Translations under genes and position numbers: made by a program | Part shown: positions 1 through 64,000 of the stretch, piece by piece | How positions within the stretch are numbered: the first letter of the stretch is position 1 | Layout of the letters: each line of letters begins with the position of its first letter | Notes under the pieces: generated by a model | Seen by the model: the letters and a program-made list of their open reading frames with translations, nothing else | Database searches by the model: none | Told to the model about the DNA's origin: nothing | NCBI GenBank assembly: GCA_964016885.1 | Contig: OZ024741.1 | Coordinates: forward strand, 11,346,001-11,410,000 | DNA: 64,000 nucleotides | Source of the DNA: Eledone cirrhosa | Taxonomy: Eukaryota | Direction of reading: 5' to 3'

Positions 1-2300
1 GACAGGGTACAAACAGGGTACAGATAGGGTGTAGACAGGGTACAGACAGGGTGTAGGCAGGGTGTAGACAGGGTACAGACAAGGTGTAGGCAGGGTACAG
101 ACAGGGTCTAGACAGGGTGTTGACAGGGTACAGACAGGGTGTAGACAGGATGTAGAGACAGGGTACTGACAGGGTGTAGACAGGGTGTAGACAGGGTGTA
201 GACAGGGTGTAGACAGGGTATAGACAGGGTGTAGACAGGGTACTGACAGGGTGTAGACAGGGTACAGATAGGGTGTAGACAGGGTACAGACAGGGTGTAG
301 ACAGGGTGTAGAGACAGGGTACAGACAGGGTGTAGACAGGGTACAGACAGGGTGTAGACAGGGTGTACACAGGGTGTACACAGGGTGTAGACAGGGTACA
401 GACAAGGTGTAGACAGGGTGTAGACAGGGTACAGACAGGGTGTAGACAGGGTACAGACAGGGTGTAGACAGGGTGTACACAGGGTGTAGACAGGGTGTAG
501 ACAGGGTGTAGACAGGGTACTGACAGGGTGTAGAGAGGGTGTAGACAGGGTACAGACAGGGTGTAGACAGGGTAGAGACAGGTTACAGACAGGGTACAGA
601 CAGGGTACAGACAGGGTGTAGACAGGGATAGACAGGGTAGAGACAGGGTGTAGACAGGGTACAGACAGGGTGTAGACAGGGTACAGACAGGGTCTAGACA
701 GGGTACAGACAGGGTGTAGGCAGGGTACAGACAGGGTACAGACAGGGTACAGACAGGGTGTAGACAGGGTACAGACAGGGTGTAGACAGGGTGTAGACAA
801 GGTACAGACAGGGTGTAGACAGGGTACAAACAGGGTACAGATAGGGTGTAGACAGGGTACAGACAGGGTGTAGGCAGGGTACAGACAGGGTGTAGACAGG
901 GTGCAGACAGGGTGTAGGCAGGGTGTAGACAGGGTACAGACAAGGTGTAGGCAGGGTACAGACAGGGTGTAGACAGGGTGTAGACAGGGTACAGACAGGG
1001 TGTAGACAGGGTACAGACAGGGTGTAGACAGGGTGTAGACAGGGTACAGACAGGGTACAGACAAGGTGTAGACAGGGTACAGACAGGATGTAGACAGGGT
1101 ACAGACAGGGTGTAGGCAGGGTACAGACAGGGTGTAGACAGGGTACAGACAGGGTGTAGACAGGGTACAGACAAGGTGTAGGCAGGGTACAGACAGGGTG
1201 TAGACAGGGTACAGACAGGGTGTAGGCAGGGTACAGACAGGGTGTAGACAGGGTACAGACGAGGTGTAGACAGGGTACAGACAGGGTGTAGACAGGGTAC
1301 AGACAAGGTGTAGACAGGGTACAGACAGGGTGTAGACAGGGTACAGACAGGGTGTAGGCAGGGTACAGACAGGGTGTAGGCAGGGTGTAGACAGGGTACA
1401 GATGGGGTACAGACAAGGTGTAGACAGGGTGTAGGCAGGGTACAGACAGGGTGTAGACAGGGTGTAGACAGGGTACGGACAGGGTGTAGATAGGGTGTAG
1501 ACAGGGTACAGACAGGGTACAGACAGGGTGTAGACAGGGTGTAGACAGGGTGTAGACAGGGTGTAGACAGTGTGTAGACAGGGTGTAGACAGGGTACAGA
1601 CAGGGTGTAGACAGGATGTAGAGACAGGGTGTAGACAGGATGTAGAGACAGGGTACTGACAGGGTGTAGACAGGGTGTAGACAGGGTGTAGACAGGGTAC
1701 AGACAGGGTGTAGACAGGGTGTAGACAGGGTATAGACAGGGTGTAGACAGGGTACTGACAGGGTGTAGACAGGGTACAGATAGGGTGTAGACAGGGTACA
1801 GACAGGGTGTAGACAGGGTGTAGAGACAGGGTACAGACAGGGTGTAGACAGGGTACAGACAGGGTGTAGACAGGGTACAGACAGGGTGTAGACAGGGTGT
1901 ACACAGGGTGTAGACAGGGTGTAGACAGGGTACAGACAAGGTGTAGACAGGGTGTAGACAGGGTACAGACAGGGTGTAGACAGGGTGTAGACAGGGTAGA
2001 GACAGGGTGTAGATAGGGTACAGACAGGGTGTAGACAGGGTACAGACAGGGTGTAGACAGGGTGTAGATAGGGTAGAGACAGGGTGTAGATAGGGTACAG
2101 ACAGGGTGTAGACAGGGTGTAGACAGGGTACAGACAGGGTGTAGACAGTGTGTAGACAGGGTAGAGACAGGTTACAGACAGGGTACAGACAAGGTGTAGA
2201 CTTGGTGTAGACAGGGTACAGACAGGGTAGAGACAGGGTACAGACAGTGTGTAGACAGGGTAGAGACAGGGTACAGACAGGGTGTAGACAGTGTGTAGAC
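1..2300. repeat. 11-bp minisatellite (GACAGGGTGTA / GACAGGGTACA), truncated by window start
   Basis: Direct tandem 11-mers with two dominant variants and occasional 13-bp (+GA) units; ~205 copies in window. Confidence 0.97.
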
Positions 2301-2394
2301 GAACAATTTTACACCAAGTAAATAAATTGAGTTAACCATTTTTTCTTATCATCATCATCTAAGATCTGTTTCCCTTGCTAACAAAAGTTATCAT

Positions 2395-2680
2395 CATATT
2401 CATCGTCATCGTTTTAATGTCCACTTTCCCTGCTAACAAGGGTTGGATGGGTCTATATAGACCAAGTCAGTACTGAAGCAGTGTTCCCTGATGTCGTGGA
2501 CAAGCCAGGGATATGTCATCTCATGTTCTACTGAGTGCACAAAGGAGGTTGTCATACCTTTGAAACAACTGAGTCTTCCCAACCCTTTGACTGGCAGGTT
2601 TTCTATGGCTGGATGCCCTTCATAACACCAACCTCATTTACAGTGTGGACTGGGAGGTTTTTACTGTGTTACCTACATGG
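2395..2680 (-). mobile_element. SINE-like element with RTE-type 3' tail and Meta-domain-like core
   Basis: (CAT)n tail plus GTTTTAATGTCCACTTTCC...GGGTTGGATGGG resembles the reverse complement of the RTE 3' end at 62713-62755; GCTGGATGCCCTTCATAACACCAACCTCATTTACAGTGTGG is nearly identical to the segment at ~63148-63188. Confidence 0.6.
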
Positions 2681-2879
2681 CCACATTATAGCATGGACTG
2701 TGTTTTTACGTTGTGACACCTACACGATCTCGATTTCATTAATTTGGACTGGATGTTGTGGTACCAACTTTACAGAGAAAGGGTGATGTTGGTGGGAGTG
2801 GGAGGATGGAGTAGGGGTAGTGAGGTGAGTGGGGTGTATATTTGGTTAAGAGGTGCCTACTGACTATAGGTTTCGCTTT

Positions 2880-3250
2880 GTACATAGGCAAGGCGGGTCT
2901 TCTATATTACTGCGTGGCACCAAAGATCTCGGTCCAGTGACTTTGTCTTAAAGAGGTGCAATTGTGTAAGGTCGGAATTTATGAAATCGTGCCAGGTTTT
3001 TCTGGGTCTACCTTTTCAAAATGGTAAAATGACTTGTTCCATGCAGTTAATGTTTCATGATAACATATTAACACTTAAAGAACTTATCTGAGAAACACAG
3101 CAAAAGTTGAAGAACATGGAGTATTTCAGAATATACACTCGTTCTGCCTTGCTGCTGTCTTTAACTTACCTTCGTAGCATTTCTATTGGCGTAGTTGACA
3201 CAGGCATTGTGGCTTTGATTCAACCATTGCCATATAATTGTCTTGGGAAT
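2880..3250 (-). mobile_element. Decayed RTE-like LINE C-terminal fragment
   Basis: Minus strand near 2955-3012 reads GRPRKTWHDFINSDLTQLHL, the GRP..TW motif of RTE C-termini; boundaries approximate. Confidence 0.45.
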
Positions 3251-3300
3251 GGTCGGATTAGGAAGCAGCATTCCGACAACCTGTTGGATAAATCGAAGCA

Positions 3301-3408
3301 AGTAGTAGTAGTAGTGGTAGTAGTATAGTAGTAGTAGTAGTAGTAGTAGTAGTAAAAGCAGTGGTAGTAGTAGTAGTAGAAGCAGCGGTAGTAGTAGTAG
3401 AAGCAGCG

Positions 3409-3446
<38 letters not shown>

Positions 3447-3462
3447 GGTGGTGGTAGTATTA

Positions 3463-3493
<31 letters not shown>

Positions 3494-3703
3494 CAGCAGT
3501 AGTGGTAGTGGTGGTGGTAGTAGTAGTAGCAGCAGTAGTAGTAGTAGTAGTAGTAGCAGTAGTAGTAGTAGCAGTAGTAGTAGTACCTGTAGTAGCAGTA
3601 GTAGTAGTAGTAGTAGTAGTAGTAGCAGCAGCAGTAGTAGCAGTAGTAGCAGCAGTAGTAGCATTAGTAGTAGTAGTAGCAGTAGTTGTAATAGTAGTAG
3701 TAG
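3301..3703. repeat. (TAG)n microsatellite with TGG/CAG interruptions
   Basis: Direct trinucleotide run; source of the poly-V/L/T ORFs. Confidence 0.98.
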
Positions 3704-3716
3704 TCCTTCCCATTTG

Positions 3717-6700
3717 AGGACTATCTATTCATTTTTGGACTAGCAATCCATTTTTAGACAAACAATGCATTTTTTTTACTAATAATCCATTTCTGGACAA
3801 ACTCACCATATTTTGGACTAACAATCCATTTTTGGACTAGCAATTCATTTTTGGACTAGCAATTCATTTTTGGACTAATGATCCATTGTTTGGACTAGCA
3901 ATCCATTTTGGGACTACCAATCCATTTTGGGACTAGCAATCCGTTTTAGGACTAACAATCTATTTTGGGACAAACAATCTATTATTGGCCAAACTCACCA
4001 ATTTTGGAAAGGCAATCCATTTTGGGCCAAACACTCCATTTTTGGACTATCAATCCACTTTTGGGACAAACTGGCCATTTTTGGAATGGCAATCTATTTT
4101 TGGACTAGCAATCCTTTTTGGGACTAGCAATCCCTTTTTGGATTATCAATCTATTTTTTTTACTAACAATCAATTTTTAGACAAACTCGCCATTTTGGGA
4201 CTAGCAATCCATTTTTTAAAGCTAATAATGCGTATTTGAATTATCAATCCATTTTTAAAACTAACTATCCTTTTTGGGGATTAGCAATCCGTTTTAGAGT
4301 GTCAATCCATATTGGGACAAACTCGCCATTTTCAGACTAACAATCCATTTTTCCATTAGCAATCCATTTTTCGATTAGTAATCTATTTTTGGAGTAACAA
4401 TCCATTTTTGGACTAGCAATCCATTTGTTGGACTAACAATCCATTTGTTGGACTAACAATCCATTCTTGGACTAACAATTCATTTTTTCTAATATCAATC
4501 CATTTGGCGACTATCAATCCAGTTTTTGGACTAGCAATCCATTTTTAGACAAATTTGCCATTTTTGGACAAACATGCCATTTTGGGACTAGAAATCCATT
4601 TTTAGACTAGCAATCCATTTTTGGACTAGCATTCCATTTTAGGATTAACAATCCATTTTTGGATTATCAATCCATTTTTTTTTGGACTAAAATCCATTTT
4701 TTTTTTACTAGCAATCCATTTTTGGACAAACCCTCCATTTTCAGACTAGCAGTCCATTTTGTGGAGTATCAATCCATTTTTGCACAAAAATATCATTTTT
4801 CGACTAACAATCTATTTTTGGACAAATTGGCCATTTTGGAATGGCAATCTATTTTTTGACAAGCATTCCTTTTTTGGACTAGCAATCCTTTTTTGGACCA
4901 CCATTGCATTTTTGTACTAGAAATCCATTTTTAGACTAGCAATCCATATTTGGACTATCAATCCATTTTTGAAATTCCATTTCAACCTCACCATTTTCAG
5001 ACTAACAATCCATTTTTGGACTAGCAATCTATTTTTGGATTAGTAATCCATTTTTGGCCTAACAATCCATTTTTGCACAACCTCTCCACTTTCAGACTAA
5101 CAATCCATTTATTGGACTAACAATCTATTTCTGGACAAACTCGCCATATTTGGACTAATAATTAATTTGTTTAATATCAATCCATTTTGGGATTATCAAT
5201 CCACCTTTTCGACTAACAATCCATTTTGGACTAGCAATCCATTTTTGGACAATCTCGCCATTTTTGGACAAACATGCCACTTTTGGACAAACATGCCACT
5301 TTTGGACTATCAGTATATTTTTGAACTAATAATCCATTTTTGGACTAGCAATCGATTTTTGGACAGCTTCACCATTTTCAGACTAACAATCCATTTTTGG
5401 ACTGCCAATCTATTTTTGGATTAGTAATCCATTTTTGGACAACATCACCACTTTCAGACTAACAATCCATTTTTGGACTAGCAATCTATTTTTTTTACTA
5501 TCAATCCGTTTTTGGACTAGCAATATATTGTTGGACTAGCAATCCGTTTTTGGACTAGCAATATATTGTTGGACTAGCAATCCATTTCTGGACAAACTCG
5601 CCATATTTGGACTAACAATTAATTTTGTGAATATCAATCCATTTTAGACTAGCAATCTATTTTTGGACAAACATGCCATTTTTGTAAAATCAATCCTTTT
5701 TTGGACTAAATTCATTTTTAGACTATCAATCCATATTTGGACTAGCAATCCATTTTTGGACTAGCAATCCATTTTTGGACTAGCAATCTATTTTTTTTAC
5801 TATCAATCCGTTTTTGGACTAGCAATATATTGTTGGACAAACTCGCCATATTTGAACTAACAATTAATTTTGTGAATATCAATCCATTTTGGACTAGCAA
5901 TCTATTTTTGGACAAACATGCCATTTTTGGACTAGAAATCCATTTTTGGACAAACTCGCCAATTTTCGAATAGAAATCCATTTTTGGACTAGCAATCCAT
6001 TTTTGTAAAATCAATCCATTTTTGGACAAATACTCCATTTTCAGACTAGCAATCCATTTTCTAGAGTATCAATCTATTTTTAAACTAACTATGCATTTTT
6101 GGACTAACAATCCATTTTTGGATTATCAATCTATTTTTTTTTTTTACTAACAATCCATTTTTAGACAAACTCGCCATTTTGGGGCTAGCAATCCATTTTT
6201 GTATTTGGACCGTCAATCCATTTTTAAAATTAACTATCCTTTTGGGGGATTAGCAATCCGTTTTTGGAGAGTCAATCCATTTTTGGACAAACTCGCCATT
6301 TTCAGACTAGCAATGCATTTTTTGGACTAGCAATCCATTTTGGATTAGTAATCCCTTTTTTTATCAACAATTCGTTTTTGGACTAACAATTTATTTTTGG
6401 ACAAGCAATCCATTTTTTCGACTACTAATCTATTTTTGGACTAGCAATTCGTTTTCTGCACTAACAATCCGTTTTTGGATTATCAATCCATTTTTTGGAC
6501 TAACAATCCATTTTTGGACTAACAACCCATTCTGGGAAAAACTTGCCATTTTTGAACTGGCAATCTATTTTTGGACTGGTGTTCTATTTTTGGAATATCA
6601 ATCCATTTTTGTACTAGCAATCCATTTTTGACTAACAATCTATTTTTAGACTAGCAATCCATTTTTGGACTGGCAATACATTTTTGGACTAACAATCCAT

Positions 6701-6782
6701 TTTTGGATAGACTTGCCGTTTTGGGACTAACAATCCATTTTTGAACTAGCAATCCATTTTAGGACTAGAAATCGATTTTTGA
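3717..6782. repeat. Diverged ~19-bp minisatellite (GGACTAGCAATCCATTTTT; variant GGACAAACTCGCCATTTTT)
   Basis: ACTAGC recurs at 5741, 5760 and 5779 (19-bp period); ~160 units with variable T-run length. Confidence 0.95.
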
Positions 6783-7061
6783 AAAAGCACTCAATTTTTT
6801 ACTGACCCCTCATATTTCTACTACATCTGTAGACTACGATCCCCTCCTGTCTTTAGTCTAAACCTCTCCCCATTCTCTTTCATTTTTCCCCACCACCACC
6901 ATCTTGCCACTTGTGGTCTACCACCATATGATCTGTGGGTCGTGGCTGACCTGGGGTTCAACAACAACAATCTAAACTATAATAAAGGAAGGTCTGAGGG
7001 ACTGCGTACGGTTTTTTTTTACCCCGTTAGTAAAATAAGTTGGATTATTTTGAATAAATAA

Positions 7062-7155
7062 TTGTTTCTACTTTAGGCACAAGGCCAGCAATTACCCAGT
7101 GCATTACTGGTACTTTATTTTATCGACCCCGTAAGGATGAAAGGCAAAGTCAACC
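7062..7155 (-). mobile_element. 5'-truncated Nin/Deu-domain-type SINE
   Basis: Near-identical to 8333-8426; core GGTACTTTATTTTATCGACCCCGTAAGGATGAAAGGC. Confidence 0.75.
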
Positions 7156-7426
7156 TGAATGAATATTACATAATTCATCTACTAAATTTCGTGGCTGTTC
7201 ATTAAATATATTTTATCTACTAAAAATAATTTCGTAAAAATAAATAATTTAAAATTGACTTCTTTTCAAAATTGCACTTCCGCTATATCGTCGCCACCAC
7301 CATCACTTCAACTACCATATATATAGAAAGAGAGAGTGTGTGATGTCAATACTTCCGGTGGCGATCGCTTAAATAAACATACTAATTTTCTGTCACTAAT
7401 TTTCTCCTAATGCCGTTTATATATAA

Positions 7427-7454
7427 CTAGCAGCTGAGCCCGGTTGCACCCGGG
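7427..7454 (-). mobile_element. Helitron-like 3' terminus
   Basis: Minus strand reads CCCGG-GTGCAA-CCGGG hairpin, 8 nt, then CTAG followed by T, which is canonical Helitron 3'-end geometry; the 5' end was not located. Confidence 0.6.
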
Positions 7455-7719
7455 GCCACTTTTTAAGTTAATAATTTGAAAAATATTATTGAAAGTTTAT
7501 TATAAAGAAGCAGTTTCAGGAAAAAAAATAGAAATATGCCCTTGGGGCTGGACGGCGTACAATGAGAAGTGGAGCGACGTGAAAAGCGTTGTTTATTAAC
7601 AGCGAAATAGCAATGTCGATGATATGCAATTTGAAAAATACTACTTACTGTTAGTGGTGGTTAACATGTATTAAAATTAAAATAAAAACACGCGTCCCTT
7701 CTTCGCAATTTAAGGGTTT

Positions 7720-8231
7720 GGCGATACTTGGGTTTAGTGTCCTAAATTATCATCATCGACATTCAATTATTAGCTCCACCCACTACACGATACGTCATGA
7801 CACGTCATCAGCTGCTGCTGCGGCTTGATTTTTACATGTTCATTTTCTTACATGCTTCATTTTTACACGAAAAAACATTGAATTTTTAGAATAAATATTT
7901 ATTAAAATATTAACAGAGAAAATTAGATTTTTTATTTATTTTTTGAACAAAATAAATATTTATTTACGGTTTTTCACAGAAAAACTATGCTTCATTTTTA
8001 CATGAATATTTATTTACAGTTTTTAACAGAAAAAAAAATTGCTGCGAAATACATTTTTTTTAAAACAGATTTACAGTTTTTAACAACAGAAAAAAAATTT
8101 ATTTAAACAATATATTGTTGCGATATACAGTTTAAAATTTGTTCGAAACATTTACCTTCGTGACGTAGTGGGTGGAGCTAATAATTGAATGTCGATGGTG
8201 ATAATTTAGGACACTAAAACCAAGTATCGCC
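7720..8231. mobile_element. 512-bp non-autonomous DNA transposon (MITE), Merlin-like
   Basis: 67-bp TIRs (7720-7786 / 8165-8231, 2 mismatches) starting GGCGATAC; perfect 8-bp TSD AAGGGTTT at 7712-7719 and 8232-8239; AT-rich interior. Confidence 0.85.
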
Positions 8232-8331
8232 AAGGGTTTTATTTCTTTTGATTGAAAACAGTGACCGTACTGCATAATCGATTTCCTGTATAATATCAAT
8301 ATGCACACTACACATGCTAGTAGTAAATATA

Positions 8332-8511
8332 ATTGTTTCTACTTTGGGCACAAGGCCAGCAATTACCCAGTGCATTACTGGTACTTTATTTTATCGACCC
8401 CGTAAGGATGAAAGGCAAAGTTAACCTCGGCGGGATTTGAACTCAGACCATAAAGGGCTGTAACTCTATGCTTCAAAGCATGGCGTCCGACCCTCTACCG
8501 ATACTGCCAAT
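8332..8511 (-). mobile_element. tRNA-derived SINE with Nin/Deu-type core
   Basis: Minus strand has A-box-like TGGCAGTATCGGTAGAG, B-box GAGTTCAAATCCC, core GCCTTTCATCCTTACGGGGTCGATAAAATAAAGTACC and an AT tail. Confidence 0.8.
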
Positions 8512-8634
8512 CCACAGCTCACAGCAATGAAGGTTTAGCTGGTTTTTGTGGCTTCACATCACAGGAGGTTTCTTGGCTGTTTTAATAATTGGGACCCCAG
8601 TCATATCAAGAAAAACGTTTCAATGAATAATCAT

Positions 8635-8723
8635 AGTTAAGAACACAATACACTAGCCAAGGATTCAACTCATCACCCTATGATTGTGGTTGCAGCACCC
8701 TAACCACTGGTCTGTGCACCTCC
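8635..8723 (-). mobile_element. tRNA-derived SINE head (CORE-type), fragment
   Basis: Minus strand CAGTGGTTAGGGTG...GAGTTGAATCC resembles pol III A/B boxes; similar in layout to 63815-63958. Confidence 0.5.
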
Positions 8724-9038
8724 ACTGAACAACAGTAAATAGTAAAGTAATGAACATAAGAGTTGAATACTTACAAATGGGGTCCCAAAAGGCACAAACC
8801 CTGCAAAGAAGGGAAAAAGAACATGTGATTAACAGACTCATATATGATTATTTTAACCATTGCTCTCAATTTACCATATATGGAAGTGGAAAGAGAGAGA
8901 AAAAGAGAGTAGAAGGGTGAGGTAAGGGAAGGTGAGTGGATGCAAAAGCTACATAGTGTCAAAGAATGGTGTCAGAGAAATGGGGGGAGGTTGTGAGATT
9001 CAAGTCAGGTGACAAAATAGATTAGTAGGGTGGTGCCT

Positions 9039-9417
9039 GTGACCTCAAATATAAGGTACCTATTGCTAGTGACTTCAAATATATGGTACCTATTGATAGT
9101 GACCTCAAATATAAGGTACCTATTGCTAGTAACCTCAAATATAAGGTACCTATTGCTAGTGACCTCAAATATATGGTACCTATTGCTAGTGACCTCAAAT
9201 ATAAGGTAACTATTGCTAGTGACCTCAAATATAAGGTACCTATTGCTAGTGACCTCAAATATATGGTACCTATTGATAGTGACCTCAAATATAAGGTACC
9301 TATTGCTAGTGACCTCAAATATATGGAATTAATTGCTAGTGACTTCAAATATAAGGTACCAATTGTGAGTGACCTCAAGGAACAAATTGCTTAGTGACCT
9401 CAAATATAAGGAACCCA
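9039..9417. repeat. 30-bp minisatellite (GTGACCTCAAATATAAGGTACCTATTGCTA) x ~12.5
   Basis: Exact 30-bp periodicity, degenerating at the right end; detached partial copy at 9637-9658. Confidence 0.96.
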
Positions 9418-9713
9418 ATTAAGGTCCATTGCCAGGCTTTGGTGCTAAGGAGGGCAGGGCCTTAAGAACATTCTGGGTAGGCACTTTAATTTACAATAGT
9501 TCCGAGGCAAAGTTTTGGAATAAGGATATCACTTTAAATTTTCTACAACTGAAGGTGTTGTAAAGTAGGGGGTAGGCAGTGACATCCAGTGCTCTCCCCA
9601 ACCCTCCTTGGTGATGAGGCCTGAACCCCTTGCCAATGACCTCAAATATAAGGAACCCCCAAAAGACTACTAGCACTCCCTTCTTCGCCTCCTCCTCCTT
9701 CCAGCTTTGTTAA

Positions 9714-9917
9714 CCCTTTATATATACTATGGTATTTTCACAGTAGAGGATTTATTTTACTTAATTATATCACATAATATCGAATCTCTGAGATTTTGGT
9801 ATTATTTATTTTGAGAACACTACCTTAACATCAGTATGAGTGGCAAGTTACAGCCGGTTTAAACAGAAAGAAGTGAGAGAATTCTGGCTGGATATGACCG
9901 GTTTAAATGCGAAAGGG
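9714..9917. mobile_element. piggyBac-like MITE
   Basis: TTAA|CCCTTT ... AAAGGG|TTAA termini; the TIR match is short. Confidence 0.55.
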
Positions 9918-10199
9918 TTAAACTCACAAGTTTGGTCAACCTTTCAAAGATCAGTCACATTCTATAGTAACAACAACAAGACTATCAATATCACATTACC
10001 ATACTGTAAATAAGCCCATACATGACTGCATGATCTGCTAGAAATAGCAGTCAAATCTTTCCCAAACACCAGCCTATCATCATATAAAAAGAAAAGACAC
10101 AGATTAATGTAGTTTAGAGTATATTACACATGAAAAAAGAAAGAGAGGATAGTCATGGTTGGAAGACCTTTGATCATAGGTGTCAGTTAGTTCAGGGCT

Positions 10200-10925
10200 G
10201 ACATGGAACCACAACACCATATTATTAACCATCTTGCCAACAACAACCCTGAGTGCCTTTTTGATTTCCATGTGTCTAACACACATGGGCATGCCATCAA
10301 AGTCAGAAAACAGCACAGTTCCCATGACTTTCAGAAATATTTTTTCACATTCAGAGTTGCTGAAACATGGAACAAACTACCTGCATCAGTTGTTACCTGC
10401 CGAGACACTGTATCCTTTAAAACCTCCATGGAACAAACTACCTTCTTCAGTTGTTAGCTGTCGAGACACTGCATCCTTTAAAACCTCCATGGAGCAAATT
10501 ACCTGCATCAGTTGTTAGCTGTCGAGACACTGCATCCTTTAAAACCTCCATGGAGCAAACTACCTGCATCAGTTGTTAGCTGTTGAGACACTGCATCCTT
10601 TAAAACCTCCATGGAACAAACTACCTGCATCAGTTGTTAGCTGTCGAGACACTGCAACCTTTAAAACCTCGATGGAGCAAACTACCTGCATCAGTTGTTA
10701 GCTGTCGAGACACTGCATCCTTTAAAACCTCCATGCTTCCTGAGATTCACCACCACTACACCTGATATCCACCCCCCCCTCCATACATACGCACACATGT
10801 ATATCATAACTCATACACTGCTCACTTTCCTGACATTTGTACATTATTCTATATACAATACATGCACCTTTGATGAGTTGTAGTGCACCTGAGCACTGTA
10901 CACAATAATTTCATTATTTTTATTA
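10200..10925 (+). mobile_element. CR1/L2-group LINE 3' end
   Basis: ORF 10203 reads NTHGHAIKVRKQHSSHDFQKYFFTFRVAETWNKLPASVV..SFK, matching the TRGH..K..FF..RV...WN.LP..VV...SFK C-terminus of CR1/L2 RTs; followed by a 3'UTR and ATT-type tail. Confidence 0.8.
10366..10735. repeat. 61-bp tandem repeat x6 inside the LINE ORF
   Basis: Unit starts at 10366, 10427, 10488, 10549, 10610, 10671; terminal CATG at 10732. Confidence 0.95.
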
Positions 10926-11012
10926 TGACATGTTAGCTAACCACTATAACTATATACACAACACATGTTTACTAATAAATCATGGTAGAGCCAGTAATAC
11001 AGGAATAATAAT

Positions 11013-11343
11013 AATTGTTTCTACTTTTGGCACAAGGCCAGCAATTATCCCAGTGTATTACTGGTACTTTATTTTATTGACCCCGTAAGGATGAAAGGCA
11101 AAGTTAACCTCGGCGGGATTTGAACTCAGAATGGCAAGGACCATAACTCTATGCATCAACAACAATTTGGGGGGAGGGGAAAGTCGACTAAATCGACCCC
11201 AGTGCATTACAGGTACTTTATTTTATCGACCTCATAAGGATGAAAGGCAAAGCTAACCACGGTGGGATTTGAACTCAGAATTTAAAGGGCCATAACTCTA
11301 AGCTGTGAAGCATGTTATCTGAAGCTCTACCGATACTACCAAT
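11013..11343 (-). mobile_element. Two tandem Nin/Deu-type SINE copies (approx. 11013-11158 and 11161-11343)
   Basis: Two GGTACTTTATTTTAT..GACC..TAAGGATGAAAGGCAAAG...GGGATTTGAACTC blocks. Confidence 0.78.
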
Positions 11344-11352
11344 ACACTTCCA

Positions 11353-12198
11353 TAATAATAATAATAATAATTTCCTTATTGGTCACAAGGGCCGACATAT
11401 AGAGGACATTACAAAAGGCAAGGACAATGGACGGGTATACAATGAAATTGAGTAAACAATATAAAAACAATAACAATAAACAATATAATTATAACAATAC
11501 AAATTTCACAATGGGGGGGTACCACTCAGTGGTGACCCAGGAACCCCACCAGTTTTAAACCATCCAACGCTCCAAGAGCACCCAAGGAGGGCACCCTTCT
11601 CCTCTCCAAATCAGCCAACCTACAGGCACATGGTCAGAGTAAGCCCATTCACATGAGCCATCCACACAGCATTCACCCACCTTTTAGCAAATGTAATGGT
11701 GGGGGGGGCAGCACTTCTCTCTCCACCCTCACCTTCCTTTTCAAAGTGGAATTTGAAAAAGTTGATGAGGGATTAGTGGAAGAGAAAAGTGTCTGTCTTA
11801 AGTCCTTTCAACATAGTCCACCAAACAACCTCTATCACTACAGCCACCAGGCAGAGGAAAACTGCCTGCCTATCTCGGTCAAAAGAAGGTGGTGGTGTGA
11901 TCATCACTATGGACTAGGTTGATAGTGAAGATCACTCCACCAACAGACCTGTTCAACACATGATAACAGCTGTTCAACATAACTCCACAAGTCAGTAATG
12001 CACTAACACTGGGTGAGTGCATGCATCTCGGACAGGTCCATCTGACAGCACTTCCATGCCTGTACAGTTTATCTTGGGCTAGCAGTGGCCCCTGGTAGCA
12101 CTGCCAATCAAGAGATTTCTGGAAGTTATCCTTAATCCTAGCTCAGAAGTCCTCCAGAACAGACTGGTAAGTTCGATTTCATCGACACCCTGAGCATC
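11353..12198 (-). mobile_element. Decayed L1/Tx1-type LINE 3' end
   Basis: Minus strand gives CPRC / HALTQC*CITDLWSYVEQLLS (zf-RVT-like) and QAVFLCLVAVVIEVVWWTMLKGLKTDTF; stops and frameshifts present; (TTA)n tail at 11353-11370. Confidence 0.7.
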
Positions 12199-12384
12199 TA
12201 CAAGAAAAGAAGAATATCAAGGCAAGTATTGCGGATATTACATCACCGTGGGACCAGAGGGTGAATGAGAAGGAAAATTGAGAAACACCAGAGGCTGAAG
12301 AGGGAAATCAGGAAACTGTGGAGAATCAGACATGTAGAAGTGGTACCGATTGTGGTTGGTGTACTGAGAGTAGTTAGTAGGTTA
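12199..12384 (+). mobile_element. R4/Dong-type non-LTR retrotransposon RLE fragment, left part
   Basis: IADITSPWDQRVNEKE /frameshift/ KIEKHQRLKREIRKLWRIRHVEVVPIVVGVLRVVS matches the D..VP.D....KE.EK..KY..L..EI..LW....V.VVPIVVG motif. Confidence 0.8.
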
Positions 12385-15300
12385 GACATGTAGTAGTGGT
12401 ACCGACTGAAGTTGGTACACCAGGAGTAGTTAGAAGGTTAGACATGTAGTAGTGGTACCGACTGTGGTTGGTACACTAGGAGTAGTTAGTAGGTTAGACA
12501 TGTAGTAGTGGTAGCAACTGTGGTTGGTACACTAGGAGTAGTTAGTAGGTTAGACATGTAGTTGTGGTACCAACTGTGGTTGGTGTACAGGGAGTAGTTA
12601 GTAGGTTAGACATGTAGTAGTGGTACCGACTGAAGTTGGTACACCAGGAGTAGTTAGAAGGTTAGACATGTAGTAGTGGTACCGACTGTGGTTGGTACAC
12701 TAGGAGTAGTTAGTAGGTTAGACATGTAATAGTGGTACCAACTATCGTTGGTACACTGGGAGTAGTTAGTAGGATAGACATGTAGTGGTGGTACCGACTG
12801 TGGTTGGTACACTGGGAGTAGTTAGTAGGTTAGACATGTAGTAGTGGTACCAACTGTGGTTGGTACACTAGGAGTAGTTAGTAGGATAGACATGTAGTAG
12901 TGGTACCAACTGTGGTTGGTACACTAGGAGTAGTTAGTAGGATAGACATGTAGTAGTGGTACCAACTGTGGTTGGTACACTAGGAGTAGTTAGTAGGTTA
13001 GACATATAGTAGTGGTACCAACTGTGGTTGATGTACTGGGAGTAGTTAGTAGGTTAGACATGTAGTAGTGGTACCAACTGTGGTTGATGTACTGGGAGTA
13101 GTTAGTAGGTTAGACATATAGTAGTGGTACCAACTGTGGTTGATGTACTGGGAGTAGTTAGTAGGTTAGACATGTAGTAGTGGTACCGACTGTGGTTGGT
13201 ACACTAGGAGTAGTAAGTAGGTTAGACATGTAGTAGTGGTACCGACTGTGGTTGGTACACTAGGAGTAGTTAGTAGGATAGACATGTAGTAGTGGTACCA
13301 ACTGTGGTTGGTACACTAGGAGTAGTTAGTAGGATAGACATGTAGTAGTGGTACCGACTGTGGTTGGTACACTAGGAGTAGTTAGTAGGTTAGACATGTA
13401 GTAGTGGTACCGACTGAGGTTGGTGTAATGGGAGTAGTTAGTAGGTTAGACATGTAGTAGTGGTACCAACTGTGGTTGGTGTACTGGGAGTAGTTAGTAG
13501 GTTAGACATGTAGTAGTGGTACCGACTGTGGTTGGTACACTGGGAGTAGTTAGTAGGTTAGACATGTAGTAGTGGTACCAACTGTGGTTGGTGTACTGGG
13601 AGTAGTTAGTAGGTTAGACATGTAGAAGTGGTACCAACTGTGGTTGGTGTACTGGGAGTAGTTAGTAGGTTAGACATGTAGAAGTGGTACCAACTGTGGT
13701 TGGTGTACTGGGAGTAGTTAGTAGGTTAGACATGTAGTAGTGGTACCAACTGTGGTTGGTGTACTGGGAGTAGTTAGTAGGTTAGACATGTAGTAGTGGT
13801 ACCAACTGTGGTTGGTACGCTAGGAGAAGTTAGTAGGTTAGACATGTAGTAGTGGTACCGACTGTAGTTGGTACACTGGAAGTAGTTAGTAGGTTAGACA
13901 TGTAGTAGTGGTACCGAATGTGGTTGGTACACTGGGAGTAGTTAGTAGGTTAGACATGTAGTAGTGGTACCGACTGTGGTTGGTACACTGGGAGTAGTTA
14001 GTAGGTTAGACATGTAGTAGTGGTACCAACTGTGGTTGGTGTACTGGGAGTTGTTAGTCGGTTAGACATGTAGTAGTGGTACCGACTGTGGTTGGTACAC
14101 TGGGAGTAGTTAGTAGGTTAGACATGTAGTAGTGGTACCGACTGTGGTTGGTACACTAGGAGTAGTTAGTAGGTTAGACATGTAGTAGTGGTACCGACTG
14201 TGGTTGGTACACTAGGAGTAGTTAGTAGGTTAGACATGTAGTAGTGGTACCAACAGTGGTTGGTACACTGGGAGTAGTTAGTAGGTTAGACATGTAGTAG
14301 TGGTACCGACTGTGGTTGGTGTACTGGGAGTAGTTAGTAGGTTAGACATGTAGTAGTGGTACCGACTGTGGTTGGTACACTGGGAGTAGTTAGTAGGTTA
14401 GACATGTAGTAATGGTACCGACTGTGGTTGGTACACTGGGAGTAGTTAGTAGGTTAGACATGTAGTAGTGGTACCGACTGTGGTTGGTACACTAGGAGTA
14501 GTTAGTAGGTTAGACATGTAGTAGTGGTACCGACTGTGGTTGGTACACTAGGAGTAGTTAGTAGGTTAGACATGTAGTAGTGGTACCGACTGTGGTTGGT
14601 GTACTGGGAGTAGTTAGTAGGTTAGACATGTAGTAGTGGTAACAACTGTGGTTGGTGTACTGGGAGTAGTTCGTAGGTTAGACATTTAGTAGTGGTACCG
14701 ACTGTAGTTGGTGTACTGGGAGTAGTTAGTAGGTTAGACATTTAGTAGTGGTACCGACTGTAGTTGGTGTACTGGGAGTAGTTAGTAGGTTAGATATTTA
14801 GTAATGGTACCGACTGTAGTTGGTGTACTGGGAGTAGTTAGTAGGTTAGACATGTAGTAGTGGTACCGACTGTGGTTGGTGTACTGGGAGTAGTTAGTAG
14901 GTTAGACATTTAGTAGTGGTACCGACTGTAGTTGGTGTACTGGGAGTAGTTAGTAGGTTAGACATCTAGTAGTGGTACCGACTGTGGTTGGTGTACTGGG
15001 AGTAGTTAGTAGGTTACACATGTAGTAGTGGTACCGACTGTGGTTGGTACACTGGGATTACTTAGTAGGTTAGACATGTAGAAGTGGTACCGACTGTAGT
15101 TGATACACTGGGAGTAGTTAGTAGGTTAGACATGTAGAAGTGGTACGGACTGTGGTTGGTACACTAGGAGTAGTTAGTAGGTTACACATGTAGTATTGGT
15201 ACCGACTGAGGTTGGTGAACTGGGAGTAGTTAGTAGGTTAGACATGTAGTAGTGGTACCAACTGTGGTTGGTGTACTGGGAGTAGTTAGTAGGATAGACA

Positions 15301-18300
15301 TGTAGTAGTGGTAACGACTGTGGTTGGTACACTGGAAGTAGTTAGTAGGTTAGACATGTAGTAGTGGTAACGACTGTGGTTGGTACACTGGAAGTAGTTA
15401 GTAGGTTAGACATGTAGTAGTGGTAACGACTGTGGTTGGTACACTGGAAGTAGTTAGTAGGTTAGACATGTAGTAGTGGTAACGACTGTGGTTGGTACAC
15501 TAGGAGTAGTTAGTAGGTTAGACATGTAGTAGTAGTACCAACTGTGGTTGGTACACTGGGAGTAGTTAGTAGGTTAGACATGTAGTAGTGGTACCGACTG
15601 TGGTTGGTACACTAGGAGTAGTTAGTAGGTTAGACATGTAGTAGTGGTACCGACTGAGGTTGGTGTACTGGGAGTAGTTAGTAGGTTAGACATTTAGTAG
15701 TGGTACCAACTGTGGTTGTTACACTGGGTGTAGTTAGTAGGTTAGACATGTAGTAGTGGTACCAACTGTGGCTGGTGTACTGGGAGTAGTTAGTAGGTTA
15801 GACATTTAGTAGTGGTACCAACTGTGGTTGGTGTACTGGGAGTAGTTAGTAGGTTAGACATGTAGTAGTGGTACCAACTGTGGTTGGTACACTAGGAGAA
15901 GTTAGTAGGTTAGACATGTAGTAGTGGTACCGACTGTAGTTGGTACACTGGAAGTAGTTAGTAGGTTAGACATGTAGTAGTGGTACCGACTGTGGTTGGT
16001 ACACTGGGAGTAGTTAGTAGGTTAGACATGTAGTAGTGGTACCGACTGTGGTTGGTACACTGGGAGTAGTTAGTAGGTTAGACATGTAGTAGTGGTACCG
16101 ACTGTGGTTGGTGTACTGGGAGTTGTTAGTCGGTTAGACATGTAGTAGTGGTACCAACTGTGGTTGGTACACTAGGAGTAGTTAGTAGGTTAGACATGTA
16201 ATAGTGGTACCAACTATCGTTGGTACACTGGGAGTAGTTAGTAGGATAGACATGTAGTTGTGGTAACGACTGTGGTTGGTACACTGGAAGTAGTTAGTAG
16301 GTTAGACATGTAGTAGTGGTACCAACTGTGGTTGGTACACTAGGAGAAGTTAGTAGGTTAGACATGTAGTAGTGGTACCGACTGTAGTTGGTACACTGGA
16401 AGTAGTTAGTAGGTTAGACATGTAGTAGTGGTACCGACTGTGGTTGGTACACTGGGAGCAGTTAGTAGGTTAGACATGTAGTAGTGGTACCGACTGTGGT
16501 TGGTACACTGGGAGTAGTTAGTAGGTTAGACATGTAGTAGTGGTACCAACTGTGGTTGGTACACTAGGAGAAGTTAGTAGGTTAGACATGTAGTAGTGGT
16601 ACCGACTGTAGTTGGTACACTGGAAGTAGTTAGTAGGTTAGACATGTAGTAGTGGTACCGACTGTGGTTGGTACACTGGGAGCAGTTAGTAGGTTAGACA
16701 TGTAGTAGTGGTACCGACTGTGGTTGGTACACTGGGAGTAGTTAGTAGGTTAGACATGTAGTAGTGGTACCGACTGTGGTTGGTGTACTGGGAGTTGTTA
16801 GTCGGTTAGACATGTAGTAGTGGTACCGACTGTGGTTGGTACACTGGGAGTAGTTAGTAGGTTAGACATGTAGTAGTGGTAACAACTGTGGTTGGTGTAC
16901 TGGGAGTAGTTCGTACGTTAGACATTTAGTAGTGGTACCGACTGTAGTTGGTGTACTGGGAGTAGTTAGTAGGTTAGACATGTAGTAGTGGTACCAACTG
17001 TAGTTGGTGTACTGGGAGTAGTTAGTAGGTTAGATATTTAGTAATGGTACCGACTGTAGTTGGTGTACTGGGAGTAGTTAGTAGGTTAGACATGTAGTAG
17101 TGGTACCGACTGTGGTTGGTGTACTGGGAGTAGTTAGTAGGTTAGACATTTAGTAGTGGTACCGACTGTAGTTGGTGTACTGGGAGTAGTTAGTAGGTTA
17201 GATATTTAGTAATGGTACCGACTGTAGTTGGTGTACTGGGAGTAGTTAGTAGGTTAGACATGTAGTAGTGGTACCGACTGTGGTTGGTGTACTGGGAGTA
17301 GTTAGTTGGTTAGACATTTAGTAGTGGTACCGACTGTAGTTGGTGTACTGGGAGTAGTTAGTAGGTTAGACATCTAGTAGTGGTACCGACTGTGGTTGGT
17401 GTACTGAGAGTAGTTAGTAGGTTAGACATGTAGTAGTGGTACCGACTGAAGTTGGTGTACTGGGAGTAGTTAGTAGGTTACATATGTAGTAGTGGTACCG
17501 ACTGTGGTTGGTACACTGGGAGTAGTTAGTAGGTTAGACATGTAGTAGTGGTAGCAACTGTGGTTGATACACTAGGAGTAGTTAGTAGGTTAGACATGTA
17601 GTTGTGGTACCAACTGTGGTTGGTGTACAGGGAGTAGTTAGTAGGTTAGACATGTAATAGTGGTACCAACTATCGTTGGTACACTAGGAGTAGTTAGTAG
17701 GTTAGACATGTAGTAGTGGTACCAACTGTGGTTGGTACACTGGGAGTAGTTAGTAGGTTAGACATGTAGTAGTGGTACTGACTGTGGTTGGTACACTGGG
17801 AGTAGTTAGTAGGATAGACATGTAGTTGTGGTACCAACTGTGGTTGGTACACTAGGAGTAGTTAGTAGGTTAGATATGTAGTAGTGGTACCGACTGTGGT
17901 TGGTACACTGGGAGTAGTTAGTAGGTTACATATGTAGTAGTGGTACCGACTGTGGTTGGTACACTAGGAGTAGTTTGTAGGATAGACATGTAGTTGTGGT
18001 ACCGACTGTAGTTGGTACACTGGGAGTAGTTAGTAGGTTAGACATGTAGTAGTGGTACCGACTGTGGTTGGTACACTAGGAGTAGTTTGTAGGTTAGACA
18101 TGTGGTAGTGGTACCGAATGTGGTTGGTACACTGGGAGTAGTTAGTAGGTTAGACATGTAGTAGTGGTACCGACTGTGGTTGGTACAATAGGAGTAGTTA
18201 GTAGGTTAGACATGTAGTAGTGGTACCGACTGAGGTTGGTGTACTGGGAGTAGTTAGTAGGTTAGACATGTAGTAGTGGTACCAACTGTGGTTGGTGTAC

Positions 18301-21300
18301 TGGGAGTAGTTAGTAGGTTAGACATTTAGTAGTGGTACCAACTGTGGTTGGTGTACTGGGAGTAGTTAGTAGGTTAGACATGTAGTAGTGGTACCAACTG
18401 TGGTTGGTACACTAGGAGAAGTTAGTAGGTTAGACATGTAGTAGTGGTACCGACTGTAGTTGGTACACTGGAAGTAGTTAGTAGGTTAGACATGTAGTAG
18501 TGGTACCGACTGTGGTTGGTACACTGGGAGTAGTTAGTAGGTTAGACATGTAGTAGTGGTACCGACTGTGGTTGGTACACTGGGAGTAGTTAGTAGGTTA
18601 GACATGTAGTAGTGGTACCGACTGTGGTTGGTGTACTGGGAGTTGTTAGTCGGTTAGACATGTAGTAGTGGTACCGACTGTGGTTGGTACACTGGGAGTA
18701 GTTAGTAGGTTAGACATGTAGTAGTGGTAACAACTGTGGTTGGTGTACTGGGAGTAGTTCGTAGGTTAGACATTTAGTAGTGGTACCGACTGTAGTTGGT
18801 GTACTGGGAGTAGTTAGTAGGTTAGACATTTAGTAGTGGTACCGACTGTAGTTGGTGTACTGGGAGTAGTTAGTAGGTTAGATATTTAGTAATGGTACCG
18901 ACTGTAGTTGGTGTACTGGGAGTAGTTAGTAGGTTAGACATGTAGTAGTGGTACCGACTGTGGTTGGTGTACTGGGAGTAGTTAGTAGGTTAGACATTTA
19001 GTAGTGGTACCGACTGTAGTTGGTGTACTGGGAGTAGTTAGTAGGTTAGACATCTAGTAGTGGTACCGACTGTGGTTGGTGTACTGGGAGTAGTTAGTAG
19101 GTTACACATGTAGTAGTGGAACCGACTGTGGTTGGTACACTGGGAGTACTTAGTAGGTTAGACATGTAGAAGTGGTACCGACTGTAGTTGATACACTGGG
19201 AGTAGTTAGTAGGTTAGACATGTAGAAGTGGTACGGACTGTGGTTGCTACACTAGGAGTAGTTAGTAGGTTACACATGTAGTATTGGTACCGACTGTGGT
19301 TGGTGTACTGGGAGTGGTTAGTAGGTTAGACATGTAGTAGTGGTACCGACTTTGGTTGGTGTATTGGGAGTACTTAGTAGGTTAGACATGTAGTAGTGGT
19401 ACCGACTGTAGTTGGTACACTAGGAGTAGTTAGTAGGTTAGACATGTAGTAGTGGTACCGACTGTGGTTGGTGTACTGGGAGTATTTAGTAGGTTAGATA
19501 TGTAGTAGTGGTACCGACTGTGGTTGGTACACTAGGAGTAGTTAGTAGGTTACACATGTAGTATTGGTACCGACTGTGGTTGGTGTATTGGGAGTACTTA
19601 GTAGGTTAGACATGTAGTAGTGGTACCGACTGTAGTTGGTACACTAGGAGTAGTTAGTAGGTTAGACATGTAGTAGTGGTACCGACTGTGGTTGGTGTAC
19701 TGGGAGTATTTAGTAGGTTAGATATGTAGTAGTGGTACCGACTGTGGTTGGTACACTGGGAGTAGTTAGTAGGTTAGACATGTAGTAGTGGTACCAACTG
19801 TGGTTGGTACACTGGGAGTAGTTAGTAGGTTAGACATGTAGTAGTGGTACCGACTGTGGTTGGTACACTGGGAGTAGTTAGTAGGTTAGACATGTAGTAG
19901 TGGTACAAACTGTGGTTGGTACACTAGGAGTAGTTAGTAGGTTAGACATGTAGTAGTGGTACCGACTGAGGTTGGTGAACTGGGAGTAGTTAGTAGGTTA
20001 GACATGTAGTAGTGGTACCAACTGTGGTTGGTGTACTGGGAGTAGTTAGTAGGATAGACATGTAGTTGTGGTAACGACTGTGGTTGGTACACTGGAAGTA
20101 GTTAGTAGGTTAGACATGTAGTAGTGGTAACGACTGTGGTTGGTACACTAGGAGTAGTTAGTAGGTTAGACATGTAGTAGTAGTACCAACTGTGGTTGGT
20201 ACACTGGAAGTAGTTAGTAGGTTAGACATGTAGTAGTGGTAACGACTGTGGTTGGTACACTGGGAGTAGTTAGTAGGTTAGACATGTAGTAGTGGTACCA
20301 ACTGTGGTTGGTACACTGGAAGTAGTTAGTAGGTTAGACATGTAGTAGTGGTACCAACTGTGGTTGGTACACTGGAAGTAGTTAGTAGGTTAGACGTGTA
20401 ATAGTGGTACCGACTATGGTTGGTACACTGGAAGTAGTTAGTAGGTTAGACATGTAGAAGTGGTAACGACTGTGGTTGGTACACTGGGAGTAGTTAGTAG
20501 GTTAGACATGTAATAGTGGTACCGACTATGGTTGGTACACTAGGAGTAGTTAGTAGGTTAGACATGTAGAAGTGGTACCGACTGTGGTTGGTACACTGGA
20601 AGTAGTTAGTAGGTTAGACATGTAGAAGTGGTAACGACTGTGGTTGGTACACTGGGAGTAGTTAGTAGGTTAGACATGTAGTAGTGGTACCAACTGTGGT
20701 TGGTACACTAGGAGTAGTTAGTAGGTTAGACATGTAGTAGTGGTACCAACTGTGGTTGGTACACTGGGAGTAGTTAGTAGGTTAGACATGTAGTAGTGGT
20801 ACCGACTGTGGTTGGTACACTGGGAGTACTTAGTAGGTTAGACATGTAGAAGTGGTACCGACTGAAGTTGATACACTGGGAGTAGTTAGTAGGTTAGACA
20901 TGTAGAAGTGGTACGGACTGTGGTTGGTACACTAGGAGTAGTTAGTAGGTTACACATGTAGTATTGGTACCGACTGTGGTTGGTGTACTGGGAGTGGTTA
21001 GTAGGTTAGACATGTAGTAGTGGTACCGACTTTGGTTGGTGTATTAGGAGTACTTAGTAGGTTAGATATGTAGTAGTGGTACCGACTGTGGTTGGTACAC
21101 TGGGAGTAGTTAGTAGGTTAGACATGTAGTAGTGGTACCAACTGTGGTTGGTACACTGGGAGTAGTTAGTAGGTTAAACATGTAGTAGTGGTACCAACTG
21201 TGGTTGGTACACTGGGAGTAGTTAGTAGGTTAGACATGTAGTAGTGGTAACAACTGTGGTTGGTACACTGGGAGTAGTTAATAGGTTAGACATGTAGTAG

Positions 21301-24300
21301 TGGTACCAACTGTGGTTGGTACACTAGGAGTAGTTAGTAGGTTAGACATGTAGTAGTGGTACCAACTGTGGTTGGTGTACTGGGAGTAGTTAGTAGGATA
21401 GACATGTAGTTGTGGTACCGACTGTGGTTGGTACACTGGAAGTAGTTAGTAGGTTAGACATGTAGAAGTGGTAACGACTGTGGTTGGTACACTGGGAGTA
21501 GTTAGTAGGTTAGACATGTAGAAGTGGTAACGACTGTGGTTGGTACACTGGGAGTAGTTAGTAGGTTAGACATGTAGTAGTGGTACCAACTGTGGTTGGT
21601 ACACTAGGAGTAGTTAGTAGGTTAGACATGTAGTAGTGGTACCAACTGTGGTTGGTACACTGGGAGTAGTTAGTAGGTTAGACATGTAGTAGTGGTACCG
21701 ACTGTGGTTGGTACACTGGAAGTAGTTAGTAGGTTAGACATGTAGAAGTGGTAACGACTGTGGTTGGTACACTGGGAGTAGTTAGTAGGTTAGACATGTA
21801 GTAGTGGTACCAACTGTGGTTGGTACACTGGAAGTAGTTAGTAGGTTAGACATGCAGTAGTGGTACCAACTGTGGTTGGTACACTAGGAGTAGTTAGTAG
21901 GTTAGACATGTAGTAGTGGTACCAACTGTGATTGGTACACTGGAAGTAGTTAGTAGGTTAGACATGTAGTAGTGGTACCAACTGTGGTTGGTACACTGGG
22001 AGTAGTTAGTAGGTTAGACATGTAGTAGTGGTACCAACTGTGGTTGGTACACTAGGAGTAGTTAGTAGGTTAGACATGTAGTAGTGGTACCAACTGTGGT
22101 TGGTACACTGGGAGTAGTTAGTAGGTTAGACATGTAGAAGTGGTACCGACTGAAGTTGATACACTGGGAGTAGTTAGTAGGTTAGACATGTAGAAGTGGT
22201 ACGGACTGTGGTTGGTACACTAGGAGTAGTTAGTAGGTTACACATGTAGTATTGGTACCGACTGTGGTTGGTGTACTGGGAGTGGTTAGTAGGTTAGACA
22301 TGTAGTAGTGGTACCGACTTTGGTTGGTGTATTAGGAGTACTTAGTAGGTTAGACATGTAGTAGTGGTACCAACTGTGGTTGGTACACTAGGAGTAGTTA
22401 GTAGGTTAGACATGTAGTAGTGGTACCAACTGTGGTTGGTGTACTGGGAGTAGTTAGTAGGTTAGACATGTAATAGTGGTACCGACTATGGTTGGTGTAC
22501 TGGGAGTAGTTAGTAGGTTAGATATATAGTAGTGGTACCGACTGTGGTTGGTACACTGGGAGTAGTTAGTAGGTTAGACATGTAGTAGTGGTACCAACTG
22601 TGGTTGGTACACTAGGAGTAGTTAGTAGGTTAGACATGTAGTAGTGGTACCGACTTTGGTTGGTGTATTAGGAGTACTTAGTAGGTTAGACATGTAGTAG
22701 TGGTACCAACTGTGGTTGGTACACTAGGAGTAGTTAGTAGGTTAGACATGTAGTAGTGGTACCGACTGTGGTTGGTACACTGGGAGTAGTTAGTAGGTTA
22801 GACATGTAATAGTGGTACCGACTATGGTTGGTGTACTGGGAGTAGTTAGTAGGTTAGATATATAGTAGTGGTACCGACTGTGGTTGGTACACTGGAAGTA
22901 GTTAGTAGGTTAGACGTGTAATAGTGGTACCGACTATGGTTGGTACACTGGAAGTAGTTAGTAGGTTAGACATGTAGAAGTGGTAACGACTGTGGTTGGT
23001 ACACTGGGAGTAGTTAGTAGGTTAGACATGTAATAGTGGTACCGACTATGGTTGGTACACTAGGAGTAGTTAGTAGGTTAGACATGTAGAAGTGGTACCG
23101 ACTGTGGTTGGTACACTGGGAGTAGTTAGTAGGTTAGACATGTAGTAGTGGTACCAACTGTGGTTGGTACACTGGAAGTAGTTAGTAGGTTAGACATGTA
23201 GTAGTGGTACCAACTGTGGTTGGTACACTGGAAGTAGTTAGTAGGTTAGACGTGTAATAGTGGTACCGACTATGGTTGGTACACTGGAAGTAGTTAGTAG
23301 GTTAGACATGTAGAAGTGGTAACGACTGTGGTTGGTACACTGGGAGTAGTTAGTAGGTTAGACATGTAATAGTGGTACCGACTATGGTTGGTACACTAGG
23401 AGTAGTTAGTAGGTTAGACATGTAGAAGTGGTACCGACTGTGGTTGGTACACTGGAAGTAGTTAGTAGGTTAGACATGTAGAAGTGGTAACGACTGTGGT
23501 TGGTACACTGGGAGTAGTTAGTAGGTTAGACATGTAGTAGTGGTACCAACTGTGGTTGGTACACTAGGAGTAGTTAGTAGGTTAGACATGTAGTAGTGGT
23601 ACCAACTGTGGTTGGTACACTGGGAGTAGTTAGTAGGTTAGACATGTAGTAGTGGTACCGACTGTGGTTGGTACACTGGGAGTACTTAGTAGGTTAGACA
23701 TGTAGAAGTGGTACCGACTGAAGTTGATACACTGGGAGTAGTTAGTAGGTTAGACATGTAGAAGTGGTACGGACTGTGGTTGGTACACTAGGAGTAGTTA
23801 GTAGGTTACACATGTAGTATTGGTACCGACTGTGGTTGGTGTACTGGGAGTGGTTAGTAGGTTAGACATGTAGTAGTGGTACCGACTTTGGTTGGTGTAT
23901 TAGGAGTACTTAGTAGGTTAGATATGTAGTAGTGGTACCGACTGTGGTTGGTACACTGGGAGTAGTTAGTAGGTTAGACATGTAGTAGTGGTACCAACTG
24001 TGGTTGGTACACTGGGAGTAGTTAGTAGGTTAAACATGTAGTAGTGGTACCAACTGTGGTTGGTACACTGGGAGTAGTTAGTAGGTTAGACATGTAGTAG
24101 TGGTAACAACTGTGGTTGGTACACTGGGAGTAGTTAATAGGTTAGACATGTAGTAGTGGTACCAACTGTGGTTGGTACACTAGGAGTAGTTAGTAGGTTA
24201 GACATGTAGTAGTGGTACCAACTGTGGTTGGTGTACTGGGAGTAGTTAGTAGGATAGACATGTAGTTGTGGTACCGACTGTGGTTGGTACACTGGAAGTA

Positions 24301-27300
24301 GTTAGTAGGTTAGACATGTAGAAGTGGTAACGACTGTGGTTGGTACACTGGGAGTAGTTAGTAGGTTAGACATGTAGAAGTGGTAACGACTGTGGTTGGT
24401 ACACTGGGAGTAGTTAGTAGGTTAGACATGTAGTAGTGGTACCAACTGTGGTTGGTACACTAGGAGTAGTTAGTAGGTTAGACATGTAGTAGTGGTACCA
24501 ACTGTGGTTGGTACACTGGGAGTAGTTAGTAGGTTAGACATGTAGTAGTGGTACCGACTGTGGTTGGTACACTGGAAGTAGTTAGTAGGTTAGACATGTA
24601 GAAGTGGTAACGACTGTGGTTGGTACACTGGGAGTAGTTAGTAGGTTAGACATGTAGTAGTGGTACCAACTGTGGTTGGTACACTGGAAGTAGTTAGTAG
24701 GTTAGACATGCAGTAGTGGTACCAACTGTGGTTGGTACACTAGGAGTAGTTAGTAGGTTAGACATGTAGTAGTGGTACCAACTGTGATTGGTACACTGGA
24801 AGTAGTTAGTAGGTTAGACATGTAGTAGTGGTACCAACTGTGGTTGGTACACTGGGAGTAGTTAGTAGGTTAGACATGTAGTAGTGGTACCAACTGTGGT
24901 TGGTACACTAGGAGTAGTTAGTAGGTTAGACATGTAGTAGTGGTACCAACTGTGGTTGGTACACTGGGAGTAGTTAGTAGGTTAGACATGTAGAAGTGGT
25001 ACCGACTGAAGTTGATACACTGGGAGTAGTTAGTAGGTTAGACATGTAGAAGTGGTACGGACTGTGGTTGGTACACTAGGAGTAGTTAGTAGGTTACACA
25101 TGTAGTATTGGTACCGACTGTGGTTGGTGTACTGGGAGTGGTTAGTAGGTTAGACATGTAGTAGTGGTACCGACTTTGGTTGGTGTATTAGGAGTACTTA
25201 GTAGGTTAGACATGTAGTAGTGGTACCAACTGTGGTTGGTACACTAGGAGTAGTTAGTAGGTTAGACATGTAGTAGTGGTACCAACTGTGGTTGGTGTAC
25301 TGGGAGTAGTTAGTAGGTTAGACATGTAATAGTGGTACCGACTATGGTTGGTGTACTGGGAGTAGTTAGTAGGTTAGATATATAGTAGTGGTACCGACTG
25401 TGGTTGGTACACTGGGAGTAGTTAGTAGGTTAGACATGTAGTAGTGGTACCAACTGTGGTTGGTACACTAGGAGTAGTTAGTAGGTTAGACATGTAGTAG
25501 TGGTACCGACTTTGGTTGGTGTATTAGGAGTACTTAGTAGGTTAGACATGTAGTAGTGGTACCAACTGTGGTTGGTACACTAGGAGTAGTTAGTAGGTTA
25601 GACATGTAGTAGTGGTACCGACTGTGGTTGGTACACTGGGAGTAGTTAGTAGGTTAGACATGTAATAGTGGTACCGACTATGGTTGGTGTACTGGGAGTA
25701 GTTAGTAGGTTAGATATATAGTAGTGGTACCGACTGTGGTTGGTACACTGGGAGTAGTTAGTAGGTTAGACATGTAGTAGTGGTACCGACTGTGGTTGGT
25801 ACACTGGGAGTAGTTTGTAGGTTAGACATGTAGTAGTGGTACCAACTGTGGTTGGTACACTAGGAGTAGTTAGTAGGTTAGACATGTAGTAGTGGTACCA
25901 ACTGTGGTTGGTGTACTGGGAGTAGTTAGTAGGTTAGACATGTAGTAGTGGTACCGACTGTGGTTGGTACACTGGGAGTAGTTAGTAGGTTAGACATGTA
26001 GTAGTGGTACCGACTGTGGTTGGTGTACTGGGAGTAGTTAGTAGGTTAGACATGTAGTAGTGGTACCAACTGTGGTTGGTGTACTGGGAGTAGTTAGTAG
26101 GTTAGACCTGTAGTAGTGGTACAGACTGTGGTTGGTGTACTGGGAGTAGTTAGTAGGTTAGACATGTAGTAGTGGTACCGACTGTGCTTGGTGTACTGGG
26201 AGTAGTTAATAGGTTAGACATTTAGAAGTGGTACCGACTGTGGTTGGTACAATGGGAGTAGTTAGTAGGTTAGACATGTAGTAGTGGTACCAACTGTGGT
26301 TGGTACACTAGGAGTAGTTAGTAGGTTAGACATGTAGTAGTGGTACCAACTGTGGTTGGTACACTGGGAGTAGTTAGTAGGTTAGACATGTAGTAGTGGT
26401 ACCGACTGTGGTTGGTACACTGGGAGTAGTTAATAGGTTAGACATGTAGTAGTGGTACCGACTGTGGTTGGTACACTGGGAGTAGTTAATAGGTTAGACA
26501 TGTAGTAGTGGTACCGACTGTGGTTGGTACACTGGGAGTAGTTAGTAGGTTAGACATGTAATAGTGGTACCGACTAGGGTTGGTACACTAGGAGTAGTTA
26601 GTAGGTTAGACATGTAGTAGTGGTACCGACTGTGGTTGGTACACTGGAAGTAGTTAGTAGGTTAGACATGTAGTAGTGGTAAGGACTGTGGTTGGTACAC
26701 TGGAGGTAGTTAGTAGGTTAGATATGTAGTAGTGGTACCAACTGTGGTTGGTGTACTGGGAGTTGTTAGTCGGTTAGACATGTAGTAGTGGTACCAACTG
26801 TGGTTGGTGTACTGGGAGTTGTTAGTAGGTTAGACATGTAGTAGTGGTACCGACTGTGGTTGGTGTACTGGGAGTTGTTAGTAGGTTAGACATGTAGTAG
26901 TGGTACCGACTGTGGTTGGTACACTAGGAGTAGTTAGTAGGTTAGACATGTAGTAGTGGTACCGACTGTGGTTGGTATACTGGGAGTAGTTTTTAGGTTA
27001 GACATGTAGTAGTGGTACCGACTGTGGTTAGTGTACTGGAAGTAGTTAGTAGGTTAGACATTTAGTAGTGGTACTGACTGTGGTTTGTGTACTGGGAGTA
27101 GTTAGTAGGTTAGACATTTAGTAGTGGTACCGACTGTGGTTGGTGTACTGGGAGTAGTTAGTAGGTTAGACATGTAGTAGTGGTACCGACTGTGGTTGGT
27201 ACACTAGGAGTAGTTAGTAGGTTAGACATGTAGTAGTGGCACCGACTATGGTTGGTACACTAGGAGAAGTTAGTAGGTTAGACATGTAGTAGTCGTACCG

Positions 27301-30300
27301 ATTGTGGTTGGTACACTGGAAGTAGTTAGTAGGTTAGACATGTAGTAGTGGCACCGACTATGGTTGGTACACTAGGAGAAGTGAGTAGGTTAGACATGTA
27401 GTAGTGGTACCGATTGTGGTTGGTACACTGGAAGTAGTTAGTAGGTTAGACCTGTAGTAGTGGTACACTGGGAGTAGTTTGTAGGTTAGACATGTAGTAG
27501 TGGTACCGACTGTGGTTGGTACACTGGGAGTAGTTAGTAGGTTAGACATGTAGTAGTGGTACCCACTGTGGTTGGTGTATTGGGAGTAGTTATTAGTTTA
27601 GACATGTAATAGTGGTACCCACTGTGGTTGGTGTACTGGGAGTAGTTAGTAGGTTAGACATGTAGTAGTGGTACCGACTGAGGTTGGTGTACTGGGAGTA
27701 GTTATTAGTAGGTTAGACATGTAGTAGTGGTACCGACTGTGGTTGGTGTACTGGGAGTAGTTAGTAGGTTAGACATGTAGTAGTGGTAACGACTGTGGTT
27801 GGTGTACTGGGAGTAGTTAGTAGGTTAGACATGTAATAGTGGTACCGACTATGGTTGGTACACTAGGAGTAGTTAGTAGGTTAGACATGTAGTAGTGGTA
27901 CCGACTGTGTTTGGTACACTGGAAGTAGTTAGTAGGTTAGACATGTAGTAGTGGTAAGGACTGTGCTTGGTACACTGGGAGTAGTTAGTAGGTTAGACAT
28001 GTAATAGTGGTACCGACTATGGTTGGTACACTAGGAGTAGTTAGTAGGTTAGACATGTAGTAGTGGTACCGACTATGGTTGGTACACTAGGAGAAGTTAG
28101 TAGGTTAGACATGTAGTAGTGGTACCGACTGTGGTTGGTACACTGGAAGTAGTTAGTAGGTTAGACCTGTAGTAGTGGTACCGACTGTGGTTGGTACACT
28201 GGGAGTAGTTAGTAGGTTAGACATGTAGTAGTGGTACCGACTGTGGTTGGTGTACTGGGAGTTGTTAGTCGGTTAGACATGTAGTAGTGGTACCGACTTT
28301 GGTTGGTACACTGGGAGTAGTTATTAGTAGGTTAGACATGTAGAAGTGGTACCGACTGTGGTTGGTGTACTGGGAGTAGTTAGTAGGTTAGACATGTAGT
28401 AGTGGTACCAACTGTGGTTGGTGTACTGGGAGTAGTTAGTAGCTTAGACATGTAGTAGTGGTACCGACTGTGGTTGGTGTACTGGGAGTAGTTAGTAGGT
28501 TAGACATGTAGAAGTGGTACCGACTGTGGTTGGTGTACTGGGAGTAGTTAGTAGGTTAGACATGTAGAAGTGGTACCGACTGTGGTTGGTGTACTGGGAG
28601 TAGCTAGGAGGTTAGACATGTAGAAGTGGTACCGACTGTGGTTGGTGTACTGGGAGTAGCTAGTAGATTAGACATGTAGTAGTGGTACCCACTGTGGTTG
28701 GTGTACTGGGAGTAGTTAGTAGGTTAGACATGTAGAAGTGGTACCGACTGTGGTTGGTGTACTGGGAGTAGCTAGTAGGTTAGACATGTAGTAGTGGTAC
28801 CGACTGTGGTTAGTGTACTGGGAGTAGTTAGTAGGTTAGACATGTAGAAATGGTACCGACTGTGGTTGGTACACTGGGAGTAGTTAGTAGGTTAGACATG
28901 TAGCAGTGGTACCGACTGTGGTTGGTACACTGGGAGTAGTTATTAGTAGGTTAGACATGTAGTAGTGGTACCGACTGTGGTTAGTGTACTGGGAGTAGTT
29001 AGTAGGTTAGACATGTAGAAGTGGTACCGACTGTGGTTGGTGTACTGGGAGTAGTTAGTAGGTTAGACATGTAGTAGTGGTACCGACTGTGGTTGGTACA
29101 CTAGGAGTAGTTAGTAGGTTAGACATGTAGTAGTGGTACCGACTGTGGTTGGTGTACTGGGAGTAGTTTTTAGGTTAGACATGTAGTAGTGGTACCAACA
29201 GTGGTTGGTGTACTGGGAGTAGTTAGTAGGTTAGACATTTAGTAGTGGTACCGACTGTGGTTGGTACACTAGGAGTAGTTAGTAGGTTAGACATGTAGTA
29301 GTGGTACCGACTGTAGTTGGTACACTGGGAGTAGTTAGTAGGTTAGACATGTAGTAGTGGTACCGACTGTGGTTGGTACACTAGTAGTAGTTAGTAGGTT
29401 AGACATGTAGTAGTGGTACCGACTGTGGTTGGTACACTGGGAGTAGTTAGTAGGTTAGACATGTAGTAGTGGTTTCGACTGTGGTTGGTGTACTGGGAGT
29501 AGTTAGTAGGTTAGACATGTAGTAGTGGTACCGACTGTGGTTGGTACACTGGGAGTAGTTAGTAGGTTAGACATGTAGTAGTGGTACCGACTGTGGTTGG
29601 TGTACTGGGAGTAGTTAGTAGGTTAGACCTGTAGTAGTGGTACCGACTGTGGTTAGTGTACTGGGAGTAGTTAGTAGGTTAGACATGTAGAAGTGGTACC
29701 GACTGTGGTTGGTGTACTGGGAGTAGTTAGTAGGTTAGACATGTAGTAGTGGTACAAACTGTGGTGTTAGTACACTAGAAGTAGTTAGTAGGTTAGACAT
29801 GTAGTAGTGGTACCAACTGTGGTGTTAGTACACTAGGAGTAGTTAGTAGGTTAGACATGTAATAGTGGTACCGACTGTGGTTGGTACACTGGGAGTAGTT
29901 AGTAGGTTAGACATGTAGTAGTGGTACCAACTGTGGTTGGTACACTAGGAGTAGTTAGTAGGATAGACATGTAGTTGTGGTACCAACTGTGGTTGGTACA
30001 CTAGGAGTAGTTAGTAGGTTAGACATGTAATAGTGGTACCGACTGTGGTTGGTACACTGGGAGTAGTTAGTAGGTTAGACATGTAGTAGTGGTACCAACT
30101 GTGGTTGGTACACTGGGAGTAGTTAGTAGGTTAGACATGTAGTGGTGGTACCGACTGTGGTTGGTACACTGGGAGTAGTTAGTAGGTTAGACATGTAGTA
30201 GTGGTACCAACTGTGGTTGGTACACTGGTAGTAGTTAGTAGGTTAGACATGTAGTAGTGGTACCAACTGTGGTTGGTACACTGGGTGTAGTTAGTAGGTT

Positions 30301-33300
30301 AGACATGTAGTAGTGGTAACAACTGTGGTTGGTACACTAGGAGTAGTTAGTAGGTTAGACATGTAGTAGTGGTACCGACTGTGGTTGGTGTACTGGGAGT
30401 AGTTAGTAGGTTAGACATGTAGTAGTGGTAACGACTGTGGTTGGTGTACTGGGAGTAGTTAGTAGGTTAGACATGTAATAGTGGTACCGACTATGGTTGG
30501 TACACTAGGAGTAGTTAGTAGGTTAGACATGTAGTAGTGGTACCGACTGAGGGTGGTGTACTGGGAGTAGTTATTAGTAGGTTAGACATGTAGTAGTGGT
30601 ACCGACTGTGGTTGGTGTACTGGGAGTAGTTATTAGGTTAGACATGTAGTAGTGGTACAGACTGTGGTTGGTGTACTGGCAATAGTTAGCAGGTTAGACA
30701 TGTAGTAGTGGTACCAATTGTGGTTGGTACACTGGGAGTAGTTAGTAGGTTAGACATGTAGTAGTGGTACCGACTGTGGTTGGTACACTGGGAGTAGTTA
30801 GTAGGTTAGACATGTAGTAGTGGTTTCGACTGTGGTTGGTGTACTGGGAGTAGTTAGTAGGTTAGACATGTAGTAGTGGTACCGACTGTGGTTGGTACAC
30901 TGGGAGTAGTTAGTAGGTTAGACATGTAGTAGTGGTTTCGACTGTGGTTGGTGTACTGGGAGTAGTTAGTAGGTTAGACATGTAGTAGTGGTACCGACTG
31001 TGGTTGGTACACTGGGAGTAGTTAGTAGGTTAGACATGTAGTAGTGGTACCGACTGTGGTTGGTGTACTGGGAGTAGTTAGTAGGTTAGACATGTAGTAG
31101 TGGTACCAATTGTGGTTGGTACACTGGAAGTAGTAAGTATGTTAGACCTGTAGTAGTGGTACCGACTGTGGTTGGTGTACTGGGAGTAGTTAGTAGGTTA
31201 GACATGTAGTAGTGGTACCGACTGTGGTTGGTACACTGGAAGTAGTTAGTAGGTTAGACATGTAGTAGTGGCACCGACTATGGTTGGTACACTAGAAGAA
31301 GTGAGTAGGTTAGACATGTAGTAGTGGTACCGATTGTGGTTGGTACACTGGAAGTAGTTAGTAGGTTAGACCTGTAGTAGTGGTACACTGGGAGTAGTTT
31401 GTAGGTTAGACATGTAGTAGTGGTACCGACTGTGGTTGGTACACTGGGAGTAGTTAGTAGGTTAGACATGTAGTAGTGGTACCCACTGTGGTTGGTGTAT
31501 TGGGAGTAGTTATTAGTTTAGACATGTAATAGTGGTACCCACTGTGGTTGGTGTACTGGGAGTAGTTAGTAGGTTAGACATGTAAAAGTGGTACCGACTG
31601 TGGTTGGTACACTGGGAGTAGTTTGTAGGTTAGACATGTAGTAGTGGTACCGACTGAGGTTGGTGTACTGGGAGTAGTTATTAGTAGGTTAGACATGTAG
31701 TAGTGGTACCGACTGTGGTTGGTGTACTGGGAGTAGTTATTAGGTTAGACATGTAGAAGTGGTACCGACTGTGGTTGGTACACTGGGAGTAGTTAGTAGG
31801 TTAGACATGTAGTAGTGGTACCCACTGTGGTTGGTGTACTGGGAGTAGTTAGTAGGTTAGACATGTAGTAGTGGTACCGACTGTGGTTGGTACACTGGGA
31901 GTAGTTAGTAGGTTAGACATGTAGTAGTGGTACCAACTGAGGTTGGTGTACTGGGAGTAGTTATTAGTAGGTTAGACATGTAGTAGTGGTACCGACTGTG
32001 GTTGGTGTACTGGGAGTAGTTAGTAGGTTAGACATGTAGTAGTGGTAACGACTGTGGTTGGTGTACTGGGAGTAGTTAGTAGGTTAGACATGTAATAGTG
32101 GTACCGACTATGGTTGGTACACTAGGAGTAGTTAGTAGGTTAGACATGTAGTAGTGGTACCGACTGTGGTTGGTACACTGGGAGTAGTTTTTAGGTTAGA
32201 CATGTAGTAGTGGTACCAACAGTGGTTGGTGTACTGGGAGTAGTTAGTAGGTTAGACATGTAGTAGTGGTACCGACTGTGGTTGGTACACTAGGAGTAGT
32301 TAGTAGGTTAGACATGTAGTAGTGGTACCGACTGTAGTTGGTACACTGGGAGTAGTTAGTAGGTTAGACATGTAGTAGTGGTACCGACTGTGGTTGGTAC
32401 ACTACTAGTAGTTAGTAGGTTAGACATGTAGTAGTGGTACCGACTGTGGTTGGTGTACTGGGAGTAGTTATTAGTAGGTTAGACATGTAGTAGTGGTACA
32501 GACTGTGGTTGGTGTACTGGCAATAGTTAGCAGGTTAGACATGTAGTAGTGGTACCAATTGTGGTTGGTACACTGGCAATAGTTAGCAGGTTAGACATGT
32601 AGTAGTGGTACCAATTGTGGTTGGTACACTGGGAGTAGTTAGTAGGTTAGACATGTTGTAGTGGTTTCGACTGTGGTTGGTGTACTGGGAGTAGTTAGTA
32701 GGTTAGACATGTAGTAGTGGTACCGACTGTGGTTGATACACTGGGAGTAGTTAGTAGGTTAGACATGTAGTAGTGGTTTCGACTGTGGTTGGTGTACTGG
32801 GAGTAGTTAGTAGGTTAGACATGTAGTAGTGGTACCGACTGTGGTTGGTACACTGGGAGTAGTTAGTAGGTTAGACATGTAGTAGTGGTTTCGACTGTGG
32901 TTGGTGTACTGGGAGTAGTTAGTAGGTTAGACATGTAGTAGTGGTACCGACTGTGGTTGGTACACTGGGAGTAGTTAGTAGGTTAGACATGTAGTAGTGG
33001 TACCGACTGTGGTTGGTGTACTGGGAGTAGTTAGTAGGTTAGACATGTAGTAGTGGTACCGACTGTGGTTGGTACACTGGAAGTAGTTAGTATGTTAGAC
33101 CTGTAGTAGTGGTACCGACTGTGGTTGGTGTACTGGGAGTAGTTAGTAGGTTAGACATGTAGTAGTGGTACCGACTGTGGTTGGAACACTGGAAGTAGTT
33201 AGTAGGTTAGACATGTAGTAGTGGCACCGACTATGGTTGGTACACTAGGAGAAGTGAGTAGGTTAGACATGTAGTAGTGGTACCGATTGTGGTTGGTACA

Positions 33301-36300
33301 CTGGAAGTAGTTAGTAGGTTAGACCTGTAGTAGTGGTACACTGGGAGTAGTTTGTAGGTTAGACATGTAGTAGTGGTACCGACTGTGGTTGGTACACTGG
33401 GAGTAGTTAGTAGGTTAGACATGTAGTAGTGGTACCGACTGTGGTTGGTGTATTGGGAGTAGTTATTAGTTTAGACATGTAATAGTGGTACCCACTGTGG
33501 TTGGTGTACTGGGAGTAGTTAGTAGGTTAGACATGTAAAAGTGGTACCAACTGTGGTTGGTACACTGGGAGTAGTTTGTAGGTTAGACATGTAGTAGTGG
33601 TACCGACTGAGGTTGGTGTACTGGGAGTAGTTATTAGTAGGTTAGACATGTAGTAGTGGTACCGACTGTGGTTGGTGTACTGGAAGTAGTTATTAGGTTA
33701 GACATGTAGAAGTGGTACCGACTGTGGTTGGTACACTGGGAGTAGTTAGTAGGTTAGACATGTAGTAGTGGTACCCACTGTGGTTGGTGTACTGGGAGTA
33801 GTTAGTAGGTTAGACATGTAGTAGTGGTACCGACTGTGGTTGGTACACTAGGAGTAGTTAGTAGGTTAGACATGTAGTAGTGGTACCAACTGAGGTTGGT
33901 GTACTGGGAGTAGTTATTAGTAGGTTAGACATGTAGTAGTGGTACCGACTGTGGTTGGTGTACTGGGAGTAGTTAGTACGTTAGACATGTAGTAGTGGTA
34001 ACGACTGTGGTTGGTGTACTGGGAGTAGTTAGTAGGTTAGACATGTAATAGTGGTACCGACTATGGTTGGTACACTAGGAGTAGTTAGTAGGTTAGACAT
34101 GTAGTAGTGGTACCGACTGTGGTTGGTACACTGGAAGTAGTTAGTAGGTTAGACATGTAGTAGTGGTAAGGACTGTGCTTGGTACACTGGGAGTAGTTAG
34201 TAGGTTAGACATGTAATAGTGGTACCGACTATGGTTGGTACACTAGGAGTAGTTAGTAGGTTAGACATGTAGTAGTGGTACCGACTATGGTTGGTACACT
34301 AGGAGAAGTTAGTAGGTTAGACATGAAGTAGTGGTACCGACTGTGGTTGGTACACTGGAAGTAGTTAGTAGGTTAGACCTGTAGTAGTGGTACCGACTGT
34401 GGTTGGTACACTGGGAGTAGTTAGTAGGTTAGACATGTAGTAGTGGTACCGACTGTGGTTGGTGTACTGGGAGTTGTTAGTCGGTTAGACATGTAGTAGT
34501 AGTACCGACTGTGGTTGGTACACTGGGAGTAGTTATTAGTAGGTTAGACATGTAGAAGTGGTACCGACTGTGGTTGGTGTACTGGGAGTAGTTAGTAGGT
34601 TAGACATGTAGTAGTGGTACCAACTGTGGTTGGTGTACTGGGAGTAGTTAGTAGCTTAGACATGTAGTAGTGGTACCGACTGTGGTTGGTGTACTGGGAG
34701 TAGTTTGTAGGTTAGACATGTAGTAGTGGTACCGACTGAGGTTGGTGTACTGGGAGTAGTTATTAGTAGGTTAGACATGTAGTAGTGGTACCGACTGTGG
34801 TTGGTGTACTGGGAGTAGTTATTAGGTTAGACATGTAGAAGTGGTACCGACTGTGGTTGGTACACTGGGAGTAGTTAGTAGGTTAGACATGTAGTAGTGG
34901 TACCCACTGTGGTTGGTGTACTGGGAGTAGTTAGTAGGTTAGACATGTAGTAGTGGTACCGACTGTGGTTGGTACACTGGGAGTAGTTAGTAGGTTAGAC
35001 ATGTAGTAGTGGTACCAACTGAGGTTGGTGTACTGGGAGTAGTTATTAGTAGGTTAGACATGTAGTAGTGGTACCGACTGTGGTTGGTGTACTGGGAGTA
35101 GTTAGTAGGTTAGACATGTAGTAGTGGTAACGACTGTGGTTGGTGTACTGGGAGTAGTTAGTAGGTTAGACATGTAATAGTGGTACCGACTATGGTTGGT
35201 ACACTAGGAGTAGTTAGTAGGTTAGACATGTAGTAGTGGTACCGACTGTGGTTGGTACACTGGGAGTAGTTTTTAGGTTAGACATGTAGTAGTGGTACCA
35301 ACAGTGGTTGGTGTACTGGGAGTAGTTAGTAGGTTAGACATGTAGTAGTGGTACCGACTGTGGTTGGTACACTAGGAGTAGTTAGTAGGTTAGACATGTA
35401 GTAGTGGTACCGACTGTAGTTGGTACACTGGGAGTAGTTAGTAGGTTAGACATGTAGTAGTGGTACCGACTGTGGTTGGTACACTACTAGTAGTTAGTAG
35501 GTTAGACATGTAGTAGTGGTACCGACTGTGGTTGGTGTACTGGGAGTAGTTATTAGTAGGTTAGACATGTAGTAGTGGTACAGACTGTGGTTGGTGTACT
35601 GGCAATAGTTAGCAGGTTAGACATGTAGTAGTGGTACCAATTGTGGTTGGTACACTGGGAGTAGTTAGTAGGTTAGACATGTTGTAGTGGTTTCGACTGT
35701 GGTTGGTGTACTGGGAGTAGTTAGTAGGTTAGACATGTAGTAGTGGTACCGACTGTGGTTGATACACTGGGAGTAGTTAGTAGGTTAGACATGTAGTAGT
35801 GGTTTCGACTGTGGTTGGTGTACTGGGAGTAGTTAGTAGGTTAGACATGTAGTAGTGGTACCGACTGTGGTTGGTACACTGGGAGTAGTTAGTAGGTTAG
35901 ACATGTAGTAGTGGTTTCGACTGTGGTTGGTGTACTGGGAGTAGTTAGTAGGTTAGACATGTAGTAGTGGTACCGACTGTGGTTGGTACACTGGGAGTAG
36001 TTAGTAGGTTAGACATGTAGTAGTGGTACCGACTGTGGTTGGTGTACTGGGAGTAGTTAGTAGGTTAGACATGTAGTAGTGGTACCGACTGTGGTTGGTA
36101 CACTGGAAGTAGTTAGTATGTTAGACCTGTAGTAGTGGTACCGACTGTGGTTGGTGTACTGGGAGTAGTTAGTAGGTTAGACATGTAGTAGTGGTACCGA
36201 CTGTGGTTGGAACACTGGAAGTAGTTAGTAGGTTAGACATGTAGTAGTGGCACCGACTATGGTTGGTACACTAGGAGAAGTGAGTAGGTTAGACATGTAG

Positions 36301-39300
36301 TAGTGGTACCGATTGTGGTTGGTACACTGGAAGTAGTTAGTAGGTTAGACCTGTAGTAGTGGTACACTGGGAGTAGTTTGTAGGTTAGACATGTAGTAGT
36401 GGTACCGACTGTGGTTGGTACACTGGGAGTAGTTAGTAGGTTAGACATGTAGTAGTGGTACCGACTGTGGTTGGTGTATTGGGAGTAGTTATTAGTTTAG
36501 ACATGTAATAGTGGTACCCACTGTGGTTGGTGTACTGGGAGTAGTTAGTAGGTTAGACATGTAAAAGTGGTACCAACTGTGGTTGGTACACTGGGAGTAG
36601 TTTGTAGGTTAGACATGTAGTAGTGGTACCGACTGAGGTTGGTGTACTGGGAGTAGTTATTAGTAGGTTAGACATGTAGTAGTGGTACCGACTGTGGTTG
36701 GTGTACTGGGAGTAGTTATTAGGTTAGACATGTAGAAGTGGTACCGACTGTGGTTGGTACACTGGGAGTAGTTAGTAGGTTAGACATGTAGTAGTGGTAC
36801 CCACTGTGGTTGGTGTACTGGGAGTAGTTAGTAGGTTAGACATGTAGTAGTGGTACCGACTGTGGTTGGTACACTAGGAGTAGTTAGTAGGTTAGACATG
36901 TAGTAGTGGTACCAACTGAGGTTGGTGTACTGGGAGTAGTTATTAGTAGGTTAGACATGTAGTAGTGGTACCGACTGTGGTTGGTGTACTGGGAGTAGTT
37001 AGTACGTTAGACATGTAGTAGTGGTAACGACTGTGGTTGGTGTACTGGGAGTAGTTAGTAGGTTAGACATGTAATAGTGGTACCGACTATGGTTGGTACA
37101 CTAGGAGTAGTTAGTAGGTTAGACATGTAGTAGTGGTACCGACTGTGGTTGGTACACTGGAAGTAGTTAGTAGGTTAGACATGTAGTAGTGGTAAGGACT
37201 GTGCTTGGTACACTGGGAGTAGTTAGTAGGTTAGACATGTAATAGTGGTACCGACTATGGTTGGTACACTAGGAGTAGTTAGTAGGTTAGACATGTAGTA
37301 GTGGTACCGACTATGGTTGGTACACTAGGAGAAGTTAGTAGGTTAGACATGAAGTAGTGGTACCGACTGTGGTTGGTACACTGGAAGTAGTTAGTAGGTT
37401 AGACCTGTAGTAGTGGTACCGACTGTGGTTGGTACACTGGGAGTAGTTAGTAGGTTAGACATGTAGTAGTGGTACCGACTGTGGTTGGTGTACTGGGAGT
37501 TGTTAGTCGGTTAGACATGTAGTAGTAGTACCGACTGTGGTTGGTACACTGGGAGTAGTTATTAGTAGGTTAGACATGTAGAAGTGGTACCGACTGTGGT
37601 TGGTGTACTGGGAGTAGTTAGTAGGTTAGACATGTAGTAGTGGTACCAACTGTGGTTGGTGTACTGGGAGTAGTTAGTAGCTTAGACATGTAGTAGTGGT
37701 ACCGACTGTGGTTGGTGTACTGGGAGTAGTTAGTAGGTTAGACATGTAGAAGTGGTACCGACTGTGGTTGGTGTACTGGGAGTAGTTAGTAGGTTAGACA
37801 TGTAGAAGTGGTACCGACTGTGGTTGGTGTACTGGGAGTAGCTAGTAGGTTAGACATGTAGAAGTGGTACCGACTGTGGTTGGTGTACTGGGAGTAGCTA
37901 GTAGATTAGACATGTAGTAGTAGTACCCACTGTGGTTGGTGTACTGGGAGTAGTTAGTAGGTTAGACATGTAGTAGCGGTACCGACTGTGGTTGGTGTAC
38001 TGGGAGTAGCTAGTAGGTTAGACATGTAGTAGTGGTACCGACTGTGGTTAGTGTACTGGGAGTAGTTAGTAGGTTAGACATGTAGAAATGGTACCGACTG
38101 TGGTTGGTACACTGGGAGTAGTTAGTAGGTTAGACATGTAGTAGTGGTACCGACTGTGGTTGGTACACTGGGAGTAGTTATTAGTAGGTTAGACATGTAG
38201 TAGTGGTACCGACTGTGGTTAGTGTACTGGGAGTAGTTAGTAGGTTAGACATGTAGAAGTGGTACCGACTGTGGTTGGTGTACTGGGAGTAGTTAGTAGG
38301 TTAGACATGTAGTAGTGGTACCGACTGTGGTTGGTACACTAGGAGTAGTTAGTAGGTTAGACATGTAGTAGTGGTACCGACTGTGGTTGGTACACTGGGA
38401 GTAGTTTTTAGGTTAGACATGTAGTAGTGGTACCAACAGTGGTTGGTGTACTGGGAGTAGTTAGTAGGTTAGACATGTAGTAGTGGTACCGACTGTGGTT
38501 GGTACACTAGGAGTAGTTAGTAGGTTAGACATGTAGTAGTGGTACCGACTGTGGTTGGTACACTAGTAGTAGTTAGTAGGTTAGACATGTAGTAGTGGTA
38601 CCGACTGTGGTTGGTGTACTGGGAGTAGTTATTAGTAGGTTAGACATGTAGTAGTGGTACAGACTGTGGTTGGTGTACTGGCAATAGTTAGCAGGTTAGA
38701 CATGTAGTAGTGGTACCAATTGTGGTTGGTACACTGGGAGTAGTTAGTAGGTTAGACATGTTGTAGTGGTACCGACTGTGGTTGGTACACTGGGAGTAGT
38801 TAGTAGGTTAGACATGTAGTAGTGGTTTCGACTGTGGTTGGTGTACTGGGAGTAGTTAGTAGGTTAGACATGTAGTAGTGGTACCGACTGTGGTTGGTAC
38901 ACTGGGAGTAGTTAGTAGGTTAGACATGTAGTAGTGGTTTCGACTGTGGTTGGTGTACTGGGAGTAGTTAGTAGGTTAGACATGTAGTAGTGGTACCGAC
39001 TGTGGTTGGTACACTGGGAGTAGTTAGTAGGTTAGACATGTAGTAGTGGTACCGACTGTGGTTGGTTTACTGGGAGTAGTTAGTAGGTTAGACATGTAGT
39101 AGTGGTACCGACTGTGGTTGGTACACTAGGAGTAGTTAGTAGGTTAGACATGTAGTAGTGGTACCGACTGTGGTTGGTGTACTGGGAGTAGTTAGTAGGT
39201 TAGACATGTAGTAGTGGTACCGACTGTGGTTGGTACACTGGAAGTAGTTAGTATGTTAGACCTGTAGTAGTGGTACCGACTGTGCTTGGTGTACTGGGAG

Positions 39301-42300
39301 TAGTTAGTAGGTTAGACATGTAGTAGTGGTACCGACTGTGGTTGGTACACTGGGAGTAGTTAGTAGGTTAGACATGTAGTAGTGGTACCGACTGTGGTTG
39401 GTGTACTGGGAGTAGTTAGTAGGTTAGACCTGTAGTAGTGGTACCGACTGTGGTTGGTGTACTGGGAGTAGTTAGTAGGTTAGACATGTAGTAGTGGTAC
39501 AAACTGTGGTTGGTACACTGGGAGTAGTTAGTAGGATAGACATGTAGTAGTGGTACCGACTGTAGTTGGTACACTGGGAGTAGTTAGTAGGTTAGACATG
39601 TAGTAGTGGTACCGACTGTGGTTGGTACACTAGTAGTAGTTAGTAGGTTAGACATGTAGTAGTGGTACCGACTGTGGTTGGTGTACTGGGAGTAGTTATT
39701 AGTAGGTTAGACATGTAGTAGTGGTACCGACTGTGGTTGGTGTACTGGGAGTAGTTAGTAGGTTAGACATGTAGTAGTGGTACCGACTGTGGTTGGTACA
39801 CTGGGAGTAGTTAGTAGGTTAGACATGTAGTAGTGGTACCAACTGTGGTTGGTACACTGGGAGTAGTTAGTAGGTTAGACATGTAGTAGTGGTACCAACT
39901 GTGGTTGGTACACTGGGAGTAGTTAGTAGGATAGACATGTAGTTGTGGTACCAACTGTGGTTGGTACACTAGGAGTAGTTAGTAGGTTAGACATGTAATA
40001 GTGGTACCGACTGTGGTTGGTACACTGGGAGTAGTTAGTAGGTTAGACATGTAGTAGTGGTACCAACTGTGGTTGGTACACTGGGAGTAGTTAGTAGGTT
40101 AGACATGTAGTGGTGGTACCGACTGTGGTTGGTACACTGGGAGTAGTTAGTAGGTTAGACATGTAGTAGTGGTACCAACTGTGGTTGGTACACTGGTAGT
40201 AGTTAGTAGGTTAGACATGTAGTAGTGGTACCAACTGTGGTTGTTACACTGGGTGTAGTCAGTAGGTTAGACATGTAGTAGTGGTACCGACTGTGGTTGG
40301 TACACTGGGAGTAGTTAGTAGGTTAGACATGTAGTAGTGGTACCAACTGTGGTTGGTACACTGGGAGTAGTTAGTAGGTTAGACATGTAGTAGTGGTACC
40401 GACTGAGGTTGGTGTACTGGGAGTAGTTAGTAGGTTAGACATGTAAAAGTGGTACCGACTGTGGTTGGTACACTGGGAGTAGTTAGTAGGTTAGACATGT
40501 AGTAGTGGTACCAACTGTGGTTGGTACACTAGGAGTAGTTAGTAGGTTAGACATGTAGTAGTGGTACCGACTGAGGGTGGTGTACTGGGAGTAGTTATTA
40601 GTAGGTTAGACATGTAGTAGTGGTACCGACTGTGGTTGGTGTACTGGGAGTAGTTATTAGGTTAGACATGTAGTAGTGGTACCCACTGTGGTTGGTGTAC
40701 TGGGAGTAGTTAGTAGGTTAGACATGTAGAAGTGGTACCGACTGTGGTTGGTACACTGGGAGTAGTTAGTAGGTTAGACATGTAGTAGTGGTAACAACTG
40801 TGGTTGGTACACTAGGAGTAGTTAGTAGGTTAGACATGTAGTAGTGGTACCGACTGAGGTTGGTGTACTGGGAGTAGTTATTAGTAGGTTAGACATGTAG
40901 TAGTGGTACCGACTGTGGTTCGTGTACTGGGAGTAGTTAGTAGGTTAGACATGTAGTAGTGGTAACGACTGTGGTTGGTGTACTGGGAGTTGTTAGTAGT
41001 TTAGACATGTAATAGTGGTACCGACTATGGTTGGTACACTAGGAGTAGTTAGTAGGTTAGACATGTAGTAGTGGTACCGACTGTGGTTCGTGTACTGGGA
41101 GTAGTTAGTAGTTTAGACATGTAATAGTGGTACCGACTATGGTTGGTACACTAGGAGTAGTTAGTAGGTTAGACATGTAGTAGTGGTACCGACTATGGTT
41201 GGTACACTAGGAGAAGTTAGTAGGTTAGACATGTAGTAGTGGTACCGACTGTGGTTGGTACACTGGAAGTAGTTAGTAGGTTAGACCTGTAGTAGTGGTA
41301 CCGACTGTGGTTGGTACACTGGGAGTAGTTAGTAGGTTAGACATGTAGTAGTGGTACCGACTGTGGTTGGTGTACTGGGAGTTGTTAGTCGGTTAGACAT
41401 GTAGTAGTGGTACCGACTGTGGTTGGTACACTGGGAGTAGTTATTAGTAGGTTAGACATGTAGAAGTGGTACCGACTGTGGTTGGTGTACTGGGAGTAGT
41501 TAGTAGGTTAGACATGTAGTAGTGGTACCAACTGTGGTTGGTGTACTGGGAGTAGTTAGTGGGTTAGACATGTAGTAGTGGTACCGACTGTGGTTGGTGT
41601 ACTGGGAGTAGTTAGTAGGATAGACATGTAGAAGTGGTACCAACTGTGGTTGGTGTACTGGGAGTAGTTAGTAGCTTAGACATGTAGTGGTGGTACCCAC
41701 TGTGGTTGGTGTACTGGGAGTAGTTAGTAGGTTAGACATGTAGTAGTGGTACCGACTGTGGTTAGTGTACTGGGAGTAGTTAGTAGGTTAGACATGTAGA
41801 AGTGCTACCGACTGTGGTTGGTACACTGGGAGTAGTTAGTAGGTTAGACATGTAGTAGTGGTACCGACTGTGGTTGGTACACTGGGAGTAGTTATTAGTA
41901 GGTTAGACATGTAGTAGTGGTACCGACTGTGGTTAGTGTACTGGGAGTAGTTAGTAGGTTAGACATGTAGAAGTGGTACCGACTGTGGTTGGTGTACTGG
42001 GAGTAGTTAGTAGGTTAGACATGTAGTAGTGGTACCGACTGTGGTTGGTACACTAGGAGTAGTTAGTAGGTTAGACATGTAGTAGTGGTACCGACTGTGG
42101 TTGGTACACTGGGAGTAGTTTTTAGGTTAGACATGTAGTAGTGGTACCAACAGTGGTTGGTGTACTGGGAGTAGTTAGTAGGTTAGACATGTAGTAGTGG
42201 TACCGACTGTGGTTGGTACACTAGGAGTAGTTAGTAGGTTAGACATGTAGTAGTGGTACCGACTGTAGTTGGTACACTGGGAGTAGTTAGTAGGTTAGAC

Positions 42301-45300
42301 ATGTAGTAGTGGTACCGACTGTGGTTGGTACACTAGTAGTAGTTAGTAGGTTAGACATGTAGTAGTGGTACCGACTGTGGTTGGTGTACTGGGAGTAGTT
42401 ATTAGTAGGTTAGACATGTAGTAGTGGTACAGACTGTGGTTGGTGTACTGGCAATAGTTAGTAGGTTAGACATGTAGTAGTGGTACCAATTGTGGTTGGT
42501 ACACTGGGAGTAGTTAGTAGGTTAGACATGTAGTAGTGGTACCGACTGTGGTTGGTACACTGGGAGTAGTTAGTAGGTTAGACATGTAGTAGTGGTTTCA
42601 ACTGTGGTTGGTGTACTGGGAGTAGTTAGTAGGTTAGACATGTAGTAATGGTACCGACTGTGGTTGGTACACTGGGAGTAGTTAGTAGGTTAGACATGTA
42701 GTAGTGGTTTCGACTGTGGTTGGTGTACTGGGAGTAGTTAGTAGGTTAGACATGTAGTAGTGGTACCGACTGTGGTTGGTACACTGGGAGTAGTTAGTAG
42801 GTTAGACATGTAGTAGTGGTACCGACTGTGGTTGGTACACTAGGAGTAGTTAGTAGGTTAGACATGTAGTAGTGGTACCGACTGTAGTTGGTACACTGGG
42901 AGTAGTTAGTAGGTTAGACATGTAGTAGTGGTACCGACTGTGGTTGGTACACTAGTAGTAGTTAGTAGGTTAGACATGTAGTAGTGGTACCGACTGTGGT
43001 TGGTGTACTGGGAGTAGTTATTAGTAGGTTAGACATGTAGTAGTGGTACAGACTGTGGTTGGTGTACTGGCAATAGTTAGCAGGTTAGACATGTAGTAGT
43101 GGTACCAATTGTGGTTGGTACACTGGGAGTAGTTAGTAGGTTAGACATGTTGTAGTGGTACCGACTGTGGTTGGTACACTGGGAGTAGTTAGTAGGTTAG
43201 ACATGTAGTAGTGGTTTCGACTGTGGTTGGTGTACTGGGAGTAGTTAGTAGGTTAGACATGTAGTAGTGGTACCGACTGTGGTTGGTACACTGGGAGTAG
43301 TTAGTAGGTTAGACATGTAGTAGTGGTTTCGACTGTGGTTGGTGTACTGGGAGTAGTTAGTAGGTTAGACATGTAGTAGTGGTACCGACTGTGGTTGGTA
43401 CACTGGGAGTAGTTAGTAGGTTAGACATGTAGTAGTGGTACCGATTGTGGTTGGTACACTGGAAGTAGTTAGTAGGTTAGACCTGTAGTAGTGGTACACT
43501 GGGAGTAGTTTGTAGGTTAGACATGTAGTAGTGGTACCGACTGTGGTTGGTACACTGGGAGTAGTTAGTAGGTTAGACATGTAGTAGTGGTACCAACTGA
43601 GGTTGGTGTACTGGGAGTAGTTATTAGTAGGTTAGACATGTAGTAGTGGTACCGACTGTGGTTGGTGTATTGGGAGTAGTTATTAGTTTAGACATGTAAT
43701 AGTGGTACCCACTGTGGTTGGTGTACTGGGAGTAGTTAGTAGGTTAGACATGTAAAAGTGGTACCAACTGTGGTTGGTACACTGGGAGTAGTTTGTAGGT
43801 TAGACATGTAGTAGTGGTACCGACTGAGGTTGGTGTACTGGGAGTAGTTATTAGTAGGTTAGACATGTAGTAGTGGTACCGACTGTGGTTGGTGTACTGG
43901 GAGTAGTTATTAGGTTAGACATGTAGAAGTGGTACCGACTGTGGTTGGTACACTGGGAGTAGTTAGTAGGTTAGACATGTAGTAGTGGTACCCACTGTGG
44001 TTGGTGTACTGGGAGTAGTTAGTAGGTTAGACATGTAGTAGTGGTACCGACTGTGGTGTGTACACTGGGAGTAGTTAGTAGGTTAGACATGTAGTAGTGG
44101 TACCAACTGAGGTTGGTGTACTGGGAGTAGTTATTAGTAGGTTAGACATGTAGTAGTGGTACCGACTGTGGTTGGTGTACTGGGAGTAGTTAGTAGGTTA
44201 GACATGTAGTAGTGGTAACGACTGTGGTTGGTGTACTGGGAGTAGTTAGTAGGTTAGACATGTAATAGTGGTACCGACTATGGTTGGTACACTAGGAATA
44301 GTTAGTAGGTTAGACATGTAGTAGTGGTACCGACTGTGGTTGGTACACTGGAAGTAGTTAGTAGGTTAGACATGTAGTAGTGGTAAGGACTGTGCTTGGT
44401 ACACTGGGAGTAGTTAGTAGGTTAGACATGTAATAGTGGTACCGACTATGGTTGGTACACTAGGAGTAGTTAGTAGGTTAGACATGTAGTAGTGGTACCG
44501 ACTATGGTTGGTACACTAGGAGAAGTTAGTAGGTTAGACATGAAGTAGTGGTACCGACTGTGGTTGGTACACTGGAAGTAGTTAGTAGGTTAGACCTGTA
44601 GTAGTGGTACCGACTGTGGTTGGTACACTGGGAGTAGTTAGTAGGTTAGACATGTAGTAGTGGTACCGACTGTGGTTGGTGTACTGGGAGTTGTTAGTCG
44701 GTTAGACATGTAGTCGTAGTACCGACTGTGGTTGGTACACTGGGAGTAGTTATTAGTAGGTTAGACATGTAGAAGTGGTACCGACTGTGGTTGGTGTACT
44801 GGGAGTAGTTAGTAGGTTAGACATGTAGTAGTGGTACCAACTGTGGTTGGTGTACTGGGAGTAGTTAGTAGCTTAGACATGTAGTAGTGGTACCGACTGT
44901 GGTTGGTGTACTGGGAGTAGTTAGTAGGTTAGACATGTAGAAGTGGTACCGACTGTGGTTGGTGTACTGGGAGTAGTTAGTAGGTTAGACATGTAGAAGT
45001 GGTACCGACTGTGGTTGGTGTACTGGGAGTAGCTAGTAGGTTAGACATGTAGAAGTGGTACCGACTGTGGTTGGTGTACTGGGAGTAGCTAGTAGATTAG
45101 ACATGTAGTAGTGGTACCCACTGTGGTTGGTGTACTGGGAGTAGTTAGTAGGTTAGACATGTAGTAGCGGTACCGACTGTGGTTGGTGTACTGGGAGTAG
45201 CTAGTAGGTTAGACATGTAGTAGTGGTACCGACTGTGGTTAGTGTACTGGGAGTAGTTAGTAGGTTAGACATGTAGAAATGGTACCGACTGTGGTTGGTA

Positions 45301-48300
45301 CACTGGGAGTAGTTAGTAGGTTAGACATGTAGTAGTGGTACCGACTGTGGTTGGTACACTGGGAGTAGTTATTAGTAGGTTAGACATGTAGTAGTGGTAC
45401 CGACTGTGGTTAGTGTACTGGGAGTAGTTAGTAGGTTAGACATGTAGAAGTGGTACCGACTGTGGTTGGTGTACTGGGAGTAGTTAGTAGGTTAGACATG
45501 TAGTAGTGGTACCGACTGTGGTTGGTACACTAGGAGTAGTTAGTAGGTTAGACATGTAGTAGTGGTACCGACTGTGGTTGGTACACTGGGAGTAGTTTTT
45601 AGGTTAGACATGTAGTAGTGGTACCAACAGTGGTTGGTGTACTGGGAGTAGTTAGTAGGTTAGACATGTAGTAGTGGTACCGACTGTGGTTGGTACACTA
45701 GGAGTAGTTAGTAGGTTAGACATGTAGTAGTGGTACCGACTGTAGTTGGTACACTGGGAGTAGTTAGTAGGTTAGACATGTAGTAGTGGTACCGACTGTG
45801 GTTGGTACACTAGTAGTAGTTAGTAGGTTAGACATGTAGTAGTGGTACCGACTGTGGTTGGTGTACTGGGAGTAGTTATTAGTAGGTTAGACATGTAGTA
45901 GTGGTACAGACTGTGGTTGGTGTACTGGCAATAGTTAGCAGGTTAGACATGTAGTAGTGGTACCAATTGTGGTTGGTACACTGGGAGTAGTTAGTAGGTT
46001 AGACATGTTGTAGTGGTACCGACTGTGGTTGGTGTACTGGGAGTAGTTAGTAGGTTAGATATGTAGTAGTGGTACCAACTGTGGTTGGTGTACTGGGAGT
46101 AGTTAGTAGGTTAGACATGTGGTAGTGGTTTCGACTGTGGTTGGTGTACTGGGAGTAGTTAGTAGGTTAGACATGTAGTAGTGGTACCGACTGTGGTTGG
46201 TACACTGGGAGTAGTTAGTATGTTAGACCTGTAGTAGTGGTACCGACTGTGGTTGGTGTACTGGGAGTAGTTAGTAGGTTAGACATGTAGTAGTGGTACC
46301 AACTGTGGTTGGTGTACTGGGAGTAGTTAGTAGGTTAGACATGTAGTAGTGGTACCGACTGTGGTTGGTACACTGGGAGTAGTTAGTAGGTTAGACATGT
46401 AGTAGTGGTACCGACTGTGGTTGGTGTACTGGGAGTAGTTAGTAGGTTAGATATGTAGTAGTGGTACCAACTGTGGTTGGTACACTAGGAGTAGTTAGTA
46501 GGTTAGACATGTAGTAGTGGTACCGACTGTGGTTGGTGTACTGGGAGTAGTTAGTAGGTTAGACCTGTAGTAGTGGTACCGACTGTGGTTGGTGTACTGG
46601 GAGTAGTTAGTAGGTTAGACCTGTAGTAGTGGTACCGACTGTGGTTGGTACACTGGTAGTAGTTAGTAGGTTAGACATGTAGTAGTGGTACCAACTGTGG
46701 TTGGTGTACTGGGAGTAGTTAGTAGGTTAGACATGTAGTAGTGGTACAAACTGTGGTTGGTACACTGGGTGTAGTTAGTAGGTTAGACATGTAGTAGTGG
46801 TACCGACTGTGGTTGGTACACTGGGAGTAGTTAGTAGGTTAGACATGTAGTAGTGGTACCAACTGTGGTTGGTACACTGGTAGTAGTTAGTAGGTTAGAC
46901 ATGTAGTAGTGGTACCAACTGTGGTTGGTACACTGGGTGTAGTTAGTAGGTTAGACATGTAGTAGTGTTACCGACTGTGGTTGGTACACTGGGAGTAGTT
47001 AGTAGGTTAGACATGTAGTAGTGGTACCAACTGTGGTTGGTACACTGGGAGTAGTTAGTAGGTTAGACATGTAGTAGTGGTACCGACTGAGGTTGGTGTA
47101 CTGGGAGTAGTTAGTAGGTTAGACATGTAAAAGTGGTACCGACTGTGGTTGGTACACTGGGAGTAGTTTGTAGGTTAGACATGTAGTAGTGGTAACAACT
47201 GTGGTTGGTACACTAGGAGTAGTTAGTAGGTTAGACATGTAGTAGTGGTACCGACTGAGTGTGGTGTACTGGGAGTAGTTATTAGTAGGTTAGACATGTA
47301 GTAGTGGTACCGACTGTGGTTGGTGTACTGGGAGTAGTTATTAGGTTAGACATGTAGTAGTGGTACCCACTGTGGTTGGTGTACTGGGAGTAGTTAGTAG
47401 GTTAGACATGTAGAAGTGGTACCGACTGTGGTTGGTACACTGGGAGTAGTTAGTAGGTTAGACATGTAGTAGTGGTAACAACTGTGGTTGGTACACTAGG
47501 AGTAGTTAGTAGGTTAGACATGTAGTAGTGGTACCGACTGAGGTTGGTGTACTGGGAGTAGTTATTAGTAGGTTAGACATGTAGTAGTGGTACCGACTGT
47601 GGTTCGTGTACTGGGAGTAGTTAGTAGGTTAGACATGTAGTAGTGGTAACGACTGTGGTTGGTGTACTGGGAGTAGTTAGTAGTTTAGACATGTAATAGT
47701 GGTACCGACTATGGTTGGTACACTAGGAGTAGTTAGTAGGTTAGACATGTATTAGTGGTACCGACTGTGGTTGGTACACTGGAAGTAGTTAGTAGGTTAG
47801 ACATGTAGTAGTGGTAAGGACTGTGCTTGGTACACTGGGAGTAGTTAGTAGGTTAGACATATAATAGTGGTACCGACTATGGTTGGTACACTAGGAGTAG
47901 TTAGTAGGTTAGACATGTAGTAGTGGTACCGACTATGGTTGGTACACTAGGAGAAGTTAGTAGGTTAGACATGTAGTAGTGGTACCGACTGTGGTTGGTA
48001 CACTGGAAGTAGTTAGTAGGTTAGACCTGTAGTAGTGGTACCGACTGTGGTTGGTACAGTGGGAGTAGTTAGTAGGTTAGACATGTAGTAGTGGTACCGA
48101 CTGTGGTTGGTGTACTGGGAGTTGTTAGTCGGTTAGACATGTAGTAGTGGTACCGACTGTGGTTGGTACACTGGGAGTAGTTATTAGTAGGTTAGACATG
48201 TAGAAGTGGTACCGACTGTGGTTGGTGTACTGGGAGTAGTTAGTAGGTTAGACATGTAGTAGTGGTACCAACTGTGGTTGGTGTACTGGGAGTAGTTAGT

Positions 48301-51300
48301 AGGTTAGACATGTAGTAGTGGTACCGACTGTGGTTGGTGTACTGGGAGTAGTTAGTAGGATAGACATGTAGAAGTGGTACCAACTGTGGTTGGTGTACTG
48401 GGAGTAGTTAGTAGCTTAGACATGTAATGGTGGTACCCACTGTGGTTGGTGTACTGGGAGTAGTTAGTAGCTTAGACATGTAGAAGTGGTACCGACTGTG
48501 GTTGGTGTACTGGGAGTAGCTAGTAGGTTAGACATGTAGTAGTGGTACCGACTGTGGTTAGTGTACTGGGAGTAGTTAGTAGGTTAGACATGTAGAAGTG
48601 GTACCGACTGTGGTTGGTACACTGGGAGTAGTTAGTAGGTTAGACATGTAGTAGTGGTACCGACTGTGGTTGGTACACTGGGAGTAGTTATTAGTAGGTT
48701 AGACATGTAGTAGTGGTACCGACTGTGGTTAGTGTACTGGGAGTAGTTAGTAGGTTAGACATGTAGAAGTGGTACCGACTGTGGTTGGTGTACTGGGAGT
48801 AGTTAGTAGGTTAGACATGTAGTAGTGGTACCGACTGTGGTTGGTACACTAGCAGTAGTTAGTAGGTTAGACATGTAGTAGTGGTACCGACTGTGGTTGG
48901 TACACTGGGAGTAGTTTTTAGGTTAGACATGTAGTAGTGGTACCAACAGTGGTTGGTGTACTGGGAGTAGTTAGTAGGTTAGACATGTAGTAGTGGTACC
49001 GACTGTGGTTGGTACACTAGGAGTAGTTAGTAGGTTAGACATGTAGTAGTGGTACCGACTGTAGTTGGTACACTGGGAGTAGTTAGTAGGTTAGACATGT
49101 AGTAGTGGTACCGACTGTGGTTGGTACACTAGTAGTAGTTAGTAGGTTAGACATGTAGTAGTGGTACCGACTGTGGTTGGTGTACTGGGAGTAGTTATTA
49201 GTAGGTTAGACATGTAGTAGTGGTACAGACTGTGGTTGGTGTACTGGCAATAGTTAGCAGGTTAGACATGTAGTAGTGGTACCAATTGTGGTTGGTACAC
49301 TGGGAGTAGTTAGTAGGTTAGACATGTTGTAGTGGTACCGACTGTGGTTGGTACACTGGGAGTAGTTAGTAGGTTAGACATGTAGTAGTGGTTTCGACTG
49401 TGGTTGGTGTACTGGGAGTAGTTAGTAGGTTAGACATGTAGAAGTGGTACCAATTGTGGTTGGTACACTGGGAGTAGTTAGTAGGTTAGACATGCAGTAG
49501 TGGTTTCGACTGTGGTTGGTGTACTGGGAGTAGTTAGTAGGTTAGACATGTAGTAGTGGTACCGACTGTGGTTGGTACACTGGGAGTAGTTAGTAGGTTA
49601 GACATGTAGTAGTGGTACCGACTGTGGTTGGTACACTGGGAGTAGTTAGTAGGTTAGACATGCAGTAGTGGTTTCGACTGTGGTTGGTGTACTGGGAGTA
49701 GTTAGTAGGTTAGACATGTAGTAGTGGTACCGACTGTGGTTGGTACACTGGGAGTAGTTAGTAGGTTAGACATGTAGTAGTGGTACCGACTGTGGTTGGT
49801 GTACTGGGAGTAGTTAGTAGGTTAGACATGTAGTAGTGGTACCAACTGTGGTTGGTACACTGGGAGTAGTTAGTAGGTTAGACATGTAGTAGTGGTACCG
49901 ACTGTGGTTGGTGTACTGGGAGTAGTTAGTAGGTTAGACATGTAGTAGTGGTACCGACTGTGGTTGGTACACTGGGAGTAGTTAGTATGTTAGACCTGTA
50001 GTAGTGGTACCGACTGTGCTTGGTGTACTGGGAGTAGTTAGTAGGTTAGACCTGTAGTAGTGGTACCGACTGTGGTTGGTGTACTGGGAGTAGTTAGTAG
50101 GTTAGACATGTAGTAGTGGTACCAACTGTGGTGTTGGTACACTAGGAGTAGTTAGTAGGTTAGACATGTAGTAGTGGTACCAACTGTGGTTGGTACACTG
50201 GGAGTAGTTAGTAGGTTAGACATGTAGTGGTGGTACCGACTGTGGTTGGTACACTGGGAGTAGTTAGTAGGTTAGACATGTAGTAGTGGTACCAACTGTG
50301 GTTGGTACACTGGGAGTAGTTAGTAGGTTAGACATGTAGTGGTGGTACCGACTGTGGTTGGTACACTGGGAGTAGTTAGTAGGTTAGACATGTAGTAGTG
50401 GTACCAACTGTGGTTGGTACACTGGTAGTAGTTAGTAGGTTAGACATGTAGTAGTGGTACCAACTGTGGTTGTTACACAGGGTGTAGTTAGTAGGTTAGA
50501 CATGTAGTGGTGGTACCGACTGTGGTTGGTACACTGGGAGTAGTTAGTAGGTTAGACATGTAGTGGTGGTACCGACTGTGGTTGGTACACTGGGAGTAGT
50601 TAGTAGGTTAGACATGTAGTAGTGGTACCGACTGTGCTTGGTGTACTGGGAGTAGTTAGTAGGTTAGACCTGTAGTAGTGGTACCGACTGTGGTTGGTGT
50701 ACTGGGAGTAGTTAGTAGGTTAGACATGTAGTAGTGGTACCAACTGTGGTGTTGGTACACTAGGAGTAGTTAGTAGGTTAGACATGTAGTAGTGGTACCG
50801 ACTGAGGGTGGTGTACTGGGAGTAGTTATTAGTAGGTTAGACATGTAGTAGTGGTACCGACTGTGGTTGGTGTACTGGGAGTAGTTATTAGGTTAGACAT
50901 GTAGTAGTGGTACCCACTGTGGTTGGTGTACTGGGAGTAGTTAGTAGGTTAGACATGTAGAAGTGGTACCGACTGTGGTTGGTACACTGGGAGTAGTTAG
51001 TAGGTTAGACATGTAGTAGTGGTAACAACTGTGGTTGGTACACTAGGAGTAGTTAGTAGGTTAGACATGTAGTAGTGGTACCGACTGAGGTTGGTGTACT
51101 GGGAGTAGTTATTAGTAGGTTAGACATGTAGTAGTGGTACCGACTGTGGTTCGTGTACTGGGAGTAGTTAGTAGGTTAGACATGTAGTAGTGGTAACGAC
51201 TGTGGTTGGTGTACTGGTAGTAGTTAGTAGTTTAGACATGTAATAGTGGTACCGACTATGGTTGGTACACTAGGAGTAGTTAGTAGGTTAGACATGTAGT

Positions 51301-54300
51301 AGTGGTACCGACTATGGTTGGTACACTAGGAGAAGTTAGTAGGTTAGACATGTAGTAGTGGTACCGACTGTGGTTGGTACACTGGAAGTAGTTAGTAGGT
51401 TAGACCTGTAGTAGTGGTACCGACTGTGGTTGGTACACTGGGAGTAGTTAGTAGGTTAGACATGTAGTAGTGGTACCGACTGTGGTTGGTGTACTGGGAG
51501 TTGTTAGTCGGTTAGACATGTAGTAGTGGTACCGACTGTGGTTGGTACACTGGGAGTAGTTATTAGTAGGTTAGACATGTAGAAGTGGTACCGACTGTGG
51601 TTGGTGTACTGGGAGTAGTTAGTAGGTTAGACATGTAGTAGTGGTACCAACTGTGGTTGGTGTACTGGGAGTAGTTAGTAGGTTAGACATGTAGTAGTGG
51701 TACCGACTGTGGTTGGTGTACTGGGAGTAGTTAGTAGGATAGACATGTAGAAGTGGTACCAACTGTGGTTGGTGTACTGGGAGTAGTTAGTAGCTTAGAC
51801 ATGTAGTAGTGGTACCGACTGTGGTTGGTACACTGGGAGTAGTTAGTAGCTTAGACATGTAGTAGTGGTACCGACTGTGGTTAGTGTACTGGGAGTAGTT
51901 AGTAGGTTAGACATGTAGAAGTGGTACCGACTGTGGTTGGTACACTGGGAGTAGTTAGTAGGTTAGACATGTAGTAGTGGTACCGACTGTGGTTGGTACA
52001 CTGGGAGTAGTTATTAGTAGGTTAGACATGTAGTAGTGGTACCGACTGTGGTTAGTGTACTGGGAGTAGTTAGTAGGTTAGACATGTAGAAGTGGTACCG
52101 ACTGTGGTTGGTGTACTGGGAGTAGTTAGTAGGTTAGACATGTAGTAGTGGTACCGACTGTGGTTGGTACACTAGGAGTAGTTAGTAGGTTAGACATGTA
52201 GTAGTGGTACCGACTGTGGTTGGTACACTGGGAGTAGTTTTTAGGTTAGACATGTAGTAGTGGTACCAACAGTGGTTGGTGTACTGGGAGTAGTTAGTAG
52301 GTTAGACATGTAGTAGTGGTACCGACTGTGGTTGGTACACTAGGAGTAGTTAGTAGGTTAGACATGTAGTAGTGGTACCGACTGTAGTTGGTACACTGGG
52401 AGTAGTTAGTAGGTTAGACATGTAGTAGTGGTACCGACTGTGGTTAGTGTTCTGGGAGTAGTTAGTAGGTTAGACATGTAGAAGTGGTACCGACTGTGGT
52501 TGGTACACTGGGAGTAGTTAGTAGGTTAGACATGTAGTAGTGGTACCGACTGTGGTTGGTACACTGGGAGTAGTTATTAGTAGGTTAGACATGTAGTAGT
52601 GGTACCGACTGTGGTTAGTGTACTGGGAGTAGTTAGTAGGTTAGACATGTAGAAGTGGTACCGACTGTGGTTGGTGTACTGGGAGTAGTTAGTAGGTTAG
52701 ACATGTAGTAGTGGTACCGACTGTGGTTGGTACACTAGGAGTAGTTAGTAGGTTAGACATGTAGTAGTGGTACCGACTGTGGTTGGTACACTGGGAGTAG
52801 TTTTTAGGTTAGACATGTAGTAGTGGTACCAACAGTGGTTGGTGTACTGGGAGTAGTTAGTAGGTTAGACATGTAGTAGTGGTACCGACTGTGGTTGGTA
52901 CACTAGGAGTAGTTAGAAGGTTAGACATGTAGTAGTGGTACCGACTGTAGTTGGTACACTGGGAGTAGTTAGTAGGTTAGACATGTAGTAGTGGTACCGA
53001 CTGTGGTTGGTACACTAGTAGTAGTTAGTAGGTTAGACATGTAGTAGTGGTACCGACTGTGGTTGGTGTACTGGGAGTAGTTATTAGTAGGTTAGACATG
53101 TAGTAGTGGTACAGACTGTGGTTGGTGTACTGGCAATAGTTAGTAGGTTAGACATGTAGTAGTGGTACCAATTGTGGTTGGTACACTGGGAGTAGTTAGT
53201 AGGTTAGACATGTAGTAGTGGTACCGACTGTGGTTGGTACACTGGGAGTAGTTAGTAGGTTAGACATGTAGTAGTGGTTTCGACTGTGGTTGGTGTACTG
53301 GGAGTAGTTAGTAGGTTAGACATGTAGTAGTGGTACCGACTGTGGTTGGTGTACTGGGAGTAGTTAGTAGGTTAGACATGTAGTAGTGGTACCGACTGTG
53401 GTTGGTACACTGGGAGTAGTTAGTAGGTTAGACATGTAGTAGTGGTACCGACTGTGGTTGGTGTACTGGGAGTAGTTAGTAGGTTAGACATGTAGTAGTG
53501 GTACCGACTGTGGTTGGTGTACTGGGAGTAGTTAGTTGGTTAGACATGTAGTAGTGGTACCGACTGTGGTTGGTGTACTGGGAGTAGTTAGTAGGTTAGA
53601 CCTGTAGTAGTGGTACCGACTGTGGTTGGTACACTGGGAGTAGTTAGTAGGTTAGACATGTAGTAGTGGTACCGACTGTGGTTGGTGTACTGGGAGTAGT
53701 TAGTAGGTTAGACCTGTAGTAGTGGTACCGACTGTGGTTGGTACACTGGAAGTAGTTAGTATGTTAGACATGTAGTAGTGGTACCGACTGAGGTTGGTGT
53801 ACTGGGAGTAGTTAGTAGGTTAGACATGTAGTAGTGGTACCAACTGTGGTTGGTGTACTGGGAGTAGTTAGTAGGTTAGACCTGTAGTAGTGGTACCGAC
53901 TGTGGTTGGTGTACTGGGAGTAGTTAGTAGGTTAGACATGTAGTAGTGGTACCGACTGTGGTTGGTACACTGGGAGTAGTTAGTAGGTTAGATATATAGT
54001 AGTGGTACCGACTGTGGTTGGTGTACTGAGAGTAGTTAGTCGGTTAGATATATAGTAGTGGTACCGACTGTGGTTGGTACACTGGGAGTAGTTAGTAGGT
54101 TAGACATGTAGTAGTGGTACCAACTGTGGTTGGTACACTGGAAGTAGTTAGTAGGTTAGACATGTAGAAGTGGTACCGACTGTGGTTGGTGTACTGGGAG
54201 TAGTTAGTAGGTTAGACATGTAGTAGTGGTACCAACTGTGGTTGGTACACTGGGTGTAGTTAGTAGGTTAGACATGTAGTAGTGGTACCAACTGTGGTTG

Positions 54301-57300
54301 GTACACTGGGAGTAGTTAGTCGGTTAGACATGTAGTAGTGGTACCAACTGTGGTTGGTACACTGGGTGTAGTTAGTAGGTTAGATATATAGTAGTGGTAC
54401 CGACTGTGGTTGGTACACTGGGAGTAGTTAGTAGGTTAGATATATAGTAGTGGTACCGACTGTGGTTGGTGTACTGGGAGTAGTTAGTAGGTTAGACATG
54501 TAGTAGTGGTACCAACTGTGGTTGGTACACTGGGAGTAGTTAGTAGGTTAGACATGTAGTAGTGGTACCAACTGTGGTTGGTACACTGGAAGTAGTTAGT
54601 AGGTTAGATATATAGTAGTGGTACCGACTGTGGTTGGTGTACTGGGAGTAGTTAGTAGGTTAGACATGTAGAAGTGGTAACGACTGTGGTTGGTACACTG
54701 GGAGTAGTTAGTAGGTTAGACATGTAGAAGTGGTACCAACTGTGGTTGGTACACTGGGTGTAGTTAGTAGGTTAGACATGTAGTAGTGGTACCAACTGTG
54801 GTTGGTACACTGGGAGTAGTTAGTAGGTTAGACATGTAGTGGTGGTACCGACTGTGGTTGGTACACTGGGAGTAGTTAGTAGGTTAGACATGTAGTAGTG
54901 GTACCAACTGTGGTTGGTACACTGGGAGTAGTTAGTAGGTTAGACATGTAGTAGTGGTACCAACTGTGGTTGGTACACTGGGTGTAGTTAGTAGGTTAGA
55001 CATGTAGTAGTGGTACCGACTGTGGTTGGTACGCTGGGAGTAGTTAGTAGGTTAGACATGTAGTAGTGGTACCAACTGTGATTGGTACACTGGGAGTAGT
55101 TAGTAGGTTAGACATGTAGTGGTGCTACCGACTGTGGTTGGTACACTGGGAGTAGTTAGTAGGTTAGACATGTAGTAGTGGTACCAACTGTGGTTGGTAC
55201 ACTGGGTGTAGTTAGTAGGTTAGACATGTAGTAGTGGTACCGACTGTGGTTGGTACACTGGGAGTAGTTAGTAGGTTAGACATGTAGTAGTGGTACCAAC
55301 TGTGGTTGGTACACTGGGAGTAGTTAGTAGGTTAGACATCTAGTAGTGGTACCGACTGTGGTTGGTACACTGGGAGTAGTTAGTAGGTTAGACATGTAGT
55401 AGTGGTACCGACTGTGGTTGGTGTACTGGGAGTAGTTAGTAGGTTAGACATGTAGTAGTGGTACCAACTGTGGTTGGTGTACTGGGAGTAGTTAGTAGGT
55501 TAGACATGTAGTAGTGGTACCGACTGTGGTTGGTGTACTGGGAGTAGTTAATAGGTTAGACATGTAGTAGTGGTACCGACTGAGGTTGGTGTACTGGGAG
55601 TAGTTAGTAGGTTAGACATGTAGTAGTGGTACCGACTGTGGTTGGTGTACTGGGAGTAGTTAGTAGGTTAGACATGTAGTAGTGGTACCAACTGTGGTTG
55701 GTGTACTGGGAGTAGTTAGTAGGTTAGACATGTAGTAGTGGTACCGACTGTGGTTGTTGCACTGGGAGTAGTTAGTAGGTTAGACATGTAGTAGTGGTAC
55801 CAACTGTGGTTGGTACACTGGGAGTAGTTAGTAGGTTAGACATGTAGTAGTGGTACCGACTGTGGTTGGTGTACTGGGAGTTGTTAGTCGGTTAGACATG
55901 TGGTAGTGGTACCGACTGTGGTTGGTACACTGGGAGTAGTTATTAGTAGGTTAGACATGTAGAAGTGGTACCGACTGTGGTTGGTGTACTGGGAGTAGTT
56001 AGTAGGTTAGACATGTAGTAGTGGTACCAACTGTGGTTGGTGTACTGGGAGTAGTTAGTAGGTTAGACATGTAGTAGTGGTACCGACTGTGGTTGGTGTA
56101 CTGGGAGTAGTTAGTAGGATAGACATGTAGAAGTGGTACCGACTGTGGTTGGTGTACTGGGAGTAGTTAGTAGGTTAGACATGTAGTAGTGGTACCGACT
56201 GTGGTTGGTACACTAGGAGTAGTTAGTAGGTTAGACATGTAGTAGTGGTACCGACTGTGGTTGGTACACTAGGAGTAGTTTTTAGGTTAGACATGTAGTA
56301 GTGGTACCAACAGTGGTTGGTGTACTGGGAGTAGTTAGTAGGTTAGACATGTAGTAGTGGTACCGACTGTGGTTGGTACACTAGGAGTAGTTAGTAGGTT
56401 AGACATGTAGTAGTGGTACCGACTGTGGTTGGTACACTGGGAGTAGTTAGTAGGTTAGACATGTAGTAGTGGTACCGACTGTGGTTGGTACACTAGTAGT
56501 AGTTAGTAGGTTAGACATGTAGTAGTGGTACCGACTGTGGTTAGTGTACTGGGAGTAGTTAGTAGGTTAGACATGTAGAAGTGGTACCGACTGTGGTTGG
56601 TACACTGGGAGTAGTTAGTAGGTTAGACATGTAGTAGTGGTACCGACTGTGGTTGGTACACTGGGAGTAGTTATTAGTAGGTTAGACATGTAGTAGTGGT
56701 ACCGACTGTGGTTAGTGTACTGGGAGTAGTTAGTAGGTTAGACATGTAGAAGTGGTACCGACTGTGGTTGGTGTACTGGGAGTAGTTAGTAGGTTAGACA
56801 TGTAGTAGTGGTACCGACTGTGGTTGGTACACTAGGAGTAGTTAGTAGGTTAGACATGTAGTAGTGGTACCGACTGTGGTTGGTACACTAGGAGTAGTTT
56901 TTAGGTTAGACATGTAGTAGTGGTACCAACAGTGGTTGGTGTACTGGGAGTAGTTAGTAGGTTAGACATGTAGTAGTGGTACCGACTGTGGTTGGTACAC
57001 TAGGAGTAGTTAGTAGGTTAGACATGTAGTAGTGGTACCGACTGTAGTTGGTACACTGGGAGTAGTTAGTAGGTTAGACATGTAGTAGTGGTACCGACTG
57101 TGGTTGGTACACTAGTAGTAGTTAGTAGGTTAGACATGTAGTAGTGGTACCGACTGTGGTTGGTGTACTGGGAGTAGTTATTAGTAGGTTAGACATGTAG
57201 TAGTGGTACCGACTGTGGTTGGTGTACTGGCAATAGTTAGTAGGTTAGACATGTAGTAGTGGTACCAATTGTGGTTGGTACACTGGGAGTAGTTAGTAGG

Positions 57301-59426
57301 TTAGACATGTAGTAGTGGTACCGACTGTGGTTGGTACACTGGGAGTAGTTAGTAGGTTAGACATGTAGTAGTGGTACAGACTGTGGTTGGTGTACTGGCA
57401 ATAGTTAGTAGGTTAGACATGTAGTAGTGGTACCAATTGTGGTTGGTACACTGGGAGTAGTTAGTAGGTTAGACATGTAGTAGTGGTACCGACTGTGGTT
57501 GGTGTACTGGCAATAGTTAGTAGGTTAGACATGTAGTAGTGGTACCAATTGTGGTTGGTACACTGGGAGTAGTTAGTAGGTTAGACATGTAGTAGTGGTA
57601 CCGACTGTGGTTGGTACACTGGGAGTAGTTAGTAGGTTAGACATGTAGTAGTGGTACAGACTGTGGTTGGTGTACTGGCAATAGTTAGTAGGTTAGACAT
57701 GTAGTAGTGGTACCAATTGTGGTTGGTACACTGGGAGTAGTTAGTAGGTTAGACATGTAGTAGTGGTACCGACTGTGGTTGGTGTACTGGGAGTAGTTAG
57801 TAGGTTAGACATGTAGTAGTGGTACCAACTGTGGTTGGTACACTGGAAGTAGTTAGTAGGTTAGACATGTAGTAGTGGTACCGACTGTGGTTGGTACACT
57901 GGGAGTAGTTAGTAGGTTAGACATGTAGTAGTGGTACCGACTGTGGTTGGTACACTGGGAGTAGTTAGTAGGTTAGACATGTAGTAGTGGTACCGACTGT
58001 GGTTGGTGTACTGGGAGTAGTTAGTAGGTTAGACATGTAGTAGTGGTACCAACTGTGGTTGGTACACTAGGAGTAGTTAGTAGGTTAGACATGTAGTAGT
58101 GGTACCGACTGTGGTTGGTGTACTGGGAGTAGTTAGTAGGTTAGACATGTAGTAGTGGTACCGACTGTGGTTGGTACACTGGAAGTAGTTAGTATGTTAG
58201 ACCTGTAGTAGTGGTACCGACTGTGGTTGGTGTACTGGGAGTAGTTAGTAGGTTAGACATGTAGTGGTGGTACCGACTGTGGTTGGTACACTGGGAGTAG
58301 TTAGTAGGTTAGAAATCTAGTAGTGGTACCGACTGTGGTTGGTGTACTGGGAGTAGTTAGTAGGTTAGACATGTAGTAGTGGTACCGACTGTGGTTGGTA
58401 CACTGGGAGTAGTTAGTAGGTTAGACATGTAGTAGTGGTACCGACTGTGGTTGGTACACTGGGAGTAGTTAGTAGGTTAGACATGTAGTGGTGGTACCGA
58501 CTGTGGTTGGTACACTGGGAGTAGTTAGTAGGTTAGACATGTAGTAGTGGTACCAACTGTGGTTGGTACACTGGGAGTAGTTAGTAGGTTAGACATGTAG
58601 TAGTGGTACCAACTGTGGTTGGTACACTGGGTGTAGTTAGTAGGTTAGACATGTAGTAGTGGTACCGACTGTGGTTGGTACACTGGGAGTAGTTAGTAGG
58701 TTAGACATGTAGTAGTGGTACCAACTGTGATTGGTACACTGGGAGTAGTTAGTAGGTTAGACATGTAGTGGTGCTACCGACTGTGGTTGGTACACTGGGA
58801 GTAGTTAGTAGGTTAGACATGTAGTAGTGGTACCAACTGTGGTTGGTACACTGGGTGTAGTTAGTAGGTTAGACATGTAGTAGTGGTACCGACTGTGGTT
58901 GGTACACTGAGAGCAGTTAGTAGGTTAGACATGTAGTAGTGGTACCAACTGTGGTTGGTACACTGGGAGTAGTTAGTAGGTTAGACATCTAGTAGTGGTA
59001 CCGACTGTGGTTGGTACACTGGGAGTAGTTAGTAGGTTAGACATGTAGTAGTGGTACCGACTGTGGTTGGTGTACTGGGAGTAGTTAGTAGGTTAGACAT
59101 GTAGTAGTGGTACCAACTGTGGTTGGTGTACTGGGAGTAGTTAGTAGGTTAGACATGTAGTAGTGGTACCGACTGTGGTTGGTGTACTGGGAGTAGTTAG
59201 TAGGTTAGACATGTAGTAGTGGTACCGACTGTGGTTGGTACACTGGGAGTAGTTAGTAGGTTAGACATGTAGTAGTGGTACCGACTGTGGTTGGTACACT
59301 GGGAGTAGTTAGTAGGTTAGACATTTAGTAGTGGTACCGACTGTGGTTGGTACACTGGGAGTAGTTAGTAGGTTAGCTATGTAGTAGTGGTACCGATTGT
59401 GGTTGGTGTACTCGGAGTCGTTAGTA
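12329..59426. repeat. 47-kb satellite array, 56-bp monomer (GACATGTAGTAGTGGTACCGACTGTGGTTGGTACACTGGGAGTAGTTAGTAGGTTA), ~840 copies
   Basis: Head-to-tail period of 56 (e.g. 12441 to 12497); 59-bp, 57-bp and 40-bp variants occur after 27449; no inversion or foreign insertion noticed. Confidence 0.99.
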
Positions 59427-59646
59427 AAAGGTTCGATGCTTGGCTTGAGAAGCTAGGAATTACCATCAGGACAGGATTATTGCAGAAAACAGTCTTGTTA
59501 GGAACAGCAACGATTCTAAGAAGTGTTTTGGAAAGTTGAAGGAGAAGAAATGACCCAAAGGAACTTTGGTCATTGGTTATGCCTTTCTCTTTTGGTAGTG
59601 TTCGTGTAACATCTGCCAGAGCAAAAACATTACGAATAATGATAAT
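59381..59646 (+). mobile_element. R4/Dong-type retrotransposon C-terminus, 3'UTR and (AAT)n tail, right part
   Basis: VVVVPIVVGVLGVVSKRFDAWLEKLGITIRTGLLQKTVLLGTATILRSVLES* (TGA 59537-59539); 3'UTR stem-loop at ~59549-59574; AATAATGATAAT tail. Confidence 0.85.
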
Positions 59647-59850
59647 TTATACTTTAAGCCCAAGGCCAGCAATTTGAAGGAATGGGGAAAGTTAATTAAA
59701 TCGACCGCAGTGCATTACTGGTATTTTATTTTATCAATCATGGAATGAAGAAAGATAACTACAAAAATAATGTTTTTTTTAATTTATGCCCAAGGCCAGC
59801 AATTTTGTTTGAAATCCCAGTATTTAACTGCTACTCTATTTTATTGACCT
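59647..59850 (-). mobile_element. Two 3' fragments of the Nin/Deu-type SINE
   Basis: GCCCAAGGCCAGCAATTT occurs twice; CAGTGCATTACTGGTATTTTATTTTATC present. Confidence 0.6.
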
Positions 59851-59972
59851 ATTCCTGGAAGAAATAATAATTATAATAGTTCCATTAATTTGCCTCAAGA
59901 GCTCTTGATGTATGGGACATTACAAGGATAGGTTACATAGACTGTGGGAGGTTACTAGAAGCAGAAGAAAAT

Positions 59973-60203
59973 TGGTAAAAAGAGGATATTTATATATTAT
60001 CATCATCGTTTAACATTCATTTACCACACTAGCATGGGTAAGAAGGGTGGTCTCTTTGGAAGAGATCAGGTCAGAGGACTGTGTAAGCAAAACACAGTCC
60101 CCTGACCTGATCTCTCCCAAAGGGACAGCCCGTCTTACCCATGCTAGTGTAGTAAATGAATGTTAAACGATGATGATGATATATAAATATCCTCTTTTTA
60201 CCA
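59973..60203. repeat. Fold-back inverted repeat, ~112-bp arms, 7-nt loop
   Basis: TGGTAAAAAGAGGATATTTATAT...GGACTGTGT-AAGCAAA-ACACAGTCC...ATATAAATATCCTCTTTTTACCA; roughly 8 mismatches. Confidence 0.93.
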
Positions 60204-60222
60204 CATATATTATATGACTACA

Positions 60223-60278
60223 CCCGTGAAAAAGCTTGCTGAACACACAAGCTGAAACTGCATGGCATCACAGTTGGG
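60223..60278 (+). ncRNA. Degenerate type I hammerhead-like motif
   Basis: CCC-GTGAAAA-AGCTTG(9 nt)CAAGCT-GAAA-CTG(10 nt)CAG-TT-GGG; three stems form, but the core has two substitutions versus CTGANGA. Confidence 0.4.
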
Positions 60279-61249
60279 ATTTTACATATCTCTATACCCA
60301 CTGCATCTCTGCATGTATTAGTGGTCTCCTTGGTCTCAGCATCACAGACTCTCTCTCTCTCTCTATTATATATATATATATATAATAGAGAGCGAGAGAT
60401 AATATATAATAGTTATGTATCTTTATCAATGTTCTAAAGACTAGGATTATAATTACTTGTTTAAACATTGTGTATGCATGTTCGTCTGGAAGAAACAATT
60501 GTCAGCAATTAAATGTATTAAACTAAAATTTGATTGTTTTATATTTTGTATATGTATGTATATATACATATAACAGAATATAGATAAAAGTACACAAAGA
60601 GAAATGTGTTGAATTATAGGGGACAGCATTCTTTTGGTCCATTCACACCACCATGTGCGGTATAGCACACAGTTCTTGTCTACACCATGTGCTATGCCAG
60701 TTGTCTAATATATGTTTAGAGGTGTAGATCATATTGTTTGTTCCTCCTGTTGATAAGCTATCAGTGGTATGATTCTACACTTAATTTGTGGCGAAACATG
60801 CTTATTGCATATCTAGGAGATATAGTTATAAAAGAATAGTCTATACATTTTAATTTATCCTTTTAATTCTTGTGTATTCTCCATTCTGTTGGTAGATTAT
60901 ATGATTTTCACTCTGGTGATATTATAATTGAACACACATCTCTTTAAGTACTTTTCTCTATATTCTGTCATATAAAGAACCCGGTATTCCTTGAGCTCAT
61001 TAAATTATAGGAGATTAATGTGAGTCTTTAACTCCAGTTTTTAATTTGATATATATATATTGTTATATTTGGGGAGGGTCATATTGTTATAATATGTCCA
61101 GAAATAATAATAGAACACACTCACTGTTTGGTTTGGGTTGGTTTTTGCTTCTGTATCTTTTATATCTCCATAGTTAATTTATTTGGCAATCAATGTTTAT
61201 CATTGATTGACCAATGGTTAAAAGTACAGATATAAATATATATATAGTC

Positions 61250-61293
61250 TATCAAAGTTCTTTCATCACACATCTGTGACATCATCAGTGATA
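61250..61293 (-). ncRNA. Minimal type I hammerhead ribozyme motif (Penelope-like element type)
   Basis: Minus strand: TATCA-CTGATGA-T-GTCACA(GATG)TGTGAT-GAAA-GAAC-TT-TGATA; both core boxes intact. Confidence 0.7.
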
Positions 61294-61361
61294 CTATTAT
61301 GTTTCCTCCCATTATATTATAATGCCTACACCATTTTTATTTAATTTATTTATTTACATAT

Positions 61362-62755
61362 AAACCCAATGACTGGCACAGGAGTACAATTGTAAATTGC
61401 TACAAGGCGATTCAACTACAGAGAAATAAAACTAATGAAAGTGACAGAAAGTTCTAGTAAAGCTAAATAGTAAGTTAAATTAGATGACATTCAGTTTGGT
61501 TTTGTGCCTGAGGAAAGTACTACAGATGTTCTCTTCCTAGTGAGACAACTACAAGAGAAATTCCTAGCCAAAAATAAGCCACTATATCTAACTTTGGTTA
61601 ATCAAGAAAGGGCCTTCCTTTGACAGAATACCTCATTCTGATATCTACCTTAAGAAGATTAAGTGCAGACAAATAGTTAGAGAGAGCAGTGCAAGCCATG
61701 TTCAGTGGAGCTGTCAGTAAAGTGAGAGTAGGAAGTGAGTTTAGTGAGGAATTCAAGATACAGGGAGGATTCATCAGGGTTTGGTTTATATCCTACTGCT
61801 GTTCATTATAGTTCTCCAGGCCATAACAGGAGTTCAAGACTGACTGTCCATGGGAACTTGTCTATGTCAATGATTTGGTCCTTATAGCTGAATCAATAAA
61901 AGAACTAGAGAATAAGTTCCAACTATGGAAACAGAATTTAGAATCAAAAGATCTGAGTGTGTGACCCAGATTCTTTCAGGGAAGTGGCCCTGTTCAATGT
62001 GTAGAAAAGGAGTAGGCATAAACTCCATACAATGTACACAATATAAATCTTGGATTCACAAGAGATGTAGTGGAATATCATGTAGACTAATTGGAATGGA
62101 AAGTAAGGGGAAAAGCGTCATTGATATAAACCTTTTCCAATCACATGAAGGATCCCTAGAAGTGGTTGATAGCTTCTGTTATCCAGGTGACCTAATTAGT
62201 AGCAGAGTAGGTGCTCTGAGAACATAATAGCTAGAATATAGAAGTTTAGAGAGCTACTCCCACTCTTGACAACAAAAGGTTTCTCCCTACGCACAAAAGA
62301 ACGACTGTATCATGCCTGTGTGCAAAGTGCAGTACTGCATGGTAGTGAAACATGGGCATTGGCTGCAGAAGACATGCATTGGCTGGAGAGAAATGGAGAA
62401 GCCATGCTTTGTTGGATGTACCACGTAAGTGTGAGAGAAAGGCAAAGATTGAATGAACTGAGGGAGAAACTCGGTTTAAGAGGAATCCAAGGTGGTATGC
62501 AAGAGAGAAGACTGCGTTGATACGGACATGTGATACACATGGACAATGGTTATTGGGTGAAGAAGAGCCAGGAAATCCTAGTGGAAAGAAGCTGCAGTTG
62601 AGGTAGACCAAGGAAGCTGGTGAGAGCTGATCTTAAATTGCTGAGACTCACAGAGGAGATGACGAAGGAATGTGGTGAGTGGAGAGATGCTGTGCTGAAG
62701 AGGACTTGTACAACCCATGCAAGCGTGGAAAAATGGACATAAAAGTAATGATGAT
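61362..62755 (+). mobile_element. 5'-truncated, decayed RTE-clade LINE (RT domain to 3' tail)
   Basis: PNDWHRSTIVNCYK, NYREIKL, QFGFVPEESTTDVLFLVRQLQEK, IHQG..LLLFIIVLQAI, PWELVYVNDL (YADD decayed), VVDSFCYPGD, LYHACVQSAVLHGSETW, GRPRK; (GAT)n tail; many frameshifts and stops. Confidence 0.92.
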
Positions 62756-63008
62756 ATACATATATATATAAACCCTGCTGGTCTTCCATAAACAACCTTG
62801 CCTGGACTTGTGCCTCAGAGGTGAACTTTCTGGAAGGAAATCCCATGGTCATCCAAAGATGGCTACTTACATATATACCTGAAAGGGTGAGTATGGTTTG
62901 GTTGGCAGAAGTCTTGGGTAGGGATTAGCGTTTAGTTTAGGGTAGTTGCTGAAGGTAAATAGACTGATTGGAGCAATAACAGTCTTATTTACGTATAAAT
63001 ATATATAT

Positions 63009-63215
63009 TCATCATCATCATCATCACTTGTTTTACATCCATTCTTCCAAGCTAGCATGGGTTAGACGGGTTGTCCTTTTGTGGGCAGTTCAGGTTGGGT
63101 GACCTTGTCTTGCTCATACGGGAACTGATTCTGGCTTGATTTCTACAGCTGGATGCCCTTCCTAACACCAACCTCATTTACAGTGTGGGCTGGGTGCTTT
63201 TTTACTGTGGCACCT
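63009..63215 (-). mobile_element. SINE-like element with RTE-type tail and Meta-domain-like core
   Basis: Minus strand GTTGGTGTTAGGAAGGGCATCCAGCTGTAGAAA ... ACCCATGCTAGCTTGGAAGAATGGATGTAAAAC..(GAT)n. Confidence 0.65.
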
Positions 63216-63248
63216 CCACGACCACTTTCCAGTGGGAGGGGGTGGGGA

Positions 63249-63490
63249 CATATATACACATATATATATACATATATATATATACATATATATATACACA
63301 TATATATATACATATATATATACATATATATATATATATACATATATATATACATATATATATACATATATATATACATATATATATATACATATATATA
63401 TTTACATATATATACATATATATATATACATATATATATATACATATATATATATACATATATATATAATATATATGTACATATATATAT
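63249..63490. repeat. (TA)n / TACATA compound microsatellite
   Basis: Direct; source of the YI-rich ORFs. Confidence 0.97.
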
Positions 63491-63795
63491 GAATGTATGT
63501 ATAGTATATTTGGCAATATACCGCATGTTTAATTAAAAACATTTTGAAGACCATACGCTATCGGTTTTAAAGTAATGACTATGTCACTTACTTCTTTTCG
63601 GTGGAAGCAGGGAGTGCGTGGCTCTGATGATCGCCAACCAGCGTAAAACAGACTGTTAGCTTCTCTCCCTTCTTTCGCCAAAAAGAAGTAAGTGACATAG
63701 TCACTACTTTAAAACCGATAGCGTATGGTCTTCAAAATGTTTTTAATTAAACATACGGTATATTGCCAAATATACTATACATACATTCATATATA
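63484..63795. repeat. Long inverted repeat, ~130-bp arms
   Basis: ATGAATGTATGTATAGTATATTTGGCAATATACC...CACTTACTTCTTTT is mirrored at 63680-63795 with 2 mismatches in the outer ~115 bp. Confidence 0.95.
63621..63660 (+). ncRNA. Hammerhead-like motif at hairpin apex (G12-to-A, probably inactive)
   Basis: GCT-CTGATGA-T-CGC(CAACCA)GCG-T-AAAA-CAGACTG-TT-AGC. Confidence 0.55.
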
Positions 63796-63814
63796 CATCG
63801 AGGCATATATACAT

Positions 63815-63958
63815 GGAAGCACATGGCTTAGTGGTTAGAGCATTGGCCTTTCAATCGAAAGGTTGTGAGTTAAATTCTCAGACCGGGTGATGTGTTGTTT
63901 CCTTGAGCAAGACAATTTATTTCACATTGCTCCAGCTTACTCAGCTGTAGAAATGAGA
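63815..63958 (+). mobile_element. tRNA-derived CORE-type SINE
   Basis: A box TGGCTTAGTGG, B-box-like GAGTTAAATTC, core GTTTCCTTGAGCAAGACAATTT. Confidence 0.7.
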
Positions 63959-64000
63959 TGATAGGATTGGGGTCCCTATCATTCCACTGTAAAGTGGTCG

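What the first reader, a model, noticed from the sequence alone, without database searches (positions are those of the whole stretch)
12329..59426. Derived monomer variants converge on perfecting an internal hairpin (quasi-palindrome correction signature)
Seen: the parental-type sequence GTACCGAT-TGTG-GTTGGTGT pairs only with several G.T mismatches. The common derived changes GAT>GAC, CCGAC>CCAAC and the double change GGTGTA>GGTACA give a perfect GTACCAAC-TGTG-GTTGGTAC stem. CTGGG>CTAGG extends it (TAGT/ACTA over a 1-nt bulge), and the rare ACTACTA variant (32401, 35483) pairs fully with TAGTAGT. GT and AC almost always change together. Inference: template-switch mutagenesis or preferential amplification of cruciform-prone units is shaping the satellite; dyad symmetry has been proposed as a feature of centromeric satellites. 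CCGAC>CCAAC alone could also be CpG deamination.
Basis: partly seen in the sequence, partly recalled or inferred. Interest (0 to 1): 0.7.

Follow-up and report, generated by a model that had tools for sequence, protein, structure and literature searches.

The report
Retrotransposon-born satellite with modest hairpin bias
A 47-kb array of 56-base repeats sits inside the tail of a retrotransposon, and its commonest variants do tighten a small predicted hairpin, but they likely trace to about five old mutations that likely spread by chance copying, because the rarer variants show no such bias.

Summary
The sequence facts hold. The array has 840 units of 56 bp inside the 3' end of an endonuclease-type LINE. 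The common alleles (22C, 33A34C, 20A, 38A, 10T) do build an 8-bp stem plus extension, but only 100 of 840 units have the perfect stem. The all-derived unit beats position-shuffled nulls (0-1 of 1500). Array-wide the excess is marginal (P about 0.02-0.07) and rests on about five or six events. The polarity is shakier than claimed: protein relatives read Ala (GC) at the GT/AC site in 43 of 54, so GT and AC may each be one transition from GC, and their linkage is descent. Neither mechanism shows an ongoing signature. The 99 minor alleles have no hairpin bias (P 0.5-0.8), copy number is unrelated to stability, stem-breaking alleles are common, and no bulge-removed, loop-inverted or 29C product exists. 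The same alleles also raise direct self-similarity. Most likely this is ordinary drift in a transposon-derived satellite, possibly with one early templated GT>AC event. Nothing points to a centromere.

The parts
12328..59426 (+). 56-bp tandem array, 840 units, with multi-kb block duplications and rare 59-, 58- and 40-nt units
12200..12384 (+). Left flank plus first unit: degraded C-terminal reading frame of a restriction-like-endonuclease LINE running into the array. The first unit keeps 10A, G20, 22T and GT. The left edge is approximate.
59376..59539 (+). Last unit plus right flank: the same reading frame continues to its stop codon. The last unit keeps G20, 22T, GT and has 38C and 44C.
12945..13000 (+). 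Example of an all-derived unit: perfect 8-bp stem (unit positions 15-22 with 27-34), 4-nt loop, 1-nt bulge and extension; -8.9 kcal/mol predicted
32401..32407 (+). ACTACTA variant (38A 39C 40T) on a G20 background
35483..35489 (+). Second ACTACTA copy; its five context-matched units lack 39C
27449..27488 (+). 40-nt unit: 16-nt deletion between the two direct TGGTAC copies that the AC allele creates (5 copies: 27449, 31369, 33322, 36348, 43480)
29458..29513 (+). Example of the 17T18T double change, fully linked in 20 of 20 units, which removes stem pairs

Best explanation
The array is a 56-bp piece of a LINE endonuclease coding tail repeated 840 times between the two halves of that reading frame, and the hairpin-tightening alleles are likely five or six early point mutations that likely rose by neutral unequal exchange and conversion rather than by a hairpin-driven process. 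Shown: the array position, allele counts, linkage, and no bias among later variants. Inferred: this strand is 70% G+T and already holds a G.T-rich quasi-palindrome from its Val/Pro/Gly codons, so T>C and G>A changes often add pairs (10 of 18 T>C and 5 of 21 G>A changes stabilise the founder model). Inferred: GT and AC are two old lineages that stay linked because adjacent sites are almost never separated. They arose either as two single transitions from the family GC or through one early double change in a GT founder. Inferred: position 20 is the unit's only CpG and may have changed more than once.
For: Minor alleles: 99 observed of 158 possible, with no excess of stabilising changes (P 0.51, 0.78, 0.69 from 20,000 within-type permutations). 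Haplotype copy number vs energy gives rho -0.02 (224 haplotypes, 834 units). The most stabilising possible change, 29C, is in 0 units, while stem-breakers are common: 18A 46, 18T 20, 30A 20, 19A 16, 31A 12, 19G 12. No bulge-removed, loop-inverted or 3'-arm-corrected unit was found. Other tightly linked doubles exist without a main-stem gain: 17T18T 20 of 20, 40C42A 14 of 15. Relatives at 70% identity or more read Ala 43, Thr 7, Val 2, Ser 1, Glu 1 at the site, so both alleles arise in relatives. G>A/C>T is the commonest change in the array, 15.7 copies per site against 2.3 for T>C/A>G. Perfect-stem units are no more often next to an identical unit (6 of 100 vs 20 of 325), and the 20A-AC association fades on distinct haplotypes (OR 1.46, P 0.28). 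Array-weighted nulls are marginal: 42 of 800, 14, 32 and 13 of 600, and 41 of 600.
Against: The all-derived unit is far beyond the null (0, 1 and 0 of 1500), and still 7 of 1500 with 20A fixed as a CpG change. Each of three G.T pairs of the GC-founder stem was fixed once. The inverted k-mer gain is stronger than the direct or complement gains, and mirror is flat. 22C is of the rare T>C class yet reached 809 of 840. The right terminal unit has GT between 22T and 38C, which look ancestral, so a GT founder and a true double change are as plausible as a GC founder. C19T has only 2 copies, so CpG decay is not symmetric here. Raw 20A-AC co-occurrence is 137 vs 118.5 expected (4 of 839 circular shifts). 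The nested chain 38A, 40T, 39C improves pairing at each step.
Confidence: 0.55

Rival explanations
1. One or a few early inverted-repeat template switches, chiefly GT>AC copied from the 5' arm or a 2-bp microinversion within GTGTAC, happened in a GT founder, and the products then drifted.
For: AC is the exact inverted copy of the 5' arm, and GT/AC intermediates are nearly absent (GC 1, AT 1 of 840). Both terminal units have GT. The inverted signal exceeds the direct, complement and mirror controls. The mechanism is documented in eukaryotes (PMC5453318 passages).
Against: The tract would be 2 changed bases that leave the G20.T29 mismatch and the bulge on either side uncorrected. 22C and 20A spread separately (577 units have 22C with G20). 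No other switch products were found. The event fails the published high-confidence filter, which requires unmasked sequence and at least 95% identity in a fragment of 10 bp or more. A GC founder explains the pair with two common transitions.
Confidence: 0.2
2. Direct-repeat misalignment within or between units templated several alleles: AC copies the TGGTAC 16 nt upstream, 10T and 38A extend TAG-like runs, and 22C copies the GAC at the unit start. The hairpin gain is a by-product because GGTACC is itself palindromic.
For: The same alleles raise direct k-mer self-similarity (43-68 of 4000 at k=4 and 5). The 40-nt units delete exactly the 16 nt between the direct TGGTAC copies, so slippage happens here.
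Against: It does not explain 20A. The direct signal is weaker than the inverted one. The 16-nt deletion needs AC to exist first.
Confidence: 0.12
3. Hairpin- or cruciform-prone units are preferentially amplified, or selected for a centromere-like role.
For: The five commonest derived alleles all pair in one register. Short dyads are reported as enriched at some centromeres (PMC5889037 passages). There is a mild raw excess of 20A with AC.
Against: Copy number does not track stability, stem positions are not significantly less variable (P 0.20), and stem-breakers are common. Perfect units are 12% of the array, with no trend along it. The commonest units fold no better than shuffles. The array is 47 kb, closed on both sides within one LINE copy. 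From general knowledge (recalled), an 8-bp arm needs strong negative supercoiling to extrude.
Confidence: 0.08

Closest known systems
Transposable-element-derived satellites and minisatellites (review PMC6947457; passages seen)
   Same: A short internal piece of a retroelement is amplified head to tail, with block duplications and intra-unit exchange of alleles.
   Different: Here the source is the coding tail of a restriction-like-endonuclease LINE, and both halves of the host copy still flank the array, so the founder state can be read from the terminal units.
Quasi-palindrome (template-switch) mutation (PMC5453318 passages; PMC8794818 abstract and outline)
   Same: Changes turn an imperfect inverted repeat into a better one, and one is an adjacent double change.
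   Different: The changes are spread over both arms on separate lineages, the bulge is never removed, the spacer is never inverted, and nothing shows recurrence.
Dyad-rich centromeric satellites (PMC5889037 passages)
   Same: A dyad longer than 4 bp with a spacer under 20 bp exists in many units.
   Different: It is a single 47-kb array, the modal units are no more structured than shuffles, and there are no centromere data.
R2/R4(Dong)-type non-LTR retrotransposons
   Same: The relative P0012 aligns to the endonuclease region of a solved R2 protein (9nl2_A, E 1.1e-4). A Dong element is reported in Octopus bimaculoides (PMC9115989 passages).
   Different: The window holds only a degraded 3' fragment.

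Membership tests
TE-derived satellite | Head-to-tail array of a short unit | tested here: met
   840 units, period 56
TE-derived satellite | Unit is collinear with part of a dispersed element | tested here: met
   The terminal units read in frame with both flanks and align to relatives at 63-87% identity
RLE-type non-LTR retrotransposon | C-terminal restriction-like endonuclease region | tested here: met
   Relative P0012 matches the R2 protein 9nl2_A at residues 998-1069. The window fragments alone hit no Pfam family.
R4/Dong clade | Reverse-transcriptase phylogeny places it in R4 | not testable with these tools
   This fragment has no RT domain and no repeat library was available
Template-switch (quasi-palindrome) mutation | Change increases inverted-repeat identity | tested here: met
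Template-switch (quasi-palindrome) mutation | Several neighbouring mismatches or the bulge corrected in one event, or the spacer inverted | tested here: not met
   0 bulge-removed, 0 loop-inverted and 0 29C units; 22C and 20A are separate. Only the 2-nt GT>AC change qualifies.
Template-switch (quasi-palindrome) mutation | Recurrence at the same site | tested here: inconclusive
   Context-matched groups gave one GT/AC difference and one, too few to give a direction
Template-switch (quasi-palindrome) mutation | Ancestral state is the imperfect GT form | tested here: inconclusive
   Both terminal units are GT, but the family is GC
Hairpin-selected satellite | Copy number rises with stability and stem-breaking alleles are depleted | tested here: not met
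   rho -0.02; permutation P 0.51-0.78; stem vs non-stem P 0.20
Centromeric satellite | CENP-A occupancy and centromeric position | not testable with these tools
   No chromatin or chromosome-scale data

The most novel reading that the evidence does not exclude
During the birth of a satellite, while the array is only a few units long, templated copying between the arms of a G.T-rich quasi-palindrome, or a head start for better-folding units, writes dyad symmetry into the monomer. The bias then stops once bulk unequal exchange takes over. Satellites would gain their dyads by an early mutational ratchet with no need for centromeric selection, and this array, with its founder still readable at both ends, would be a direct record of it.
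Probability: 0.15. Interest if true: 0.65.

Novelty: new member of a known kind. Interest (0 to 1): 0.27.

Why it matters
If the early-allele bias proved general, it would give a mutational origin for the short dyad symmetries reported in many satellites and a way to separate that from centromeric selection. As it stands, the array is a clean natural record of a satellite born inside a retrotransposon. It also shows that counting repeat copies as independent events inflates an apparent convergence.

Tried and rejected
Recurrent, directional GT>AC conversion: context-matched units in duplicated blocks gave too few events (24 site differences in 113 groups; 3 at four common sites). Nucleotide consensus of the family: the bacterial and archaeal genome scan found no relative. 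Motif searches of the PMC9115989 supplements found nothing: files 1-4 were searched, files 5 and 7 yielded about 90 characters of text each, files 6 and 8 were not searched, and two files were too large. An off-frame protein search returned only the query. The metagenome and viral collections were not searched and stay unchecked. CpG decay as a full explanation of 20A: not supported, because C19T (2 copies) is rarer than C19A (16) and C19G (12), although octopus satellites are reported as relatively more methylated than transposons (PMC9476566 passages). A regular higher-order repeat of 112 or 168 bp: not supported; the best identity offsets with many pairs are 51, 128, 54 and 59 units. Coding function of the array: not pursued, since a 56-nt unit shifts frame at every copy. 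Sequencing artefact: unlikely, since rare alleles recur in duplicated blocks. The first permutation run timed out without output and was repeated with fewer draws.

Full report
What is there. Tandem Repeats Finder gives one 56-bp array at 12328-59426. Parsing gave 835 pieces; five 96-nt pieces were split into 40 + 56 nt, giving 840 units and 226 aligned haplotypes. The left flank reads in frame into the first unit and the last unit reads on to a stop codon in the right flank. The 52-residue right piece finds 30 relatives in one protein set and 599 in another, of which the best 150 were listed. One longer relative, P0012, matches the endonuclease region of a solved R2 retrotransposon protein (E 1.1e-4). 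So the array grew inside the coding tail of a restriction-like-endonuclease LINE. That the host is an octopus is my recall from a SINE motif in the flanks, not a call result.

Observation. With GACATG as positions 1-6, the counts of 840 are 22C 809, 10T 751, AC 493, GT 342, other dinucleotides 5, 20A 202 and 38A 152. The perfect 8-pair stem occurs in 100 units and all five derived alleles together in 48. ACTACTA sits at 32401 and 35483 as stated, but both units keep G20. One of six context-matched units carries 39C, so it is most likely one event duplicated. Predicted folding rises from -1.4 kcal/mol in the first unit to -8.9 in the all-derived unit (z -2.6). The commonest AC and GT units give z -1.1 and +0.2 against shuffles.

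Polarity. All 177 fetched proteins were aligned to the right piece. In the band of 70% identity or more (60 proteins, 54 with a residue at the site) the GT/AC codon is Ala 43, Thr 7, Val 2, Ser 1, Glu 1. The family state is therefore GC, and GT and AC are each one transition away from it. 22C and 10T are derived: there is no Thr at the Ile/Val site and Glu in 37 of 39. Positions 20 and 38 are synonymous and cannot be read from in-frame proteins. Decoding two off-frame relatives by hand (inference), P0030 implies 20A, GC and 38C, and P0125 implies 20G. The last unit also has 38C, so even 38G may be derived. Both terminal units have GT with the ancestral 22T, which argues for a GT founder. The 22 internal 22T units are all AC, so AC is either very old or 22T reverted. 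I cannot decide between a GC founder with two single changes and a GT founder with one double change.

Chance. Relocating the same mutation types to random positions and refolding both strands, the all-derived unit (-17.5 summed) was matched by 0 of 1500, 1 of 1500 with GT>AC kept adjacent, and 0 of 1500 from a GC founder. With 20A fixed it was 7 of 1500; without 20A, 117 and 55 of 1500. Weighting the six main haplotypes by frequency, the observed -9.2 was matched by 42 of 800, by 14, 32 and 13 of 600, and by 41 of 600 when the founder carried 38C, 44C and GC. That founder already folds at -7.9. In k-mer terms the inverted gain was reached by 0-29 of 4000 draws, direct by 43-236, complement-only by 58-597 and mirror by 2266-2924. 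So there is a real but small excess resting on five or six events in one array noticed after the fact. The strand is 70% G+T, and 10 of 18 T>C and 5 of 21 G>A single changes stabilise the founder model.

Mechanism tests. For these, the five 40-nt units and the last unit were dropped (834 units, 224 haplotypes). Copy number does not follow stability (rho -0.02); within the class with three rare changes the more stable haplotypes were commoner (rho 0.46, n 34), while the classes with none, one or two showed no significant trend. Among 158 possible minor substitutions, 99 seen, there is no bias toward stabilising ones (P 0.51, 0.78, 0.69). The strongest possible fix, 29C, is absent, while 18A (46), 18T (20), 30A (20), 19A (16), 31A (12) and 19G (12) break the stem. 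Searches for bulge removal, loop inversion and 3'-arm or 5'-arm correction gave 0, apart from two hits that are 37C variants on AC. Two other doubles are just as tightly linked: 17T18T in 20 of 20, which removes stem pairs, and 40C42A in 14 of 15. 38A lies on AC in 146 of 152 units, as expected for a change 5 nt away on that lineage; 40A, which has no folding effect, is equally tied to AC (97%). 20A with AC is 137 against 118.5 expected (4 of 839 shifts), but OR 1.46 with P 0.28 on distinct haplotypes. The 40-nt units delete the 16 nt between two direct TGGTAC copies, showing that direct slippage acts here. Because GGTACC is palindromic, inverted and direct templates for AC cannot be told apart.

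Literature. PMC5453318 (passages) describes template switches that perfect inverted repeats and can invert the spacer. Its high-confidence set needs a fragment of 10 bp or more in unmasked sequence, though it notes that shorter events occur. PMC8794818 (abstract and outline) extends this to RNA stems. PMC5889037 (passages) reports short dyads at some centromeres. PMC6947457 (passages) lists satellites and minisatellites born from retroelements. PMC9115989 (passages) mentions a Dong element in Octopus bimaculoides. PMC9476566 (passages) reports low methylation on octopus transposons and relatively more on satellites. Searches (listings and abstract starts only) showed no paper on hairpin-perfecting convergence within a satellite array or on this satellite. 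The library lacks most subscription papers, and bioRxiv supplements were not seen.

Verdict. The finding is a fair observation with an overstated mechanism. The best reading is drift in a LINE-derived satellite with a few early transitions that happen to pair (0.55). An early templated event is a live alternative (0.20 inverted, 0.12 direct), and preferential amplification or centromere function is unlikely (0.08). Novelty: new member of a known kind. Interest 0.27.

Noticed in passing
window 10366-10735: A 61-bp minisatellite of 6 copies whose unit translates like the 3' end of another LINE-type reading frame (the LINE label is recalled). It would be a second retroelement-born tandem 1.6 kb from the main array.
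   Followed up: partly
window 1-2300, 3301-3704, 3710-6781, 9039-9378: Four more tandem arrays (11, 3, 19 and 30 bp units) cluster on the left, so the region is prone to tandem amplification. They could serve as controls for the hairpin test.
   Followed up: no
window 7718-7786 and 8165-8233: A 69-nt inverted repeat, 97% complementary and 378 nt apart, likely the ends of a small DNA transposon.
   Followed up: partly
window 59973-60203 and 63469-63810: Two long fold-back repeats: 112-nt arms 7 nt apart (93%) and 146-nt arms 50 nt apart (92%). They are far better cruciform candidates than the satellite stem.
   Followed up: partly
window 61380-62700: A degraded reverse-transcriptase-like reading frame with stops and frameshifts, RTE-like by recall.
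   Followed up: partly
window 59376-59426: The last unit has 38C, as one off-frame relative implies, and keeps the longer A run after the unit that internal units lack, so it may preserve the founder better than the first unit.
   Followed up: partly
window 32401-32412 and 35483-35494: The ACTACTA allele also forms a perfect 12-bp palindrome with the bases immediately downstream, a second possible template for 39C (read from the sequence).
   Followed up: no
window 27657-57191: 45 units of 59 nt with a 3-nt insertion occur only from 27657 onward and mark the duplicated multi-kb blocks.
   Followed up: partly

What the first reader, a model, noticed from the sequence alone, without database searches (positions are those of the whole stretch)
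12199..59646. 47-kb satellite born inside the endonuclease-coding region of an R4/Dong retrotransposon, with both parental flanks intact
Seen: the left flank translates ...KREIRKLWRIRHVEVVPIVVGVLRVVS and the right flank VVVVPIVVGVLGVVSKRFDAWLEKLGI...LQKTVLLGTATILRSVLES*, followed by a 3'UTR and AAT tail. Collapsing the array to one unit restores a continuous C-terminus, and the monomer is the RHVEVVPIVVGVLGVVS(K)R codon stretch, with parental GTTAGTAAAAGGTTCGAT shortened to GTTAGTAGGTT at the junction. Known: this motif pattern is typical of the RLE C-terminus of R4-clade (Dong/Rex6) elements, and TE-derived satellites exist. Inference: a roughly 0.35-0.4 kb dead fragment was amplified in situ about 840-fold, so this is the satellite's birthplace with its ancestral state readable.
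Basis: partly seen in the sequence, partly recalled or inferred. Interest (0 to 1): 0.85.

Follow-up and report, generated by a model that had tools for sequence, protein, structure and literature searches.

The report
Satellite colonising dead retrotransposon copies
This 47-kb array is one of at least 25 arrays of the same short repeat, each at the same spot inside a different decayed retrotransposon copy and mostly far less mutated than its host, so the repeat likely spread from copy to copy by recombination instead of being born here.

Summary
840 units of 56 bp (12328-59426) interrupt the endonuclease-coding 3' end of a dead RLE-type (likely Dong/R4) LINE, and both flanks are collinear with plain family copies. 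The 'birthplace' reading is not supported. The same repeat, with the same junction, sits at the same codons in at least 25 loci on 13 contigs (1 to about 1,036 units); 19 keep both LINE flanks. Hosts are old and distinct (about 20% apart) and carry both family haplotypes, but the units are young: 0.029 versus 0.087 divergence from the family majority (11 of 13 loci; 3 of 3 found later), while unit and flank are equal in plain copies. A simulation of arrays inherited since insertion never gave units this young (0 of 200, three settings). Best reading (0.6): one repeat lineage is copied into homologous LINE relics by ectopic gene conversion, then expands locally. Against: a single host clade is not rejected (p-AU 0.30), and some hosts are sisters. 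The closest known cases are Drosophila Rsp-like seeding and Ogre-carried arrays, so this is a new variant of a known kind.

The parts
12203..12327 (+). 5' flank of the host LINE relic (endonuclease-region codons; 5'-truncated; 8-bp deletion after 12278)
   Evidence: 83% identity to plain copy L010 over 12203-12380
12328..12383 (+). First unit: keeps the older alleles 10A and 22T but already has 34T, 43T and the 3-bp deletion
12328..59426 (+). Satellite array of 840 units, mostly 56 bp; 224 distinct sequences among 829 full inner units; mean pairwise distance 0.073
20280..25711 (+). Exact 46-unit (2.6-kb) block present twice, 51 units apart (about 20280-22855 and 23136-25711): recent unequal exchange or an assembly artefact
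   Evidence: coordinates computed from unit numbers
59375..59433 (+). Last unit: keeps the parental 3 bp and 22T, carries 43T, and runs into the host ORF
59381..59539 (+). C-terminal 52 codons and stop of the host LINE ORF
59540..59634 (+). 3' UTR of the LINE
   Evidence: collinear with plain copies
59635..59646 (+). Short AAT-type tail
   Evidence: an AAT tail follows 46 of 50 plain copies whose match reached the 3' end

Best explanation
The array is one of at least 25 arrays of a single 56/59-bp repeat lineage lying at the same codons in different dead copies of one LINE family, and it was likely copied into this old copy from another array by ectopic gene conversion before expanding in place. 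Step 1 (inferred): in one copy, which cannot be identified, 59 bp between two short AGA words were tandemly duplicated, and a 3-bp deletion and a few substitutions followed. Step 2 (inferred): a break in the matching stretch of another family copy is repaired from an array-bearing copy or an excised circle. Homology in the unit and in the LINE flanks guides the repair, so units are written in while the host keeps most of its own flanks. Step 3 (shown as a pattern): arrays grow locally by block duplication, from a few to about 1,000 units. Step 4 (inferred): exchange between arrays continues, so the newer 10T/22C variants now fill five arrays on five contigs and occur in a sixth, while the window's two end units keep the older 22T.
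For: Loci: 21 (C9b completed) plus 4. All 25 have at least one LINE flank in register and 19 have both. Age: at 46 stable unit positions, units differ from the family column majority by 0.043 against 0.090 for host flanks (16 of 18 arrays lower, Wilcoxon p=2.5e-4), while plain copies give 0.059 and 0.059. At 33 positions not specified by the junction patterns the values are 0.029 and 0.087 (11 of 13, p=0.001; plain units 0.063). Loci found after the hypothesis was set: 0.007/0.075, 0.000/0.069 and 0.000/0.082 (3 of 3 with inner units). Simulated arrays inherited since insertion never matched the summed observed value of 14 loci (0 of 200 at each of 3 homogenisation rates). Window versus C1: unit distance 0.075, equal to the within-array 0.073, while flanks differ by 0.184; the two arrays list the same majority changes. 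Hosts share no diagnostic flank allele and carry both family haplotypes. The host label needs 15 changes on the flank tree against 16.9 for shuffles (73 of 500 as low). No long open frame was seen for the host family among the 150 scored matches (at most 315 aa).
Against: The AU test does not reject one host clade (p=0.30; a 6-host subset p=0.58), and the tree is star-like with little power. Left-flank allele 294A is enriched in hosts (10 of 13 vs 10 of 41, uncorrected p=0.002), although only 1 of 4 later loci has it. Host pairs share rare flank alleles more often than host-plain pairs (0.54 vs 0.14 left, 0.49 vs 0.19 right, per 100 columns; confounded by the definition of 'rare' and by sister pairs). 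Several hosts are sisters (C11a/b, C8a/b, C18a/C10b/C18b; C9b/C9c and C21b/C23c judged by eye), so the loci are not independent. Three arrays lack a 5' LINE flank, as 5'-truncated retrotransposition would give. In C11a/b the units are more diverged than the flanks. A related family with full-length open frames exists (1,134-1,141 aa) and could mobilise passengers. No empty orthologous allele was seen.
Confidence: 0.6

Rival explanations
1. A non-autonomous LINE lineage already carrying a short array was retrotransposed in trans and seeded the loci. Arrays then expanded locally and were homogenised between loci later.
For: A host clade is not rejected. Sister hosts exist. C1, C9b and C23b begin inside or at the array and keep the 3' end. 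A young related family has intact frames. This pattern is described for Ogre elements (PMC7004042, passages).
Against: Without later exchange the units should be as old as the flanks, and they are not. Even 3- and 5-unit loci have inner units with 0.000 divergence. Hosts span both family haplotypes. Three loci lack the 3' flank instead, which retrotransposition cannot produce directly.
Confidence: 0.27
2. The stretch is a duplication hot spot (AGA microhomology, weak hairpin) and each array arose independently in place; the window is then one birthplace of many.
For: L153 (G000:C1:1377168) is a dimer with the same junction but intact CpGs and a different 3-bp loss, possibly independent. Units can fold a hairpin of -6.1 kcal/mol.
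Against: Arrays share alleles that are rare in plain copies (43T 2 of 51, 22C 2 of 49, 10T 1 of 49), the same deletion, and the same TAC/TGT polymorphism. In 8 loci the first unit has CG or CA at positions 5-6 while later units have TG, so later units are not copies of the host's own unit. The units lack host-level divergence. The hairpin is not significant against shuffles (z=-1.3).
Confidence: 0.06
3. One reading: the satellite was born in this very copy, and the other loci (if any) derive from it.
For: Both flanks are present and in register. Both terminal units share 20G, 22T, 34T and 43T. Some host must have been the first.
Against: 19 of 25 loci have the same anatomy. The interior holds the most derived haplotypes and no unit with the parental 3 bp. 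The host's next letters are CGA, not the AGA that would give the junction microhomology.
Confidence: 0.05
4. Assembly or polishing artefact: repeat units collapsed or cross-polished between loci.
For: Exact multi-kb blocks in the window (46 units) and in C18a (97 units). The junction is not bridged by a listed contig.
Against: Each array has its own variant spectrum. Short arrays of 2-10 units are easily spanned by reads. The unit is covered thousands of times deeper than the single-copy flank in contigs of runs X1 and X2 (one sample, possibly the source; depth is not a copy number).
Confidence: 0.02

Closest known systems
Rsp-like satellite spreading into 1.688 clusters in Drosophila simulans and D. 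mauritiana (PMC7403614; passages read)
   Same: A young repeat appears at many distant loci seeded by older homologous sequence; interlocus gene conversion or eccDNA reintegration is proposed, followed by local expansion.
   Different: There the landing pad is another satellite joined by microhomology, on one chromosome. Here it is the repeat's own parental codons in dispersed dead LINE copies on 13 contigs, always in register.
Ogre-derived satellites of Lathyrus sativus (PMC7004042; passages read)
   Same: Many short arrays inside a retrotransposon, of which a few expand greatly.
   Different: Those are LTR elements that carry the arrays as part of the element. Here the array breaks the ORF of a non-LTR element, most family copies found by similarity have one unit, and the units are younger than their hosts.
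Maize CRM1TR and CRM4TR tandem repeats (PMC3648361; passages read)
   Same: A retrotransposon-derived tandem repeat; the authors raise gene conversion with a CRM1 sequence as one way a second locus arose.
   Different: CRM1TR has two loci 1.4 Mb apart with little movement between them. Here there are at least 25 loci with shared haplotypes across contigs.
Satellites with similarity to LINE ORFs: chicken HinfI/CR1, Phodopus PROsat/L1 (review PMC9659126; passages and table rows read)
   Same: A satellite monomer related to LINE coding sequence.
   Different: In the passages seen these are monomer similarities; no in-register size series inside host copies is described there.
RLE-encoding non-LTR retrotransposons, R4/Dong type (PMC4640811 and PMC3812793; passages read)
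   Same: The host family has an RT related to R2, a C-terminal zinc knuckle, an RLE-like motif and an AAT tail; Dong elements target TAA repeats.
   Different: Clade placement was not tested against a named element. The PMC3812793 passage lists Dong among 'APE-type' elements, which does not fit the RLE-type anatomy seen here.

Membership tests
RLE-type non-LTR retrotransposon (host family) | RT domain related to R2-group proteins | tested here: met
   Tested on a relative, not on the truncated host: P0003 (77% identical to the L010 C-terminus) carries PF00078, and its best solved match is an R2 protein, E=4e-25
RLE-type non-LTR retrotransposon (host family) | C-terminal CCHC-type zinc knuckle before the endonuclease | tested here: met
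   CRVC...HIISE and CRLC...HIICEC in family copies L014 and L015; CRMC...HILSEC in P0003
RLE-type non-LTR retrotransposon (host family) | PD-(D/E)xK-like endonuclease motif at the C-terminus | tested here: met
   RRPDIVVV...VDIASPWD...KY in P0001; the same stretch of P0003 aligns to the R2 protein's RKPDL...DV...EK..HY (weak domain score, 16 bits)
RLE-type non-LTR retrotransposon (host family) | One long ORF with no APE endonuclease | tested here: met
   Full-length relatives P0004 and P0009 (1,136 and 1,133 aa; 63% and 58% identical to P0001) list only PF00078; not testable on the host itself
R4/Dong clade | RT phylogeny groups with named Dong, R4 or Rex6 elements | not testable with these tools
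   No informative name among 120 listed homologues or 5 clusters; no Repbase or Dfam library. The motif likeness to Dong/Rex6 is recalled.
R4/Dong clade | Association with (TAA)n microsatellites | tested here: inconclusive
   3' AAT tail in 46 of 50 plain copies; AAT run at the 5' end of the match in only 5 of 49, but many of those ends were limits of the yardstick copy
Satellite DNA | Long head-to-tail array of homogenised monomers | tested here: met
   47 kb, 840 units, mean pairwise distance 0.073
Satellite DNA | Heterochromatic or centromeric location or function | not testable with these tools
   No chromatin data; 21 arrays total only 156 kb
Element-carried arrays (Ogre type) | Many short arrays inside the element, few expanded | tested here: met
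   1 to about 1,036 units in 25 loci
Element-carried arrays (Ogre type) | Array inherited with the element, so units are as old as host flanks | tested here: not met
Element-carried arrays (Ogre type) | Array-bearing copies form one lineage | tested here: inconclusive
   15 changes, like shuffles, but p-AU 0.30
Homology-seeded satellite spread (Rsp-like type) | Young near-identical units at distant loci inside older homologous sequence | tested here: met
Homology-seeded satellite spread (Rsp-like type) | Repeat present on extrachromosomal circles, or empty alleles in relatives | not testable with these tools
   No eccDNA data; no related genome is held

The most novel reading that the evidence does not exclude
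A homing-like satellite: a repeat born from an endonuclease-coding stretch invades any surviving copy of its parent LINE by homologous repair, with no enzyme of its own. The dispersed LINE relics set in advance where new satellite loci can appear, and newer variants sweep between chromosomes. The genome holds the whole series from dimers to 58-kb arrays.
Probability: 0.55. Interest if true: 0.72.

Novelty: new variant of a known kind. Interest (0 to 1): 0.55.

Why it matters
How a satellite reaches new chromosomes is usually inferred without knowing the pre-insertion site or the ancestral monomer. Here both can be read: each landing site is a datable LINE relic, the parental 59 bp survive in plain copies (52 aligned here), and arrays of every size exist. 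That makes three models (carried by the element, written in by conversion or circles, born repeatedly) separable with population assemblies. If conversion is right, dead transposon copies act as a map of future satellite sites. The repeat is a tiny part of the genome (156 kb in 21 arrays), and no function is suggested.

Tried and rejected
A unique birthplace was rejected. Flank tree: star-like, 10 of 68 inner branches starred, bootstrap not settled; 19 of 21 hosts went in (C20 and C23b had under 150 filled columns) and the spurious 41%-divergent left alignment of C9b was dropped. Hairpin-driven expansion: array size correlates weakly with folding energy (rho -0.47, p=0.03 on one strand, p=0.19 on the other, 21 non-independent arrays) and 22C does not strengthen the fold; a common window unit is not significant against shuffles while a plain unit folds better, so it was not adopted. 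A fixed higher-order period was not found in the window, only irregular block duplications. A drop in host divergence next to the arrays (co-conversion tracts) was slight on the left (0.065 within 30 bp vs 0.089-0.097 beyond) and absent on the right. The pattern had a miscounted gap and found nothing. C10b and C18b were partly mis-phased, so C10b contributed only 2 units to. The simulation left out C11b and C9c as sisters and C21b for having no inner unit, and capped arrays at 60 units. Pfam found nothing significant for the C-terminus alone. No RNA holder was listed. Runs X4 and X5 (other organisms) gave no cover of the LINE piece or the unit at 90% likeness, which is not evidence of absence. 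Earlier findings of this scan: nothing in two look-ups. Nine literature searches listed no title or abstract start describing in-register arrays in many LINE copies or this repeat; subscription journals are not covered and no supplements were read, where repeat libraries could hold this monomer.
Full report
Observation. The window is G000:C2:11346001-11410000 in a 3.0-Gb assembly. The flanking short repeats look like those of an octopus; that label is recalled and untested. One array runs 12328-59426 and splits into 840 units, 785 of them 56 bp. The host was already broken: an 8-bp deletion after 12278 and stops in every frame. In plain copies the matching stretch is 59 bp from AGA(C) to (A/G)GA(T); the 56-bp unit lacks 3 bp near its end.

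The host family. Copy L010 has an open C-terminal frame with RRPDIVVV...VDIASPWD, and other copies show a zinc knuckle upstream. A database relative 77% identical carries an RT whose best solved match is an R2 protein. Full-length relatives are single proteins of about 1,135 aa. An AAT tail follows 46 of 50 plain copies, and Dong elements target TAA repeats (PMC3812793, passage). So it is an RLE-type LINE and likely Dong/R4, but no named reference was available. Among 150 scored matches of 41,015 candidates the host family showed no open frame over 315 aa, while a family 49% alike has frames of 1,134-1,141 aa. Dong-R4 LINEs are reported as abundant and partly recent in octopus genomes (PMC13282606 and PMC8967140, passages); 'satellite' does not occur in either main text.

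Not one locus. An exact 34-base junction motif had 601 forward and 48 reverse matches, only 363 of them in the window. Following these and junction patterns gave 25 loci on 13 contigs. Unit counts: 1 full unit plus a part (C21b), 2, 3, 3, 3, 3, 5, 5, 7, 10, 21, 25, 27, 28, 31, 35, 44, 47, 49, 72, 145, 148, 234, 840 and 1,036. This is a lower bound: 30 matches were unlisted. All 25 have a LINE flank in register. 19 have both (one 5' flank is only about 20 bp), 3 lack the 5' flank and 3 lack the 3' flank. The 18 of 21 arrays with a known contig length lie within 17 Mb of an end, including the four on contigs of 379-443 Mb. The best-matching plain copies lie mostly deep inside the large contigs, but they were chosen by similarity.

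One repeat lineage. All arrays share the junction. Most share the deletion and 43T (2 of 51 plain copies), and the TAC/TGT pair at positions 33-34 segregates in nearly all larger arrays. C9b, C9c, C2b and C21 are mostly 59-bp units. The window, C1, C3, C18a, C25a and C10b carry the further alleles 10T and 22C. The window's two end units keep 22T while 97% of inner units have 22C. In 8 loci the first unit has CG or CA at positions 5-6 and later units have TG, so later units are not copies of the host's own unit. L153 is a dimer with the same junction but intact CpGs and may be an independent origin.

Old hosts, young units. Against the column majority of 52 plain copies, stable unit positions differ by 0.043 and host flanks by 0.090 (16 of 18 arrays lower, p=2.5e-4); in plain copies both are 0.059. 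Exact patterns favour well-preserved units, so I repeated the test on 33 positions that the junction patterns left free, in the 13 loci those patterns found: 0.029 vs 0.087, 11 of 13, p=0.001. The two exceptions are the sister pair C11a/b. Four shared variable sites were left out of this test. A pattern allowing 2 mismatches gave 10 loci, 9 already known. Three of four loci found afterwards had inner units, and all three agree. Under neutrality a unit should drift from the ancestor as fast as its flank however it is homogenised within the array; a simulation of that never reached the observed sum (0.301 vs a mean of about 1.18; 0 of 200 at three rates). Over 91 array pairs units differ by 0.100 and flanks by 0.195, while plain copies give 0.162 and 0.141. 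Sequence therefore moved between loci long after the hosts inserted. That conclusion is the firm one.

How the loci were seeded is less firm. For conversion into plain copies: hosts share no diagnostic allele, fall on both family haplotypes, and are no more clustered on the tree than shuffled labels; even 3- and 5-unit loci are young. For carriage by an array-bearing element: a host clade is not rejected (p-AU 0.30), allele 294A is enriched in the first set of hosts (1 of 4 in the later set), host pairs share rare alleles more often than host-plain pairs (confounded), sister hosts exist, and three arrays lack the 5' flank. Both routes may have acted. I put 0.6 on conversion as the main route and 0.27 on carriage plus later homogenisation. 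Local growth is seen as exact block duplications, 46 units in the window and 97 in C18a, which reads have not confirmed. Contigs of one unnamed sample match the left flank exactly up to 12324 and cover the unit very deeply, but do not bridge the junction.

Comparison with what is known. TE-derived satellites, including ones related to LINE ORFs, are well documented (PMC9659126, passages). Short arrays inside Ogre elements that sometimes expand (PMC7004042, passages) match the size series but are carried by the element. Rsp-like spreading into 1.688 clusters by proposed interlocus conversion or circles (PMC7403614, passages) matches the mechanism but uses another satellite as the pad. A maize study raises conversion with a CRM1 sequence as one origin for a second locus (PMC3648361, passages). 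In nine searches of the open library I saw no listing for in-register colonisation of many dead LINE copies; I read passages only, no whole texts and no supplements.

Verdict. The birthplace claim is not supported. The more interesting finding is the set of loci, which lets models of satellite spread be tested directly. New variant of a known kind; interest 0.55.

Noticed in passing
L153 (G000:C1:1377168-1377238): A LINE copy with a dimer at the same junction but intact CpGs and a different 3-bp loss; possibly an independent duplication or an early branch.
   Followed up: partly
L112:1-2925 (G000:C21:23907001-23909925): A 974-aa open frame (RT, zinc knuckle, RLE-like end) of a related LINE family about 1.1 kb upstream of an array; one search shows many similar copies with frames up to 1,141 aa, suggesting a young family.
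   Followed up: partly
G000:C18:13414868-13417460: An inverted block of about 45 units inside the largest array (about 1,036 units), which also has many 16-bp-short or 72-bp periods.
   Followed up: no
window 1-2300, 3301-3704, 3710-6781, 9039-9378, 10366-10735: Other tandem arrays (periods 11, 3, 19, 30 and 61 bp) crowd the left of the window; the 61-bp unit matches a dispersed repeat also seen at G000:C1:204049-204389.
   Followed up: no
window 11620-12185: A fragment of another high-copy repeat directly upstream of the host; also covered by contigs of organisms B and C.
   Followed up: no
window 59996-60182: A probable inverted repeat: one outside sequence matches 59996-60039 and 60137-60180 on opposite strands.
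   Followed up: no
L113 (G000:C23:23846527 and below), L166: Hosts C23b and C23c have part of the LINE 3' flank tandemly duplicated after the array.
   Followed up: no
window 12328-59426: Allele 38A occurs almost only on the TAC background (146 vs 6 units), and that background folds a better hairpin; linkage or palindrome correction was not separated.
   Followed up: partly
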